Origin: Candidatus Bathyarchaeota archaeon
Lineage (GTDB): Archaea; Thermoproteota; Bathyarchaeia; Bathyarchaeales; Bathycorpusculaceae
Length of the DNA stretch: 64,000 nt
Assembly: GCA_963707955.1 (NCBI GenBank)
Contig: OY970176.1
Coordinates: forward strand, 1,376,001-1,440,000
Direction of reading: 5' to 3'
The position numbers were made by a program, and so were the translations under genes. Position 1 is the first letter of the stretch. Every line of letters begins with the position of its first letter. A model generated the notes under the pieces. The model was not told the origin of the DNA, did not search any database, and saw nothing but the letters and a program-made list of their open reading frames with translations. Of this stretch, positions 1-64,000 are shown piece by piece.

Positions 1-567
1 GGCAGCAGCCTCAAAATAACAGCCTCTGACAACTACACCAAGACCCTCAGTTATGATGAAGTGAACGGCAATTTCACAACATTCGACACTGTGACAGGTC
101 AACAAGTGCCTCACAATCAATCTCTCACCCCGATTCTGGCATACTACTTTAACGGTGCAAACCTTTCCTCAGACGAAGGCTCCCTACTCCTTGCGATCGT
201 TGGACCAGAACAACTGGCCACGGAGGCCCCATACTGGGTGAAATTTGTGGTGAAAATGGAAATACTCAGTGCGCCCGCGCCAGCAGAGTTTCCATGGTTG
301 CTACTGATAATACCTGTTGTCATGTTCGTGGCCATAATCGCAGCCGCAATTTACAGGAAAAGAGGTTCTAAACGGTCGGCAGAGCAAGTGCCGCAAATCT
401 TAAAGAATGGATCATCACACATTTCAACATCTCAGAATACCAGATACCGCGCCAGAATGAGCAGAGCCGTGACAAAAAGGCCCAGCGCGATAAGAACAAC
501 GTTCAACAGCCTTGCTTCTTCCACTCCCCACCGTGTCAAAGCGGTTTTCAATCCGATCAGCACGTGA
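1..567 (+). CDS. 5'-truncated membrane-anchored protein with a molybdopterin-oxidoreductase-like (Oxidored_molyb-like) domain
   Basis: Frame 1 is open from base 1; ITASDNY...ILAYYFNG...EGSLLLAIVG...YWVKFV resembles the sulfite-oxidase-family Mo domain; then a TM helix (WLLLIIPVVMFVAIIAAAIY) and basic residues. Confidence 0.55.
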   Translation, partial: GSSLKITASDNYTKTLSYDEVNGNFTTFDTVTGQQVPHNQSLTPILAYYFNGANLSSDEGSLLLAIVGPEQLATEAPYWVKFVVKMEILSAPAPAEFPWLLLIIPVVMFVAIIAAAIYRKRGSKRSAEQVPQILKNGSSHISTSQNTRYRARMSRAVTKRPSAIRTTFNSLASSTPHRVKAVFNPIST

Positions 568-812
568 ATCACCAGCAATATGAGAACGGGCACGGCCAGA
601 TTCAGATGCCAGTACAATGAGCGGCTGAACGTGAACACGCCTCCTGTCAGTTCGCTCGTCATTCTCGAGTTTGTGATACCGAATCCTGAAATCACAAAGA
701 TTATCAAAAGCACCACAGTGGGCCAAACGAGAAGACGGTTAAGTCTCTGCAAGTAGTTACTGCTTGGTTTTGTCAACGCCCCCTTGCCCTTGAAGCAGCT
801 ATCTTTGCGCAA
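432..812 (-). CDS. Small 3-TM membrane protein with His residues (cytochrome b-like / DUF4405-like)
   Basis: Three hydrophobic helices; YWH...VIH His spacing typical of heme-b membrane domains. Confidence 0.55.
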   Translation of the reverse strand: MRKDSCFKGKGALTKPSSNYLQRLNRLLVWPTVVLLIIFVISGFGITNSRMTSELTGGVFTFSRSLYWHLNLAVPVLILLVIHVLIGLKTALTRWGVEEARLLNVVLIALGLFVTALLILARYLVF

Positions 813-995
813 GCAATTAAAGTCTTCTCAATTATGCATTCGTCGCGCTCTGTAAGGTTTCAGCAAGCGCACGCTGTGGGGGGTTAGAATCCAACGCGCC
901 AGCCCGTTCACCTGCAAACCAGCCGCGCGCGCTAAGACGCGCAATTTTCCAAAAGTCATTTATATCTTGGGGGTAAGAGTGAAGAACGATCTGAG

Positions 996-1313
996 ATGAA
1001 GTTCTTGATAATTACTAAGATGAGACAGACCAGTGTGGATGTCTGGGCTAAGCTTCTTCCGGCACACTTCAAGTATCTTGATGCTTTGGAAAAGAAGAAG
1101 GCTGTTGAGGTTTCGTATCATCTGATAGGTCATCAGGGCGATGTTCTGATTGTGAACGCAGACTCAGATGAAGAGCTGGCAAGCATAGTGGGTGAAGACC
1201 CGCTGTTCTTCTACACTGAAAGAGAAATTTACCCGCTTACCACACGCGAGGTTCACAAGCGAAGACTGGAAGAGATTTTTGGAAAGACCAGTGCACACAC
1301 TCGAACGTCTTAG
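996..1313 (+). CDS. Muconolactone isomerase/YCII-like dimeric alpha-beta barrel protein
   Basis: MKFLII...AHFKY...G.VLIVNADSDEEL..IVGEDPL pattern; TATA-like TTTATA near 959. Confidence 0.55.
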   Translation: MKFLIITKMRQTSVDVWAKLLPAHFKYLDALEKKKAVEVSYHLIGHQGDVLIVNADSDEELASIVGEDPLFFYTEREIYPLTTREVHKRRLEEIFGKTSAHTRTS

Positions 1314-1325
1314 GACCGCGAGTTT

Positions 1326-2516
1326 CTAATCGGTGAGGGAGTGATGCCAGTTGATTATGTATTCGGGCAGCTTTAACCCTTTTTCTCCCAGTCTCTCGAC
1401 GAGTCTGACTGGCAGTGGGCTCAGGACGTACGCTGTCCTCATGTAGAACCTTCTAGGTTGTCCTGGCTTAGTTTCTTCATCCAACACTATTTGCAGGTCT
1501 GACTTTTCAGTCAGAGTGGATTTTCTTGTTCCGGTGATTGAAAGAACCGTTCCATTCATTTTCTTCAAAGTGTCTGCCCAGGCTATGACAGGCTTGGTTT
1601 CACCAGAGAAGGACACTAGAATTTCAAGGTCGCCCGGTCTCGGAGGCGGCGTGTTCACGCCTCTGGCTATGTACACATTGTCTCCTAGCGTGCTCTTGAT
1701 GTGAAAGAGCCTTACTGCAACCATCTTGACTATTTCGCTTCCAGTACCTTTTCCGCCGAGAAACACGCTTGTCCGTTTTTCCAAGATGTCGACAAGATGC
1801 GTGTAGACTTCAGACTCAACTATTGAGTCTACCAACGGCGCCAGCGTGGCAAACTCTTCTTCGCAGAGATGAAACACTTCACTTGCCTCCAAGTTTCGAA
1901 AAATGGCTTCCGTCATCATGGATAGAAGAAGAAGACTGCCCAATTCGAAGACATCGCCCATGATGCCTGTCTTGCCATAATCAAGCGAAGGCTTCGCCCT
2001 CCCTCGGCCTCTCAGCTCAATAACATGCCCACTTTTTGAGACGATTTCTGCTAATGGTGAACCTAAGTTAGACGTAATGAGCCCTATAGAAAACTTGGAC
2101 GTCTTCTTCTCGCCAATATACCTGCAAAGATCCTGTGCCAGCACCAATGGGTCTCCAGACACGCCGCTGCCGGAGTTTATCAAGAGCAACGTCTTGTTGT
2201 ACCGCCTTTCAAGCTCTGCCGCAGCATCGTACATGTTTTTTCCCGGAAAACCCGGGTCATCCGGGGTTAGCACGGCCTTGTTCCTCCACCCTATGTGGCT
2301 GATCGCAATCTGACTCATCGCTGCATTAAGGGAATAAAGCGACCTGCCAGACCCACCGCAGACCACGCAGTCAGCAGCCTTGAGGTCTTCGTACAAAGGG
2401 ATTAGCTCTCTCTTTCTAACGTTAACCAGGTTGTCCATGATCCTGTTGATGTACCCAATGCGGCTGACCTTGCTTCTGATCTCCCTCACGCTCGGTTTGA
2501 TCAAAAACTCAGCCAT
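1326..2516 (-). CDS. Tandem SIS-domain sugar-phosphate isomerase (6-phospho-3-hexuloisomerase-like)
   Basis: Two SIS repeats: GGSGRS...NSGSG...MGDVFE and GGKGTG...VSFSGET...ITG..KSTL. Confidence 0.75.
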   Translation of the reverse strand: MAEFLIKPSVREIRSKVSRIGYINRIMDNLVNVRKRELIPLYEDLKAADCVVCGGSGRSLYSLNAAMSQIAISHIGWRNKAVLTPDDPGFPGKNMYDAAAELERRYNKTLLLINSGSGVSGDPLVLAQDLCRYIGEKKTSKFSIGLITSNLGSPLAEIVSKSGHVIELRGRGRAKPSLDYGKTGIMGDVFELGSLLLLSMMTEAIFRNLEASEVFHLCEEEFATLAPLVDSIVESEVYTHLVDILEKRTSVFLGGKGTGSEIVKMVAVRLFHIKSTLGDNVYIARGVNTPPPRPGDLEILVSFSGETKPVIAWADTLKKMNGTVLSITGTRKSTLTEKSDLQIVLDEETKPGQPRRFYMRTAYVLSPLPVRLVERLGEKGLKLPEYIINWHHSLTD

Positions 2517-2555
2517 TCTATATTTGTCTTGCGCACGCTTGAGACCGTAACAAAG

Positions 2556-3596
2556 TCAGCTGAATCGCTTCTTCAGTCCGTGCGCGCTTGACCGATAGGC
2601 AGCTTCTACGATCATGCTCTTGGCTTCGCTTCTCTTACTCGGATCAACCTTGCAGGTGATCTCAAACTCGATGATCTCTCGGTCAAGTGAAGAATACAGC
2701 AAAGTCGGAATTGACTTGAAGGTTTCAGGGTTTGAACCTGCCATGTCCCTTATTGCCTTTGCGACTTTCTCAGGGTCCCAGTCAACTTTGAGCGAGAATT
2801 TCACCACGTCATCGAAGCCCGGACTTATTCTTGCCACAGCCACAGAACCGGTGAGAACACTGTTGTTCAAAAAGGTCAGTTCTCTACCTGAGTCCAACAG
2901 AATCTTCGTGTAGAATTGATTAAGCTCTCTGACCACACCCTCCGCACTCAAGTAGGTTGTGTAGACCCGGTCGCCCAAAGAATACGGAAGTCTACTCTGC
3001 AAGACGGTTTCGTGCCCCGACACCTTCGTAACGATTACCGCCCCCTGGGTTATCGCAGCGTTAGGGATAACCATCTGGCCTCCAGCATAATTCATTATCC
3101 GCGTGGTCATCGCCGTTATCTCCACTATCTTGCCAGGAACATTATTCACCAGAACATCATCGCCTACTCTGTAGGGGTTGGTCATGAGCACTAACGTCCC
3201 AGCCAGGATGTTTCCGGCGAAGGTGGATATGACGAGGCCCAAGACGATCGAGACTACGCCTCCGCCCACCAGCAGTGTTGTCGGCGGAACATGAAATATG
3301 TTCAGGACGGCAAAGATCATGACGATAACGACTAGGATAACAATGAAGAATTGGAAGACTGTCGCAGGATGAACACCGACGCGGCTCGCTATGAGAGACT
3401 TGAAGCGCCGTATGAAAAGTATGATTATCGAGCCGAAAGCGACGACTAGCACGGTTCTAATCGTCTGCACAAACAGGACGGAGAGCTTTGTCGACTCAGC
3501 GACCAGCTGGTCAAAAACGAGCGCGATGCTCAGCGTTACTCCTGCCAGAAGAACCAAAACTAACAAGAACCTCTTGAGAGAATTCACAAGGCCCAT
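2556..3596 (-). CDS. Small-conductance mechanosensitive channel (MscS family)
   Basis: TM helices followed by GNILAG...PYRVGD.V.V..V.GKIVEI....TRI...G..MVIPN. Confidence 0.85.
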   Translation of the reverse strand: MGLVNSLKRFLLVLVLLAGVTLSIALVFDQLVAESTKLSVLFVQTIRTVLVVAFGSIIILFIRRFKSLIASRVGVHPATVFQFFIVILVVIVMIFAVLNIFHVPPTTLLVGGGVVSIVLGLVISTFAGNILAGTLVLMTNPYRVGDDVLVNNVPGKIVEITAMTTRIMNYAGGQMVIPNAAITQGAVIVTKVSGHETVLQSRLPYSLGDRVYTTYLSAEGVVRELNQFYTKILLDSGRELTFLNNSVLTGSVAVARISPGFDDVVKFSLKVDWDPEKVAKAIRDMAGSNPETFKSIPTLLYSSLDREIIEFEITCKVDPSKRSEAKSMIVEAAYRSSAHGLKKRFS

Positions 3597-3696
3597 TGAT
3601 CAAGCACCCTCTTTGCTGCCATTCTATCACCCAGAGGTTGCTCTAAAGATTTCGCGCGAAAAAAAATTGTGGAAAATGTATCTGCCGTAAGTCTTG

Positions 3697-3939
3697 CTAG
3701 AAACCTATTATCAGCGTCTCTGTGGAAACTACTCCGTTGATGCCCCTTATGCAATCGGTGACTAGTTTTCCCAAGTCGTCAAGCGTCTTTGTCTCCACTT
3801 TGATGACGAAGTCCCAACGTCCAAAGACTCCGTAAACGTCTTTGACACCCTTGGTCTTGCTGAGTATCTCTCTGATCGTCTTGGTGAAACTCATAGCTTC
3901 ACTGGTGCCTACTCTGACTAACACGAAAGACTCAACCAT
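3697..3939 (-). CDS. Stand-alone Lrp/AsnC ligand-binding (RAM) domain protein
   Basis: FVLVRV...GVKDVYGVFGRWDFVIKVE...IRGINGVVSTETLI; ATG at 3939 preceded by GGTG. Confidence 0.85.
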   Translation of the reverse strand: MVESFVLVRVGTSEAMSFTKTIREILSKTKGVKDVYGVFGRWDFVIKVETKTLDDLGKLVTDCIRGINGVVSTETLIIGF

Positions 3940-4049
3940 TTTGAACACCTTTGAACCCATATGCGTTGAAAGCATAAATTCCTTGCGCAAAGAAAAAGCA
4001 ATTCTCACAAACTGTGCCGAACATGATCTTGCAGTGCGCGTACTGTCTC

Positions 4050-5657
4050 TTAGCTCTGGCTTCCTAAAGCGCGATTCAGAGCGTCGATCACGTTTTGTTT
4101 TCCCATAGCAATTATGTAGGGTCCAAGTCTTGGACCTTGAGGCGCACCCAAGAGGACCGTGTAAATCGTCTTGAAGAAGCTGCTCGGCTGCAAACCGTGC
4201 TTTTTGGCGGTGTTGAATACGGCGTTCTGTATTTTTTCCGGTTCATTTTCAGCCGCCAGCATCTTTACCAGTTCTGTCATTGCAACTCTTTCCTCTTCTT
4301 TCAAGGGAACTGATGCTTCCTTAATCTCTTCAAAATCTCTTGCCCAATTGAATGCGTACTCAACGCGTTTCCTCGAAGCCTCATCCAATGTTTGTCCTTG
4401 CTTCAAGTAGCCGTAGCTTCGAAGCTTATCAACGACGTATTCTTCCTCACTGCCCTTGGGAGCGACTTTTGCCAAGTAAGTTAGCAAGTTGTACGGTACG
4501 TGCAGGCTTGGTTTCGCTGGAACGTGCAATGCAAAGCAGTACTCGTATAAACCCGTCAACTTTGCGCGTTCACGCTCGTCTTTTGCCGCCTTCTTTCCGA
4601 AGTACACGTCTTCCAGAGAGTCCAGCTCGTCCATGTATGTCGGGATGTCTGTAACGTCTAACGCACGAGCACCGACGAATCGTTTCAGCAGCAGAAGCAT
4701 GACCGACTGTGGAGAACCATACTTGAACCATGTTTGCGGTGTCAACAAGAATCCAGCCGACTTTGAGAACCTCCTGCCGCTCTTGCCCAAGAACAGCTCG
4801 TATTTCGCGTGCACGGGCGGCTCCCAGTTCAATATCTCGCGGCAGATGCGGTCGTTGACTCGCACAGAGTCGGCAACATCTTTTCCGAAAGCCTCAAACC
4901 TGATGTCCAAGGCTTTCCACCGAACAGCAAACTCGCCCTTCCAGCTGAGTTTACCCATGCCACTTCTGTAGTCGACTTCTCCCTGGTGGCCGCAGCCCTC
5001 CAGCCATCGCCCCTTGACCTCCATACCTTCGCATTTGTAAAGAATCTTGTTCTCTTTTGGCAAAAAATCATAGGCTTTAGTCGTGTATATGCGGCCGCAG
5101 TTTTCACAAACAGCAAAGTAAGGCAGAGCTTCGAGAAACTTTTCTTGGCCGATCTCCTCTTTGACTATTTCTCCTATTCTCTTTGCATCTAGAAGCATCG
5201 TCCTGATCTCTTCGTTGAACAAGCCTTTCCTATAGACTTCAGTGGCAGACATGAACTTGTAATCGATACCGCACTTGTCTAAGGCCTCGCGCAGAAGAAG
5301 GGACATGTGTTCTCCGTAGCTGCCGTGACAGCCGTAAAAGTCAGGAATGTCCGTTACGGGTCGACCCAAGTGCTCTTTCAGCGAATCGGGCATTCCAGCA
5401 GGAACCTTTCGCAACCCATCTTTATCATCGCTGAAAGCGACAAGTTCAGAGTTAAAGCCCTGCTCTCTAAGCGCTAATGTCACAGCAAAAGACCTGGCCG
5501 CGTCACTCAGGTTGCCCACGTGAGGGAAACCCGAAGCAGCTATGCCCATTTCGGTTCTGACCAAGTTCAAGCTTCTTCCAAGCTTCCGCTCCCTAGTCAC
5601 CACTTTTGCGGCCATCTTATCGTACCACGTGCCGTGACCGATTATCTTCTCGCTCAT
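4050..5657 (-). CDS. lysS: Lysine--tRNA ligase, class I
   Basis: SGFPHVGN, DDKDGLRKVP, CENCG...GCGH, GKLSWK, FSKS, GPRLG motifs. Confidence 0.97.
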   Translation of the reverse strand: MSEKIIGHGTWYDKMAAKVVTRERKLGRSLNLVRTEMGIAASGFPHVGNLSDAARSFAVTLALREQGFNSELVAFSDDKDGLRKVPAGMPDSLKEHLGRPVTDIPDFYGCHGSYGEHMSLLLREALDKCGIDYKFMSATEVYRKGLFNEEIRTMLLDAKRIGEIVKEEIGQEKFLEALPYFAVCENCGRIYTTKAYDFLPKENKILYKCEGMEVKGRWLEGCGHQGEVDYRSGMGKLSWKGEFAVRWKALDIRFEAFGKDVADSVRVNDRICREILNWEPPVHAKYELFLGKSGRRFSKSAGFLLTPQTWFKYGSPQSVMLLLLKRFVGARALDVTDIPTYMDELDSLEDVYFGKKAAKDERERAKLTGLYEYCFALHVPAKPSLHVPYNLLTYLAKVAPKGSEEEYVVDKLRSYGYLKQGQTLDEASRKRVEYAFNWARDFEEIKEASVPLKEEERVAMTELVKMLAAENEPEKIQNAVFNTAKKHGLQPSSFFKTIYTVLLGAPQGPRLGPYIIAMGKQNVIDALNRALGSQS

Positions 5658-5777
5658 GCCGAACCGTGCTCTCTCATAGCATAAACCGGATGCAGATAAA
5701 AATGTTGCATAATAGCATCACATCTGGCACTTGCAAGAAAGAGGATGGAAGCGATAGATGTGAAAGATGGGAGTTGG

Positions 5778-6827
5778 CTACTTCAGTTTTGCTCCGCAGT
5801 TGGGGCAGAACTTTGTCCCTGCAGGGGCCTCAGTTCCGCATTTCGCACATTTCACAGTTGCTTGCATTTGGGCTCCGCAGCTGACACAGAACTTCGCAGT
5901 GGTCGGGTTTGCAGTTCCACACTTGGGACAGTTGACAGTTGCTGCCGCCTGTGCACTTGACTGCATCGGTGCGCCGCAGCTGTTGCAGAACTTTGAAGCT
6001 TGTGGGTTCTGGAAACCGCATTTCGGGCACACTACCATGACCTGCCCTGCTTGACCTGCTGATTGTTGGAACACCGTTGGAATGAGCACTGCCCCAGTCC
6101 CGATCGCTGCTCCTCCTGTACTCTTTGACAGGCTTTCGCTTGCTTTTTGAACCGTCTCCATTCTGAGGACCTCTGCTGCGCTTACCCCCGTCTTCACGTA
6201 GAACAGCCTGTCCCTCCACTCTGGAGTGGTATCGATCCCTTCAAACTTTACCTCGATCAGTTCGAGGCCTATCCTGTGAAAGGCGTCGAACAGAACGTTC
6301 TTTGCAAGAAGACTTGTATCGTCCAGCTTGCCATAAACGTCTGAAAGCGTGTACTGACTCAGGTTGTCGATTAGCCTCTCGTTGAAGTAGCCTCTCAGGA
6401 AGTCTTGCAGTCCCTCCGTTGTAAACAGGCCCTGACCGGCGACCACCTCGTTCACGAAAAGGTTTACCTCTTCAACTCTGAACCAGAAGCCTCCGAAGAA
6501 CTTCAGAGGTGCGAGCTCCTTAGTCTGTCCTTGCGCTCCGAACTTGCCCTGGAACTGTTTCATCGACACAAAGAATATCGTAGAAAGAAAAGGACTTCTG
6601 TTGAACCCTGCGATCTTGGAGAGGGTATTTGTCAACAGTGGAAGGTTTACTGTAGACAGCACATGGCGTCCCGCCGTGAACACGTCGTAGGCTTTTCCGT
6701 CTCTGAAGAACACTGCCGCTTCGTACTCGTGGACTATGAGGTTGTCTCCCCAACCGATCTCCTCGGTGGGATACTTCCAGACCATGTCTCCGTCTTTCGC
6801 TCCAACCCATTCGATAACTTTTGGCAT
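5778..6827 (-). CDS. SPFH/band-7 (YdjI-like) protein with C-terminal zinc-ribbon repeats
   Basis: VIEW...LIVHEYEAAVFFRDGK...GRHVLSTVNLP; three CxxCG-x(n)-KFCxxCG repeats. Confidence 0.9.
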   Translation of the reverse strand: MPKVIEWVGAKDGDMVWKYPTEEIGWGDNLIVHEYEAAVFFRDGKAYDVFTAGRHVLSTVNLPLLTNTLSKIAGFNRSPFLSTIFFVSMKQFQGKFGAQGQTKELAPLKFFGGFWFRVEEVNLFVNEVVAGQGLFTTEGLQDFLRGYFNERLIDNLSQYTLSDVYGKLDDTSLLAKNVLFDAFHRIGLELIEVKFEGIDTTPEWRDRLFYVKTGVSAAEVLRMETVQKASESLSKSTGGAAIGTGAVLIPTVFQQSAGQAGQVMVVCPKCGFQNPQASKFCNSCGAPMQSSAQAAATVNCPKCGTANPTTAKFCVSCGAQMQATVKCAKCGTEAPAGTKFCPNCGAKLK

Positions 6828-6855
6828 TCAACTCACCTCCTTACCGCTTCCCAGG

Positions 6856-7392
6856 TCACCCTGCTAACGCTCTGAGCATCTCTGACCTCTTGTCGATAAA
6901 AGCGTCAAATTCTTCAACCTTGGCCGTCAGCGCGTCCATCGCTGTTCCCCAGTCGTCGTTTCCGGGCTGCATCTTGGCGACCTGTTCACTGCCGGCTCTT
7001 ATCTCTTCGGCTTTCTCTATCAAGCCCACGTCGTACTGGAGCACCGCGTCAAGCTTGTCTTCTTTGACCTTAATCGCGTCGAACATGCCCGCGTACCCCG
7101 CGATTGCCCTGTCCACTCTCTGGGTGACTCTGTCAAGACGAGAGTTGAAAGCGTCGATCCTGAACGCGTCACCTTGAGAAAGTTTTTGAACCATTTCTGG
7201 GTTTGCAAAAACCATTCTGATCGGGTTCTTGGCAGCCCTGAGTCTGCTGACGGCTTCTGTCCTTACAAGACGGTCGCTTTCGCGTCTCAGCTCCTTTTCC
7301 TTGTAGCCTCTGTACCCGGGGATGTAGCTCATTATCCTTTCAAGAAGAGTGCTTTCGCCCTGTACCTTTTCCAGATAGTCTTTTCCACTCAT
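6856..7392 (-). CDS. Conserved all-helical hypothetical protein of the SPFH operon
   Basis: IPGYRGYKEKELRRESDRLVR...GYAGMFDAIKV; overlaps the upstream gene by 4 nt. Confidence 0.75.
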   Translation of the reverse strand: MSGKDYLEKVQGESTLLERIMSYIPGYRGYKEKELRRESDRLVRTEAVSRLRAAKNPIRMVFANPEMVQKLSQGDAFRIDAFNSRLDRVTQRVDRAIAGYAGMFDAIKVKEDKLDAVLQYDVGLIEKAEEIRAGSEQVAKMQPGNDDWGTAMDALTAKVEEFDAFIDKRSEMLRALAG

Positions 7393-7730
7393 TTTCTACC
7401 CTTCATATATGATGCTAGTCCTATCACTGCGAGAGCTATGAGCAGTACTCCCAGGACAAGTACGGCTGGTATAAAGTTGTAGAAACCTGAAATGATGCCG
7501 AGGGCAACCATCACTGTTCCCCAGACGAGATAATACGTTGTATCGCCACTTACTGCAAATGAGTAGACAACAGTGTACACTCCCCAAGGACCGATGAACC
7601 ATGCAACGAGGTTGTATGCGTTGAATGCAAGTATGCCGAGGCTGTATACTATCGCGGCGACGCCGAGTGAAATGGCTATGATGGCAAGAGCTCCGACGCC
7701 GTAGCTGAAGCGCGTTCGTTGGGTTTTCAT
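7389..7730 (-). CDS. Small 4-TM membrane protein
   Basis: Four hydrophobic segments; ATGA overlap with the next gene. Confidence 0.75.
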   Translation of the reverse strand: MKTQRTRFSYGVGALAIIAISLGVAAIVYSLGILAFNAYNLVAWFIGPWGVYTVVYSFAVSGDTTYYLVWGTVMVALGIISGFYNFIPAVLVLGVLLIALAVIGLASYMKGRK

Positions 7731-7789
7731 TCTGTTTTCCTCGCAGTTTTTATTCGACTACTAGTTATATCGTTGCTTTTAAAGTTTGA

Positions 7790-8542
7790 TTAGAGTATTC
7801 CGAAGCCCGCGGGTGGAATGTCGCCCTTTATGGCGGTCCCCGTTGCGCCGTCCACGATCAGCTGGTAATCCTTGCCCTTGTACTCGTATTTTACAAACCA
7901 TAATGGCGCGTGCAGGTAGACTGTCTCTTGTATCTTCACTTCGGTCTTCATGTCAATTATCTTGTCCACGTCTTGCTTAACCAGAAATCGATGGTTGCCT
8001 TCAATCTCCTGCTTTGCCTGCTCTTCAGCATTGTTCTTGTCCATTTCGCTGTTAAGAACTTTTGCGAAAGCTTCAATCCTCCGGAAGTCGTAAGGGATCT
8101 TGCCTTCCAGCGGAACCTCGTAATCCCTCGTTGGAAACTCCGTTGCCTTCCTTGCCAGCACGAGCCAATCGTACTCTTTCTTGATTGTTCCTTCCTTTTC
8201 GACAGCAGGAGTTATCCGCTCGAAAATTCCCTTGTAACTGCTCTTGGCCTCGATTGACACGACCCAGAACGGTAGGTAAATCAGTTCTTTCTCGACCATC
8301 TTTGATTTCCTCGCGAGGTCTGAGGGTTTTAGAAAACCCTCCCGCATCCAGCTTCTGACCGGTTCCTCGATCTGCGTCGGGTCGTACTTGTTGAGCAAAA
8401 GAGAGTGTTCAAAAGTGAAAGGCTGTCCAGTCTCTATGACAACAGTGAAACCGCAGTACTTGCACGTTGCCAACATTTCGCCTGGCTCGAACGCTATGGG
8501 CGCGCCGCAGTGTGAACATTTTATCTCCTGTACCACACCCAT
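7790..8542 (-). CDS. Zn-ribbon protein (YdjG-like)
   Basis: CSHCGA...CKYCG, YLPFW, HAPLW...VDGATG. Confidence 0.8.
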   Translation of the reverse strand: MGVVQEIKCSHCGAPIAFEPGEMLATCKYCGFTVVIETGQPFTFEHSLLLNKYDPTQIEEPVRSWMREGFLKPSDLARKSKMVEKELIYLPFWVVSIEAKSSYKGIFERITPAVEKEGTIKKEYDWLVLARKATEFPTRDYEVPLEGKIPYDFRRIEAFAKVLNSEMDKNNAEEQAKQEIEGNHRFLVKQDVDKIIDMKTEVKIQETVYLHAPLWFVKYEYKGKDYQLIVDGATGTAIKGDIPPAGFGIL

Positions 8543-8547
8543 GCGCT

Positions 8548-9930
8548 CTATGCCTTCTGCTGCTCCCTCTTGACTATCTCTGTTGACGCGATTACGCCGG
8601 ACGCTGAAGCCTGAATCAGGCCTCTAGTTACGCCGGCTCCGTCTCCTACCGTGAAGAGGTTGTGAATCTTCGTTTCCAAACAATGGCTCAGCTGCAGCCT
8701 TGACGAGTAGAACTTGACCTCAATGCCGTACAACAGCGTGTCCCGCGAGTGCAGCCCCGGAGTGAGCTTGTCCAACGCTTGAAGCATCTCTCTTATGTCT
8801 GCAAGATAGCGGTAGGGCAACACGAAGCTCAGGTCACCGGGCGTCGCGTTCTTCAGCGTCGGAGTCACCACGCTTCGAGCGATCCTCTCAGGCGTGGACC
8901 TTCTTCCCGACTCCAAATCGCCGAGGCGTTGTACGATCACGCTTCCGCTGAGCAGGTTACCCAGCCTGGCAAGATATTTTCCGTACGCTATGGGTTCCTT
9001 GAAGGGCTCAGTGAACGACGTGCTCACCAGAATGGCGAAGTTCGTGTTCTCCGTCTTTCTCTCAGCATAACTTTGACCGTTGACCGTTAAAACCCCATCG
9101 TACGATTCGGTTATCACCTCACCATGAGGAGCAACGCAGAACGTTCGAACCTGGTCGTCGAAAGACTTTGAATAGTATATGAGCTTCGGCTCGTAAAGAA
9201 CGCTCGTCAGGTCTTCCATCACGGAGGCTAGCACTTCAACTCTTATTCCGACGTCAACGGGGTTGTTGAGCGTCTTCAAACCAAGAGCCTGAGCCTCCGT
9301 CTTAAGCCATTCAGCCCCGCTTCTTCCTGGACCAGCGATCACATACTTTGCAAGATACTTCTCGCCATTTGCAGTTTCAACGCCCTCCACAACGTTGTTC
9401 TTCACTATAAGGGCTTTCACGTCAGTTCTCGGTTTGAACTCAACCTTGCCGTTTAGTTCTTGCCGCATCTTTCGAAGCGTTTGGGCACATCTCTCGGTGC
9501 CCATGTGACGGATCTTCTGATGAACAAGCTTCAAACCCGCAAGCGATGCCTTGCGTTCAATCTCTTCTATCTTCTCGGCATCAGTGCCGTAAACGTGCTC
9601 AGGGGCCCCATACTTCAAGTAAATGCTGTCCGCGTAGTCCAAAAGCCCATGGAGTTCCTTTACAGAAACGTACTGGTCCAACCACCCGCCGACCTCCGTA
9701 GAAAGCGTGAGTTTCCCGTCACTGAAAGCTCCCGCTCCGCCCCACCCAGACAAGACCATGCATGGGTCACAGTTGACGCACTCGAAACCCCGGCTTGCAG
9801 GACACTTGCGCCGATTTATGTCGTGCCCTCTATCCAGCATCAGAATGCTCAGCTTGGTCTTTTCGGACAGTTCTAAGGCGGAGAATATCCCAGCAGGTCC
9901 CGCGCCGACAATTATCACATCATACTTCAA
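8548..9930 (-). CDS. FAD-dependent oxidoreductase (COG2509-like)
   Basis: GAGPAG, GWGGAGAFSDGKL, RHMGT, GIEVKFY, GDGAGVTRG. Confidence 0.9.
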   Translation of the reverse strand: MKYDVIIVGAGPAGIFSALELSEKTKLSILMLDRGHDINRRKCPASRGFECVNCDPCMVLSGWGGAGAFSDGKLTLSTEVGGWLDQYVSVKELHGLLDYADSIYLKYGAPEHVYGTDAEKIEEIERKASLAGLKLVHQKIRHMGTERCAQTLRKMRQELNGKVEFKPRTDVKALIVKNNVVEGVETANGEKYLAKYVIAGPGRSGAEWLKTEAQALGLKTLNNPVDVGIRVEVLASVMEDLTSVLYEPKLIYYSKSFDDQVRTFCVAPHGEVITESYDGVLTVNGQSYAERKTENTNFAILVSTSFTEPFKEPIAYGKYLARLGNLLSGSVIVQRLGDLESGRRSTPERIARSVVTPTLKNATPGDLSFVLPYRYLADIREMLQALDKLTPGLHSRDTLLYGIEVKFYSSRLQLSHCLETKIHNLFTVGDGAGVTRGLIQASASGVIASTEIVKREQQKA

Positions 9931-10023
9931 TGGGCTTATCCCCTGAAACCCAGAAGTAGATACAGTAACTAGGATATATTTCTAGCGAGTAGACGAAGAC
10001 GAAAACAAACTGAACCTGCTGCG

Positions 10024-10365
10024 TCACTCTTCATGGTAAGATACGACACAGATGAACTTCACGAGTTTCTTGCCCGTGTTCTTGAACTGATGCTTCTCGT
10101 TTGGCGGAACGAAAATAGCGTCGCCGGGCTTGAACTTCTTCTCTCCACCCTCGCCCTTAACGACGCCTTCGCCCTCTAGGATGAAAACCTCGTGTTCCCA
10201 ATCATGCGTGTGCAGTGGACTGTGACCATCAGGTTCCATCTCGAAAAGTCTCATGGCAAAATTTGGGGCGCCAATCTCTCTTGTGATGAGCCATCTCACT
10301 TTCAGTTTTGAAGACCCTTCATCCGCAGCTTTTGCTTCAACGTCCTTGTATGGAAACACTTTCAT
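10024..10365 (-). CDS. Cupin domain protein
   Basis: HSPLHTHDWEHEVFILEGEG...PNEKHQF. Confidence 0.92.
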   Translation of the reverse strand: MKVFPYKDVEAKAADEGSSKLKVRWLITREIGAPNFAMRLFEMEPDGHSPLHTHDWEHEVFILEGEGVVKGEGGEKKFKPGDAIFVPPNEKHQFKNTGKKLVKFICVVSYHEE

Positions 10366-10413
10366 TTCGATCACCGACCTAAGCTACAAACAATTATTGT
10401 TCAGCCACTTGCA

Positions 10414-10692
10414 CTAGTCTTTTATTGCTTCCAGCAAGCTCATAACGTTCCAAAGCTTTACTCTGGTGTAGGGTGGCATGTTCGGGTCCTGTAAAATCTC
10501 GTCCATAAGCGATACCGCGTTTGCAGCTCTGACAGCAGGCGTGAACTCTGGTGATTGCAGAGCGTTCATCGAATCCTTGGCCGCCCTTCTGATGTTCCTG
10601 GGCGTTGTGTTGTCTTCAGAAACAGCGGTGAGCACGACCAGCGCCTGTTTGATGCGCTCCTCGTACTCCTCCATCTTCTTCTTCCTAACCAT
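10414..10692 (-). CDS. UPF0147 family protein
   Basis: DNTTPRNIRRAA...ILQDPNMPPYTR. Confidence 0.92.
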   Translation of the reverse strand: MVRKKKMEEYEERIKQALVVLTAVSEDNTTPRNIRRAAKDSMNALQSPEFTPAVRAANAVSLMDEILQDPNMPPYTRVKLWNVMSLLEAIKD

Positions 10693-10767
10693 TGGTGCCA
10701 CCTCACAAAGATCGTTATGGCCTAGTTATATAGGCCTTGATACCTATTTACTTTGAGGTTTTAAAGC

Positions 10768-11133
10768 TTGTCCCGAAAGCAACCTGATGAGCCGCACATC
10801 AAAAGAATGGCAGACTTGCTGAGGCGAGGGTCAACCCTGACAGAGTTAGCCTGTCCCGTGTGTGCTTCCCCGTTGTTCAGGCTGAAAAGCGGAGGACTCT
10901 GGTGCGGAAGATGCGAGAAGAAAGTCATAGTCGTGAAGGAGGGAGAAGAACCTTTCAAAATGGAAAGGTCCGCGGCGCTCGACAGTCTTGAGGCCACGCT
11001 CATAGCCAAGGTGCAGGAAATACAAAAGAAGGTGCAGTGCGAGCAGAACCCCGAGGAACTCCAGAAACTGGGCACAGCTCTTTCTGGACTGCTTGAAAAC
11101 CTTGAAAGAACAAGAAAAATCAGAAAAACCTAG
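10768..11133 (+). CDS. Sjogren's syndrome/scleroderma autoantigen 1 (UPF0148) Zn-ribbon protein
   Basis: MADLLRRGSTL..LACPVC.SPLF...WCGRC; divergent from UPF0147 as is usual in archaea. Confidence 0.88.
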   Translation: MSRKQPDEPHIKRMADLLRRGSTLTELACPVCASPLFRLKSGGLWCGRCEKKVIVVKEGEEPFKMERSAALDSLEATLIAKVQEIQKKVQCEQNPEELQKLGTALSGLLENLERTRKIRKT

Positions 11134-11148
11134 CCGGAACCAAGGAAA

Positions 11149-11658
11149 ATGCTTGGTTTCTACAACAACTTTCCCAGAAGCGTTCATAAAACCGTGCGTT
11201 TTGTCACCTCAATCTCAGAGAAGACGCTGCAAAAAGCTTTGGTCGAGACCTTTTACAAGTTAAACAATGGAACCTTCAGCCTGGAAGAAGTAGCCACCCC
11301 ATCAATACCTCAGTGCACGGTCATCTTCGAGTTCGGAGTAGCCGAAGGCGACGACTTCAACTATCTCGACGAAGAGGAGAGAAGCCGGCTGTTAAAAGTC
11401 ATAGGAAAAAAACCTTTCTCAACCATGGATTTTCTCTGCGTTATACGTTACTACAAACTTCGAAACGAAACTAGAACGCCGTTGAAGTTTGACTATTACA
11501 TGCTCCGGTTCAGTTTCAACAAGAAAATCGCGCAGATGCGAGTCTTCCACGAAAAGGGACTAATGTACGTGTCACACAAGGACCTCCCCTATTTCATAGC
11601 CGACAAGATCAACGCACAGTTTTGCAGGAGAGTGCTGAGAGCTCAGGAAGTCGCCTAG
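11149..11658 (+). CDS. Conserved hypothetical protein
   Basis: 169-aa ORF with normal composition filling the gap up to tmk. Confidence 0.7.
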   Translation: MLGFYNNFPRSVHKTVRFVTSISEKTLQKALVETFYKLNNGTFSLEEVATPSIPQCTVIFEFGVAEGDDFNYLDEEERSRLLKVIGKKPFSTMDFLCVIRYYKLRNETRTPLKFDYYMLRFSFNKKIAQMRVFHEKGLMYVSHKDLPYFIADKINAQFCRRVLRAQEVA

Positions 11659-12254
11659 CAGGCTTCCTTCAAGAACCCCTTGACTGTTGAAACAATTTCT
11701 CTCGCAACTTCTGTTTTCGACCTGTTTCCGTCTACCCTGACAAGCGCACCTTCGTCGACAAATCTAAGGTAGATCTCCCTCACTTTCAGTTGAGTTTCAA
11801 GGTTCTCCATCACCGATCTCTTTCGCTTTAACCTTCGAATCACGGTCTCCGGCTCGACATCGATGAAAAGTGCCAGACCGGGGCGAACGGCATGTTCATT
11901 GATCTTCTCGATCCATCTCAAATCCAACCCCGCCGCCCCTTGATAAGCCAACGACGAGAAGACATAGCGGTCCGAAACCACAAGCTTCCCTTCATCCAGA
12001 GCGGGCAAAACCTCACTCTTCAAGTGCTCAAAACGGTCGGCAGCGAAGAGCAAAGCCTCAACCACGGCAGAGCCACGCTTATCAGCGTGAAGATAATGTT
12101 TCTTGATGAGTTTTCCGATTTTTCCGTCACTCGGCTCAGCCGTGTAGACTGCATCGTAGTCCCCTCTCAGTCTTTTCACGAGCAGCTTTGCCTGCGTAGT
12201 CTTTCCACAACCGTCCAGCCCTTCAACACAAATGAAGATTCCACGGTCACCCAT
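11655..12254 (-). CDS. tmk: Thymidylate kinase
   Basis: EGLDGCGKTTQ, LLFAADR, SDRYVFSSLAYQG. Confidence 0.96.
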   Translation of the reverse strand: MGDRGIFICVEGLDGCGKTTQAKLLVKRLRGDYDAVYTAEPSDGKIGKLIKKHYLHADKRGSAVVEALLFAADRFEHLKSEVLPALDEGKLVVSDRYVFSSLAYQGAAGLDLRWIEKINEHAVRPGLALFIDVEPETVIRRLKRKRSVMENLETQLKVREIYLRFVDEGALVRVDGNRSKTEVAREIVSTVKGFLKEAC

Positions 12255-12287
12255 GCTTTATCCATCCGTTGATGTTGAGCATGAGAC

Positions 12288-13214
12288 TCAGCATCCGTAC
12301 GCTAAATATAAACGCGCACAGGTAGCAACCTTGGCTCCATCACCCACGCACGCGGGCACCAAATCCCCGACCGTTGAAGCACATCCTCCGGCTGCAAAGA
12401 CTCCCGCAACACTCGTCCTTCCAAACTCGTCCACGACGACGCAGCCTTGCCTATGAGTTTTTATGCCCGCGTTGCGCAAGACCGAAACAAACGGTTTGAC
12501 CCCTGCGACGACAAAAACCATGTTCGTTCTCAACGTCTTAGTTCCAGAACCGCTCATGTGACGCAGCACGAGCTGTTTAGACGGCGGTCTACCCTTGATC
12601 TCTTTCCCCTCAAAACCCTCTATCAGACCGACCTTCCTCTTTTCCAGCTGCTTCCTCATCTGTTCATCAACGCCAATCATGTTGACGTGATTAACTAGCC
12701 TAACATTCTTGGCCACACTCGCTAAACGCAGAGCTTCATCCACCGCATCTTTAACGTTGCCAACGACGACAATGTCCTTCCCCTTCAAAAAAGGCGCACC
12801 GCACTCTGCACAGTAGGCCACGCCTGCACCTAGCCAAGTCTCCCACTTCATTCCTATACCTTTCATTCCATCTCCGGTCGCAAGGATCAAAGCCTTGCAT
12901 CGATACGTACTTCTTCGAGTATCTACGACCTTGTCTTCTCTGTCCAAAGAAAGATTGGTAACCTCTTCTGAAGTGTGAAGTTCGGCGCCGTTTTTCTCAG
13001 CTTGATGTGCCATTTTCTCCGTAAGTCTCAGCCCAGAAACCTTCCTTTGAAACCCGGGATAATTCTCTAATCCGCGAATCTCTGTTGCCAATCCACCTGC
13101 CCTCTCCTCTCCCTCTAAAACGAGTGTACGCAAGCCGAAGGTTCCACAGTGAATGGCAGCAGCTAGACCCGCCGGTCCACCACCAACGATAATGACGTCA
13201 TACAGGTTACTCAT
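12288..13214 (-). CDS. Thioredoxin reductase-like FAD-dependent disulfide oxidoreductase
   Basis: GGGPAG, ENYPGF, ILATG, YCAEC redox motif, TSVAGVFAAGG. Confidence 0.88.
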   Translation of the reverse strand: MSNLYDVIIVGGGPAGLAAAIHCGTFGLRTLVLEGEERAGGLATEIRGLENYPGFQRKVSGLRLTEKMAHQAEKNGAELHTSEEVTNLSLDREDKVVDTRRSTYRCKALILATGDGMKGIGMKWETWLGAGVAYCAECGAPFLKGKDIVVVGNVKDAVDEALRLASVAKNVRLVNHVNMIGVDEQMRKQLEKRKVGLIEGFEGKEIKGRPPSKQLVLRHMSGSGTKTLRTNMVFVVAGVKPFVSVLRNAGIKTHRQGCVVVDEFGRTSVAGVFAAGGCASTVGDLVPACVGDGAKVATCARLYLAYGC

Positions 13215-13455
13215 TTTCCCTCATCATCAATATCACACGTTACCTCTTATAGAATTGACTACAGCAAGGCATGCTTCAGCAGCAAAACCATGTGCTTTGA
13301 AGAAAAGTGCAAATTCTTTCATGAGCTCCCAGCTCAACACCCTCTTCGGGGTTATTCCGACCCTGCGCGCACACGTCTTAAAACGAAACCAACATCAGGC
13401 ATTATAAGAGCGAGGCTGCATAAGTGACTAATCAAGATCATATGGTGAAAAATCG

Positions 13456-14736
13456 ATGCCCACTGAATATTGGGGCGAAATAAAGGATCCAGTGCACGGG
13501 TACGTGTACATAACGCAGGAAGAGAAAACGATCATCGACTCCTACCCCGTTCAGAGGCTGCACAGACTGCGCCAGCTCGCCGGCGCAGAATACGTTTATC
13601 CCGGAGCAAACCACACACGCTTCGAACACTCTGTCGGTGTAATGTACCTGGCGGGCAGAGTGGCTGAGAACCCCAACATCTCCCAGTACGTGAACGAAGA
13701 CGAAGCAGAAACGCTCAGGGTTGCAGCGTTGCTCCACGACGTTGGGCACGGGCCGTTCTCACACGTTTTCGAGTACCTGCTCAACAAGGAGCTTGACAAG
13801 ACACATGAAGACCTCACAACATGGATAATCCAGAAGAGCGAACTGAACGATATCATAAGAAGGGCAGGCTACAACCCGCAGGACGTTGGAAAACTCGCGG
13901 TGGGAAAGCTGCGCAAACCCAAAAAAGCCTTCCTAGACCAGATAATAAGCAGCACGGTTGACGTTGACAAGCAGGACTTCATCGTTCGAGACACGTACCA
14001 CACGGGCGCAGAGTACGGGTACATCGACGTGTACCGACTGATCCACACGCTAGACGTGCTCGGTGAAAACTTGGCAGTCGAGGTGGGAGCACTCTCGGCC
14101 TTAGAATCGCTCTTAATAGCCCGCATAGAATCCTTCAAGAGCATATACTTCCACCGAGTCGGCAGAGCCGCGCAGATAATGCTCGCCACGGCCATGGAGA
14201 ACGCAAACGAAGAACTCGGCTTCACACGCTTCAAAACCCCAGAACAGTACCTAGCCATGGACGACTACACCGTATACGCGAAGCTGAAAGAATGCAAGAA
14301 ATCCAAAAAGATCATCAGAGACCTTGAAAACAGGAAAATGCTCAAGTGCGCTTACGAAAAGACCTTCTACGAAAAAGACACGATGATTTCAAACATCTTC
14401 AGCCGCGAAGCCTACAGGAAACAATTGCAGTCAGAAATCGCCGAAGAAGCAAACGTCCAAACAGAAGCTGTCATCATCGACGTACCCACGGTTCCGTCTG
14501 TCCCGTACGAACACTCGGTGCTAACGGAAAGCATGGAGATCCCAGTGTTCATCAAGACACCGCAGGGAAAGAAGATACCACAGCGCCTAAGCGAGATCTC
14601 AAGAATCTTCGAGACGCTAAAAGGGTTCATGAACATACTGCGCGTCTACACAATGGCGGAAGAACGCGAGAAAGTGAGCACTGCAGCCACAAAAGTATTG
14701 GGCAGGATACCCTCATCAGCAAAGATCTCTTACTGA
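13456..14736 (+). CDS. HD-superfamily phosphohydrolase (SAMHD1/dNTPase-like)
   Basis: DPVHG, QRL.RLRQL, HTRFEHS, LLHDVGHGPFSH, DVDKQDF. Confidence 0.93.
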   Translation: MPTEYWGEIKDPVHGYVYITQEEKTIIDSYPVQRLHRLRQLAGAEYVYPGANHTRFEHSVGVMYLAGRVAENPNISQYVNEDEAETLRVAALLHDVGHGPFSHVFEYLLNKELDKTHEDLTTWIIQKSELNDIIRRAGYNPQDVGKLAVGKLRKPKKAFLDQIISSTVDVDKQDFIVRDTYHTGAEYGYIDVYRLIHTLDVLGENLAVEVGALSALESLLIARIESFKSIYFHRVGRAAQIMLATAMENANEELGFTRFKTPEQYLAMDDYTVYAKLKECKKSKKIIRDLENRKMLKCAYEKTFYEKDTMISNIFSREAYRKQLQSEIAEEANVQTEAVIIDVPTVPSVPYEHSVLTESMEIPVFIKTPQGKKIPQRLSEISRIFETLKGFMNILRVYTMAEEREKVSTAATKVLGRIPSSAKISY

Positions 14737-14748
14737 AGGCTTTCAAGA

Positions 14749-15162
14749 ATGTCGCCAGTTATTTTGAAGGGCCGAGCCATCGTCGAAGGCCGCTGCAGGG
14801 CAGAAGCCCTGGTCAGCACAAAACCGATCAGTTTTCTGGGCGGAGTCGACCCGGCGGACGGCAAAATAATCGAGAAAAAACATGACCTGTGCGGCCTGTG
14901 CATAAAAGACAAAGTTCTGTGCTTCCCCCACGGCCACGGCTCAACAGTCGGCAGCTACGTGCTCTACTCTCTGGCCAAGAAAGGACTTGCACCGAAGGCA
15001 ATAATCAACCAAACGGCCGACTCTGTTGTCGTAGTTGGCGCAATAATAGCGAACGTTCCCATGATGGATCAGGTAGACATCAGCAAAATCAATACCGGCG
15101 ACACGGTTGAAGTCGACGCATGCAAAGGCGTTGCCAAAATCGTAAGACGAAGGGGGACCTAG
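14749..15162 (+). CDS. Aconitase X small (swivel) subunit, phosphomevalonate dehydratase-like
   Basis: PISFLGGVDP.DG, GSTVGSYVLY. Confidence 0.92.
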   Translation: MSPVILKGRAIVEGRCRAEALVSTKPISFLGGVDPADGKIIEKKHDLCGLCIKDKVLCFPHGHGSTVGSYVLYSLAKKGLAPKAIINQTADSVVVVGAIIANVPMMDQVDISKINTGDTVEVDACKGVAKIVRRRGT

Positions 15163-15169
15163 CAAACAC

Positions 15170-16342
15170 GTGTACTTGACCAAAGAAGAGGAACGAATAC
15201 TCAACGGCGAACGCGGATGGGCAAACCAGACCTGCATGAAAATACTCACCCGTCTAGGCGACCTGTACAACGCCGAAAAGCTGATTCCGATAAGCTCAGC
15301 ACACGTTTCCGGCGTGTCATACAAAACGTTAGGCGACGCCCCAGTAGAGTTCCTTCAGGCATTAGCAGATGCTGGTGCAAGGGTAAAAGTCAAAACCACA
15401 CTTAACCCTCAGAGCCTCGACCCAGAACATCTAACAAAAAGGTTGCCCAAGACTCTGTGCGAAAAACAGCTTAACGTCCTCGAACAGTTTGAAAGAATGG
15501 GCACAACAAAATCCCTAACGTGCACGCCATACTACCTGGAAAAGCCGAAGCGTGAGTCTCATCTGGCATGGGCTGAATCCTCAGCCGTGGTCTACGCCAA
15601 CTCTGTCCTCGGCGCGTGGACCAACCGTGAGGGCGGACCAAGCGCACTCGCCGCTGCGATAATGGGCAAGACGCCAGACCACGGGATGCACAGAGCCGAA
15701 AACCGACAACCAAACATCCTAGTAAACGTCGAAACGCGACTACAAGACGAGACAGAGTTCGGAGCCCTCGGAATCCATCTAGGCAAGATGCTGAGAGACA
15801 GAATTCCCATCATTCAAGGGCTGGGAAAGACCTCAAGAGACATGCTAAAACAGCTAAGCGCCGCTGTGGCCACGACAGGCATGACAAACATGTTTCACTG
15901 TAACACTTGTTCAGAGACAAAAGGAATTGAAAGAATAAGCGTAGAAGCCGAGGACATAAGACGAACGATCCAAGAATTGTCCACCGCATCGTGCAAGAAG
16001 TGTGACCTGGTCTTCATAGGATGCCCACACTGTTCTTTAGCCGAGATGAAACAAATCGCTCAAACCGTTCATGGAAAGAAAGTAAAACATGGAACAGAGT
16101 TGTGGGTCTGCACCTCAAGCCACATCAAAGAAACTGCCAGAGACTACGTCAACGAAATAGAGAGAAGCGGAGGCCAAGTATTGGCCGGCGTTTGTACAGT
16201 TGTTTCTTGGACAGAAAAGCTCGGAATAGAGACCATCATGACCAACTCCGCGAAGACAGCTTACTATGCGCCAACGCTCAGTAAAGCGGCAACAATCCTT
16301 AGCCCGATGAAAGAGTGCTTGAGAGCGGCATTCCAACGGTAA
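15170..16342 (+). CDS. Aconitase X large subunit, phosphomevalonate dehydratase-like
   Basis: MYLTKEEE..LNGE.G, HVSGVSY, TCTPY, AWAESSA, GCPHCS, TNSAK; GTG start. Confidence 0.93.
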   Translation: MYLTKEEERILNGERGWANQTCMKILTRLGDLYNAEKLIPISSAHVSGVSYKTLGDAPVEFLQALADAGARVKVKTTLNPQSLDPEHLTKRLPKTLCEKQLNVLEQFERMGTTKSLTCTPYYLEKPKRESHLAWAESSAVVYANSVLGAWTNREGGPSALAAAIMGKTPDHGMHRAENRQPNILVNVETRLQDETEFGALGIHLGKMLRDRIPIIQGLGKTSRDMLKQLSAAVATTGMTNMFHCNTCSETKGIERISVEAEDIRRTIQELSTASCKKCDLVFIGCPHCSLAEMKQIAQTVHGKKVKHGTELWVCTSSHIKETARDYVNEIERSGGQVLAGVCTVVSWTEKLGIETIMTNSAKTAYYAPTLSKAATILSPMKECLRAAFQR

Positions 16343-16390
16343 CCTTTATTCGAACGAAGAAATACTCTGGATGATGCATCGGGCTAAAAC

Positions 16391-16468
16391 GCTCCGGTAG
16401 TATAGCCCGGTTAAGTATTCCGGCCTTTCGAGCCGGAGACCCGGGTCCAAATCCCGGCCGGAGCACCA
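16391..16468 (+). tRNA. tRNA-Glu (anticodon TTC), intron-less, CCA encoded
   Basis: Acceptor GCTCCGG/CCGGAGC; anticodon arm CCGGC-CTTTCGA-GCCGG; T arm CCGGG-TCCAAAT-CCCGG; ends ACCA. Confidence 0.96.
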
Positions 16469-16604
16469 CATTCTAGGCACAGTTTAAGCGTATCTTGGCC
16501 AAGTTTCCGCCATAACCCCGCCGTCGCAACTATTTTCTCGGTGTTCAGCATTTTATTGGCCAACTCCGTTCCCAAGTTTTTTGTTGGGCCCAAGCGCGCG
16601 CTGT

Positions 16605-16685
16605 TTCTATACCTGTAATGCGCCCACTGTGATCAAGGTCGATAGTCACGTTTTCTGCAAGCTCTTCGCTTGTCTCATCTGCTAG
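16605..16685 (-). pseudogene. DUF2283-like gene relic
   Basis: Translates LADETSEELAENVTIDLDHSGRITGIE; the frame runs into GCGCGCGC (16594-16601) where a typical IL..AS continuation is expected. Confidence 0.6.
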
Positions 16686-16691
16686 AAGGTT

Positions 16692-17198
16692 TTATTGGCT
16701 TCTCTTGAACACGTTTGTGCCGATGTCTATTTCTGTGGTTTCCTTGCAAGTTTCGAAAACCATGCACGTGAGGGTTTTCTCTATTCCCCTGACCATCCTT
16801 AACCTGTCAATAACAAATTTTCCCACTGCGTCAACATCTTTGCCTTTGACTTTCATCAACAGATCCCAGTCCCCTGTAATTATGTGAACTTCTTGGACCT
16901 CTGGAAATCTTGCGATTTCTTTGGCCATGCTCCTCTGAGAGACTTGAGTACCATCATTTTTCGTTTCATAAGAAACGGAGGCCAAAATGAAAGCGGTTGC
17001 ACCGCGGTCAAGCTTTGTTGAATCCAAAATTGCCTTGTACCCTTTGATGATGCCCAACTCTTCCATGCGCTTTATCTTCGCGAAAACAGTCGTTATCGGC
17101 GAGTCAACTCTTCTCGCGATCTCCCTTGCCGTGAGTTTGCAGTCTCTTTGTATAAGCGTCAAGATCGCTGCATCTTTCTCGTCGAGCTTCGCTTCCAT
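16692..17198 (-). CDS. Lrp/AsnC family transcriptional regulator
   Basis: LDEKD..IL..IQRD...HTH...GIIKGY; EVHIITGDWDL. Confidence 0.95.
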   Translation of the reverse strand: MEAKLDEKDAAILTLIQRDCKLTAREIARRVDSPITTVFAKIKRMEELGIIKGYKAILDSTKLDRGATAFILASVSYETKNDGTQVSQRSMAKEIARFPEVQEVHIITGDWDLLMKVKGKDVDAVGKFVIDRLRMVRGIEKTLTCMVFETCKETTEIDIGTNVFKRSQ

Positions 17199-17359
17199 AC
17201 TTGTAATTATTACATCTATTGGTATAAAAACCTATCTTTTTTTGAGAATATTCCAATTTTTCTTATAAAAAATTTATTACCCAGCGCACTCTTTCTTACA
17301 GACATTAACGCGGGTTAATCTGTGTTAACAAGACGTGCCGAAACCAAGAAGGTGATTGG

Positions 17360-18349
17360 ATGAGTGAAAAACGTTCCTGTCCGCAGCGAAGTCTTACGGT
17401 TGCCGAGTTGCCCAAGCCCTTGGAAGAGTTGTCTGAATATGAAATTCAAAGAAAGCAGCGCATTAGCAGGATCATGACTTACACTTTAAAGTACCTCACT
17501 CAAGAATTCACGGATAACGACTTTGAATGGATGTTGCCAGTCATATTTTCGCAGTCAACGGATCCTCTGTGGCCAGATTCATGTGCATCCATTGAAAAAC
17601 GCATCGAGGTCGAAATCTATGGGAAAACAGTTAGAACAACGACAAGCATGATAGTCCACAAGATGGTCGCTTGCTCTTTAGCCGTTCCTAAACTATTCAT
17701 ACTTTCCCCAAACGTAAGGATAGAAAAAAGTGAAAGGGCAGCCACTGGAATGCACGCCTACGAGTTCACTCAACTCGATTTCGAAGCCAGAAACGCGGCA
17801 TCACAGGATGTCAGAAACCTGGTCGAAACAATCGCCTGGCGACTGATAGACGGTTTGAAAACGAACATGAAGGACGAGCTGCTCTTTCTGAGAGAAAATG
17901 GCGGTTTAAAAACACCAAGAACACCATTCAGAGTCTACGATAGGGCAGAACTTGAAGCAAACTATGGAACAGGATGGGAACTCCAAATACCATACGAAAC
18001 TGAGGACCCCGTTTGGGTGACTAACATTCCCCGAGAATTCTACGATTTTGAGGACCTCGAGAGCGGCAAATGGGACAACTACGACCTGTACCTGCCGGGA
18101 TACGGAGAGGTCTTGTCCGGTGCAAGAAGGGAGTTCGAATACGATAAGATGGCCCGAAAAATGGAAAGAGACGGCGTAAGAAAGGAGAACTATAAGCTGT
18201 TGCTGAAACTCGCCAAAGAGGGAAGACTGAAACCCTCAGCCGGCGCTGGAATAGGCATAGAAAGACTCGTCAGCTGGATAGTTGGAGCCAAGCACATCGG
18301 AGAGACGCAGGTTTTTCCCAAAACACCAGGGGTAATTCACGACCTATGA
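17360..18349 (+). CDS. asnA: Archaeal asparagine synthetase A (AspRS-like, no anticodon domain)
   Basis: STDPLWPD, SPNVRIE, EFTQLDFE, GEVLSG.RRE, SAGAGIGIERL; divergent from an AsnC-type regulator. Confidence 0.9.
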   Translation: MSEKRSCPQRSLTVAELPKPLEELSEYEIQRKQRISRIMTYTLKYLTQEFTDNDFEWMLPVIFSQSTDPLWPDSCASIEKRIEVEIYGKTVRTTTSMIVHKMVACSLAVPKLFILSPNVRIEKSERAATGMHAYEFTQLDFEARNAASQDVRNLVETIAWRLIDGLKTNMKDELLFLRENGGLKTPRTPFRVYDRAELEANYGTGWELQIPYETEDPVWVTNIPREFYDFEDLESGKWDNYDLYLPGYGEVLSGARREFEYDKMARKMERDGVRKENYKLLLKLAKEGRLKPSAGAGIGIERLVSWIVGAKHIGETQVFPKTPGVIHDL

Positions 18350-18649
18350 AACTATGAAAATCCAATCCGCTTCTATGACTGAATCGAAGGCTTGAACGAA
18401 AGTTTGGCATCCGCAGTCAACGAAGATTTTGACATTTGTTCCGTCCAGATGCTTGGGTAAGAAGCGTTACTGTACGTTCATCCAATATTCACATTGTTTG
18501 CTTAACATTTGACTTCCAATGTGGCAATAAAGTTTTTATGTGTACATTCCAACGTCACTATATTATTAATTTGCACATTAAGGTAACAACATGACACATG
18601 TTAAGTTACAAACAATCCCGAACTGCGATTCTTGGACCAGGTGCTTTTG

Positions 18650-20017
18650 ATGAAATCCGTCTACGAAAGATACCATATAACGGTGAAAGATGCACCGCCA
18701 AAGATCAAATTGCCTCCAAAGTATATAGTCAATCGCTATAACAACTGTACAAATGCTCAGGAATGCACCCAAGCTTGCATATACGGTGTTCACGAAGCGA
18801 CCGAGGATGGACAGATTGCAGAGCCCATCCAGGATCTGTGCAGAGGGTGTTACATGTGTGTCTTAAAATGCCCGAAAGGCGCCATTTCAATAGGAATCAA
18901 CCCTCAGTTTGAAAAATTAGGAGATTCCTATTTTTCTCCAGAAAGGATAAAGACAATCTATTTTGAAGCAGAAACCGGTAGGGTTCCTGTTTCAGGCGCA
19001 GGGTATACCGGTCCTTTTGCGGGAGAGGGTTTTGACAGCATCTGGTTCGATTTTTCAGAGATAGTTAGACCGACAAGGGATGGAATTCATGGCAGAGAGT
19101 ATATTTCGACTTCGGTAGATTTGGGAAGAAGACTTCAATCCCTTGAATTTGATGAGAATGAGAAACTGGTTTCCACCGTTCCCAAAACTGTAGAGATCCC
19201 TATACCCATGATTTTTGATGCTCCACTCACCTGTGAAACAAGTCAGAATCTCCAGTTAGCTTTGGCGAAGGCCGCCACTAGGCTCAAGACCTTTGCCATA
19301 GTGAACGCAAGGGAATATTCGTCCGACCTAGCTTGTTACAAAGCAAATCTAATACCCAGAATCAACTCGGACGAAATAGATGAGTTTGAAGATCTGATCA
19401 AAACATCACAAATCGTTGAAGTTAAGCTCAGCGATAGCGACATAAAAGATTGCTTAGAGAAGGTTAAAGCGACTTATCCTTCAGCGTTAGTCTCCTTCTA
19501 CTTTCCTTATGATGAAGAGGCAGCTGAAAGAGCTGACGCAATTGCAGAGATGGGAGGCGACATCGTTCACCTTCACGTTGACGACGGAGCTGTTGAGCGA
19601 GACCCTGATGTGATAAAAAGCGCTATCCGTTGCGTTCACTCACACCTTGTTGATAAACGCAATCGAGACAAGATCACTCTAATCTCCAGCGGGGGAATAG
19701 CGGAGGCAGCCCATGTTCCCAAATCCATAATTCTCGGGGCCAATGCTGTCGCGGTTGGAATGGCATATCAAATTGCCCTCGGATGCAAAGTTTGCTATGG
19801 AAATAAGCACAGCCAAGACTGCGCGATAAATCTGGAAGAGGGAGACGTGGAACTGGCAACCCAGAGAATTACAAACCTGATCGGCGCATGGAGAGACCAA
19901 CTGTTAGAGGTGCTCGGGGGAATGGGCTTGCGAGAAGTGAGAAGGCAAACAGGCGAGGTTGGCAGAGCGATGTTCTACGAGGACCTTGAAGCAAAGATTT
20001 TCGGTGACAAAGAATGA
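18650..20017 (+). CDS. Glutamate synthase-related subunit: ferredoxin domain plus divergent FMN-binding barrel
   Basis: CRGCYMCVLKCP; SEIVRPTRDGIHGREYIST; SGGIAEAAHVPKSIILGA; AGGTG upstream of ATG 18650. Confidence 0.85.
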   Translation: MKSVYERYHITVKDAPPKIKLPPKYIVNRYNNCTNAQECTQACIYGVHEATEDGQIAEPIQDLCRGCYMCVLKCPKGAISIGINPQFEKLGDSYFSPERIKTIYFEAETGRVPVSGAGYTGPFAGEGFDSIWFDFSEIVRPTRDGIHGREYISTSVDLGRRLQSLEFDENEKLVSTVPKTVEIPIPMIFDAPLTCETSQNLQLALAKAATRLKTFAIVNAREYSSDLACYKANLIPRINSDEIDEFEDLIKTSQIVEVKLSDSDIKDCLEKVKATYPSALVSFYFPYDEEAAERADAIAEMGGDIVHLHVDDGAVERDPDVIKSAIRCVHSHLVDKRNRDKITLISSGGIAEAAHVPKSIILGANAVAVGMAYQIALGCKVCYGNKHSQDCAINLEEGDVELATQRITNLIGAWRDQLLEVLGGMGLREVRRQTGEVGRAMFYEDLEAKIFGDKE

Positions 20018-21564
20018 TGCAGAAAGAACTCCTTTTTCAAACACCAGAAATAAAACCCGCGCCTTTTCAATTTCCAAGCTCAATAGAAAAGTATGAAGTG
20101 ATCATGGATAGGTCCAAATGTTCAATGTGTGGAGTTTGCGCCGAAGTCTGCCCATCGTGTATAGGGTCTTCATCGATCGATTATGAAGCCTACAAAAAGC
20201 CCAGCGGATACCTGCGCCTAGCCGTTCCAAAGATTTCTTGCACAGGCCTCTCTTGTAGCCGATGCGTGAACGAATGCCCGACCAAGGCTTTGTCCGTCAA
20301 ACTCAACCCACAGTACATTGCCCTCGGCGACCTCCGGTGGACTGCTGACTTAGTATTGTCAACTTGGGAACAGGCTGAAGTCGGAAAGGTATCAAAAAAA
20401 TACGAGCACAGAGTTGGAGGCTCTGGAGGAGGTTTTGACAAGCTACGATTTGATTTTGAACTTTATGACAAAGGACTTTACGCCGATGAGCTGTTTAACG
20501 AAGAAGACAGGGATACTTCTATAGTTCTGAACAAAAGAAATGATGGACGGCCAGACATCAAGATTCCCATTCCAGTCTACGGCGGGGACATGTCCTTCGG
20601 CTCCGTAAGCTTGAACGTAATGCTTGCAAGAGCCAAAGCAGCTGAAGCCTGGAACACCTTCACCAGCACGGGTGAGGGCGGCTACCCTGATGAGTTAATC
20701 CAATACAAGAATCACGTCATCACGCAAGTTGCCACCGGCCACTTTGGGGTGAACGCCAACACTGTCAAAAGAACAAAGATTATTGTTCTGAAATACGCGC
20801 AGGGCGCGAAACCCGGCTTAGGAGGACACTTACTTGCTGACAAGGTCACCCCTGATGTTGCAGCGATACGCGAGGTAGTCCCCTACATAAGTCTGTTCTC
20901 TCCATTCCCCTTTCACAACGTTTACTCCGTTGAAGATCACTACAGACACGTTCAATTGATGGAAGACATAAACCCTCAAGCCCTGATTTCTGTAAAAGTT
21001 TCAACTCCCACAGACGTTGACATGGTAGCGATCGGAAGCTATTACGCAGGAGCCCACATTCTACAAATAGACGGCGGGTACGGCGGAACAGGAGCAGCTC
21101 CTGACATAGCTAAGAAAAACATTGCCATGCCAGTTGAATATGCAATCCCAATCGTTCACAACTACTTGGTAAGAGAAGGAGTCAGAGACCAGATAACGAT
21201 AATGGCCAGCGGTGGGATAAGGACGGCATTCGATGTTGCTAAGGCTATAGCCTTAGGAGCTGACGGAGCGGTAATCGGAACAGCGGAACTAGTCGCACTC
21301 GGATGCAAAAGATGTGAAAACTGCGAAAGAGGAAAAGGCTGCCCGGCTGGTATAGCCACAACGGACCCAGCGCTTAAGTATTTCATCAACGTGGACTGGG
21401 GTTCTCAAAGAATAATCAACCTTTACAGCTCATGGAAGGCACAGTGGAGCTACATTCTGAGGAAACTTGGTTTAGAGAACATCCGAGAACTTCGACCCCG
21501 CGATGAAGTGAAGTTCAAAAAAGGCCGATCTGGGCGCATGGTTCATCTCGACCATTTGAGGTGA
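20014..21564 (+). CDS. Glutamate synthase FMN/[3Fe-4S] subunit with N-terminal ferredoxin (GltB2-like)
   Basis: MSFGSVS, TGEGG, QVATGHFGV, KYAQGAKPGLGGHL, SGGIRT..DVAKAIALGAD, CKRCENC...C. Confidence 0.93.
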   Translation: MMQKELLFQTPEIKPAPFQFPSSIEKYEVIMDRSKCSMCGVCAEVCPSCIGSSSIDYEAYKKPSGYLRLAVPKISCTGLSCSRCVNECPTKALSVKLNPQYIALGDLRWTADLVLSTWEQAEVGKVSKKYEHRVGGSGGGFDKLRFDFELYDKGLYADELFNEEDRDTSIVLNKRNDGRPDIKIPIPVYGGDMSFGSVSLNVMLARAKAAEAWNTFTSTGEGGYPDELIQYKNHVITQVATGHFGVNANTVKRTKIIVLKYAQGAKPGLGGHLLADKVTPDVAAIREVVPYISLFSPFPFHNVYSVEDHYRHVQLMEDINPQALISVKVSTPTDVDMVAIGSYYAGAHILQIDGGYGGTGAAPDIAKKNIAMPVEYAIPIVHNYLVREGVRDQITIMASGGIRTAFDVAKAIALGADGAVIGTAELVALGCKRCENCERGKGCPAGIATTDPALKYFINVDWGSQRIINLYSSWKAQWSYILRKLGLENIRELRPRDEVKFKKGRSGRMVHLDHLR

Positions 21565-21569
21565 CAGCC

Positions 21570-24134
21570 ATGGACAGAAACGATCAAAATCCAATAGTTC
21601 CAAGGAAAGAATGTGTCACAGACTATTCCAATAATCTGGTTTATGAGAAAGTGGCGGAAGGGGGATGCGGCGTCCTTGGAGTGGCCAGCTCCCTCCCGAT
21701 AAAAGGAAGACACTTACTGCAGCCACTTATTCAGATGCACAACAGGGGAAACGGTAAGGGCGGCGGCATAGCGGCGGTCGGTCTTTCTGCAAAGCAACTG
21801 GGCGTTTCGCAGAGGGTCTTGGAAGAAGATTACATATTGCAGATAGCCTACATTGACCCAAAATCAAGAATGGAAGTTGAATCTCAATTCATAAATTCGA
21901 ACCTAAACGTTGAGCACGTAGAGAAAATTCCTGTGATCGAGAACCACATAAGCATAGGCCTAGAAGTGAAACCTCCAGAAGTTTGGAGATATTTCGTAAG
22001 AGCAAAAGAAGACAGACTAAGGCAATTCATCGAAAAGAATGGATTAGAAGGGCTCGAATCTGGAAAAGCAGAGGATGAGTTCATCTACAGAAACAGTTTT
22101 GCCCTCAACAAGAAATATTACGCTTCTCTGGGCGAAAAGAAAGCCTTCGTTCTTTCTCACGGAAAAAACATTCTCGTTTTCAAAATCGTAGGATACGCTG
22201 AACAGGTTCTCCGGTACTATCAACTTGAAGACCTTGAAGCACACATTTGGATTGGACATCAAAGATACCCAACGAAGGGAAAAATCTGGCATCCCGGCGG
22301 TTCCCACCCATTCATAGGCTTGCACGATGCTCTGGTTCACAACGGCGATTTTGCAAATTATCACTCGATAACAGAATACCTGAGACAGAGAGAAATTTTC
22401 CCCTTATTCTTGACGGACACGGAGGTTGCTGCCCTATACTGGGACCTTTTGACGAGGATCTATGGATACCCGCTGGAATACGCAATTGAAGCCATTGCCC
22501 CAACGACTGAAAGAGACTTTGCGATGCTCCCAGAGAACAAGAAGAAAATCTACAAGGCTGTCCAAGCAACGCACGTTCAGAGTTCTCCAGACGGACCATG
22601 GTTCTTCATCATTGCTAGAAACAATCCTTACAAAAATGAGTTCCAGCTAATCGGCATAACTGACACCTCAATGCTGAGACCACAGGTCTTTGCACTCCAA
22701 GAAGGAGAAGTTAAATTGGGATTCATAGCCTCCGAGAAACAGGCAATAGACGCAATGGTACAAGGTCTATCGAAGGAAGACCCAAGATTCTATCCAATGT
22801 GTGACCTATACTGGTATGCCAGAGGAGGCAGCTACACTGACGGAGGCGCTTTTGTTTTCACCGTCGACAAATCAAAGAACCTCACGTGCACTGACAAGTT
22901 TGGGAAACCAATCTCAGCCACAAGACGCCAGCAACATTACAGGAGAATGAACACTCATGATCAACGTCGACCTTCCAGTTTTGATGAAAGACTAAAAGGA
23001 AGGCCAACTGCCGCCGACCTGTTCGCAATCGCTGCAAAGAACATCGAAGACTGGAGTTTCGACGAGGTGTGTTCGTTTGCAGAAACCATGAAGAAATACG
23101 CTGACAAAGGAGATGAAGAGAAATCAGTCGTTATAGAGACACTTACACTGCTAATCGACAGAAGATATGATACCGGTGGAAAGAGAAGAAGTGACATTGT
23201 CTCTCTGCTAGAAGAGAAACTTTTCACCATTTTCGATTCAGCTTCTGCAGGATCCTACGTGAACAGCAGTTACTGTTTGATCAACTCTAAAGAGAGAAAA
23301 AACCTGAGAAGCCCAACACGTTTGAGTCAAACTCTCATCATAGACGCCTCTGAATTTCAGCCCGAGGGAGAAGGCGGAACATGCCAGTTTCTTGAAAGGG
23401 CCTACGAACTGGGCTGGAAAAACTTCATCGCCTACAACTTCAGAGGGCAGAGAAACTTCGGAGCTGGTCTCGTTGCAAGAGACAAAGTTAGAATCGACGT
23501 GTATGGAAGAGTTGGCGACTGCCTTGCCGCTTTTGCAGACGGCCCAGAGTTTTACGTGCACGAAAGCGCCCAGGACTCTGTGGCTTACTGCTTCAAATCA
23601 GGAAAACTGGTAATCTTCGGAGACGCTGGAAAAGCATTCGAATACGGCGCCAAGGGCGGAGTGACGTTCATTCTGGGAGATCTAATCGACAGACCGCTGA
23701 TCAACGCTGTTGGAAGTGCCACCGCCGTAATCAACGGTTCATGCAAAGATTACATGGGCGAATCTTGCATGGCAGCGAGAGGGTTCACAATCCTAAACGG
23801 AATGACGTTTGATGACCACGGAAAAATCGCAGAGCAAGAAACCCCCTACCAAGGCGGAAACCTGTTTCCTCTCGCCGCGGCAAGCGCTGTGTACCTCAGA
23901 GACCCTAGAGAGACAGTCGGTGAAGACCAGCTTAACGGCGGCAGAATCTGCACAATCTCTGGAGAAGACTGGGGGAAAATCTTGCCGCTGCTGCACGAAA
24001 ACGAAAATCATTTCGGCATACGAGTTGAAGATCTTCTGAGCGTTGATGGGGTTGTGCGAAAGCCAGAGTGCGTGTACAGAAAAGTTGTGCCAATCGAAAT
24101 AGCTGCCCTAGCGAAATACGAAAATGGCATTTGA
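21570..24134 (+). CDS. Glutamate synthase glutamine-amidotransferase domain fused to GltB C-terminal beta-helix domain
   Basis: EGG|CGV Ntn cysteine, MHNRGNGKGGG, GHQRYPT, HNGDFANY, TDTE; C-terminal GxGxG-like repeats; GAGGTGA RBS. Confidence 0.9.
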   Translation: MDRNDQNPIVPRKECVTDYSNNLVYEKVAEGGCGVLGVASSLPIKGRHLLQPLIQMHNRGNGKGGGIAAVGLSAKQLGVSQRVLEEDYILQIAYIDPKSRMEVESQFINSNLNVEHVEKIPVIENHISIGLEVKPPEVWRYFVRAKEDRLRQFIEKNGLEGLESGKAEDEFIYRNSFALNKKYYASLGEKKAFVLSHGKNILVFKIVGYAEQVLRYYQLEDLEAHIWIGHQRYPTKGKIWHPGGSHPFIGLHDALVHNGDFANYHSITEYLRQREIFPLFLTDTEVAALYWDLLTRIYGYPLEYAIEAIAPTTERDFAMLPENKKKIYKAVQATHVQSSPDGPWFFIIARNNPYKNEFQLIGITDTSMLRPQVFALQEGEVKLGFIASEKQAIDAMVQGLSKEDPRFYPMCDLYWYARGGSYTDGGAFVFTVDKSKNLTCTDKFGKPISATRRQQHYRRMNTHDQRRPSSFDERLKGRPTAADLFAIAAKNIEDWSFDEVCSFAETMKKYADKGDEEKSVVIETLTLLIDRRYDTGGKRRSDIVSLLEEKLFTIFDSASAGSYVNSSYCLINSKERKNLRSPTRLSQTLIIDASEFQPEGEGGTCQFLERAYELGWKNFIAYNFRGQRNFGAGLVARDKVRIDVYGRVGDCLAAFADGPEFYVHESAQDSVAYCFKSGKLVIFGDAGKAFEYGAKGGVTFILGDLIDRPLINAVGSATAVINGSCKDYMGESCMAARGFTILNGMTFDDHGKIAEQETPYQGGNLFPLAAASAVYLRDPRETVGEDQLNGGRICTISGEDWGKILPLLHENENHFGIRVEDLLSVDGVVRKPECVYRKVVPIEIAALAKYENGI

Positions 24135-24236
24135 ATTCAAACCTCATTTCTAAGCATTCCCAGATAGTCTTTTTAGTCTTGTCACCGTTGGGGAAAGTGA
24201 CGAGTACGAAATGGGAAATCAACTCTGCTATGAGCG

Positions 24237-24956
24237 GTGGTCTCTGTGGAATTGCGGAAGAAGTTGGTCGAAAAGTTGCTGGACACTTACAGAACTGACG
24301 AAGCAGTCTTGGGAATCATTCAGGTCGGGTCTACAGTGAAAGGCTACGACGATGAATTTTCTGACGTTGACCTCGTGCTGGTCGTCACTGAAGAGAAGTA
24401 TGTCATGCTTGAGAAGAACTTCCAGAAAATTATTCACACCGAAGAGTATGACTTGAAATTCACAACGGTCGATATGCTTCGCGACATCAAAAACTCCAAA
24501 ATTAACGAGGATCACTGGGACTTCCAAAACTCCATTGTCCTGTTCGACAAGACAAACACTCTGGAGGAAGCATTAAGGGAGATAACGACCTACGACACGG
24601 GTTCGAGGCTGGAACGACTGAAACGATACTATCTTGGTTATTGGGAGAACACTCTGAATTCGCTGAGCTGTCTCGAACACAAGAACCGTGGGGCCGCGAG
24701 AATTTATGCTGCGATCGCCATTCAGGAATTAATGCGATTGCTTTTCAACCTAAACGAAAAATGGGCTCCTAGGACCCAGTGGGCGTTAAAAGAAATCAGC
24801 TTTCTTCACAGAAAGCCTGCGAACCTAGAAAGTCAAATACAAGGCATCTTAGAGGAGCCCACCTCTGAAAAACTTTCCCAACTATGGAAACAGACAGCCG
24901 AGCTTCTGAGAAAAGAAAGATACACTTTTGTCGATCATCCTGAGGAAATACTCTGA
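24237..24956 (+). CDS. Nucleotidyltransferase (Pol-beta superfamily) with helical C-terminal domain
   Basis: VGS..KGYDDEFSDVDL motif. Confidence 0.8.
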   Translation: MVSVELRKKLVEKLLDTYRTDEAVLGIIQVGSTVKGYDDEFSDVDLVLVVTEEKYVMLEKNFQKIIHTEEYDLKFTTVDMLRDIKNSKINEDHWDFQNSIVLFDKTNTLEEALREITTYDTGSRLERLKRYYLGYWENTLNSLSCLEHKNRGAARIYAAIAIQELMRLLFNLNEKWAPRTQWALKEISFLHRKPANLESQIQGILEEPTSEKLSQLWKQTAELLRKERYTFVDHPEEIL

Positions 24957-25097
24957 GCTTCGACTACAGTGCTGCTGAATTTCGTGTGACTTCCAAACAG
25001 AACTTTGTTCGTACTTCAACTCAACAAAGGGATGCAGAAAGCATTAAATATTACATACGTCATAATCCCCTCTAACCGAAAAATGGAAAGTGTCCTT

Positions 25098-25517
25098 ATG
25101 CCAGAAAAGAAGAAACTAGCGTTGGTAGTTCACAGCGGAACACTGGACAAACTCCTCTGCGCATGCATACTTGGGTCAACCGCAACGTCGATGGGGTGGG
25201 AAGCGCACCTCTACTTCACTTTCTGGGGTCTCCAAGCGCTCGTCAAAGGAGCAATGGAAAAAGCAGGCTTACCAAGCGATTATAAGCAGATGGAAAAGCC
25301 GATGAGAGAAAAGTTGAAACAGATGAAGTACCCGACGCCTTACGAAATGCTCAAGAGGATGAAGACTTCTGGGCTCCTGAAGATATACGCCTGCACTCCG
25401 AGCATGGAAATGTTCAGCGTCAAAAGAGAAGACCTGATTCCGGAAGTAGATGAATTGGTCGGCGCAGCAACATTCCTAAACATAGCATCAGGCGCAGACG
25501 TAACTCTCCTAGTCTAG
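25098..25517 (+). CDS. DsrE/DrsE_2 family sulfur-carrier-like protein
   Basis: SGTLDK, YFTFWGL, IYACTPSM, VGAATFL. Confidence 0.88.
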   Translation: MPEKKKLALVVHSGTLDKLLCACILGSTATSMGWEAHLYFTFWGLQALVKGAMEKAGLPSDYKQMEKPMREKLKQMKYPTPYEMLKRMKTSGLLKIYACTPSMEMFSVKREDLIPEVDELVGAATFLNIASGADVTLLV

Positions 25518-25631
25518 TTCCAGGAGCATGATCAAGGGGGATCCGCCCTTGACAAACCCTCTTTTTCTAGTGTACAAAGCTTCTAAGTAACCCATTAATA
25601 CGTCAGAACGTTAAAGGCGTGTGTCTACGTT

Positions 25632-26642
25632 GTGAAAACCATGGCTTCGAGAGGCAAGAAGACGAAGGCTCTAGCTCTCTTATCCGGCGGGTTAGACAGC
25701 ACGCTGGCAGTGAAGTTTATGCTGGATCAAGGCGTAGATGTGGAAGCAGTTAACTTTGTGAGCCCTTTCTGTCTCTGCAGAAAAGGCGGCTGTGGAGCCC
25801 CAGAGGTGGCAAAGAGCCTCAGCATACCGTTGAAAACGATCAGTGTCGGCGAGGAATACCTCAGGATAGTCAGAAAACCGCGGTTTGGCTATGGAAAGAA
25901 CATGAATCCTTGCGTTGACTGCAGAATTTTCATGCTGAAAAAGGCCAAGAAGTATGCAGAGGAAACAGGCGCGCTGTTCATCATCACCGGCGAAGTCTTA
26001 GGTCAAAGACCCATGTCACAGCATGGAAGAACTCTAAGCCTAATAGAGGAGAAAGCAGGTTTGAAGGGAAAGATCCTCAGGCCCCTGTCTGCAAGGTTAC
26101 TGTCGAAGACTGAAGCCGAAGAGAAGGGTTTCGTAAACGGAGAAGCCTTGCTCGGCATCGAGGGCCGCTCAAGAAAGAAGCAGATCAGGCTTGCTGAAAA
26201 GATGAACGTAACTGGCTACTCGTGCCCCGGCGGAGGCTGCCTACTAACGTACAAGGAATTCGCTGCTAAACTGAGAGACCTGTTTGAGCACAAGAGAAGA
26301 GTCTCCTTGAAGGACGTGCAGTTGCTGAAAGTTGGACGACACTTTAGGTTTGGAAAGAGCAAAATCATAGTCGGCAGGAACGAAACTGAAAACAACCTCT
26401 TGACCAGAATGAAGAATGCGAATGATTACTGCTTCGAAGCTCAAGACTGCGGAAGCCCCATAACTCTGCTCCAAGGACCCAAAACCAGAATCGCCATCGA
26501 GAAAGCCGCAGAGCTGACCGCTTACTACTCAGACAAGAAACAAGGCAATGTGCAAGTGAAATTCGGCAAGCAACACTGCGAGAAACCACTGAGCGTTCGA
26601 GTTCCACGGAAAGAAGAAGTAGACCAGCTCAGAGTGACCTAG
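25632..26642 (+). CDS. ThiI/MnmA-like tRNA sulfurtransferase with C-terminal DUF814 domain
   Basis: PP-loop SGGLDS, NPCVDCR, GEVLGQRPMSQ, PGGGCLL; GRHFR...GRNE.EN. Confidence 0.85.
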   Translation: MKTMASRGKKTKALALLSGGLDSTLAVKFMLDQGVDVEAVNFVSPFCLCRKGGCGAPEVAKSLSIPLKTISVGEEYLRIVRKPRFGYGKNMNPCVDCRIFMLKKAKKYAEETGALFIITGEVLGQRPMSQHGRTLSLIEEKAGLKGKILRPLSARLLSKTEAEEKGFVNGEALLGIEGRSRKKQIRLAEKMNVTGYSCPGGGCLLTYKEFAAKLRDLFEHKRRVSLKDVQLLKVGRHFRFGKSKIIVGRNETENNLLTRMKNANDYCFEAQDCGSPITLLQGPKTRIAIEKAAELTAYYSDKKQGNVQVKFGKQHCEKPLSVRVPRKEEVDQLRVT

Positions 26643-27033
26643 GAAGAATGGATGATAACTTCTTTCTCCTCAGGGAACAAGGAGTTGCCCTGACGCTCAG
26701 TCCTTTCACTTCAAGACCTAGGAAGTCACAGCTGATTTCGCTCAAATCAGACTGGAAGAACATGGAAGCATACTGCAACATGCCTGGAAACGTTGACGAT
26801 GACAGAACAGACAAAACCAGAAGACAGGGATGACGGCGAAACGCATTGCGCATCACTACCCTTGCCGAGACTGTCTGCCAAGCCTCTGCATATACTCGGC
26901 CTCAAGCCCGCGCAAAGTCAGAAGGGCCTTCCCAGCGCCCACGTGCAGTACTAGTACCTAGGGGTAAGGGGGTAGGCGTGTTAGACGGGGTGAAAACGCG
27001 AATACAGGTATGTTAAGCACCCGCGGATCTTAG

Positions 27034-27213
27034 TCATTCTTTCTTCTTTGTTGAGGCCTCATACACTTTCAAAGCTATGTAACCAAAAAACCCAGCAGCA
27101 AACAGGCCGACGCCAGTCCAGCCGACTGTGGCGTCATAATAGTTAGCGCCATACAAGAACAACACCAAGCCTAAGATCACTAGGAATAGAAGCACTAAGT
27201 CTCTCCACCACAT
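27034..27213 (-). CDS. Small 2-TM membrane protein (59 aa, below ORF-track cutoff)
   Basis: MWWRDLVLLFLVILGLVLFLYGANYYDATVGWTGVGLFAAGFFGYIALKVYEASTKKKE; TATATA upstream near 27262-27267. Confidence 0.7.
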   Translation of the reverse strand: MWWRDLVLLFLVILGLVLFLYGANYYDATVGWTGVGLFAAGFFGYIALKVYEASTKKKE

Positions 27214-27540
27214 CGAGGCAACTCCGGAAGCAAGTTTTCACCGTTCTACACTCTATCAGAGTATATAGACTTTGCCGCTCTTAGAACAGAATCATCCACC
27301 ATTGCATCCTACAGTCTGACATCAGACATCCCGACATTCGGTCATCCTTAAAACACGTTCGATCCTCCACGCCCGACACTTTGCGACCAGAGACCACAGG
27401 CAGCGCCTGAAGAATACCTGACATGCAGCCTAAAGACGACAGTACGATGATGACCACAGGGTTAATGGTCCCTCTGACTTCTGTGTTGCCGACACTCTTA
27501 TATACCAGAGGCATAGCTAGATAGCAGTTGTGAGTCAGAA

Positions 27541-28994
27541 ATGTCGGAACACGACATCAAAAAGCCTGAAACGAGAGAAGAACTCGTTAAGATGCTGACG
27601 GAAGCCGCCAAGAAAGCCGCCGAAACTCGCACGGTTACGAGAATCAAACCGACAAAGCCTACAGTGCTCGGAACGGCTGAAGCCCTGAATATACACAGAG
27701 ACACGCTTTACACGTGGCTCAAAGAATTTGATGTTGATTTCAAAGAGGTCACGGACAGCTTGCCGACAAACTTAATGTCGGAATCCGTCGAAGAATCAGG
27801 ATACGCATACTTGATTGGCGAGGCGTTAGTCGGAGAGGGAAACGAGGTTGCACACATAGACCTGCTTATAGGCGACAAGAACGGACCAGTTGGAGAAGTT
27901 TTGCAGCAGGAATGTGCAACCTGTCTGCGGGACACACACCCCTGCTGGCAGTCATAAGGCCGAACCTTCCGCCTAAACCGCACACGCTGCTCGTGCCCAA
28001 AGTCACCATAAAAAACAGTCAAGATGTGAGCAAGATATTTGGACCAGCCCAAGCTGCGGTCGCAAAAGGTGTTGCTGACGCGGTGGAAGACGGGATAATC
28101 CCCAGAGACAAGATCGACGACTGGGTCATAGTGGCCAGCGTCTTCGTGCATCCTCAAGCAAGCGACTTCCGCAAGATCTATCATTACAACTACGGGGCAA
28201 CCAAGCTGGCGCTGAAGAGGGCCCTAGCAAAGTACCCGTCGCTGGAAAAGATCTTCTACGACAAGGACAGAGCCAAACATCCAATAATGGGTTTCAAAGT
28301 GCCCCGCCTGTGGAGACCGCCGTACCTGCAGATTTCGCTTGACAACCCAGAGATAGAAAGAGCGAAGAAAGTGATAGCACAGCTGCCGGGAAGCGACAGA
28401 ATAATCCTGGAGGTTGGAACGCCTTTGCTCAAGAGATACGGAACAAAAGTGATAAACGAACTGAGAGAAGTGGCCAAGGACATCTTCTTCGTAGCCGACC
28501 TCAAAACCCTGGACGTTGGCAAAGTCGAAGTTGACCTGGCCTACGACGAAACGGCAGACGCCGTTGTTGCCTCGGGACTGGCAGTTCCTGAAACACTCGA
28601 CTCGTTCATTCACGAAGCAAAGAGACTCGGAATATACGGCGTGGTCGACATGATGAACGTTGAAGACCCACTCAAGAAACTGAAGTCGATCAAAGAGTTT
28701 CCCGACATCATCGTCCTACACAGGGGCATAGACCAAGAAACCGGAAGAACACACGGGTTGGAGATCATCCCAGAAATTAGGCAGACCTTCAAGGACAAGA
28801 AGTTCCTGATCGCTGTGGCAGGCGGAATAGTGCCAGAGACTGGAAGAGAAGCCCTGCAAAAAGGCGCTGACATAATCATCGTCGGAAGATACGTGACACA
28901 GTCAAGGGACGTTGAACACGCGGTGAGAGACTTCCTCGAAGCAACGCCTGAAATGCGAGAAGACATAGACCTCTTCAGAGTACACGTCGAGTAA
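27541..28994 (+). CDS. fae-hps: HTH-Fae-Hps: formaldehyde-activating enzyme / 3-hexulose-6-phosphate synthase with N-terminal HTH, split by a 1-nt frameshift at 27898-27902
   Basis: [20 protein letters not shown] (Fae N-term) in ORF1; [22 protein letters not shown] and Hps motifs EVGTPL, DLKTLD, LHRGID, VAGGI in ORF2; one extra T joins them as GEVFAAGM. Confidence 0.88.
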
Positions 28995-29022
28995 GCATCT
29001 GTCCCCCTTTTTCTTCTCCTGC

Positions 29023-30210
29023 CTAGGCGAAGATCTTGAAGAAGACGAAGGCAGCGAAGAATATTGCACCGGCCACAACGAAAACTTGGAGGAAACCCGA
29101 AACCTGAGCGATGAAAGGGCCGATAAACGAGCCGAATGCTCCTCCCAGCCCTATCAGAACATTGATCAGACCCGCTTTGCCCGCTGGTATAAGCTCCATA
29201 GATAGAGCAAGAATCGTCACCATAAAGACTGCAAAGAGAAATCCCATGGCGACTAGAATTCCAGTGGTCAGCAGAACGTTAAAAGATGACAGATTCAAGG
29301 CGGCGAGAAGTACGAAGGCAAGCAGGCTTCGAAACAGCACTAGTCCGGCTACGTGGGCTTTTCCAGTTGACCCCTGCGATCTTTTTCCAGCCAATGCGTA
29401 GCCCCCTATAGCTCCCCCGGAATTGAGCACGTAAATCGCGAAGACAAACCCCGCCGGCGCGATGCTGTTCACAAACACGGGCATTGGAGTGAACAGTATG
29501 CTCGTGGCAAGCGAGAAAAGCACTAGTCCGAAGCAGAAGGCTGTGACGTTCTCTCTTTTTAGTCTCTCATCTATTCTGATGCCGTCCATCATCTTGGAGG
29601 CTAGGAAAACGCCATGAGACGCGAAGTCCACCGTCTTCTCAAGACTTACAAGGCTTCTTTCAAATATCATGGGTGGGTCTACCACGAATATTGCGGAAAG
29701 AACAAATGCTATAAGGTTTAGTCCTGCGATCAGAAACAACGTGTTCGCTGGACCGAAACTATAAGTTGAAGCAAAAAAGCCTAACAGCAGACCGATTAGC
29801 GTCCCGACTTCCGTGAACCCCTCGTAGAAGGCGAAATTCTTCTCCCAATCTTGATGAGAATAAAGTTCAGAGATGAGAATGTTTTTCGGAGCTTCATGGG
29901 CAACGTGAAAAACCGACATTACCGCGTATATTACAATCAGCAAAGCTATATCCGTCGTAAACGCGAAGAGGTAGAGCAAGACGGCCGACGCGAGGAACGC
30001 AAGAAGGATGTAACGCTTATAATGCCGTGTCTTGTCGCATAAATAACCCCAGAAGAAAGAGGCAGGAATAGCCGCGAAGAGAGCGATAGCAGTGATTACC
30101 CCAACGTAGAACAGCCCATTCGCAGCGTCGATTTTAACCAAGTAAAGCGGCAGAAAAATCGAGAGTAATCCGAACCCCATTTCGTGGAAAAAGAACCCCA
30201 GACGCCACAT
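29023..30210 (-). CDS. MFS transporter
   Basis: About 12 TM helices; WGYLCDKTRHYK motif A. Confidence 0.9.
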   Translation of the reverse strand: MWRLGFFFHEMGFGLLSIFLPLYLVKIDAANGLFYVGVITAIALFAAIPASFFWGYLCDKTRHYKRYILLAFLASAVLLYLFAFTTDIALLIVIYAVMSVFHVAHEAPKNILISELYSHQDWEKNFAFYEGFTEVGTLIGLLLGFFASTYSFGPANTLFLIAGLNLIAFVLSAIFVVDPPMIFERSLVSLEKTVDFASHGVFLASKMMDGIRIDERLKRENVTAFCFGLVLFSLATSILFTPMPVFVNSIAPAGFVFAIYVLNSGGAIGGYALAGKRSQGSTGKAHVAGLVLFRSLLAFVLLAALNLSSFNVLLTTGILVAMGFLFAVFMVTILALSMELIPAGKAGLINVLIGLGGAFGSFIGPFIAQVSGFLQVFVVAGAIFFAAFVFFKIFA

Positions 30211-30351
30211 AGCCAGAAGACTTCGCAAAAGCAGGATTAAAACCTTTACAGAGCAACGGATATTTCTTCTCTGAAAAGCCCACCGCGTCTTGATAAATCC
30301 TTAATAGATAGATGCTCAACTTTCATACCACCACCTAAGAGGCTACGACGG

Positions 30352-30804
30352 ATGGCCAAGTTCAAAGTCATCGTTTCAGACCCCGAAACGGGGACATCAA
30401 AGGCGGTTGAGCTTGAAGAAGCACGCGCTACCCCTTTGATCGGCAAGAGAATAGGCGAAGTCATAGACGGAACAATAGTCGATTTCGCAGGACACAAGGT
30501 CCAAATCATGGGCGGCTCCGACAAGGACGGGTTCCCGATGAGGCCGAGCGTACATGGCGGTGTTCGCCGAAGAATAGTTCTCAGCGGCGGCGTAGGCCTG
30601 AACCCGCTGAACGGGGGCATGAGGAGACGCAAAAGCATTCGGGGAAACGTCATAACGGACGAGATCGTTCAGGTAAACGCGAAAATCGTGGAAAAGCCGA
30701 AACATCCTAAAGAAGGAAAGAAACCGAAGGAAAAGAAGGAAGAAAAAACAGCTCCAAAAGAACCTGAGCAACAAGCCAAAGCTCAAACGCAAACCAGCAC
30801 TTGA
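30352..30804 (+). CDS. rps6e: 30S ribosomal protein S6e
   Basis: GGSDKDGFPMR, RRRKSIRGN; K/E/Q-rich C-terminal tail. Confidence 0.97.
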   Translation: MAKFKVIVSDPETGTSKAVELEEARATPLIGKRIGEVIDGTIVDFAGHKVQIMGGSDKDGFPMRPSVHGGVRRRIVLSGGVGLNPLNGGMRRRKSIRGNVITDEIVQVNAKIVEKPKHPKEGKKPKEKKEEKTAPKEPEQQAKAQTQTST

Positions 30805-30879
30805 TGAGAGCTTAACGTTTATTAGCCGCAGCATTTCTAATCCTTCAATAATTTGTAAACGTTCATAGGAAAGTGAAGA

Positions 30880-32124
30880 ATGAGCAGCGAAAAACGGGCA
30901 CCCATGCCTCGTCAACCCGAAATCAACATCGGCACAATAGGACATGTTGACCATGGCAAAACAACACTAGTTCAGGCGCTGACTGGTGTCTGGGCGTCGA
31001 GACACAGCGAAGAACTCAAGAGAGGCATCACGATCAAACTGGGCTACGCAGACATGGCAGTTTACAGGTGTCCCAAGTGTGAGCCGCCGAACAACTACAC
31101 TACAAAACCAGCTTGCCCCGTCTGTGGCTCAAAAGCCGTTTTCGTCCGAGCGATCAGCTTCGTTGACGCCCCAGGTCATGAAGCTCTGATGGCAACCATG
31201 CTCTCCGGCGCCGCAATAATGGACGGAGCGTTACTCGTGATAGCGGCAGACGAACCATGTCCTCAACCGCAGACCAGAGAACACTTGGCCGCGGTCGGTG
31301 TTATAGGCATAAAGAACATCGTCATAGTCCAGAACAAGATCGACATCGTTGACGAGAAGAGGGCCCGCCAGAGCTACGCTGAGATAAAGAACTTCGTGAA
31401 AGGAACCGTGGCAGAAGACGCCCCTATCATTCCCATGTCAGCACAGCACGGAGTCAACGTAGATGTTCTCCTGCAAGCGATAGAAGAGGTTATGCCGACG
31501 CCGAAAAGGGATGAAACAAAGCCGCCGTTCATGTACATAATACGTTCTTTTGACATCAACAAACCGGGCACGCCTGTCGACAAGCTGGAAGGCGGCGTGC
31601 TAGGAGGCACGATAATCCAGGGCAAGTTCACGGTCGAAGAAGAACTGGAGATACTCCCAGGAATAGCGACAGAAGGGAAGAACACGTATGAGCCCCTGTT
31701 CAGCGAAATCGTAAGCCTTGAGGCCGGCGGAAAGAACGCGAATGAAGTTCACTGCGGCGGCCTAGTAGGCGTAGGAACACTCCTTGACCCATCATATTCG
31801 AAGGCCGACAGCCTCATCGGAAACATCGCCGGAAAACGAGGAATGCTGCCTCCAATATTGGCAGAGGTTATCCTTGAAACTCACATTCTTGACAGAGCCG
31901 TAGGAACAAAAGAGCTGATGAAAATCGAAGAAGTCGCGATGAACGAAACACTGCTCATGCACGTCGGTGCCGCCATAACGGTCGGAAAAGTCTCCTCAAT
32001 AAGAAAGGACAGCGTTCAGATCAAACTCACGAGGCCGGTCTGCGTGCAAACAGGATCAAGAGTTGCGCTGAGCAGAAAAATCGCAGGAAGATGGCGGCTA
32101 ATAGGCTATGGAATGATACGGTAA
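30880..32124 (+). CDS. eif2g: Translation initiation factor 2 gamma subunit
   Basis: GHVDHGKT, RGITIKLGY, DAPGH, NKID, WRLIGYG. Confidence 0.98.
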   Translation: MSSEKRAPMPRQPEINIGTIGHVDHGKTTLVQALTGVWASRHSEELKRGITIKLGYADMAVYRCPKCEPPNNYTTKPACPVCGSKAVFVRAISFVDAPGHEALMATMLSGAAIMDGALLVIAADEPCPQPQTREHLAAVGVIGIKNIVIVQNKIDIVDEKRARQSYAEIKNFVKGTVAEDAPIIPMSAQHGVNVDVLLQAIEEVMPTPKRDETKPPFMYIIRSFDINKPGTPVDKLEGGVLGGTIIQGKFTVEEELEILPGIATEGKNTYEPLFSEIVSLEAGGKNANEVHCGGLVGVGTLLDPSYSKADSLIGNIAGKRGMLPPILAEVILETHILDRAVGTKELMKIEEVAMNETLLMHVGAAITVGKVSSIRKDSVQIKLTRPVCVQTGSRVALSRKIAGRWRLIGYGMIR

Positions 32125-32125
32125 A

Positions 32126-32551
32126 ATGACGGCAGAACCTAGGCCTGCAAGAAGAAAATTGAAGATTATACTCGATTCAAACGCTCTGTTCGTTCCGCTT
32201 CAGTTCAACATCGACCTTTTCGAAGATTTAAAAAAGCTTTTGAACAGGAATTTTGAGCTTGTCCTGCTTTCCCCAACCCGGCTGGAGCTTGAGAGAATAG
32301 CAACTCAAGGTTCTTCCAGCATGCGCAAGAACGCGGCTCTTGCACTGAAACTGGCTGAAAAGTGCAAGCCACTGGATATCGGTCCACGAACAGGCGCGTC
32401 CACAGACGACCTTATCGTCCAAGCGGCTGCAAAGTACAAGTACCCAGTGTTCACGAACGACAGACAACTGAGGAACAGGCTAAGAGATATAAATGTGCCA
32501 GTTGTTTATGTGAGGCAAAAGTCACGGTTAGAAATTGACGGGAGGCTGTAA
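32126..32551 (+). CDS. PIN-domain protein (Fcf1/Utp24-like)
   Basis: ILDSNAL, TDDLI, TNDRQL; conserved position after eIF2-gamma. Confidence 0.92.
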   Translation: MTAEPRPARRKLKIILDSNALFVPLQFNIDLFEDLKKLLNRNFELVLLSPTRLELERIATQGSSSMRKNAALALKLAEKCKPLDIGPRTGASTDDLIVQAAAKYKYPVFTNDRQLRNRLRDINVPVVYVRQKSRLEIDGRL

Positions 32552-32554
32552 CCC

Positions 32555-33151
32555 CTGTTTAAACTTGTAACCTTAGAAGACACGATTCGGATTCCGCCTG
32601 ACACATTCGGCAACCCACTCGAATCGGTGGGATACCAGCAGGTCAAGGCGAAATACGAAGGAGTCGTCGACGAGGAGCTAGGCTATGTCATAGCCGTAAC
32701 CGAAGCGAAAGTAAGCTCCATGGGCAAGATAATCCCAGGCGACGGCGCTACGTATCACAGGGTGAACTTTTCACTTTTAACCTTCTACCCTAAAATTCAA
32801 GAAGTCGTGGAAGGCGAAGTCGTTGAGATGGCCGACTTCGGCGCTTTCGTCCGCATCGGACCGATTGACGCGCTGCTTCACGTTTCCCAACTCATGGACG
32901 ACTTCATCTCTTACGACGAGAAGCAAGGAGTATTGCTGGGAAAGGAAAGTAAACGCAAGCTGATGAGCGGCGACCAAGTTCGCGTCCGCATAACCGCAGT
33001 ATCGCTTGGCAGAGCTGGAAGTTCGGGAAAAATCGGCGTCACAGCAAGACAGCCCTTCCTTGGCAAGCTTGAATGGATTGAAACCGACTTGAAGAAGATG
33101 AAGGAAGCAGCGGAGAAGAAAGCATCCGAGAAAAAGGTGAGAGCAGAATGA
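32555..33151 (+). CDS. rpo7: RNA polymerase subunit E' (Rpo7), CTG start
   Basis: In-frame extension from CTG 32555 gives (M)FKLVTLEDTIRIPP..FG; GDGATY, FGAFVRIGPIDALLHVSQ, RQPFLGK. Confidence 0.95.
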   Translation: MFKLVTLEDTIRIPPDTFGNPLESVGYQQVKAKYEGVVDEELGYVIAVTEAKVSSMGKIIPGDGATYHRVNFSLLTFYPKIQEVVEGEVVEMADFGAFVRIGPIDALLHVSQLMDDFISYDEKQGVLLGKESKRKLMSGDQVRVRITAVSLGRAGSSGKIGVTARQPFLGKLEWIETDLKKMKEAAEKKASEKKVRAE

Positions 33152-33333
33152 GCGAAAAAGCCTGCCCAAACTGTCACTGTCTGAGCAGAGGAAACGTCTG
33201 TCCTAAGTGCAAAGCGACAGGCCTGAGCGACGATTTTAGCGGTTTGGTGATCATCTTTGACCCTGAAGGCTCAGCAATTGCAAAGGCCATGAACATCAAA
33301 GACAAAGGCCGCTTTGCCCTAAGGGTCAGATGA
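33148..33333 (+). CDS. spt4: Transcription elongation factor Spt4 (RpoE'')
   Basis: ACPNC...CPKC...FSGLVIIFDPEGS.IAK...GRFALRVR. Confidence 0.95.
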   Translation: MSEKACPNCHCLSRGNVCPKCKATGLSDDFSGLVIIFDPEGSAIAKAMNIKDKGRFALRVR

Positions 33334-33334
33334 G

Positions 33335-33865
33335 ATGGCTGTTCAACACTATCTTACACCCGAACTGCGCGAAACTCTGAAGCAACCGTTGGGCACTCTG
33401 ATTCGAGGCTCTTTTGTCGACACAATGAAAAGACTGAAGAAAATGGTTGAGCAAGAAAACCCTACGAGCATAATTTCCGTCGGGGATACTGTCTCAAAGA
33501 ACCTTGCGGAGAACGGCTTTTCCCCCAAATTGTACATAATAGACAACAACTGCATGAGGAGGAGCACGAAACCTTCTAAGTTGCCTGCAGACCGGACAGT
33601 TTACATCACAAATCCTCGAGGAACAATTACAGACGAAGCCGAACAAGCGATAAAAGCTGCCTTGAAAGAGAGTGAACATGTCAAAATCGTCGTCAAAGGC
33701 GAAGAAGACCTGTTGACGCTCGTTGCCATCGCCTACGCGTCCGAAGACTCGTACGTCATATACGGTCAGCCACACGAAGGCATCGTCGTGGTCAAGGTCA
33801 CTCCTGACAAGAAAAGAGAAATCGCATCAATCCTAGAGTCCATGGAAAAGCGTTCAAAAAGCTAA
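33335..33865 (+). CDS. GTP-dependent dephospho-CoA kinase (DUF359)
   Basis: LKQPLG, VGD.VS, NPRGTIT, GEEDLL, YGQP.EG. Confidence 0.93.
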   Translation: MAVQHYLTPELRETLKQPLGTLIRGSFVDTMKRLKKMVEQENPTSIISVGDTVSKNLAENGFSPKLYIIDNNCMRRSTKPSKLPADRTVYITNPRGTITDEAEQAIKAALKESEHVKIVVKGEEDLLTLVAIAYASEDSYVIYGQPHEGIVVVKVTPDKKREIASILESMEKRSKS

Positions 33866-33908
33866 ATAAGAGAGTGTAACATCAAGTCAACACCGCACAC
33901 GAGGAAAC

Positions 33909-34226
33909 ATGATGGAAGTCAACATAGTGTCACAGAAAGAGAACCCGCTGCTGAAGCGGAAGGAAATTCGTTTTAACGTCAAACACGTCGCAGGCGCCAC
34001 ACCACCGAGACTAGAAATCAGAAAAGCAGTCGCAGACGCGTTGAAGTCAAACGTGGACCTGATTTTTGTCAAAAAATTCGAAACAAGGCCTGGAACTCAC
34101 ACGGCTGTAGGCGTGGCGAACCTTTACGATTCTGCCGAACAGGCGAAACTCATCGAACCGAATTACATTATCAAAAGAAACGTTCCTCCTCCCGAGAAGC
34201 CTAAAGAAGAAGAGAAGAAGGGGTAG
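33909..34226 (+). CDS. rps24e: 30S ribosomal protein S24e
   Basis: ENPLLKRKEI, ATPPR, IEP.YIIKRN. Confidence 0.95.
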   Translation: MMEVNIVSQKENPLLKRKEIRFNVKHVAGATPPRLEIRKAVADALKSNVDLIFVKKFETRPGTHTAVGVANLYDSAEQAKLIEPNYIIKRNVPPPEKPKEEEKKG

Positions 34227-34234
34227 AGTAGAAA

Positions 34235-34555
34235 ATGCCCAAGAAGGAAGAAAAGAAAGAGGCGCCTAAGAAGGGAGAAGAGCCCAAGAAAGAAGTGAAG
34301 AAAGCAGAAGAAGCCCCAGTGGAAGCGCCGAAGGAAGAAGCAAAACCTGCGAAACCCGAGAAAGCTGCAAAACCCGAGAAAAAGAAGAAGGAAGAAAAGG
34401 GCGTTTTCAAACTGTACAGGGTTGAGGCTGAAAAGGTCATTAGACTTCGCCCAACATGCGAACGATGCGGACCCGGATACTTCATGGCGGACCATGGTAA
34501 CAGGTACACTTGTGGACACTGCGGGTTCACGCGGTACAAGCCCGCTAAGGAATGA
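34235..34555 (+). CDS. rps27ae: 30S ribosomal protein S27ae with long K/E/P/A-rich N-terminal extension
   Basis: CERCGPGYFMADH.NRYTCGHCGFT. Confidence 0.95.
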   Translation: MPKKEEKKEAPKKGEEPKKEVKKAEEAPVEAPKEEAKPAKPEKAAKPEKKKKEEKGVFKLYRVEAEKVIRLRPTCERCGPGYFMADHGNRYTCGHCGFTRYKPAKE

Positions 34556-34589
34556 ACATCTTTAAATTATCCGACACCGTGATAGCTTC

Positions 34590-35030
34590 TTGATGGTAAA
34601 CGAAATGCTCAGAGTAAACGTCGTCATCTCAAATATTTCTGCCGAACGTTTCTTAGACTTTAGGAAGCCTTTCCCTCAAGTTCATATAAACACGAACCTT
34701 AACCTTACGGGGATGGAGAAGAAACTGGATGAGTCATTGGACGTTCCGTTCGTTCTGACTATCAGTTACAACCCTTCAGTGGCGCAGATAAACCTGAAGG
34801 GAACCGCATACGTGGTCGGCGACAAGGGTGAAACTGAAAGCGTCTACAAGGAATACGAAGAGAAGAAACCCCCGCCACCAATTATAGTACAGTCAGTTTC
34901 AAACGTTGCCTTCATCGAGTCTGTCCTGATATCCAGAACATTGAACATTCCGCCACCTATCCCGCTGCCCCAAATAGGGGAAACTAAGCCAGGCGAGAAG
35001 AAGCCCGTAGGCAGGGATTACAGCGCCTGA
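34590..35030 (+). CDS. Conserved archaeal hypothetical protein
   Basis: ISAERF...FVLTISYNPSVAQINLKG...SRTLNIPPPIPLP. Confidence 0.75.
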   Translation: MMVNEMLRVNVVISNISAERFLDFRKPFPQVHINTNLNLTGMEKKLDESLDVPFVLTISYNPSVAQINLKGTAYVVGDKGETESVYKEYEEKKPPPPIIVQSVSNVAFIESVLISRTLNIPPPIPLPQIGETKPGEKKPVGRDYSA

Positions 35031-35058
35031 ACAGGGCGAGAAGCAAGTTACCAGCAGG

Positions 35059-35463
35059 TTACTTCAGCGGCACGTACATCGAGGAACGCGACGCGCCGAT
35101 GCCGGGAGTACCGTGTCTAACAGGCTTGTTTGTGACTGCAAACTCTCCCAGGTAATGTCCAATCATTTCAGGCTTTATTTCCACCTGCACAAAATCTTTG
35201 CCGTTGTGCACCTGGATCAGCAAGCCGACCATTTCAGGCAGAATTATCATGTTCCGCACGTGCGTTTTAATGGCAGGGTTGCCTCCCTTTCGAAGCTCTT
35301 CCCTCGCGCGCCTGACCTTTTCAAGCAGTATCCTCTGCTCCGCCTGCAAACCCCGATGAAGACTCCTTCTCTGCCTTGAAGGGAGAAGGTCGATGAATTC
35401 GTCCATTGACATGCTCTGCAGCTGGCTCAACGAAAGCCCGCGATACATGAACTCTTTCGGCAT
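35059..35463 (-). CDS. rps19: 30S ribosomal protein S19
   Basis: [34 protein letters not shown]. Confidence 0.98.
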
Positions 35464-35494
35464 TTTTATCTCACCCTGCTTGCCGTATTAGACA

Positions 35495-36259
35495 TTATAA
35501 ACCCTCTCCTATTTTTTGCTTATCGCGCGCGCTCTTGTTTTTGCGTCCGGTGCCTCTTGCAGCTATCAGACCGACTTTTTGTCCTGGCGGAGCGCCGTGC
35601 GACGTTGTAGTGACCTTTCTTGCGCTCCTTTTACTACTGCCATACGGATGCACAGCGGCAACCATCTTTCTTCCACTTGTCCTCGGGTACTTGCGCCCCC
35701 TAGCCCTCATCAAGTGGAACTTCGCGCCTGCTCTCAGGAAGGGTTTGTCCGTTCTTCCGGACGCTGAGACGATGCCGATCGTTGCTCGACAATAGTCAGC
35801 CACGTACTTTGACTTTCCAGACGGCAACTTGATTATCGTCCCTTTGGGCGTGTGAGTAACGACCGTCGCGTACGATCCTGAGGATTTTGAAAGCTTGCCG
35901 CCGTCCCCGGGGCGGAGTTCCACGTTGCAGACCATTGTGCCTTCTGGGATCTTGCCAACTGGCATGATGTTGCCCACGTCGACTGGAGCCTTCCCGCCAA
36001 TCTGAATCTGTTTGCCCTCGTAGACCCCTTCAGGAACAACCGTGAAGAATGTTTGTCCATCTTCAGACCGTATCAGTCCCAGAGGTGTTCCTCGCCCAGG
36101 GTCATGAAGGAGCTCTTCAATCACGCAGTTGAATGATGACTCAAATTCCTTCAGTTTTGTCGTTGGCGGGTACCGAGCAGGGGCCACCCTCTTGTGGGTT
36201 GCGGCTCGGAACGTGGAGCCTCCACGCCCGCGTCTTTGAACACGAATTCTCTTTCCCAC
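35495..36259 (-). CDS. rpl2: 50S ribosomal protein L2
   Basis: MGKRIRVQRRGRG, HDPGRG, LPSG, HPYG, PPGQKVGLIAAR. Confidence 0.98.
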   Translation of the reverse strand: MGKRIRVQRRGRGGSTFRAATHKRVAPARYPPTTKLKEFESSFNCVIEELLHDPGRGTPLGLIRSEDGQTFFTVVPEGVYEGKQIQIGGKAPVDVGNIMPVGKIPEGTMVCNVELRPGDGGKLSKSSGSYATVVTHTPKGTIIKLPSGKSKYVADYCRATIGIVSASGRTDKPFLRAGAKFHLMRARGRKYPRTSGRKMVAAVHPYGSSKRSARKVTTTSHGAPPGQKVGLIAARGTGRKNKSARDKQKIGEGL

Positions 36260-36277
36260 TGTCAGTCCACCATACAG

Positions 36278-36313
36278 GTTTAAAGTATTCCAAGTGTTTA
36301 AAGTATTCCAAGT
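36278..36313. repeat. Perfect 18-bp tandem duplication GTTTAAAGTATTCCAAGT x2
   Basis: Copies at 36278-36295 and 36296-36313; duplicates the last codons and stop of rpl23. Confidence 0.95.
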
Positions 36314-36558
36314 CTGATTGCAATGTCGACTGCCTTGTAATCTGGATGAAGCTTGACGAACGCCTTCTTTTCGCCGGTCGAGGTGATCAGAACGTTGATG
36401 TCTTCAACTCTCACTTCGTAGAGCGTTTCAACCGCCTTTTTGACATCAGATTTGTTTGCTTTCAGGCTGACCATGAAAACCAGTTTGTTCTCTTTTTCAA
36501 CCATGAGGCTGGCGGACTCAGTCATTAAAGGATAGAGTATGACATCATAAGGGTCCAT
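36298..36558 (-). CDS. rpl23: 50S ribosomal protein L23
   Basis: P..TE, ENKLVF.V...ANK..VKKAVE, GEKKAFVKL. Confidence 0.97.
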   Translation of the reverse strand: MDPYDVILYPLMTESASLMVEKENKLVFMVSLKANKSDVKKAVETLYEVRVEDINVLITSTGEKKAFVKLHPDYKAVDIAIRLGIL

Positions 36559-37349
36559 TACGCCTGCCCTCCTTGGCCGTGCAGCTTAGCAAGCTCCTCA
36601 ACCGCGCTGCTTGTCCATATCGTGAATCTTCCAGGATGCGTGCCCGGAGCCAATATCTCCGGGTTAAGGTTTCTGACCGCGACAACGTCCACGCCTGGGA
36701 TGTTTCCTGCTGCTTCCATTATCCCCTTATTCTCAGCAACGACTATGAGTGGCCCAACAGCCTGCTTCATCTTTCTTCCTCTGCTCTTACCCTTCCCAGC
36801 CCTCACCTTTCTGCTCTCTCTCACCCGGACAATCTCTGACAACACTCCCAACCGTATGAGAACCTCTTCAACTTCCTTGGTCCTCTTCAAGCCTTCCAGT
36901 TCAGACGAGACTACAAGCGGAATTTGCGGCACGTCCTCAATGCTGTGACCCCTCTTGGCCACAGTCTCTTTCGATGCCGTCGCTGCTATAGCCGAGAACA
37001 GGGCTAGCCTCTTCTCCTTCTTCGGAATCCTCTTAACAATCTTCTTCTCCGAGGTTGGTGGATGCGACTGCCTTCCCCCGACCGTTCCCGGTGCGAAAGC
37101 CGCTCTTGCAGACGCAGTCTTGCGTCTCGGCAATCTGGCTTGGCCTGAACCTGTGCCTCTGGATTCGGCTGTCGTTCTCTTTCCCGCCATGGGGTCTCTG
37201 CCCTGTGGTTGAAGCCTATTTGACTGTATTGCCAGAACAGCCCGCTTTATGACGTCCGGCCTCAGCGGTGTCGCGAAAACTGGTGGAAGCTCAATCTTTC
37301 CCACCGCCTTACCTTCAAGGTTGAAAACCTTCGCCGCCTTCTTAACCAT
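36558..37349 (-). CDS. rpl4: 50S ribosomal protein L4
   Basis: LRPDVIKRA, TTAES.GTG, RAGKGK.RGR, LAPGTHPGR. Confidence 0.98.
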   Translation of the reverse strand: MVKKAAKVFNLEGKAVGKIELPPVFATPLRPDVIKRAVLAIQSNRLQPQGRDPMAGKRTTAESRGTGSGQARLPRRKTASARAAFAPGTVGGRQSHPPTSEKKIVKRIPKKEKRLALFSAIAATASKETVAKRGHSIEDVPQIPLVVSSELEGLKRTKEVEEVLIRLGVLSEIVRVRESRKVRAGKGKSRGRKMKQAVGPLIVVAENKGIMEAAGNIPGVDVVAVRNLNPEILAPGTHPGRFTIWTSSAVEELAKLHGQGGQA

Positions 37350-37362
37350 TAGCATTCACCGA

Positions 37363-38376
37363 CTATCTTCCCTGCGGAGACTCAAGGGATATTTGGGTTA
37401 TTTGCGGCGGCTCTTCCGGTACTCCTCTCGGTGGGCGTGCCGGGTAGCGCATTCGTATTGGACGCTTCTCCGTGCCTGCTATGCTTCCTGCAAGAAGCAC
37501 GTAGGGACCTTTGACTAAGCCGTATCTTAGGAAACCACCTTTTGGCGTGATCTCTTTTCCATCCTTACCTATCTTGAGGATTCGTTTGTTGTACTCTGTT
37601 CTCTGATGAAAACCCATTTGCCCTGCTCTTGGGACGCTGTACATTACGTGGTGCGGGTTCCACGGGCCCAGCGTTGCAACGCCTCTCTTTGTCTTTCTTC
37701 CCTTAGCCTGGAGTATTGTGACTCCCCAACGTTTTACAGGTCCTTGAAAGCCCTTACCTGTTGAAACTGAAGCTATGTCAACGTACTGGCCTTCCTTGAA
37801 AATCTCCGCCGGGGTTGCGGTTTTCCCAAGAAGGCTTTTTGCGTACTCGAACTGTTGCTGGACTGTTCCTCCGCCTATTTCTATTTCTGCCATGTCAGGC
37901 TTCTTCTTCGGCACACTTGTCTGCCTTGGCTGAGTTACAGCGATAACACGGACCCTCACAACTCGAGGCAGGTTCTCCTCGATCTTCTTCAGAGCTTCTT
38001 CCGTCTTGAAATCTTCCGCAAGCGTGAAAACTCTTTCTAAGTCGTCTGGCAGGTCTTTCGCCCATGCTTCAGCTAAGGTTCGCAAACCATTGACGTCTTT
38101 CGCGTAGACCTTTACGCCGCAGACAAGAATGGGCGGGGTCTCCAAGATCGTGGCTGGAAGAATCACTTCCTTGCCAAAATCCGGCGAACGCTTCCAGTCT
38201 TCTATCGTGAACACGTGGGTCATGCCGGCTTTGTAGCCTGTAAACCCTAGAAGCCGAGGCGTTTCTGATTCAACTCTGGGCCAGAAGCGCACTCTGGCCA
38301 GTAAGTGTTCAGCACGTTTCCTGGGCAAATATGCCAGAGAACCATGTCTTGGAGCGTGCGTTTTACGATGTCCCAT
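37363..38376 (-). CDS. rpl3: 50S ribosomal protein L3
   Basis: APRHGSL, GYKAGMTH, GKGFQGPVKRWG, PRAGQMGFHQRTEYNK. Confidence 0.98.
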   Translation of the reverse strand: MGHRKTHAPRHGSLAYLPRKRAEHLLARVRFWPRVESETPRLLGFTGYKAGMTHVFTIEDWKRSPDFGKEVILPATILETPPILVCGVKVYAKDVNGLRTLAEAWAKDLPDDLERVFTLAEDFKTEEALKKIEENLPRVVRVRVIAVTQPRQTSVPKKKPDMAEIEIGGGTVQQQFEYAKSLLGKTATPAEIFKEGQYVDIASVSTGKGFQGPVKRWGVTILQAKGRKTKRGVATLGPWNPHHVMYSVPRAGQMGFHQRTEYNKRILKIGKDGKEITPKGGFLRYGLVKGPYVLLAGSIAGTEKRPIRMRYPARPPRGVPEEPPQITQISLESPQGR

Positions 38377-38835
38377 TATTTTTTCGCTTCGCGACTTCTA
38401 GGAATGAGAACAATGAGTTACAATGGTCTCCTAAAGGAGAACATTAAACCTATCGTTCTCACTCTCTATTTTTAAGTGCTTTAAGAGAAAAAGGCATGGA
38501 AGTATTTATTCTTTCTTTAAGCCTTCCTCAACGTTATGCTCCCGTCGCTGTTTTTCTCGATTCTTAGAATCATTCCCTTCTGCCTGCACGTCGCAGATGA
38601 CGTTTGGATAGTGTTTCCGTGGGAAGCACGTTGATGTGGCGCTCGCGCACATCCTCTTTCTCATTTTGTTGTTGAGATGCAGTTGATGGGACATTTTGTT
38701 ATTTTAACTGACAAAAAAGGCAGTTAATGTATATTTTAAGTGAGACTGTGATACTTCAGAGAATTATGTCCACAGTTGCTTCCAGATCTTTCAAGCAAGA
38801 CTACCACAAGACAACTTTCATATTAGGTATCTTTG

Positions 38836-38849
38836 TTAGCGCGCGCTAA
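38836..38849. repeat. Perfect palindrome TTAGCGCGCGCTAA, type copy of the iterated (CG)n motif
   Basis: Read directly; related tracts near 924, 16594, 39329, 39691, 42075, 42607, 42910, 44094, 45017, 45595, 47970, 49431, 50454, 50987, 51156, 51846, 59563. Confidence 0.95.
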
Positions 38850-38932
38850 TGAGCTAGATTTTGACTGTTTGACAATGATGAAAAGTGATATCTGTCAGAG
38901 CCTTATCAATACCATTTGTAGAGGCATCGAGG

Positions 38933-39323
38933 TTGGACTATAGTGAAATCTTGGTTGGACTGGTATCAGTGGTCGTAGGTGCTTTCGTTGGTTTTCTCGG
39001 TTCAATAATACGCGACTGGCGGAAAGAGAAGAACGAGAAGAAAGAGTTGAAGAGTCGCATAAAAGAAGACCTTGAAATCATCAAAGATAAACTGGTTTCC
39101 GACCTGCAAACAGGAAACGTGCGTCCTCAAGCATTTTTTATTGAGGTGTATGCGGCTCTGAAGCAAGAAGCTAATTCGTAACTTAAATGTGAAAATATCT
39201 CAAAGCGTTCTACGGACTCACATCACGCTTGATGAACTGAGAATGCCTTTGCCAGAGGAAGAGTTGAAAAAGAAGTATTTAGAAGCCATGAATGTAATAA
39301 ACGGAACCTTGAAATTACTCTAG
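38933..39323 (+). pseudogene. Frameshifted single-TM helical protein (about 130 aa)
   Basis: TTG start after GAGG; TM helix ILVGLVSVVVGAFVGFLGSII; removing 1 nt near 39170 continues LIRNLNVK...GTLKLL* to 39323. Confidence 0.6.
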
Positions 39324-39407
39324 GACTACGCGCGCCCGAACTACATGCTCAGACAAAATCCAAGACTTAATGAGAAAGAAGTTCATTAGAGTATTGAGAG
39401 TCTGTTT

Positions 39408-39521
39408 ATGAGCAGGCGTAGACGGTTTGACAGACTTGAATGTCAGGGTTGCATTTACAAGGGTAGCACGTACTGCTGGAGACAGTGCCCGTATAACATC
39501 TGGAAGACGGAAGAATACTAG
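39408..39521 (+). CDS. 37-aa Cys-rich microprotein
   Basis: MSRRRRFDRLECQGCIYKGSTYCWRQCPYNIWKTEEY; a homologous relic at 49864-49911 supports coding status. Confidence 0.65.
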   Translation: MSRRRRFDRLECQGCIYKGSTYCWRQCPYNIWKTEEY

Positions 39522-39552
39522 ATCTCACGCTGAGCGAACGCAACGATTGAGA

Positions 39553-39645
39553 CTACTTCTTCAAGCGTTTCTCCTTGTGCTTTCTTCTTTTCTCTTCTCT
39601 TTCCTTTTTAGTCATTGGTTTCTTTTTAGTGCTTCCAGTGCTCAA
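39553..39645 (-). CDS. 30-aa highly basic microprotein
   Basis: MSTGSTKKKPMTKKEREEKRRKHKEKRLKK; GGTGA RBS before TTG. Confidence 0.6.
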   Translation of the reverse strand: MSTGSTKKKPMTKKEREEKRRKHKEKRLKK

Positions 39646-39680
39646 TGCAATCACCACGCCTAAATAGTCAGAATAGGGAA

Positions 39681-39833
39681 TTAAGTTTCTGCGCGCGCTC
39701 TGGCTAATGCGCGTGCTTCTTCTTTTCTCCTTACTTTTTCAACGTTACTCTTTCCATGTTTCCATTTTCCTCGGCTTTTCATTCTTTTCAAAAATCGTTC
39801 TCTTTTCGCCTGCTTCTTCTCAGATCGTTTCAA
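39681..39833 (-). CDS. 50-aa highly basic microprotein
   Basis: MKRSEKKQAKRERFLKRMKSRGKWKHGKSNVEKVRRKEEARALARARAET; GGGAGG RBS before TTG. Confidence 0.55.
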   Translation of the reverse strand: MKRSEKKQAKRERFLKRMKSRGKWKHGKSNVEKVRRKEEARALARARAET

Positions 39834-40093
39834 ACAAATCTTCCCTCCCAGAATCAAATAGTAACAACAAACAAGAACTATAACCTATCACCTAAATGCG
39901 AAGTGAATGCTGTGTCTGAAACCGGAATCTAGGATAAGGGAGCCGCGTGAAAACATCCTCAGGATGGCTCTGTTGTTTAATCGCTTTATAAGGGAGTATA
40001 CGTAGTATAGGACTGCGGCGTTCTGTTGTTGAAGGACGAGAAGAACACAGCAACGTTACAAGTTAAAATCAATGATGAAAGATGTGATGGAAA

Positions 40094-40381
40094 ATGGCGG
40101 AAAAATCGGCAATTGTTTTCATTGGAAGTAAAACACCAATGGACTATGTTCTAGCAGTTATCACCAGACTATCCGCGGGCGATGCTAAGGAAGTGATCTT
40201 GAAAGCACGAGGACGAGCAATCACAACAGCTGTTGACGTAGCTGAAATAACCAGAAATCGCTTCCTAAAAGACCTAAAAGTGAGCAAAATAGCTATCGGA
40301 ACAGAGGAGATGCCGGCAAGAGAAGGCGAAAACAGAGCAAGGATGGTTTCAACAATAGAAATAAGCCTTGCAAAAGAGTAG
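40094..40381 (+). CDS. albA: DNA/RNA-binding protein Alba
   Basis: [40 protein letters not shown]. Confidence 0.96.
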
Positions 40382-40451
40382 GAGAACCCTCAAGAAACAC
40401 ACGCGCAATTATAGTGAGGGACTATTAAGAAGCGGACAACGATAAAAACCA

Positions 40452-40547
40452 ATGAAGCTTGCTGTTCTGGTCTACGAGTATCCCCCAAAGATCGTCGGTG
40501 GCTTGGGAACCTACCCGGCTGAAATGACTCGCAAGTTTTATTCGTAG
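40452..40547 (+). pseudogene. N-terminal relic of a GT4 glycosyltransferase
   Basis: MKLAVLVYEYPPKIVGGLGTY..E.TRKF, cut where it meets the 3' end of tbp. Confidence 0.75.
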
Positions 40548-41098
40548 AATATGAGGTTTTGTTCTTCTAAGCTTGCGTGAAGCTTGTGCACTGCGTCATA
40601 AACGTCCTGTTCTTTCTTCGCTCCTGTGCAGACAAGGTTTCCGCTTGCGAATATCAGTATGACTACTTTAGGTTCGTCCATCCTGTAGATCAATCCTGGA
40701 AACTGCTCCGGTTCATACATGGTTTTTACAAGCTTGCTAACTGCCTGTTCCAAGTCTACTTTTCCGCCTAAGCTTACGGAGGCAACGATGTTCTGAATCT
40801 TCAACTCCGGTTTGCTGATGATGATTATTCCACTCTTTTTCAACTCTTTAACAACTGTCAATACAGCCCTGCGGGCTTCTTTTTCCGATTTCGCTCCCGT
40901 GCAAACCATTTTTCCAGAATTGAAAATCAGCGTGGCTGTCTTCGGTCGTTTGAGCCTATACACCAGTCCTGGAAACTGTTCTGGACGATATTCTACTCCT
41001 GGATTACTCTTCACGACAGCGTTTAAGTCGACTTTCTGGCTTAGTGTGGCAGAAGCAACAACGTTTTGAATGTGTACTATTGCTTTAGTCTTTGGCAT
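40538..41098 (-). CDS. tbp: TATA-box-binding protein
   Basis: Two repeats QN.VAS...Y.PEQFPGL.YR...P...LIF.SG..VCTGAK. Confidence 0.98.
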   Translation of the reverse strand: MPKTKAIVHIQNVVASATLSQKVDLNAVVKSNPGVEYRPEQFPGLVYRLKRPKTATLIFNSGKMVCTGAKSEKEARRAVLTVVKELKKSGIIIISKPELKIQNIVASVSLGGKVDLEQAVSKLVKTMYEPEQFPGLIYRMDEPKVVILIFASGNLVCTGAKKEQDVYDAVHKLHASLEEQNLIFYE

Positions 41099-41111
41099 CA
41101 AAAACCACTTC

Positions 41112-41774
41112 CTACAGTGCGTGTGCGCATTCGATGACGCTTAAGCTTCCGCTTCTCCCCAGTCGCAACTGCCGTTCACCGCTGAACCAAGCTACTTTGC
41201 CATTCTTGACATCAATTACGTCGCCCTCATGCACCGTGTCGATCTGCTGGTTCCATAAACTCATTTTCATCGAACCAGTTTCGTCTCTGATAAGTGCGTT
41301 TGATACACAAGCAGTTGTTCCATATCTCGTTTGGACGATTCTAGATTTCGGAATTTCAAGCACCTTTGCTTTAAGACTGATCTTCTTCATTCCAACTTTC
41401 AAGTCACCAATTTTAGAGTTAGCACCCTCAAAATTCTTAAATGAGGAAACTCTGGCCAAAATTGCTTCCGTAAAGCTTTCGAGCTGATCCTTTCCTCGCA
41501 GGATGGCAATCGATATCGGAAATTGAGCTACAACCTTTCGCTCGTTGGTAAAGAGAAAATTCGCTGAATTCTTCTTCCTCTTGCGACATTTCACAACCAA
41601 CTGCTTACATTCTGACCCGTCGTTATTCCAAGCTTCCACGATACAATTGAAAAATTCACTCGAATCAACCTTATGCAACACCGCAATTCTCGCAAGGTAC
41701 TCCAGAATCCGTCCATCTTTGTATGAAATGCTGTTAAGAGGCCTGCCTCTACCTCTCCAAATTTGTCTAGCCAT
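41112..41774 (-). CDS. OB-fold single-stranded DNA-binding (RPA/SSB-like) protein with extra N-terminal domain
   Basis: KIGDLKVGM..ISLKAKVLE...IRDETGS..MSLWN...GDVI.V.NG...L.LGR.G. Confidence 0.88.
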   Translation of the reverse strand: MARQIWRGRGRPLNSISYKDGRILEYLARIAVLHKVDSSEFFNCIVEAWNNDGSECKQLVVKCRKRKKNSANFLFTNERKVVAQFPISIAILRGKDQLESFTEAILARVSSFKNFEGANSKIGDLKVGMKKISLKAKVLEIPKSRIVQTRYGTTACVSNALIRDETGSMKMSLWNQQIDTVHEGDVIDVKNGKVAWFSGERQLRLGRSGSLSVIECAHAL

Positions 41775-41944
41775 CTAACTTGTTTCCACTCTGCTTTTTT
41801 TCACTCGACAAATCCATCGCTAAAATAATAGATCTGGAATGTGCATCTCACTATTCTCAACATCACTTATATAGCTTAGCTGCTAGGCCTACCTGTCTAT
41901 AGTTGTTGAAGTCGTCTGAGGTACGCCCTAACGTTTAGCGCGTT

Positions 41945-42070
41945 CTAGCTGAGCAGTTCGACTCTTGCTCCTATTGCTTGTCCAAGTGTGCCTTTGTGGA
42001 ATTTGGCTGTGACAACGCTTTTCTTGCCGTGCAAGCCCATAATTTTGCCGATGAAGCTGTTCTGTCCATA
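41945..42070 (-). pseudogene. rpl35ae: C-terminal relic of ribosomal protein L35Ae
   Basis: YGQNSFIGKIMGLHGKKSVVTAKFHKGTLGQAIGARVELLS*; matches GKI..LHG..G.V...F...LPGQA.G; 5' half absent beyond the CGCGCGC at 42075. Confidence 0.75.
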
Positions 42071-42161
42071 CTAACGCGCGCTCCAGACCATAAAAAGACT
42101 CGGGCACCTAACACTCAGGCAGTAGCCAAGAAAAGGTTTCTCCTTCTCTGCACTCACTTCT

Positions 42162-42389
42162 TTGCTTCAATCGAATGTCCAAGGGTTTAAACGCGAATTT
42201 GCAGAGTATTTGGGCGCAAAGCATGCAATTTGTATCTCAAACGGCACAGTATCCCTTGAAATAGCTCTGTTAGCTATGGGTGTAGGTAAGAGTGATGAGG
42301 TCATCACTTCGCCTTGTGCATTCGGTGTCGTTCCAATAAGGTGTGTGTTAAAAAAATCTTCACTGCAGTACACTACAACTAGGGATTAA
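42162..42389 (+). pseudogene. Relic of a DegT/DnrJ/EryC1/StrS aminotransferase
   Basis: F.REFAEYLGAKHAICISNGTVSLEIALLAMGVG..DEVITSP..F, then similarity is lost. Confidence 0.85.
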
Positions 42390-42459
42390 CAAAACGCGCA
42401 TGCTCATTTTTGCAACAACTTGCAAGAGATCATGATTTGACTGAATGTGTATGCGTCAG

Positions 42460-42603
42460 CTAATGAAGTTGATAGTTTATTTTTCCTTTTTCATTCACTT
42501 TAGATATGATTATGGTGAATTGTGCACCTTTGCCAGGAATGACATTTTCTTGTATGGTCCAACCGTAAAATTCCGTAATCTGGATCAGGTAAAGTCCGTA
42601 GTC
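42460..42603 (-). pseudogene. C-terminal relic of a histidine kinase HATPase_c domain
   Basis: DYGLYLI..ITEFYGWTIQEN..PGKGAQFTIII (G2/G3 box region); starts 3 nt from the GCGCGCGCGC at 42607-42616. Confidence 0.75.
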
Positions 42604-42684
42604 TGAGCGCGCGCGCTAAATTGAAAAGGTGACAAAACTTCTATATATGTTAGGTGTCTAAGCTTGAACTAGCGGAGATCGAAT

Positions 42685-42909
42685 ATGAAACCTGAGCATT
42701 ATAAACCGATAAGGAAAGAAAAGCCCAAACGAAAGGGCAAGATTAGTGCGCGCAAGAGTCGAATGCTTGCAGAGGCTCAAGAATGGAAACCCATCACTTC
42801 TCCACAATTGCGTGAGGCTTACTCTGCTAAAATAGAATGGGTAAGGAAGCTAATTCCCAAATTGAAAAGAGAAGCAGAAGTGCCGGAAGAAAAAAAAGAG
42901 CTTAGATAA
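42685..42909 (+). CDS. 74-aa basic hypothetical protein
   Basis: TATATA at about 42642, GGAG RBS, ATG; flanked by (CG)n tracts on both sides. Confidence 0.6.
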   Translation: MKPEHYKPIRKEKPKRKGKISARKSRMLAEAQEWKPITSPQLREAYSAKIEWVRKLIPKLKREAEVPEEKKELR

Positions 42910-42941
42910 GCGCACGCGCGCGCTTTTTACGTTTCGCTTAA

Positions 42942-42971
42942 TTATCCTAATGTTGTTTATCCTAATGTTGT
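42942..42971. repeat. Perfect 15-bp tandem duplication TTATCCTAATGTTGT x2
   Basis: Copies at 42942-42956 and 42957-42971. Confidence 0.9.
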
Positions 42972-43031
42972 TCTTTTCCTAAGAACTATCGGAAGTACCA
43001 AATCGTGAATTACCATTCTGCTCATTTGAAA

Positions 43032-43259
43032 TCACTCCATCTTAACTTTAAGAATCCATTTTCCTTTAGGACTGCCGTCTAAATCGACTCCTCTGCCCTT
43101 TAACACTTTAAATTCGCCCTGTTTCAAACCTAAATTTTGCATGGCGAATTCTGTTGCTTGTTTAATCGTACAGAATCCAGCTGGTTTCTTTGCCTCAGTC
43201 TCTGTAAATCCCCATTCTGGCGGAACTAAACTGCCTATTTGCAAAACTTTTAATCTCAT
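43032..43259 (-). CDS. 75-aa hypothetical protein
   Basis: GAGG/GGAGGT RBS upstream of ATG; globular-looking sequence. Confidence 0.65.
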   Translation of the reverse strand: MRLKVLQIGSLVPPEWGFTETEAKKPAGFCTIKQATEFAMQNLGLKQGEFKVLKGRGVDLDGSPKGKWILKVKME

Positions 43260-43485
43260 TCCTCTTTAACCTCCTCAAGGGAAATAGCAGAACAGTCTAT
43301 GAATCGACAGTCTCGTCACTTCATGTCTTCGCTCCAGCTATTATAGAATGGAAATCGCTGTTAAAGCTTGCTTATCCCTTTAAGAAATCTTCTTCAAGCC
43401 AATTTTATGTATCAGAGAAAAATAGGGAAAGTTACGTTATAACCATTCTCCCAATCAATAATAACTCAACAATTTAGTAATAGAG

Positions 43486-43566
43486 TTACTTCTTTTCCTC
43501 TGGCTTTTTCTCTGCGGGTTTCTTTTCCTCTTTTTTCTCTTCCTTCTTCTTTCGCTTCAAGGGCAT
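43486..43566 (-). CDS. 26-aa Lys/Glu-rich microprotein
   Basis: MPLKRKKKEEKKEEKKPAEKKPEEKK; GGGGTGA RBS; 40 nt downstream of the Cren7-like gene. Confidence 0.55.
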   Translation of the reverse strand: MPLKRKKKEEKKEEKKPAEKKPEEKK

Positions 43567-43606
43567 GTCAATCACCCCCACTTAGTTTGTTATTGGCTCA
43601 TGGATG

Positions 43607-43777
43607 TCAGATCTTTTGTTTGCTCAACGCAACTCTAAATGGTTTCTTGCATTGTGAGCAATCGAAAAGACCGATCTCCATCTGCATCCTCTTGCCCGTT
43701 TTGTCAGGTCGACCAGCCATCGTCCATCTTTTCTTTGGCGAACTCACTTCGGTTCCACACTTTGGACATTTAGCCAT
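43607..43777 (-). CDS. Cren7-like Zn-ribbon chromatin protein
   Basis: MAKCPKCG.EV..PKK.W.MAGRP..TG....IGLFDC..CKKPFR; P.K.W...IGLF...FR is the Cren7 signature; GGAGG RBS. Confidence 0.8.
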   Translation of the reverse strand: MAKCPKCGTEVSSPKKRWTMAGRPDKTGKRMQMEIGLFDCSQCKKPFRVALSKQKI

Positions 43778-44269
43778 AACGTTTCCTCCATTACCAGTCA
43801 TCATGTCGTTGTAAACCGAATGAATAAAGGGTTTATGATGCTTTTAGTCCGTTCTTGCTCTGTCATTCTTTCACTTTCCATTTCCGGTCGAGTTCTCAAT
43901 CATTTCTTTGTGTGCTTTTTCTTGCTCTTCTTTTTCTTCTTGCCCAAAAGCCTCCCCCCGCGCTAAATCGCGTAATTCGTTCCTGTGTAATGTAATCAGG
44001 TCATATATAAAAAATATCAAATCAAAAACGTTATTATTGGTTTTACCACCACTGCTTCAAAATTCTCAACTGCTTCTGGTTGACCTACAAACACGCGCGC
44101 GCCCCGCCGAGACCCGCGCCCGAAAGAACAGGGCATGCTGCTTAACACTCTTCGCAACAAAGATGACTGCCAAGCGCGCATGCATGTTCCTAAAATGACT
44201 TTATGAAAGACGTCTGATATGTATTGCGTGGACTGGCTAGTCTTTGACTATGGTCCGTGCGACCGGTAA

Positions 44270-44645
44270 AATGACTGGACGATGCCCGTGAGCTGCTAGA
44301 TGACGCCGTGAAGATTGCCGAGGAGATTGTTGAGGTGATGCAGCCTGACATGGAAACCCGTTTCAAAGTCTGCTCAGGATACGTTCTCTCCAGCATACGT
44401 AGACACCTGCGAAACCAAGGATTTAACGTGGAAGAAGTGGAAATCAGAGGCGAACTCCAAGCGATGGTTGCGCTAAGCTACGTAAGATGGTGCCGGCAGA
44501 AAGACTGGAAGACGAGAGACGCTTCTGGGCGCTTTTAGAATGGGTTGCGGAAAAACCCAAAATCAGAGAAAAACTCGTAAAAACAGGGTGGAAAAGCTGG
44601 CGTGAAAAGTGGCGAGAGCATGCTTTTAAGATGGCTAGAAAATAA
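44270..44645 (+). pseudogene. 5'-truncated, frameshifted conserved hypothetical gene
   Basis: LDDAVKIAEEI...VCSGY...GELQ in one frame, then FWALLEWV...REKLVKTGWKSW...* in another. Confidence 0.65.
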
Positions 44646-44728
44646 CGTTGGAAAATATTTCGGAAGACTATCTGCTTTCTAGGGGAATAAAATTAGGCAG
44701 GTCAATGTGGAAAAAACACTAAAAAGTC

Positions 44729-44956
44729 TTATTTGACTATTTCAGCGTTTGCGGCGCTACGGCCTATCCTCGTGATCCTTATTTTAACATGGTCTCTAGG
44801 CTTTGCGTTGGCAACGAATATTACGAAACCTTGGATTCTGGCTATGTCTTCCCCTTGGCGGCTCGTCTCCGTTATGTCCACTTCGTATTCCTTGCCCATC
44901 TCAACTGGGCAAGGCTTAAAGTCCCCACCATAACCGCGTCTTCTCTCATAACTCAT
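44729..44956 (-). CDS. Single TRAM-domain RNA chaperone (possibly decaying)
   Basis: PVEMGKEYEVDI...GEDIARIQGFVIFV.NAKPRD.VKIRI; two normally Gly positions are replaced (GED, PRD). Confidence 0.88.
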   Translation of the reverse strand: MSYERRRGYGGDFKPCPVEMGKEYEVDITETSRQGEDIARIQGFVIFVANAKPRDHVKIRITRIGRSAANAEIVK

Positions 44957-45022
44957 AGGGCATCTTCCTCCTTTCACATTTGTGATGATAATGCTCACTT
45001 TAAGACTTTAAGTGTTCGCGCG

Positions 45023-45120
45023 CGTCATGAGACACCTAGAGAACTTGATGAGGCTTTGGATAAAGCTGATGCCTATATCTTGGGAGCTCCATTGTACTGT
45101 TTGGAGGTAAATGGTTTAAC
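45023..45120 (+). pseudogene. Internal relic of a flavodoxin/NADPH-dependent FMN reductase gene
   Basis: ELDEALDKADAYILGAPLY..EVNG; begins at the CGCGCGCG at 45017-45024. Confidence 0.55.
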
Positions 45121-45145
45121 CAGGACTGAAGGAACGGGGATAAAC

Positions 45146-45439
45146 ATGATATCGTCTAAGGCGAAAAATCGAATGAAACGTGAGCTAAGCTTGGAGAAGC
45201 CAACAATATGGGTTGGTAAGGAGGGAGCGTCGCCGCAGACGGTGAATGAGATTTCTAGGCAGTTGGAGAAAAGGAAAATAGTGAAAGTTCAAATATTGAA
45301 AAACGCGCTTAAGGATGAGAGCGCCAAAGACATCGCGTCAAAAACAGCTCAGCAAACGGCATCCACCCTAATCGATGTTCGAGGACACACTTTCATACTG
45401 CATAAGCCTCGCAAAAAGAGAAGTGAAAAGCCTCTGTGA
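45146..45439 (+). CDS. YhbY/CRM-domain RNA-binding protein
   Basis: KPTIWVGKEG, EI.RQLEKRKIVKVQILK, IDVRGHTFIL. Confidence 0.92.
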   Translation: MISSKAKNRMKRELSLEKPTIWVGKEGASPQTVNEISRQLEKRKIVKVQILKNALKDESAKDIASKTAQQTASTLIDVRGHTFILHKPRKKRSEKPL

Positions 45440-45742
45440 GAGGACCGTTTAGAGGTTTTGAAAGGGATGAGATTGGAATAATCTTGTTGAGGAAGGTTCA
45501 AAAACACCCATTTCCTTCATGCCTTTAACCTTGCTTTCATGAACCTACCTCTGTCAAGAGATCCTAAAATGGCTGACGCATCCATTGACAAAGACGCGCG
45601 CGGAGCTGCGTGGACCTTGTATGCATGTCAGCACATGCCTTATTTGTATTGAAGTTTCAGGGTCACTTTAATGGTCCTCTACTTATATTGGGAGAAAGGA
45701 TTAGTGCTTCTATCAGAAATATATTTAGTGGAGCGTTGAAGA

Positions 45743-47911
45743 TTGAGCGAAGTTCAGCTGAGAGTTCTGGATTCCAGACAGAGAGATGTGGCAAGAGGAA
45801 TCGCTAGAATAGACCAGACCACAATGCAAAAGTTAGGAGTTTCATCTGGAGACGTAATAGAGTTCTCAGGGAAGAAAAAGACGTCGGCGATCGCTTGGCC
45901 AGCGTACTCTGAAGAACAGGATCCAAGCATTATGCGAATCGATGGGTTCTTACGTAAAAATGCCGGCGTATCAATAAACGAGTACGTTGTAGTTCGCAAG
46001 GCTGAAGTTAAAAATGCTATGAGCATAGTGCTTGCTCCAGTGGATATGCGATTTAACTTTGACGAAGACTTTGCAAATTTTGTGAAGAACAGACTTATGG
46101 ATAGGACGTTTGTTGAGGGAGACACGACGCTCGTTATGATGCTTGGTCATTCCGTTCAATTCACTGTTGCGAAGATGCAGCCCCACGGAATAGTCAAGAT
46201 GACTCACGATACTAGATTGCAGATATTGACTGAACCTGTTGCGGAAGCTGAAGTTGTGCCACGTACCACCTATGAGGACTTAGGAGGGTTGGAGGAGGAG
46301 ATTCAACGGATAAGGGAGATGGTTGAACTTCCAATGGAGCATCCCGAGATTTTCCAGAGGCTTGGAATAGATCCTCCGAAAGGGGTTCTACTGATCGGTC
46401 CACCCGGCTGCGGAAAGACACTCCTAGCTAGAGCAGTAGCGAATGAGTCTGGTGCAAACTTTTTCTCAATAAACGGGCCTGAGATAATAAGTAAGTTCTA
46501 TGGGGAGTCGGAGGCGAGGCTTCGAGAAATATTTCAACAGGCCCAACAGAACGCTCCGAGCATTATACTCATAGACGAGCTGGACTCCATAGCGCCCAAA
46601 CGTGAGGAGGTTACAGGTGAAGTGGAGAGAAGGGTTGTCGCTCAGCTTCTAGCTCTCATGGACGGATTGTCTGGTAGAGGAAATGTCATAGTAATAGGTG
46701 TAACGAACAGGCCGAATGCCTTGGATCCAGCTCTCAGGAGGCCTGGGAGGTTTGACCGCGAGATAGAGATAGGGATCCCAGACAAGCGGGGGCGTCATGA
46801 AATATTGTTGATTCATAGCAGAGGCATGCCCCTAGCCGGTGATGTTGACTTAAAGGTGCTTGCTGAGCGGGCGCACGGTTACACGGGTGCCGACTTGGCC
46901 GCCCTGTGTAGAGAGACAGCTATGAAAGCTCTACGTAGGTATCTTCCCGAGATAAATCTGGAGGAAGAGCGAATACCTTCCTGCGTCCTGGAGAAGATGG
47001 AGGTTCGGATGGATGATTTCATGAACGCCTTCAAGGAGATTACGCCTACAGTCATGAGGGAGGTTGCTGTGGAAGTCCCGGTTGTTCATTGGGATGAAGT
47101 GGGAGGCTTGGAGGAGGTTAAAGAGGAGTTAAAGGAGGCTGTTGAGTGGCCGCTGAAGAATCCTGAAGTCTTCAAGAGATTGGGGATTCAGCCGCCTAAG
47201 GGTATACTGTTAATAGGTCCGCCCGGTTGTGGGAAGACGATGCTGGCCAGGGCTGTTGCAACTGAGAGCGAGGCAAACTTCATCTCGATTAAGGGTCCGG
47301 AGGTCTTTTCTAAGTGGGTTGGCGAGTCTGAAAGGGCTGTTCGAGAGGTCTTCAGGAAGGCTAGAATGGCTTCGCCAGCCGTCATATTCTTCGATGAGAT
47401 TGACTCTCTTGCCCCAAGGAGGAGGCTGGGTTACGGCGACAGCGGCGTAACTGAACGCGTCATCAGCCAGCTTTTAACAGAAATGGATGGAATGATACGC
47501 TCAGAAGACATCATATTCTTAGCTGCGACAAATAGGCCCGACATCATCGACCCAGCCGCATTAAGGCCAGGCAGATTCGATCGGCTGATATATGTTCCAG
47601 AACCTGACGAAGCTGCCAGGCTTGAAATCTTTAAGATTCACACGAAGAACATGCCACTATCAAAGGATGTGGACATAAAGGAGCATCGCATAACGAAAGG
47701 TTACTCCGGCGCCGATATATCATCCGTGTGCAGAGAGGCCGCCATGAACGCTTTGAAAAGAGACATCAACGCAAAAGAGGTCACCTTCAGCGATTTTGAG
47801 AAAGCTATGGAGAAGGTTCCACCAAGCATACCGCCAGAAATTGAGAATTGGTACAGGAGCTTCATGAATCAGGTTCGAAGGATGCAGAAACCTACGCCTC
47901 TTATAGTGTAA
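45743..47911 (+). CDS. cdc48: Cdc48/VCP-family AAA+ ATPase
   Basis: N-domain plus two AAA modules (GPPGCGKT x2, IDE/FDE, RPGRFDR x2). Confidence 0.96.
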
Positions 47912-48033
47912 TCCCAGAAGCGACAGATAAACGTCAATTCACCCCTCTCTCTAGTCAACCTTTTTGATTCGCGCGCGCGGAAAACCGTGCGAAACACGCA
48001 CGTCCGTTCTTCCTCCTCGCTCTTGATTTCTGT

Positions 48034-49386
48034 TTAGATTTTGTCCTTTGATAGTTTTGCGATAAAGAAGCCGTTGCATTTGTGAGTGTGAGGATAGAGC
48101 CTTTGACATTTTTCTAATCCTCTCAGTCCGGACGAGCCTATTCTTGGCGTTATTTCGCTCAATGAAAGCTCGGGATGCCATTTCAGGAATTTTTCAATGA
48201 TCATTTCATTCTCTTCGGCTGTTACACTGCATGTAGAATAGATTAATACGCCTCCTGACTTTACCTTATCTGCGCAGTTGTTCAGCATTTGCCATTGAAT
48301 TTCAGCCATTCGCTCAATCGACCTGGGGGTAAGCCGCCATTTGGCTGAAGGCACTTTTCCGAAGGTGCCTGTGCCCGTGCATGGTGGATCTAAAACTATG
48401 ATGTCTGCCTCTTCCGTGAACGGTAATGGGGTACGTGCATCTGCAATGATTGGTTCGGCGATCTCTACACCCATGTGTACAATTTGGCTTTTCCAGACGG
48501 TGATTCTGCGCTTTGAGTAATCTATGGAGAGGATGCTGCCGCGGTTCTGCATTAACTGGGCCAGATAGGTGGTTTTTGCTCCTGGGGCCGCACAAACATC
48601 TAAGACGGTCATTCTAGGTTGTGGGTTTGCGGTTTCTACTGTGAAGCAGCTTGCCTTGTCTTCAACGTAGAATAGGCCTTCCTTGAAGCTTGATGCTCTG
48701 GTTACAGGTTGTTTTGCTGCTGCGACTTTGTACGTGTAGCGCAACTGTTCAACCTTCTCAAGTCTAACGCCTTCTTCAGAGAGTCTTTCAAGAATTTGCT
48801 TTTCCTCAGCTTTGAGGGTGTTCAGTCTAAGATAAGTTGGCGGCGGTTGCGCATTTGCTTCTAGCATGGCAATAGTTTGGTTTCTGCCGAATAGTTTGAA
48901 GCAGTATTTTACGAACCACGTTGGATGGAAAGTTTGAAGTCCAACCTGTTCCTCGCCACCTGCACCTGCAAACACCATTGCAGGCCGTTGGGTCAATAGC
49001 ATGCCTAGGAAGGGCTCTACTTTAATTAGCGTTTTCCATCCTAGAATGCTGCGTGCCAGTTTAGCTATGCTCCCAGCTTCTTTGAGGTTCGGACTGAACC
49101 AGTTTTTAGCCATTCGCATTTGATAAACATAAAGTCGCAGGAACGCCTGCACGCCCAAACTGCATTCGTTGATTGTCGCAGGTTTCATGGTGCCATTTAT
49201 GAATTTGTCTATGAAGTTTTGCCGGCGAACAGTTTCAGAAACAAGCATATGAGCTAATCTTAAAGAGTCATGGTCTTCTATGCCTAGCTGTTTAACCGTT
49301 CTCGCGAAGGCTAAAGGCTCACTTAATCTTCGCATTTCCATCCAGCTCAGAGTTTCAATGGCAAGCGTCCAAGCTTCTTTGAGCAA
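48034..49386 (-). CDS. RsmB/NOP2 family RNA m5C methyltransferase
   Basis: LRLNTLK, LDVCAAPGAKT, LDPPCTGTG, YSTCS..AEENE, GFFIAKL. Confidence 0.94.
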   Translation of the reverse strand: MLKEAWTLAIETLSWMEMRRLSEPLAFARTVKQLGIEDHDSLRLAHMLVSETVRRQNFIDKFINGTMKPATINECSLGVQAFLRLYVYQMRMAKNWFSPNLKEAGSIAKLARSILGWKTLIKVEPFLGMLLTQRPAMVFAGAGGEEQVGLQTFHPTWFVKYCFKLFGRNQTIAMLEANAQPPPTYLRLNTLKAEEKQILERLSEEGVRLEKVEQLRYTYKVAAAKQPVTRASSFKEGLFYVEDKASCFTVETANPQPRMTVLDVCAAPGAKTTYLAQLMQNRGSILSIDYSKRRITVWKSQIVHMGVEIAEPIIADARTPLPFTEEADIIVLDPPCTGTGTFGKVPSAKWRLTPRSIERMAEIQWQMLNNCADKVKSGGVLIYSTCSVTAEENEMIIEKFLKWHPELSLSEITPRIGSSGLRGLEKCQRLYPHTHKCNGFFIAKLSKDKI

Positions 49387-49863
49387 ACGCGTTCACACAC
49401 CGATGACAAAGGCGAGGACGTAGATAAAAAGCGCGCGCGCTATGTCCGGATAAGCTGGGTCGGAAAGGCTGTTAGCGTAGACCGAGCGAGCGAGTTCAAC
49501 ATGGACATCTTAATTCCGCCGCAAATTTGTCCTTTCATTACTTTTCTTGACGAACAGTCATAATGAGTCACTCAAACACTCAGCCCCACCAGCCTCAGAC
49601 AGCAGATCCAGAATCCCCACATCAACCTCGTCGACACAAGCAATCCTCCCAAACATCGTCCTTTTAAAATGGGATAGGCCCTTGCGCACTTTGAAAGAGG
49701 AAAAAGAGGGTTGCGCGGGAGCGCGCGTGGTTAGGAGGCGCGTTGCCTTGTCCCGAAATTATGTGTTGAAGTAGGTTCGTGAGACTGCCTTGTCGGTTCT
49801 CCCAATGTTTTCTGCTGCTTCTCTTGTTAGGACTAGACTAAGTATGCTGTAGTGAGAATAAAG

Positions 49864-49911
49864 GCGCCAGACGTTGTAAGGACGCTGCCTCCAGCAATAA
49901 ACAGTCCCCTT
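49864..49911 (-). pseudogene. Degenerate second copy of the Cys-rich microprotein C-terminus
   Basis: KGTVYCWRQRPYNVWR versus KGSTYCWRQCPYNIWK in 39408-39521. Confidence 0.7.
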
Positions 49912-50291
49912 GATTATCTCTCCCATCTTGACGCGTGTGGGCTACTCATATCCAAAGAGTGCCATAAGACCCCTTTGATCTCCGGGCGGTCTCATCCAGC
50001 TTCTCACGCAATGTAGGTTCCGATCTAATAAGGGATGCATCCTCGTATATAGTATTTTTAAGGAGCGTGCTTGACTATCAACACGCTTATTAACAGCGCT
50101 ATAGCCTTGACCTAAGGGCGCTAATTTTGGAGCACAACGCTATGAGCGAAGAGGAAGAAGAAATAGAGGAAGAAGAATGGGGCATTAGGTGTGGAACCAA
50201 GCTCTACGGAGCCCTATAGACGCGGAAACAACGCCTTGTTTTTAATACCCTGTTTTTTAATCTTAAAACCTTTGAAGGAGGTGACAGACAA

Positions 50292-50429
50292 ATGGCCAAG
50301 TGTCCGACCTGTGGAAAAGAAGTTGAAACGCCGATAAAGGAGTGGAATATGGGCAGGAACAAAAAGATACATGTTAAGCAGTACGAGTGTTGCGGGAAAA
50401 AGTTCCGTGAATATGGAAAGAAGGTTTAG
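50292..50429 (+). CDS. Second, shorter Cren7-like Zn-ribbon protein (45 aa, below ORF-track cutoff)
   Basis: MAKCPTCGKEVETPIKEWNMGRNKKIHVKQYECCGKKFREYGKKV; strong GGAGGTGA RBS. Confidence 0.8.
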   Translation: MAKCPTCGKEVETPIKEWNMGRNKKIHVKQYECCGKKFREYGKKV

Positions 50430-50462
50430 GAGCTGCGCATGCTTTTCAGGAGAGCGCGCGCG

Positions 50463-50663
50463 AAGGGAGATTATGTCAAGGATAATGGTGAGAAAACGAG
50501 AATGTAGGCTTGCTAGGTTGTGGTAGAAGGCGTTCCATGCTTTCCTAACAACATCTAAAACCGGACTTAGCGCCATGTAAGGCATTTTTCTTGCAGCCAC
50601 AAGCTCCACTTTCGCTTCACGAAGATGCTGAAGAGCCCAACCCTCTGCGTAGCCACTCATCAT
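50463..50663 (-). pseudogene. 3'-truncated helical (HEPN-like N-terminus) gene downstream of rps17e
   Basis: GWALQHLREAKVEL.AA...VRKA..AFY; after the GCGCGCGCG at 50454-50462 the frame is only the antisense of the Cren7-like gene. Confidence 0.5.
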
Positions 50664-50703
50664 CTGTCTTCACTTCTATTTGGCTTCCAAAAAGTTGAAG
50701 CAC

Positions 50704-50946
50704 TTAATAAGATGACGCGCCTTTCTCCGTTTCCTCTAAAGTTTCTTCTGGCAATTCCTGCTCTTGCACAGCAAAACAACGTGTTATGTATCCAGCAATC
50801 AGGTTCCGAACCTTTGGCGTTCCACCAGTCACTAAACTGTTAACCGATTGCTTGTTCTTTTCAAAATCATTAGAAAACCTATCAGGAAAACGCCTGATAA
50901 GCTCCTTAGCCATTCGTTTGATGTGTTTTGTGCGCCCACTCCCCAA
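50704..50946 (-). CDS. rps17e: 30S ribosomal protein S17e (possibly a divergent paralog)
   Basis: RT.HIKR.AKEL...PDRFS.DFE.NK...KVRNLIAGYITR; GGAGG RBS with TTG start. Confidence 0.92.
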   Translation of the reverse strand: MGSGRTKHIKRMAKELIRRFPDRFSNDFEKNKQSVNSLVTGGTPKVRNLIAGYITRCFAVQEQELPEETLEETEKGASSY

Positions 50947-51232
50947 ACACATGTTCCTCCAAGCACATATCTGAACTATATTAGACCGCGCGCGCTATTA
51001 TCCTTATAAACTGAATTACGTTTCAATAATAATCGAGCATACATGTCCCAAATCATGTTGAATCCAACTCTCAATCGACGAATTAAGCCAAAATAGGCTC
51101 GGATTCATGGGAAAATCCCAATTAGTGGGAATTGAAAGATTCTGGTAATCCGTCAGCGCGCGCGCTCTCTGCGGAGGTTTAAACTTCGGCAGGGAGACTC
51201 TTAGAAGCTCGAAAAAATACTAGGGGGGTGGG

Positions 51233-51847
51233 TCACCGGACGCGCTTGACGATGACCTCGCCGTTTGAGAGTTCCTTAATTATTTCCGAACCATCTTTGA
51301 GGTGCGCTAAGAGCTGAGCCTCAGGTATCTGAGAGAACTCTGCGCAGTGCTCGCCGTCTGGGCAGTCCTCAGCTTTCTTAGCTTCTTTCACAATGCGCTT
51401 CTTATCTTCCTTGAGCTCATCCCCAGTCCTAAGATGATATTGTCTCCTTATCTCCGCCCGCTCAGTTTCTAACTTCTCAATTCTGTCTATAACTTCTTTC
51501 GAGACTGCTGGCGCTTCGCTCGTAAACTCCAACGCAGGCACTGCTTCTCGGTACTTCGCTCTCAGCTGCTCAATCGCTGGCCTTGAGTATGGAGCCTCTT
51601 CGCCCTTGACTTTTCTGCCGCGTATAACCCTTGCCCAGTTAGGAGAAATCCGGATTTCCTCACGCGCCGTGTTAACATACCGGCGCGCATCGTGCCACGA
51701 GAATGGAACACCTGCAGCCCTGCTCAGCGTCCATATTAAGTGTCCCAAGCGTTGGTAGGAGATCGGTCGGTAAGGCGAATAGGCCTCGAAGAAAATGTTA
51801 TCCTCGGCAATGACTTTGCGCCCGAGTTTCTGCTCCATCCATTCCCG
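51233..51847 (-). mobile_element. C-terminal remnant of a tyrosine recombinase/integrase
   Basis: FSWHDARRY (HxxR), IRGRKV (H/W position), EAPYSRP (catalytic Tyr); upstream frame closed by TAG adjoining the (CG)n tract at 51846-51856. Confidence 0.8.
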
Positions 51848-51970
51848 CGCGCGCTATTAACATTTTGGTTCCGTTGCTTCAGAAGGGGGTTGCCTACGTT
51901 TTCCCAAATCGGCTTGCCCTGTGCGAAAATCAAGCCTCTATATTTGCTTCGACCCTGAACTTTTGTTGTC

Positions 51971-52507
51971 TTAGGGAATTCTTCGTGTTACAGGGTTTTG
52001 AATCTTCGCTCTGATTTCTCTCTCTAAGCAATCAGCTATGTACCTCAATGAAAGAGGTCTTAAGACGTCGTCACTGTTTAGGGCTATGAGAAATGAGCCA
52101 GTTAACGTCATGGATTCTGCCCATTCTGCCCTGATTTCTTGCACGTATTCAGCATATTCTGAATAGGTCTTGTGAACCGAGACTGCTACCATGTCTGAAC
52201 CTAAGCCCATGCCGGTGGAAACGAAGATCATGTTAGGATTCTTTGCCGTGAGACCCTTTCCCTTTGCCACTTTGGCTTCGGGGCGCTGTTCACGTTTCTT
52301 GTTTCCAAATGTAATTGCTATGATCTCAAAACCCAGTTTTCTCAGATTCACACTTCCAGTGTACTCGATGATCCCTTCTTTTTCAAGCCTTGTTCTGATT
52401 CTGGAGACTGTAGGTTGAGACACACCAATTATCTTTGCCAGTTCCCTGTCACTTTTTCTGCTGTTCCTGATGAGCTCACAAACCAGTTTGATCTCTAATT
52501 CCTTCAA
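51971..52507 (-). CDS. Lrp/AsnC-type winged-HTH transcriptional regulator
   Basis: NSRKSDRELAKIIGVSQPTVSR.R.RLEKEGII. Confidence 0.92.
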   Translation of the reverse strand: MKELEIKLVCELIRNSRKSDRELAKIIGVSQPTVSRIRTRLEKEGIIEYTGSVNLRKLGFEIIAITFGNKKREQRPEAKVAKGKGLTAKNPNMIFVSTGMGLGSDMVAVSVHKTYSEYAEYVQEIRAEWAESMTLTGSFLIALNSDDVLRPLSLRYIADCLEREIRAKIQNPVTRRIP

Positions 52508-52800
52508 ACACCTTCCTCCTTAAACAAGCAGGTCTGTCTATACTATTTCGTAAGTTGTTTAAGAAATCTTCCATATTGTTATAATCATTTGTATTATCTA
52601 TGGTCGCCATAACATATGAAACCATCCACAATTCAATACAGTCTTTCTGCAGAACACCGACAACTTGGTCCCAAACATTGCAAGGGGCCTCGAAGACCAT
52701 TGCGAAAAACAGAATCGCCACGAACAGTTAGCCTGATTTTGTTGTTCCACGGAAAGCTATTTTAGCCGAGAGAGGCACAACAAGGAACGTTGGGTTTTGC

Positions 52801-52995
52801 ATGGTTAAAGAGGAACCAAAAAAGCACACTGGCAAGTGCTATGACTGCGGTGGCCCTCTAGAATTGTTTGAATTAGATATTAAGCAATCTACGAAGATTA
52901 TGAAATGCCAGAATTGCGGCCTGTTCCATTTCTACAAGAAAGACTTCATTGGCAATTACAAGCTGACCAAAGTCAGCAATAATCCTGCCGCGTAG
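52801..52995 (+). CDS. Small Zn-ribbon protein
   Basis: CYDCGG...CQNCG. Confidence 0.75.
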   Translation: MVKEEPKKHTGKCYDCGGPLELFELDIKQSTKIMKCQNCGLFHFYKKDFIGNYKLTKVSNNPAA

Positions 52996-53174
52996 TGATA
53001 CACTTTAAACATCACCCAATAAGCGATTTACCATCTCGAAAGTGCCCCGCGTGTACACTGCGCTTCAACAATGTTCACATTTGATTTGATTCCCTGACGT
53101 GGACACTGTCATCAGTAGTGCGCGCCCTGACAAGTATTAAATATGGGTGTGTCTAGTCCTGCTGAGGGTTGATC

Positions 53175-53789
53175 ATGGTTGATACTGCTTCTGAGATTGC
53201 CGGAGCCCTGTATCGTTCGGGTTGCTTGAAGTTTGGCACTTTCCACATCAAATCTGGGGCCCTAAGCCCATACTACATTGACCTTGCATGTCTGCTTTCC
53301 TCTCCCAAAGACCTCTGCACTCTTGCAGACATTGCCGCAGACAGGATCAGGATGCTTGAGGCCAAGGATAGGATAGACAAATTGGCTTCGATCGAGTTGA
53401 AAGGTGCTTTGATTCTGCCAAGCATTGCTTGTCGAATGAACCTGCCGTGCACCGTGGTGAGGAAAGAGGAAAAAGTGTACGGCGCGACAGGAAGAATTGC
53501 AGGTGCAGAAGTCGCAAGAGGCGAACACATTCTGTTCTTTGACGATGTTATCAGCGAGGGCTTTTCCAAGCTGGAAGCGATAAAGCCTCTTGAGCAGCTT
53601 GGGGCCCGCGTAGAAAACATCCTAGTAGTGGTAGACAGGGAACAGCACGGCGCAGAAAACCTAGGAAAGCTTGGCTACAGAGTGCACGCCTTGGCAAAGG
53701 TCACTGAGCTTGCAGAGAGACTCCTTCGAAACTCGAAGATCTCGAAAGAGCAAGCAGACGCTGTTTTCAACTACGTCAAGAATGCCTAA
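53175..53789 (+). CDS. pyrE: Orotate phosphoribosyltransferase
   Basis: FG.F.IKSG..SPYYID, RKEEK.YG, FDDVISEG.S, VVDRE. Confidence 0.92.
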   Translation: MVDTASEIAGALYRSGCLKFGTFHIKSGALSPYYIDLACLLSSPKDLCTLADIAADRIRMLEAKDRIDKLASIELKGALILPSIACRMNLPCTVVRKEEKVYGATGRIAGAEVARGEHILFFDDVISEGFSKLEAIKPLEQLGARVENILVVVDREQHGAENLGKLGYRVHALAKVTELAERLLRNSKISKEQADAVFNYVKNA

Positions 53790-53799
53790 AGGCCTACTC

Positions 53800-54372
53800 T
53801 CATTTTCCAACCTCAACAAGTAATAGCTTCTGCAGTATTTTCCTTGCAGATTCTTGCGGCGAGCATTTGGCAGTGTTCACGGTCACTTCAGGGTTTACAG
53901 GAGGCTCGTAAGGTTGCCCGATCCCGGGGACAGTTGGGGCTTCGCCCTTCAGGCCTCTTGAGTAGATTTTCCTTGGAGCGAGGTGCGTTTTCCCTCTTTT
54001 GGCCTCACGGTCTATGCAAACTTCCATTGGACACTCAAGATAGACCTCGATGAACTTTGGGATCCGCTTTCTTGCGTCGTCACGGAAGCGTCTAAGGTTG
54101 CCAGTCGCGTCGATCACAACGTTCACACCGTTCTCTGTCAGAAGCTCGGCAAAGTAGACGAGCGTTGCATAAACCGTGTCACGTTCTTCCAGAGAGTAGG
54201 ATGGGTTAGGAGTCAAAACTTTGCGGAGAGCGTCCACGACCAATAGTTGAGCGTGGATACCCTTCTGATCGAGAAGCTTCAGCAGAGCTTCGGACACAAC
54301 GGACTTGCCGCTTCCAGGCAAGCCTGTGACCCAAACGCACCAGCCCGGTCTAGCCGAGGTTCTTTGTTTCAT
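53800..54372 (-). CDS. Adenylyl-sulfate kinase-like P-loop kinase
   Basis: WVTGLPGSGKS, FIEVYL.CP.EVC..R, VPGI..PYEPP.NPE. Confidence 0.85.
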   Translation of the reverse strand: MKQRTSARPGWCVWVTGLPGSGKSVVSEALLKLLDQKGIHAQLLVVDALRKVLTPNPSYSLEERDTVYATLVYFAELLTENGVNVVIDATGNLRRFRDDARKRIPKFIEVYLECPMEVCIDREAKRGKTHLAPRKIYSRGLKGEAPTVPGIGQPYEPPVNPEVTVNTAKCSPQESARKILQKLLLVEVGK

Positions 54373-54770
54373 GCAGGTCCCACTGCAGTTTCTCTCATGT
54401 GTTCTCTTAAAAACTCATAGTCTTCGACCTTGAAAAGATGGCTTTCACACTTGCAGTCTGAACTACCGAAGCCTCGTATTGGAAAACCCTTCTTCGCAAG
54501 TTCCCTGGCGATCTTGCATTCCTTTGGCCTTCCTGCTCTCATGTAGAAAACCTTCAGAACCTTGACACGTGGGTTATCTAATAGATAATCGATGTGCCAA
54601 AACTTCGCCTTCTCTGTTCTGAGATGCCGCTTGACGCGTTCTTCCAAGTTGTTTTGGGCTGAGCCCACGTAAGCGTACAGGCCCTTTTCAAAACTCAAGT
54701 TGCCTAATGCGGCAGTGTCTACGCTGATGTTCCTGTCTATTCTGATTATGAGAACGTAGATGCCCTTCAT
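54369..54770 (-). CDS. GIY-YIG nuclease family protein (DUF123)
   Basis: GIY.L...YAYVGSA...RVKRH...WHIDYLL...GFGSSDC.C.SHL. Confidence 0.93.
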   Translation of the reverse strand: MKGIYVLIIRIDRNISVDTAALGNLSFEKGLYAYVGSAQNNLEERVKRHLRTEKAKFWHIDYLLDNPRVKVLKVFYMRAGRPKECKIARELAKKGFPIRGFGSSDCKCESHLFKVEDYEFLREHMRETAVGPA

Positions 54771-54886
54771 GCTTTTCTGTCAGAACTGTTCTCTCTGTAC
54801 CATTTCAATATTTCACTGACTGCGTTCGGAGAATAGCCCATCTCGCTGAGAAGTCTCTTCAGGTCGTCTATAGACCCCACTTCCAA
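54767..54886 (-). CDS. 39-aa helical microprotein
   Basis: MEVGSIDDLKRLLSEMGYSPNAVSEILKWYRENSSDRKA; stop overlaps the GIY-YIG start (ATGA). Confidence 0.6.
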   Translation of the reverse strand: MEVGSIDDLKRLLSEMGYSPNAVSEILKWYRENSSDRKA

Positions 54887-54989
54887 GGTTGGACCCCTTG
54901 CCCCAAGCAGCCTTACTCTTGACCCTATTTATACTTTAGTCTCACCGTTGATATATTGTCTTAACGCCGGCGGTGAAATGTCGCAAATG

Positions 54990-56078
54990 CTATTTTAGGT
55001 AATACTTTACGCTCTCAACCTCAAATTCTCTGGCTTTGAGTACTTTGGCCCCGAAACGAAGGATCTTTTTCCGCGCAATCAGAGGCAGATTCGGGTACCA
55101 CAAGGGGGACGCTAAGACAAGACTGCGCCAAGCGTAGAAAGGTTGAATGACTTTCAAAATCTCGTCGTCGCCAGTCTTGTCCAAGTAGTTCTTCCAGAAA
55201 AGTGTGAACAACCTTCCGAAGGGTCCGTTCATCTCCCCGAAGGTCTGCAAAGAATAGAAAAGGTAGTTGATCGTCATAGCCGAAACGTCGTCAGCAGGCT
55301 CCCCCCACTCGCCTCTGCTGCGGTCCAGAACGGTGAAATCTAACCCCTGCCTGAACAGAACATTCCAAGAGTGAAAGTCCCCGTGCACCTGCGAGAGCCT
55401 GTGAGCCTTATGTTTCAGACGCCAGCGCCAATCCAAACAGTCCTTCTCAAGTTCAACGAAGTACTTCTCATCAACATAGCCTAAATTGCTGGGATAACTG
55501 TCTGCCAACCCAAAAATGCCTTCACCTTGTCCAGTCAGGTCACGAATCCGCCTGACATAGAGTCCTGGCGCATCCTTCTTCTTGACCGAATGGATCTCGA
55601 CAAGATAGTCAGACAATGCTAAACATCGTTCCTCATCTAAATCCGTCACTTTGCGAGTTTCTTTGATGTGGTCCAAGTCATCATGGTAGGGTGAGCCTTC
55701 AACAAAGTCGGTTAGGATGAAGAATTCGACACAGTCTCCCAACGACTTCAAAGTCTCTCCGTCGTTTGAAAAGGAGCCAACATCAACAGAACTGACATGT
55801 CTAGGCAGTTTGTTGAACGCGGAGTGCTGCCAGAGCAGAATGGCGGCCCTATCAGAGAAGTAGTCATGCCCAAAGCCTTCAGGCCGCACGGTCTCCAAGA
55901 CTGACCGCTTGGTTTGTCCGTGTAGGCTGAACTCAATAAGGTAGGGCACCCCGTACCCGAAGCCTTTCAAGTCAGCAACCTGACCGCTACGCAAGGGCAC
56001 GACTCGCAAGACCTTAACCGCTGCCTTATAGACACTTGAAAGATACTCCTCCACCCTTTCAGCCTTCAACTCAAGCAA
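54990..56078 (-). CDS. Aminoglycoside phosphotransferase/choline-kinase-like protein
   Basis: VHGDFHSWN, LDRSRGEWGEPADD. Confidence 0.88.
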   Translation of the reverse strand: MLELKAERVEEYLSSVYKAAVKVLRVVPLRSGQVADLKGFGYGVPYLIEFSLHGQTKRSVLETVRPEGFGHDYFSDRAAILLWQHSAFNKLPRHVSSVDVGSFSNDGETLKSLGDCVEFFILTDFVEGSPYHDDLDHIKETRKVTDLDEERCLALSDYLVEIHSVKKKDAPGLYVRRIRDLTGQGEGIFGLADSYPSNLGYVDEKYFVELEKDCLDWRWRLKHKAHRLSQVHGDFHSWNVLFRQGLDFTVLDRSRGEWGEPADDVSAMTINYLFYSLQTFGEMNGPFGRLFTLFWKNYLDKTGDDEILKVIQPFYAWRSLVLASPLWYPNLPLIARKKILRFGAKVLKAREFEVESVKYYLK

Positions 56079-56212
56079 GAAATCACATCCAAAACGAAGA
56101 GTTATCAGTTACAAGTTAAAAATATAGCGATACAAGCCGAGAAATCAAGGGAAGTGCCAAAAAATGAAACAGTCCGCACTTAGCCTTAAATAGCGAACCG
56201 CCACAGAACGTA

Positions 56213-57484
56213 ATGGAGAAAACAATTATGGAAAAGTTCAAAGTTAAAGACCTAACCTTGGCTTCCAGTGGAAACCTGCAGATCGAATGGGCATCAAAGC
56301 ACATGCCAGTTTTAACCCAGGTTAGGGAGAGACTTGCCAAAGAAAAGCCGCTCAAGGACTTGACTCTAGGGGCCTGTTTGCACGTGACAAAGGAAACAGG
56401 CGTGCTCGTTGACACTTTTGTCGTTGCAGGGGCAAGAGTTGCACTGTGCGGTTCTAACCCTCTTTCAACGCAGGACGATGTTGCAGCAGCGCTGGCAAAG
56501 AGAGGCGTCAACGTCTTTGCTTGGCGAGGTGAAACAACAGACGAATACTACTGGTGCGTTGAGAAAGCATTGGATCTTGCCCCTACAATTACTTTGGATG
56601 ACGGGGCAGACCTTGTCGGCACACTGCACAGCAAGAGAAAACAGGCCTTGCCGAAAATCAAAGGAGGGACAGAGGAGACAACCACCGGCGTGCTTCGTTT
56701 GAGAGCGATGGAGAAAAAGGGTGCACTCAAGTACCCAATAATAGCGGTGAACGACGCTTACACGAAATACTTGTTTGACAACCGTTACGGAACGGGCCAA
56801 AGTACGTTGGACGGCATACTGAGAGCGACAAATATTCTCCTAGCGGGCAAGAACTTTGTTGTCTGCGGTTACGGCTGGTGTGGAAGAGGCATCGCGATGA
56901 GAGCGCAAGGGATGGGAGCGAACGTGATCATCACCGAAGTGAGCCCACTGCGGGGACTTGAAGCCGCGATGAACGGGTTCCGCGTTATGCCAATCATCGA
57001 AGCGGTTGCAATAGGCGACATCTTCGTGACGGCAACCGGCGATACTAGCGTGATAAGGAAAGAACACATGGCGAGGATGAAAGACGGCGCTATTCTGGCC
57101 AACAGCGGACACTTCAACGTTGAAATAGACTTCCAAGACCTCGAAGAACTCTCGACCAAAAAGAGAAACATCAGACCAAACCTCGACGAGTACACGTTTA
57201 AAGACGGGCGAAAACTGTACCTTTTGGCCGAAGGAAGACTAGTGAACTTGGCGGCAGCCGAAGGACATCCGTCCGAGGTCATGGACATGTCTTTTGCAAA
57301 CCAAGCTCTCTGCGTTGAATACCTAGCGAAAAAAGCGAAGCTACCGCCGAAAGTCTATCCGGTGCCAAAAGAAATAGATGATGATGTGGCAAAACTGAAA
57401 CTCAACGCTATGCACATCAAGGTTGACAAACTGACGAAGGAGCAGAGAAAATATCTAGCTACTTGGGAATTGGGTACAACATGA
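56213..57484 (+). CDS. ahcY: Adenosylhomocysteinase
   Basis: [54 protein letters not shown]. Confidence 0.98.
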
Positions 57485-57545
57485 TAGTTCACTCTGAGAT
57501 ATGGTAAACTTTAAAAGGTATTAGAGAGATAAACATGGCTAACAT

Positions 57546-57944
57546 GTGGTGATGCCAATGGTTAGTAAAGATCAAGCGATAGGCGGAGTAATATTCATCG
57601 TCTGCGCGATAGTTGGCCTCTTTTACGTTGTCACTCTATTCTATCCGAACTGGCTTGGATTTTTCGGACTCAATACACAGGATCCTTCCGTCCGTTTCTG
57701 GATCATGTTCTGGATCGTTGCAGTGCCTGTTCTGGTCGCCTTCATCGCCATAATGGGTATAGGCGCATGGATAGGTTGGACAATGGCTACGACACCGCCG
57801 CCAAAGCCGATCGAAGAGATCACAAGTGAAATGGAAAAGGAAGAGAAGCCGACTGTTGAAGAAAAACCAGCCGAAGAGACGCCAAAGGAAACCCCAAAGG
57901 AAGAGGCAAAGAAGCCAGAAAAGAAGAAGAAAAGCGAAGAATAG
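57546..57944 (+). CDS. Conserved 2-TM membrane protein with K/E/P-rich tail
   Basis: SKDQAIGG...WIGWTMATTPPPKPIEE. Confidence 0.8.
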   Translation: MVMPMVSKDQAIGGVIFIVCAIVGLFYVVTLFYPNWLGFFGLNTQDPSVRFWIMFWIVAVPVLVAFIAIMGIGAWIGWTMATTPPPKPIEEITSEMEKEEKPTVEEKPAEETPKETPKEEAKKPEKKKKSEE

Positions 57945-58049
57945 CCAGCGCCCAGTTTTTTTATTCTAGAAGAAACCTGTGATCGTCCAGATTCTTTCTG
58001 GAGGCCAAAAGGTTAAAGTTAGCTAACGATCCTTCTGTCTTCAGCCATC

Positions 58050-58442
58050 TTAACCGTTAACGGCTTTGAGCATACACTGCACTATATTTTCACAAACTAT
58101 GCAATCTTCAGGTATCTTTTCATTCTTTGATCGTTCACTCAGGTATCCAAGATGGTGCGCACACTGCACAGTTGCTGATGGCCTTGCCCTTCTCTCTTCT
58201 GAGTTGCTCACCATAGGTTCCTGTCCTTTATTATCCTCAGCCGTTGCACCCTGCTTCGCCTCAACGACTGGAACACTTTCTTCTAGGGTGATAGCGGTCA
58301 GACAACGGGGACACGCATCATAACATTGTGAATCTTCGGAACCCACGTTCTTGACTTTCAAAGGCTTCGAAAAGACCAGGCCACAAGACGAATTCGGACA
58401 CGCAAACTTGTCTTCTTTGGCACTCTGCTTCTTTCTGTGCAT
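58050..58442 (-). CDS. Double Zn-finger hypothetical protein
   Basis: CPNSSC...ACPRC; C.HHLGYL..R....IPEDC..C...V.CM. Confidence 0.75.
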   Translation of the reverse strand: MHRKKQSAKEDKFACPNSSCGLVFSKPLKVKNVGSEDSQCYDACPRCLTAITLEESVPVVEAKQGATAEDNKGQEPMVSNSEERRARPSATVQCAHHLGYLSERSKNEKIPEDCIVCENIVQCMLKAVNG

Positions 58443-58622
58443 AATGGACCATCGATAACAATCGGATCTTGCCCCTTATAGTACTAATGCAGTGAGAATC
58501 AGTATCCCTGGTAAGGATCGGGCGTTCTTCGCTTTCCATCGCACGTTGATCCAGGGTCATTATTCAGAATTCATAATCGTTTTAATGGCTGCAACTAACT
58601 TCTCGTTCAGAGGCGTCAAGAC

Positions 58623-58811
58623 TTGTACACCGTGTTGATAAGAGTTGACGAAACCCTGCCCTGGATTGAGCTTAAAGGAGACTATGAAACCAGAAAAGAG
58701 GCCCGACATGCAGCAGAAGAAGCCATCAGGAAGATAGCCGTGATGGTTCTGAACATACCACAAGAAAAGAGACCATTGAACGCATTAGCTGTGATGAAAG
58801 CAGGGCGTTAG
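58623..58811 (+). CDS. Small hypothetical protein
   Basis: MYTVLIRVDETLPWIELKG.Y.TRKEA..AA; GAGG upstream of TTG. Confidence 0.6.
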   Translation: MYTVLIRVDETLPWIELKGDYETRKEARHAAEEAIRKIAVMVLNIPQEKRPLNALAVMKAGR

Positions 58812-58934
58812 CTAACGAGAATGTTGTCGAACATCTTTTCTGCCACCTCATACATGAGATATCCAGCTTCGCGCTTGAAAGGCGGAGGATTTTGGGCGAT
58901 AAGAATTTATTATGATCAACTCCTATCGTTACAG

Positions 58935-59537
58935 ATGATCCTGAACAGAAAATTTTTTGAACGAGACACATTGACTGTTACGAAAGAGCTCCTTGGAAAA
59001 TTCCTTATTCATGAGAACACAGAAGGAACCACGATAGGCAAAATCGTTGAGACAGAAGCCTACATAGGTCCAGAGGATAAGGCATCTCATGCCTACAACA
59101 ATCTCCGCACACAACGGACAGGAGTTCAGTTCGGGCCCAAGGGGCACGCATACATCTATCAAGTTTATGGAATGTATTTTTGTCTTAACGCCACAAGTGG
59201 AAGCCTTGTTGGAAAACCGGAGGCAATCTTAGTGAGAGCGTTGGAGCCGATAGAGGGTGTTGAACTCATGATCACAAGGAGAGGTTCTGCTAGAAGTCGG
59301 ATACTCAGTTTAGCCAACGGCCCAAGCAAGCTTTGCATTGCCATGGGCATATCGAAAAAGCAAAATGGTGCAGACTTGTGTGTTCCGCCTTTATGCATTG
59401 AGACGGGTGTGACGGTAAATGAGAAACAGGTCATTCAAACAACAAGGGTTAACGTGGACTATGCAGAGGGATGGAAGCATTTGCCTTGGAGATTCTTCTT
59501 AAAGGATAATTGCTTTGTATCAAAGCCGGGCAAGTAG
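58935..59537 (+). CDS. mpg: 3-methyladenine DNA glycosylase (MPG/AAG family)
   Basis: LLGK, IVETEAYIG.ED.ASH, YIY..YGM, AILVRALEP, NGPSKL, PWRF. Confidence 0.95.
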   Translation: MILNRKFFERDTLTVTKELLGKFLIHENTEGTTIGKIVETEAYIGPEDKASHAYNNLRTQRTGVQFGPKGHAYIYQVYGMYFCLNATSGSLVGKPEAILVRALEPIEGVELMITRRGSARSRILSLANGPSKLCIAMGISKKQNGADLCVPPLCIETGVTVNEKQVIQTTRVNVDYAEGWKHLPWRFFLKDNCFVSKPGK

Positions 59538-59656
59538 ATGAAAAAGCAGATATGAACCCGCCTAGCGCGCGCTACTGGAAAGCCCTATATGGTTAATTTT
59601 TGTTCTATTAGCGACAGAAAGGTTGTCAAATGGTCTAAAGGAAGCAGACCTAGTAG

Positions 59657-60664
59657 ATGTCCATCCAGAAGCAAGTTGTAGAAGCTCTAATGAAACCTGA
59701 GGCTTATGATGAACAAGCAGGCAGGATTGAACTGACCCAGACTCACATATCCTTCGTCTTTTTAACCAGAAATTTTGTCTACAAAGTGAAGAAGGCTGTG
59801 AATCTCGGATTTCTGGACTTCACAACGCTCGAAAAGAGGCGGTTCTTCTGCGAAAGAGAGCTAGAGCTCAACAAACGCTTGTGCGAGGGCATGTATCTTG
59901 AGGTTGTTCCCATCAACAGATCAAACGTGATTAGAATTAGGGGCGAAGGACAAACTGTCGAATATGCTGTGAAGATGAAGAGAATGCCTCAGGAAAAGAT
60001 GATGAACAAGCTGCTCGAAGAGAACAAGGTGGACAATAAGCTTATTGACAGAATAGCGAAGATCATCGCTGAATTCCATTCAAAGGCGGAAACGAACAAG
60101 AGGATAAGCGAGTTCGGTTCCTTGGCGATAATAGAAACCAATTGGAAAGAAAATTTCGAACAGACTTCGAGGTTTGTCGGCAAGACGATAACAACGAAGG
60201 ATTTCAAGCTAATCCGTGAAAGAGTCAACGATTTCATGAAGAAAACTGTGTCCTTTTTTCAGAAGAGGGCTGAGGAGGGCCGAGTCAAAGACTGCCACGG
60301 GGACATTCATTCGGGTAACATCTTTTTAGCAGACCGAATTTACATCTTCGATGCGATAGAATTCAACGAAAGATTTAGGTATTCTGACGTTGCCTCCGAT
60401 ATAGCCTTCCTAGCTATGGATTTAGACTTCAAAGGACGAACCGATCTGTCTAACTTCTTCGTCAAGAGATATGTTGAATATTCTGGAGACCAAAAGTTGA
60501 TCAAGATTCTTCCTTTCTACAAATGCTACCGAGCCTACGTGCGAGGAAAAGTTGCCAGTTTCAAACTTGAAGACACCAGTGTAAGCAGTGGGGAAAAGAG
60601 AGGAGCAATGAGAGAAGCAAAGGAATACTTTCAATTAGCTTCCGCTTATGCGGAAACTCTTTGA
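59657..60664 (+). CDS. Kinase-fold protein, N-terminal half of the COG2187-type APH/AAA_33 bifunctional family
   Basis: THIS.VFL, YKVKK.V.LGFLDF.TLEKR..FC..E..LN.RL, CHGDIH.GNI, FDAIEFNERFR. Confidence 0.9.
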   Translation: MSIQKQVVEALMKPEAYDEQAGRIELTQTHISFVFLTRNFVYKVKKAVNLGFLDFTTLEKRRFFCERELELNKRLCEGMYLEVVPINRSNVIRIRGEGQTVEYAVKMKRMPQEKMMNKLLEENKVDNKLIDRIAKIIAEFHSKAETNKRISEFGSLAIIETNWKENFEQTSRFVGKTITTKDFKLIRERVNDFMKKTVSFFQKRAEEGRVKDCHGDIHSGNIFLADRIYIFDAIEFNERFRYSDVASDIAFLAMDLDFKGRTDLSNFFVKRYVEYSGDQKLIKILPFYKCYRAYVRGKVASFKLEDTSVSSGEKRGAMREAKEYFQLASAYAETL

Positions 60665-60734
60665 TGAGCCCAAAGAAAACTCGACAGGGTACGTGTGGTT
60701 TGCCATTTGCTATAGGATTTCTTCAGGGGACAGT

Positions 60735-61607
60735 TCACTTAATGCTGAATTGATCGGCTACAAATTCTGGGACTTTCACCGTTCCCATGAGGATCGGCTT
60801 TTGATGGCAATCGCTTCCCCCAGTCATGATTAGTCCATGTTTTCTTGCAAACTTTGTGTAATGATTCGTCGTTGCGGAGTCATTTCTAGAGTGCCAACAC
60901 TCTATGCCATCAATGTATCCTAGGAACAACTCTTCTATTATGTCCGTCTGCTTTCGCAGAGATTTGGTCAGGGTCGCAAGTGAGGTCCCATGAGGATCGT
61001 TAGGATGAGCCAAAACTACTAATCCTCCAGCATTTCTTACAAGTCTCGAAGCCTCTTCGATGTAAAGAGGAAACTTGGGAACATCACATTTCACAAGATA
61101 CTTGTCAAAAGCTTCTTGTTTTGTTTTAACAACTCCCTTTCTCACAAGATAGTTTGCTATGTGAGGCCTTCCAATAACACCGTCAACGGAACTCTGAATC
61201 TCGCTCAAATCGTTTTTGGTTAACTTTTCGAATCCTTCTTTTTCAAACTCCGCATTGATCTTGTCCAAAATCCTTGCCGCTCTTTCCTCTCGATATTGTG
61301 CGATTTGTATCAGCTTGTCACTTAACTCCCTATTCTTTGTGTCAAATTGATAACCCAAGAAATCCAGAGATGCTGATTTGCCCTTCAAATATCCGGCGTC
61401 CAATAGGGTTACGTTCAATTCAACTCCAACAACATAACGGATCCCATTTTTCTTCGTCAAAGCTATGGCTTCTTCTTGACAGCTAATTGAGTCGTGATCT
61501 GTGATCGACATCAACCCGATTTTTCTGATTTTAGCCTCCCTAACAAGTTCTTCAACAGTGAAGTTTCCATCAGAGCTTTTTGAATGAATATGCAAATCTA
61601 TTACCAT
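60735..61607 (-). CDS. PHP-domain phosphoesterase (TrpH/YciV-like)
   Basis: DLHIHS..SDG, ITDHD, GRPH, LAHP, TGGSDCH. Confidence 0.93.
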   Translation of the reverse strand: MVIDLHIHSKSSDGNFTVEELVREAKIRKIGLMSITDHDSISCQEEAIALTKKNGIRYVVGVELNVTLLDAGYLKGKSASLDFLGYQFDTKNRELSDKLIQIAQYREERAARILDKINAEFEKEGFEKLTKNDLSEIQSSVDGVIGRPHIANYLVRKGVVKTKQEAFDKYLVKCDVPKFPLYIEEASRLVRNAGGLVVLAHPNDPHGTSLATLTKSLRKQTDIIEELFLGYIDGIECWHSRNDSATTNHYTKFARKHGLIMTGGSDCHQKPILMGTVKVPEFVADQFSIK

Positions 61608-61621
61608 AAAACAGGGTCCAT

Positions 61622-62224
61622 CTACCTTTTTTCCATCCCGATTATGTACCAATCCTCAGGATGATCATACTCAGTGTCGACTGTTAAGTGTAATATTCGG
61701 AGTTCCGGATATCTCTTTTTCAAATCATCCAAGTCAACGGTCTCAAACTTCTTCTTGTTGTTAAGATAAGCTTCTCTTGTTAAGGCATTTGACTCGTAGT
61801 TCTCTTTGGTTCTTCTCAAAATCCTTGCAATGGAAACTTCTTCAGAGCAGTGAGTCTGAAGTATGGCAAAAGCCATGTTGTACTTTGCAGCTATCGCAGC
61901 AGCCCGTCTTCGCAGTTCTTGGGTTACAAAAGTAGCATCCAATATTACGCCTCTGCCCGTCTTTACAAGATCTTCTGCTCGGCGAAACGTCTCATCATAG
62001 ACAAGCTCTCGTTTGCTCATATTTGATGCGACTTTTTCGTCAAAAATGTCCTCCTTCTTGAGAACCTCAAGTCGAATCAAATCGGTTCGAAGGATGGGGT
62101 ATCCCTTGATTCTTGAGATTTCCTCTGAGGTCTCTGTTTTCCAGGTTCCTGGGAGTCCGCATGTAATCAGTAGAGTTCTGGGCTCTAACTCAGCCTTAAC
62201 AAAGTCGGCAAAAGGCTCTCTCAA
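61622..62224 (-). CDS. AAA_33 P-loop kinase (COG0645-like)
   Basis: CGLPGTWKT, TD.IR, VILDATF. Confidence 0.85.
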   Translation of the reverse strand: MREPFADFVKAELEPRTLLITCGLPGTWKTETSEEISRIKGYPILRTDLIRLEVLKKEDIFDEKVASNMSKRELVYDETFRRAEDLVKTGRGVILDATFVTQELRRRAAAIAAKYNMAFAILQTHCSEEVSIARILRRTKENYESNALTREAYLNNKKKFETVDLDDLKKRYPELRILHLTVDTEYDHPEDWYIIGMEKR

Positions 62225-62642
62225 CTAGACACACTCTCGCAGTCAAATCTAGACAAGGAAAAATTAAACCTTTGCGGCAAGAAACGACCTCTTTGACAAG
62301 GTCACAGCAACAAGTGAAAAGAATACATCAATTGAAGAAACCAGCGATAGAAGCTCTGAGCGAAACAGAAGCGAAAGAGTCGTGAAATCGAGTTCCTGTT
62401 AACAGGCAAAGAAACCTTAGAAAGTTAATCAACGCTTCTAAAGACAAAATATCATCTATCAAATCCATCACCAGCGAGTCATCCAAGGCGCGCGATACCA
62501 AAAACCAAGATTCTCATTAGGAGACTCAGTGAATGAAGTCAGGCTCTCCCTGGCAGTGTCCTGGATTTTCTGAGTTGCTAGGAAAAGGTGCGAGGTGCTC
62601 ACCAAGAGAATACTAATATTCTGTTGCAATAGAATGACAAGC

Positions 62643-62936
62643 ATGGACATCGTTGAGGTTAGCAAGAGAGTGTACCGATTTCAGAAAGAACGGGTTACGG
62701 AGTTGGGTGTTGAGCTAACGCCTGAGCTTGTGTTCTTTCATCTCTCGGAAGAGATTGGCGAAATAGCTCGGCAGCTGGTAAACAAAAACCTGCCAATGAG
62801 AGAGTACGAAGTAGGTAACTTGAAAGAAGAGATTGCTCAGACACTGCTGGATTTGCTTGTTCTTTCCGAGGTTTTCAACATTGATTTACCTGAGGCCCTA
62901 AACAGGAAGATAGATGAAATGACAAGAAGACAGTGA
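62643..62936 (+). CDS. MazG-like nucleotide pyrophosphohydrolase
   Basis: LSEEIGEIA...LKEEIAQ.L..L..L...FNIDL.EAL.RK. Confidence 0.82.
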   Translation: MDIVEVSKRVYRFQKERVTELGVELTPELVFFHLSEEIGEIARQLVNKNLPMREYEVGNLKEEIAQTLLDLLVLSEVFNIDLPEALNRKIDEMTRRQ

Positions 62937-63290
62937 CCCCTATTTCAAGAAGTCTCTAAGCATCGGCGCGCATGTCTGTTCCTAAGTTGCTTGTGGGTAG
63001 GGTTTCTTGTTTTGTTTAGTTCGTGGACGACGATGCGTGTTAGGATGCGTCTCTTGGAGAGACATGGCTCAGTTGCGGGGCAGAGAAGGTGGCTCTGGAA
63101 AAATGCGTGCGCCATTCGGGGGAGGGGGGACTTCTCTTGCTCTGACACCCCCTACCCCCGGTCAACGATATGATCCAAATATGATTCAAAGCTCATGCGT
63201 ATGTCCAACTTAGCTCACCTCCGTCAGGCTTGAAAAACTAGTCTAGGAACACGCATGCGCGCTAACACGTCTTGACTTCTACGTTCGCTT

Positions 63291-64000
63291 TCAAAAGGTT
63301 TCTAAACCGTGCTCAAGCACGAGTTCATCATCAATCTGAACCGTCGCGCGAGTCATTGAGGCCCACCAGTGACGATTTCCAGTTGTCCTGTTCCTTCCTC
63401 CTTTGTCTTCGTTACCCCCGATCCCTAAAGTGAATCCGCCTAAGACCTTATCGTCCTGAGTAAAACCGTGCTTCAAACCAGGATTGAGGCCTATTCCGAA
63501 GAATCCAAACTTATCCACATCGCCTCCAGCTGAATCTAAATACTTCCTGAAGGCTTCAACTCCGACTAGCGCGGAGTACTTGCCAAGTTTACCATGCTTA
63601 AACTCCAAAGTCAATCCTTCAATCCTCTTTGCTCCTCGAACCAAGATCGGCGAGTCATAAACTACTTTTCCATCAGCACTATCCTCATCTGCAGCCGTCT
63701 CCACGAAGCCTGACGGCAGAAACTTCACGGTACCCTCAGTTGCGTCCTTCTCGCTAACTATACTGTCACCAATGATTGGTCTGCGTCCAGCTAGCCCGAA
63801 TCTGAGGTTTGTGCCAGAGGGTGTTCGAACACTCACCTCGTCGCCGTCGCGGATGATCCTGACCAGTTCAGCGGCTTTTTTTGCGATTTCGCGTTGGTCA
63901 GTGATACAACCTGCAAGCATCACTTCTCTCCATCTCGCATGATTCAAACCCCAAGCCTGCGACCATTCTTCTGTGGCCAGGCAATACTCAATTCCCAGCA
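63291..64000 (-). CDS. Aminopeptidase T / M29-like protein (5' end outside the window)
   Basis: TPSGTNL.F, LPSG.V, FGIGLNP, DDKVLG..TLGIG.N..GG.N. Confidence 0.8.
   Translation of the reverse strand, partial: LGIEYCLATEEWSQAWGLNHARWREVMLAGCITDQREIAKKAAELVRIIRDGDEVSVRTPSGTNLRFGLAGRRPIIGDSIVSEKDATEGTVKFLPSGFVETAADEDSADGKVVYDSPILVRGAKRIEGLTLEFKHGKLGKYSALVGVEAFRKYLDSAGGDVDKFGFFGIGLNPGLKHGFTQDDKVLGGFTLGIGGNEDKGGRNRTTGNRHWWASMTRATVQIDDELVLEHGLETF

Follow-up and report, generated by a model that had tools for sequence, protein, structure and literature searches.

The spacer between rpl3 and pyrE on a Bathyarchaeia chromosome (genome G000) raises the question of how one- or two-gene units for information processing came to lie there, interleaved with stumps of other genes. 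Here we analysed the window, a 64,000-nucleotide stretch of this chromosome. Gene families were assigned by Pfam or NCBIfam profiles, and fragments were sought in 101 stop-to-stop frames of at least 38 aa. At a probability of roughly 65%, we read the genome-specific island at positions 38421-51856 (13.4 kb) as a young accretion of tract-joined units confined to G000, carrying accessory paralogs of information genes that come from a horizontally exchanged pool and are under selection.

DNA segments have accreted recently to form the island, which G000 alone has and which is inserted at a TA of the rpl3-pyrE spacer. On its left is rpl3 (37363..38376, minus strand; Pfam Ribosomal_L3, 299 bits), which has matches in 29 of 31 related genomes at 59-98% amino acid identity. 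On its right is pyrE (53169..53789, plus strand; weak match to Pfam Pribosyltran), which lies directly beside rpl3, 146-205 bp apart, in 6 of 13 relatives. None of the 13 rpl3 loci of relatives examined has island genes in this spacer and paralogs of the cargo exist elsewhere, so these are neither the only genomic copies nor in a conserved order. In the two closest relatives, G001 and G007, the spacer is occupied by lrp-znr64 only, and the ancestral site, ...ATGAGTTA/TTAACATTTTGG... (slash at the joint), is uninterrupted in both and in G004, giving an exact empty site. The G000 junctions read GAGTTA/CAATGG on the left, where the border has no GC tract, and CGCGCGCGC-TA/TTAACATT on the right. 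Contigs from run X1 span both borders (38300-38923 at a depth of about 35.8 and 51335-53200 at about 35.7), like the flanks, and unique inner pieces have depths of 31-36; this coverage is not independent, since the run probably sequenced the source sample itself.

Beyond the right border lies an older inserted block (51971..52995) common to G001 and G007, with an Lrp-type HTH gene (51971-52507, minus strand; Pfam/NCBIfam), an 81-aa ORF and a 64-aa zinc ribbon (znr64; 52801-52995, plus strand). The lrp-znr64 block is not in the rpl3-pyrE spacer of G004, G009, G018, G005, G003 or G002. The Lrp regulator of the original prediction stands outside the genome-specific island. The joint between this block and the pyrE promoter is a GCGCGC at 53120..53125, also found in G001, and in G007 different DNA meets the corresponding point. 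G013, G016 and G007 have each acquired further DNA in this spacer by independent events, so the predicted "hotspot" for capture of extra information genes is a fair term; second copies of the cargo bear it out as well.

Alternating-CG tracts are dense within the island. The window has 14 copies of the motif CGCGCGCG, 12 of them between 42608 and 51853, compared with a mean of 0.67 and never more than 3 in 100 shuffled versions. Alternating-CG runs of at least 6 nt number 34 in the window, 19 of them inside 38421-51856, for a density of 1.41 per kb compared with 0.30 elsewhere in the window and 0.49 over the whole genome (about 6.6 island tracts expected from the genome mean; Poisson P about 6e-5). 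The first is TTA-GCGCGCGC-TAA at 38839..38846, and the other 18 start at 39329, 39691, 42075, 42607, 42748, 42915, 44094, 44174, 45017, 45595, 47970, 49431, 49721, 50454, 50987, 51156, 51683 and 51846. As predicted, tracts bound the units of cdc48 (45595-45602 and 47970-47979), rsmB (47970-47979 and 49431-49440) and a 74-aa ORF (42607-42616 and 42915-42923), and many unit joints carry a GC palindrome of 6-10 nt. Copied segments often end exactly at these tracts, which shows tract-bounded copying: 13 of 63 island homology end-points lie within 3 bp of a tract, where 1.2 were expected (largest 6 in 2000 random draws), the remaining 50 being more than 3 bp from any tract. Genome-wide, 8.4% of 2721 repeat ends fall within 5 bp of a tract compared with 0.42% of random points, and only 59 of 455 tracts of at least 8 nt lie inside ORFs of at least 120 aa, though such ORFs make up 78% of the genome. 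Every genome of the genus that was searched has a vast excess of the GC-palindrome mark, with 114 copies of AGCGCGCGCT in G000 and 7-92 in all 10 congeners, compared with 0-1 in all 20 genomes of other genera.

The intact cargo consists of accessory paralogs (Alba, TBP, SSB-like, TRAM, YhbY, RsmB-type, S17e, zinc ribbons and Cdc48), each with further copies elsewhere in the genome. Apart from the zinc ribbons, Pfam or NCBIfam profiles confirmed these genes as named in the original prediction. Alba (40094..40381, plus strand; Pfam Alba, 64 bits) is one of five copies, its paralogs being 97%, 89%, 75% and 55% identical, and its dN/dS against copies in other genomes is 0.10-0.30. Next to it is a 31-codon N-terminal stump of a glycosyltransferase-4 (GT4) gene (40452..40547, plus strand), 90% identical to the start of an intact 416-aa GT4 gene beside alba at 870.9 kb. 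The stump meets the tbp segment in a 6-bp overlap, AAGTTT, and this joint at 40533 is a plain microhomology deletion. TBP (40538..41101, minus strand; two Pfam TBP repeats, 209 bits) shares 96% identity with an 872-kb copy and 85% with the one at 694.8 kb, which synteny with G018 marks as the core copy; G000 has four copies in all, and the island copy has a dN/dS of 0.06-0.12. Complete genomes of the genus hold 3-5 TBP genes, and other genera mostly 1-2. The SSB-like protein (41112..41774, minus strand; OB fold at residues 118-214, Pfam Ssb-like_OB 38 bits; NCBIfam SSB 76 bits, under cut-off) is 80% identical to an 873-kb copy. It is followed by a C-terminal fragment of rpl35ae (41948..42070, minus strand; Pfam L35Ae positions 60-94) cut at tract 42075-42081. 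At about 1679 kb the gene is intact, and the copy at 873 kb is cut elsewhere in the gene, likewise with GCGCGC. Alba-(GT)-tbp-ssb-L35Ae is a single duplicated block.

The yhbY cassette (45017..45602, plus strand), in which the tail of an upstream gene precedes yhbY itself (45146-45439; Pfam CRS1_YhbY 64 bits), is 100% identical over 585 bp to 715099-715683. Tracts bound both sites, the homology begins with CGCGCGCG and stops at GACGCGCGC, and the flanks of the two sites are unrelated. The accessory Cdc48 (45743..47911, plus strand; N domain and two AAA modules by Pfam) has 77% amino acid identity to the core copy at 1629-1631 kb, and the RsmB/NOL1/NOP2-type RNA m5C methyltransferase (48034..49386, minus strand; Pfam 177 bits), in its cassette between tracts 47970 and 49431, has 65% to a 1169-kb copy. 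S17e (rps17e; 50704..50952, minus strand; NCBIfam S17e 77.6 bits, cut-off 72) is 67% identical to a 1703-kb copy. The TRAM-domain RNA chaperone-type gene (44729..44998, minus strand; Pfam TRAM 43 bits; NCBIfam PyTRAM 72 bits, under the cut-off of 85) has paralogs 60-63% identical. Two proteins predicted to be Cren7-like are instead CxxC...CxxC zinc ribbons, the best Cren7 profile score genome-wide being 15.9 bits, for the 720.5-kb paralog, against a cut-off of 25. One, of 65 aa (43607..43804, minus strand; weak zinc-ribbon Pfam matches), is 73% identical to that core paralog, which is syntenic in G018. The other, of 46 aa, was read from the sequence (50292..50432, plus strand; weak zinc-ribbon matches), and its segment is 93% identical at 822660-823104.

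Between these lie small ORFs and debris. The 74-aa lysine-rich ORF (orf74; 42685..42909, plus strand), in its cassette between tracts 42607 and 42915, gave no family in profile searches; the 311-bp unit recurs at 1662706-1663014 (97% identity) and at 869872-870114 (91%). A 75-aa conserved ORF (orf75; 43032..43259, minus strand) has 92 database clusters, each 75-100% identical, and a dN/dS of 0.07 against G009, with no family in profile searches and no usable fold. Two overlapping ORFs of 76 and 52 aa (44299..44645, plus strand), which have no Pfam match, are a diverged copy (66% amino acid identity) of a locus at 238.8-239.1 kb. From tract 39329 onward (39329..39897) run repeated segments, non-coding or of low complexity and also without a Pfam match, which are 92-94% identical to 819637-819856, 869107-869307 and 868747-869104 of the genome. 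A DegT/DnrJ aminotransferase N-terminal fragment (42126..42386, plus strand; Pfam positions 24-74 of 360) is, with the next tract, 97% identical in contig C2 of G001. Of the predicted metabolic and signalling fragments, the metabolic ones are present (DegT and GT4, alongside the L35Ae piece), with no signalling fragment in the 101 frames. The integrase remnant expected near the right end was confirmed indirectly. The ORF at 51233..51838 (minus strand), cut at tract 51846-51854, has no Pfam match itself; its 205 residues are the last of the gene and 76% identical to residues 216-420 of an intact 420-aa tyrosine recombinase in G001 (C3:193-1455; Phage_integrase 27.3 bits, cut-off 27.1), of which G000 has no full-length copy.

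Comparisons between genomes show that species of the genus exchange the units horizontally as a common pool, at sites that differ from genome to genome. The likeness of the units across species far exceeds that of core genes. At core genes, synonymous divergence of G000 from G009 and from G004 has reached saturation (pS 0.69-0.89), compared with a dS for rsmB of 0.096 against G009 and 0.266 against G004. Against G009, orf75 has a dS of 0.23 and orf74 of 0.14; against G004, tbp has 0.56 and alba 0.34. The rsmB gene is 97%, 96% and 91% identical in nucleotides in G001, G009 and G004, at a separate site in each; its neighbours in G009 are core genes, and the corresponding G000 genes (71-74% nucleotide identity) do not have it between them. 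Island-type Cdc48 recurs at 96% amino acid identity in L077, 90% in L074 and G137, and 89% in G103, on a 20-kb contig that may be mis-binned; in other genomes Cdc48 is at most 83% identical among the matches listed (151 genomes searched, 53 further weaker). Run X5, from another study, holds cassettes at 93-99% identity without the island flanks, and its contigs part from the island at 40533, 49438, 50461 and 51155. The cargo copies are under purifying selection, with a dN/dS of 0.05-0.35 in all 26 between-genome comparisons, in keeping with the predicted retention of the copies.

How the units were joined is a more tentative matter, and we place the following account somewhat short of even odds. 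The palindromes would be terminal leftovers of a family of IS5-like elements and MITEs that insert at TA and end in GCGCGC, and the cassettes would be DNA copied or ligated into breaks made by these elements. IS copies at 389091-390148 and 1671443-1672539, together with MITEs, terminate in TA-GCGCGC-ATGCKTGTTCCTAAATT or a related terminus, and a stump read from the sequence at 44174..44200, GCGCGC-ATGCATGTTCCTAAAAT, is the same end as that of the first IS and of the approximately 215-bp MITEs. TA adjoins 148 of 274 G..C tracts of at least 8 nt (128 on a single side, 20 on both), but TA is missing beside the tracts of yhbY, cdc48 and several more, a point against this account. Also against it are the tract-free left border, the 50 homology ends away from tracts, and at least one joint (40533) made by plain 6-bp microhomology. 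The IS5-like transposase occurs in only 5 of 10 congeners, was not found in G004 or G008, where the 10-mer has 39 and 56 copies, and also turns up outside the genus, in 5 of 20 genomes that lack tracts; MAGs often lose IS copies, so this distribution is weak evidence either way. No enzyme was tied to the tracts. A single mobile element as carrier, as had also been suggested, is not supported: searches found no phage families, att repeats, intact integrase or close IMG/VR relatives.

A bias towards information genes sets this island and its sister copies apart and is not general to CG-tract islands. Information genes make up 7 of 8 island genes compared with 9-10 of 57 annotated ORFs in other such islands (143 of 212 ORFs scanned, from 10 of 13 islands), a post hoc Fisher P of about 1e-4 to 2e-4 in which the genes of the alba-(GT)-tbp-ssb-L35Ae block, being one duplication, are not independent draws. 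The units are probably expressed, and each apparently has its own promoter. In RNA libraries of two studies, contigs match cdc48, rsmB, S17e, yhbY, TRAM, orf75 (run X19) and the 46-aa zinc ribbon at 95-99%; the contigs come from relatives and the libraries may hold DNA, so they are no proof of transcription in G000 itself. As the units are transferred, under purifying selection and probably expressed, the cell gains variant copies atop its core set. We infer that these may serve dosage, or provide alternative TBP, chromatin or ribosome variants.

The 13.4-kb island (window positions 38421–51856) is specific to the genome under study, G000, a single contig of 2,346,764 bp with 47.9% G+C, and is flanked by rpl3 (37363–38376) and pyrE (53169–53789). 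Pfam and NCBIfam searches bore out most of the genes named in the original prediction. These are Alba (40094–40381), TBP (40538–41101; PF00352, 209 bits in two stretches, above the curated cut-off for two TBP repeats), an SSB-like OB protein (41112–41774), a TRAM protein (44729–44998), YhbY (45146–45439), a 722-aa Cdc48 (45743–47911), a 450-aa RsmB/NOL1-type methyltransferase (48034–49386), S17e (50704–50952; NCBIfam NF002242, 77.6 bits against an equivalog cut-off of 72) and an Lrp-type regulator (51971–52507) in an older block next to the island. The island Cdc48 contains the N domain, domain 2 and two AAA modules with lids (PF02359, 99 bits; PF02933, 59 bits; PF00004, 319 bits in two stretches). 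The two proteins predicted to be Cren7-like are instead CxxC zinc ribbons of 65 aa (43607–43804) and 46 aa (50292–50432). The best genome-wide match to Cren7 (PF11520) reaches 15.9 bits against a cut-off of 25 and falls on a paralog of the 65-aa ribbon (720500-616), while the island copies have no score.

Metabolic genes survive as stumps, including a DegT N-terminal piece (42126–42386) and the first 31 codons of a GT4 glycosyltransferase (40452–40547), as had been predicted; the signalling fragments expected with them did not appear among 101 frames of at least 38 aa. A C-terminal piece of rpl35ae lies at 41948–42070. The integrase remnant noticed near the right end proved to be the 3′ part of a tyrosine recombinase gene (51233–51838; last about 201–205 of 420 codons), a divergent XerA-like recombinase at the island's right border that is intact, at 420 aa, in the close relative G001. 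It is the sole recombinase of the island, and G000 has no intact copy of it. Elsewhere in G000 (contig 2096997–2108976), two tandem copies of about 6 kb carry carboxyltransferase, biotin-carrier and methylmalonyl-CoA-mutase-like ORFs, together with a 155-aa ORF that is almost identical, at its C-terminus, to the end of this remnant. The orf75 family (43032–43259, minus strand) comprises 92 database clusters, all 75–100% identical and without distant relatives; it is narrow, highly conserved and abundant in metagenomes. In the ESM Atlas orf75 matched only its own Bathyarchaeota cluster, and orf74 (42685–42909, plus strand) had no usable match. A PDB sequence search with orf75 and the 65-aa zinc ribbon returned nothing below E 0.03, and an AlphaFold2 model of orf75 from a 23-sequence alignment (mean pLDDT 48.5) was too poor for a fold search. 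At the Rfam gathering threshold, the whole window contains only a tRNA-Glu at 16391, so the debris is not accounted for by any known RNA.

The surrounding locus indicates a recent insertion. We compared the DNA upstream of rpl3 in 13 relatives; none carries an island gene between rpl3 and pyrE, and the island order is thus not conserved. In six of them (G004, G009, G018, G005, G003 and G002) pyrE lies 146–205 bp after rpl3. The spacer of the two closest, G001 and G007 (rpl3 98% and 96% identical in amino acids), holds only lrp, an 81-aa ORF and a 64-aa zinc ribbon. G014 has the APS-kinase gene that flanks pyrE in G000 next to rpl3, with no pyrE found, and rpl3 was the sole match in G012 and G020. 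The spacers of two relatives from other genera contain lineage-specific insertions that lack GC tracts, encoding an 848-aa secreted-type protein in G013 (L006 1237–3783) and two rubrerythrin-like ORFs in G016 (L012 1148–2262). The empty site is kept as the unbroken word ATGAGTTATTAACATTTTGG in G001, G007 and G004, and in G000 13,436 bp separate GAGTTA from TTAACATT. At the right joint the sequence is CGCGCGCGC-TA; the left joint lacks a tract, by which we mean an alternating-CG run of at least 6 nt such as GCGCGC.

Using tblastn against G000, we located the second copies expected elsewhere in the genome for alba, tbp, rps17e, yhbY and cdc48; an intact rpl35ae lies at 1679 kb. Alba has four more copies (97, 89, 75 and 55% identity), TBP has three (96, 85 and 65%), and the closest of the further SSB-like copies is 80% identical. 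There is one 100% identical copy of yhbY and one at 51%, and the other copies of Cdc48, RsmB and S17e stand at 77, 65 and 67%, those of TRAM at 60–63% and those of the zinc ribbons at 73% and 100%. Since the single TBP gene of G018 occupies a locus syntenic with the 694.8-kb copy of G000, the latter is the core gene. The 720.5-kb zinc ribbon is likewise syntenic with G018 and a core copy. Complete genomes of the genus have 3–5 TBP genes, compared with 1–2 in most other genera.

Several island segments recur as discrete units. The 585-bp yhbY unit (45017–45601) is 100% identical to contig positions 715099–715683 between unrelated flanks, the identity running from CGCGCGCG to GACGCGCGC. The orf74 unit (42602–42912) and the alba unit (39709–40389) are found again at 1662.7–1664.0 kb with 97–99% identity, and the tbp-ssb-L35Ae′ segment (40533–42018) at 872–874 kb with 91% identity. 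The window and 873-kb copies of the L35Ae piece have different cut points, and at each of them stands a GC tract that is absent from the intact 1679-kb gene. We collected 63 distinct homology ends in the island (HSPs of at least 85% identity from comparison with G000 itself and with 15 loci in relatives), and 13 of them lie within 3 bp of a tract, compared with 1.2 expected and a maximum of 6 in 2000 random draws. Genome-wide, 8.4% of 2721 repeat ends fall within 5 bp of a tract, versus 0.42% of random points. Many homology ends are away from tracts, and the joint of alba and the GT4 stump with tbp results from the loss of 1.2 kb across a 6-bp repeat, AAGTTT. At contig positions 1663668–1665087 (L046 2568–3987), the 97%-identical alba adjoins a full-length TFB (TFIIB) gene in another tract-rich island, and TFB may therefore also belong to the mobile pool.

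The cassettes, that is, the tract-bounded one- or two-gene segments, are also shared among species. In five core genes compared between G000 and G009 or G004, synonymous sites are saturated (pS 0.69–0.89). The dS of rsmB is 0.096 against G009 and 0.266 against G004; against G009, orf75 and orf74 have values of 0.23 and 0.14, and against G004, alba and tbp have 0.34 and 0.56. Values so far below the saturated core show exchange between species. Core genes flank the rsmB unit in G009, and the G000 counterparts of these genes (71–74% nucleotide identity) lack rsmB; the unit occurs at other sites again in G004 and G001. The tract upstream of the rsmB promoter travels with the gene in G000, G009 and G004, and in mutated form in G001. 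Among the matches listed for 151 genomes of the order, a list that stops short of 53 weaker ones, island-type Cdc48 is a second copy in G103 and G137 (89–90% identity), with the other listed genomes at 83% or less and the own core copy at 77%; two further assemblies carry the island type at 96% and 90%. One 20-kb contig of G103 (L052, G103:C16:1-20000) has 20 GC tracts and encodes a lone, intact Cas1 and, after it, small ORFs, two treble-clef zinc fingers, TBP, Cdc48 (92% nucleotide identity), Alba and an SSB piece; it further holds TRAM, TFE-alpha, an AsnC-type domain, a methyltransferase and eIF-1A. This contig may represent another information-gene island next to a casposon-like element, or it may have been mis-binned.

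In X5, a public sediment run from another study, the cassettes are 93–99% identical at high depth and the island flanks are absent. X5 contigs depart from the G000 arrangement at 40533, 49438, 50461 and 51155, the last three being tract positions. Cover from X5 is nil on 38797–39293 and 51719–53200 and almost nil on 38300–38796 and 51222–51718, that from another public run, X19, is nil on 38300–38796, 44264–44760, 51222–52215 and 52713–53200, and that from a further run, X20, extends to 11 of 30 bins, though such gaps alone prove nothing.

The extra copies are under purifying selection, in line with the predicted retention: dN/dS is 0.05–0.35 in all 26 between-genome comparisons and 0.06–0.35 against own paralogs, where dS is defined and changes are not too few (the youngest pairs, alba at 97% and orf74 at 96%, have too few for dN/dS). 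RNA-library contigs from two further studies match cdc48, rsmB, S17e, yhbY, TRAM, orf75 and the 46-aa zinc ribbon at 95–99% identity, which is only a hint of expression because the matched copies belong to relatives and DNA may be present in libraries of this type. Judged from sequence comparison, the island copies are selectively kept and probably used.

The preponderance of information genes is clear within the island-specific part, where seven of the eight Pfam-annotated intact genes handle nucleic acids or ribosomes and the eighth is Cdc48. Of 13 other tract-rich islands, we took 10 as a comparison set, with 143 of the 212 ORFs, leaving out three islands (69 ORFs) for size. A family was assigned to 57 of the 143, and 9–10 of these 57 are nucleic-acid handlers (Alba twice, TBP, SSB, TRAM, TFIIB, YhbY, L35Ae and HTH proteins); the remainder include 7 GNAT acetyltransferases, GT4, MFS, response regulators, CBS, radical SAM and transposases, among others. 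The contrast carries a nominal P of about 1e-4 to 2e-4 in a post hoc comparison. Given that post hoc nature, and because alba-tbp-ssb is one copied block, the bias is a property of this island and its sister copies rather than of the tract system. It could quite possibly be functionless, a by-product of duplicating a single source block (alba-tbp-ssb-rpl35ae) and of the tendency of genes that are short, self-contained and strongly expressed to come through fragment capture intact, although we do not favor this view. The mostly different small genes of the other islands are consistent with it, as is the arrival of alba, tbp and ssb as one or two segments from an 870-kb-like locus. It fits less well with the long genes cdc48 and rsmB, which are whole with tracts just outside, as originally described, and with the purifying selection seen on all cargo genes across genomes. 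Sister islands in G103 and in the further assembly L077 again hold TBP, Cdc48, TRAM and Alba, joined in G103 by TFE-alpha and eIF-1A, which also speaks against a functionless bias, but these share cassettes with the G000 island and are not independent.

The tracts themselves are concentrated in the island, which contains 19 of the window's 34, about three times the genome density. The form CGCGCGCG occurs 14 times in the window versus 0.67 expected, with 12 of the 14 inside 42608–51853. Genome-wide, G000 has 1151 tracts ranging from 6 to 11 nt, and GCGCGCGC is present 464 times where 25 are expected. About half of the tracts have an A on the 5′ side and a T on the 3′ side; no further conserved flank or arm sequence was found around the 1151 tracts. 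Those of at least 8 nt shun long ORFs, with 59 of 455 lying within ORFs of at least 120 aa, though such ORFs cover 78% of the genome. When "tract arrays" were defined as groups of six or more tracts with spacings under 2.5 kb, 57 were observed versus 59 in random placements, and this definition was dropped; islands elsewhere were chosen instead by tract density plus the top islands. Tracts are confined to one genus (11 genomes of the genus against 20 others): AGCGCGCGCT is found 114 times in G000, 7–92 times in each of 10 congeners and 0–1 times in each of 20 genomes from other genera. In four units (49431–49440, 50987–50995, 42607–42616 and 53120–53125) a tract lies directly upstream of a TATA-like box, i.e., at the BRE position. 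The boxes are TTTTTATC for rsmB, TCTAATATAG for S17e, TAAATTG and TTCTATATATG for orf74, and TATTAAATA for pyrE; those of rsmB, S17e and orf74 are putative and were read by eye.

Transposable elements of G000 end in the same palindrome. The genome has two IS copies that carry DDE_Tnp_1 and DUF772 ORFs, one at contig positions 389091–390148 (frameshifted) and the other at 1671443–1672539. The termini of the first read TA-GCGCGC-ATGCGTGTTCCTAAATT...AATTTCGGAACACACAT-GCGCGC-TA, and this copy and MITEs of about 215 bp end in TA-GCGCGC-ATGCKTGTTCCTAAATT, to which the terminus of the second copy is related. IS5-like and MITE termini thus carry the footprint sequence beside the target TA, and a stump of such an end is present in the island at 44174–44200. 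Two dispersed repeat families of about 215 bp (25 and 23 loci; e.g., 27091–27322 and 234715–234981) have a G-rich core, GGGGGGGAGGGTG; one is the GCGCGC-ended MITE and the second has other ends. The window also contains, at 62966–63262, a MITE of about 290 bp between GCGCGC, with the structure GCGCGC-ATGTCTGTTCCT...AGGAACACGCAT-GCGCGC. At this one site pair, G001 and G007 are rearranged, and G001 homology breaks exactly at the left tract, where G001 has 3.3 kb of other DNA. TA stands beside G..C tracts of at least 8 nt on one side in 128 of 274 cases and on both sides in 20 of 274, about a five-fold enrichment, and many tracts have no TA. Among the congeners, 5 of 10 gave a match to the IS5-like transposase (E<=1e-10), as did 5 of the 20 tract-free genomes from other genera; its presence does not appear to track tract abundance across genomes, although IS copies are often missing from MAGs.

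We rank first, at a probability of roughly 0.4, a joining model in which the tracts are scars of transposon ends, where breaks would have been repaired by capturing other DNA as filler. The mostly one-sided TA beside tracts is what such element-end breaks would leave. Two other origins, both unlikely, rank below this one. The first is a dedicated recombination system, integron-like but without attC hairpins, in which a putative genus-specific recombinase would use the GC palindrome as crossover site and move tract-gene-tract units. Whole two-tract units at unrelated sites (yhbY at 100%, orf74 at 97%, rsmB in four genomes), the joint movement of rsmB with its upstream tract, and the strict genus limit, as expected for one lineage-specific enzyme, are in keeping with it. 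An 8-bp palindrome is likewise reported as the att site of a Streptomyces modular island (PMC4057263). However, the ancestral rpl3-lrp site has no palindrome, and the first insertion thus did not use one. Tract length differs among copies, and some copies have no tract where they end (for rsmB, in G009; for L35Ae, in the window versus the 873-kb copy), the tracts share no conserved arms, and the only island recombinase is the truncated remnant.

The second and slightly more doubtful origin has the tracts arise as repair filler, when a repair polymerase adds alternating GC to DNA ends by non-templated or slippage synthesis, independently of transposons, the island being a pile of captured fragments. 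The two tract-bearing cuts of the L35Ae piece, the variable tract length and the first bases that a tract may share with the truncated sequence (ACGC/GCGCGC) would fit this origin. Pure filler does not predict the TA enrichment, nor that IS and MITE termini bear the same GCGCGC next to TA, both of which accord with the transposon-end model.

It is improbable that the island represents the decay of one integrated element, such as a plasmid, provirus or casposon-like transposon with its own chromatin and transcription genes, that entered once and then eroded. Entry at one insertion point with intact flanks, the tyrosine-recombinase remnant directly at the right border, and the G103 contig that joins an intact Cas1 with TBP, Cdc48, Alba, TRAM, TFE-alpha and eIF-1A, which suggests joint travel, would be expected of such an element. 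However, the nearest copies and ages of the segments are very uneven, from 100% to 65%, relatives share segments piecemeal and in other orders, and the borders have no att direct repeats beyond a possible TA duplication. The island contains no piece of Cas1; the four Cas1 matches of the genome are elsewhere and all partial or broken. Among 14 island proteins searched against PHROGs, none belongs to a virion, replication or packaging family; the matches are weak and of unknown function, with only the TRAM domain falling below E 1e-4, to a methyltransferase family. IMG/VR has no close relative of the island Cdc48, which matches distant giant-virus AAA proteins at 29–40%, and nothing for the island TBP. 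The island does not look like a single provirus or plasmid. Least probable of all is a chimeric assembly that drew repeated or foreign contigs into the rpl3-pyrE gap: the genome is metagenome-derived with a CheckM-type contamination of 5.83%, and its cassettes are multi-copy and also present in other organisms of the same habitats, but it is a single 2.35-Mb contig, and contigs of X1, a public run that probably represents the source sample, span the two borders as well as several inner tracts, with 0–2 mismatches at a uniform depth of 31–36, the same as in the flanks. The 5.83% in a single closed contig probably stems from true accessory marker paralogs (S17e, L35Ae piece).

Integrons have an IntI gene beside an array of promoterless cassettes that share one orientation and a common promoter, with attC inverted repeats of about 57–141 nt; archaeal integrons were reportedly described in 2022. 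Like integron arrays and CALINs, the G000 island is chromosomal and consists of mostly single-gene units of unrelated function, with a short, recurrent, recombination-associated mark between them, and its units vary among close relatives and are horizontally shared. Unlike them, it has no IntI, only the truncated XerA-like remnant, and its mark is a 6–10 nt GC palindrome instead of a 57–141 nt attC hairpin. A search for attC-like repeats gave 10 inverted-repeat pairs in 13.5 kb, none of which recurs at cassette borders except the GC palindromes. Its units lie on both strands, apparently with their own putative TATA-like promoters, many are gene stumps, and the tracts are scattered genome-wide. 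The island is therefore not an integron as defined. TA-targeting cut-and-paste transposons (Tc1/mariner, Stowaway-type MITEs and IS630/IS5 relatives) leave excision footprints and capture filler, and Pack-MITEs capture genes. Such footprints are resembled by the G000 IS/MITE ends with GCGCGC next to TA, by the TA beside tracts far above chance, and by tracts that mark deletion, insertion and capture of unrelated DNA; the many tracts without any TA and a transposase presence that does not appear to follow their abundance are dissimilar. To our knowledge, footprints on this scale, with whole functional genes exchanged between species, have not been described in archaea.

The nearest functional parallel found is Halobacterium sp. 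NRC-1, which has multiple TBP/TFB genes, several of them on the minichromosomes pNRC100/200, with alternative promoter selection proposed (PMC1447603). Both cases place extra general transcription factors beyond the core on a flexible or mobile part of the genome. In G000, by contrast, the extra TBP is a small chromosomal cassette accompanied by extra Alba, SSB-like, Cdc48, S17e, YhbY, TRAM and RsmB genes, and the host lineage is non-halophilic and uncultured. PAISt of Streptomyces turgidiscabies is reported to be a modular island recombining at an 8-bp palindrome (PMC4057263); there too a short palindrome bounds modules that are separately gained and lost. PAISt differs in having an active integrase and a pre-existing palindromic att in its target gene, whereas the G000 target had no palindrome and the island has no active integrase. 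For Bathyarchaeia, neither cassette junctions made of GC palindromes nor mobile cassettes of information genes turned up in a full-text literature search, with subscription journals outside its reach.

Textbooks cite the genes of transcription initiation, chromatin, ribosomal proteins and ribosome assembly as prime examples of rare transfer between organisms. The cargo of the island is identified here as accessory paralogs of core information genes, with a dS contrast that shows exchange between species and an island-type Cdc48 that has spread. The island offers a specific instance, open to testing, of information genes that are mobile in archaea, with intact, selectively kept extra copies in a young insertion, and a well-delimited example, with empty site, borders and donors, for the origin of the genus's GC-palindrome junctions. 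Paralog islands of this type inflate marker-gene "contamination" and break short-read assemblies, which affects how MAGs are judged in an abundant sediment group. We tentatively consider it possible that this genus of Bathyarchaeia has an undescribed gene-shuffling system, in which promoter-bearing single-gene cassettes joined by GC palindromes, including variants of core genes, are copied within genomes and exchanged between species, with islands as selected toolkits. If so, the pool would include variants of the supposedly untransferable TBP, TFB, TFE, Alba, SSB, eIF-1A, S17e, L35Ae, Cdc48 and RsmB, and the toolkits could serve as alternative transcription, chromatin or ribosome modules, or as spares or decoys where viruses and toxins attack the core copies.
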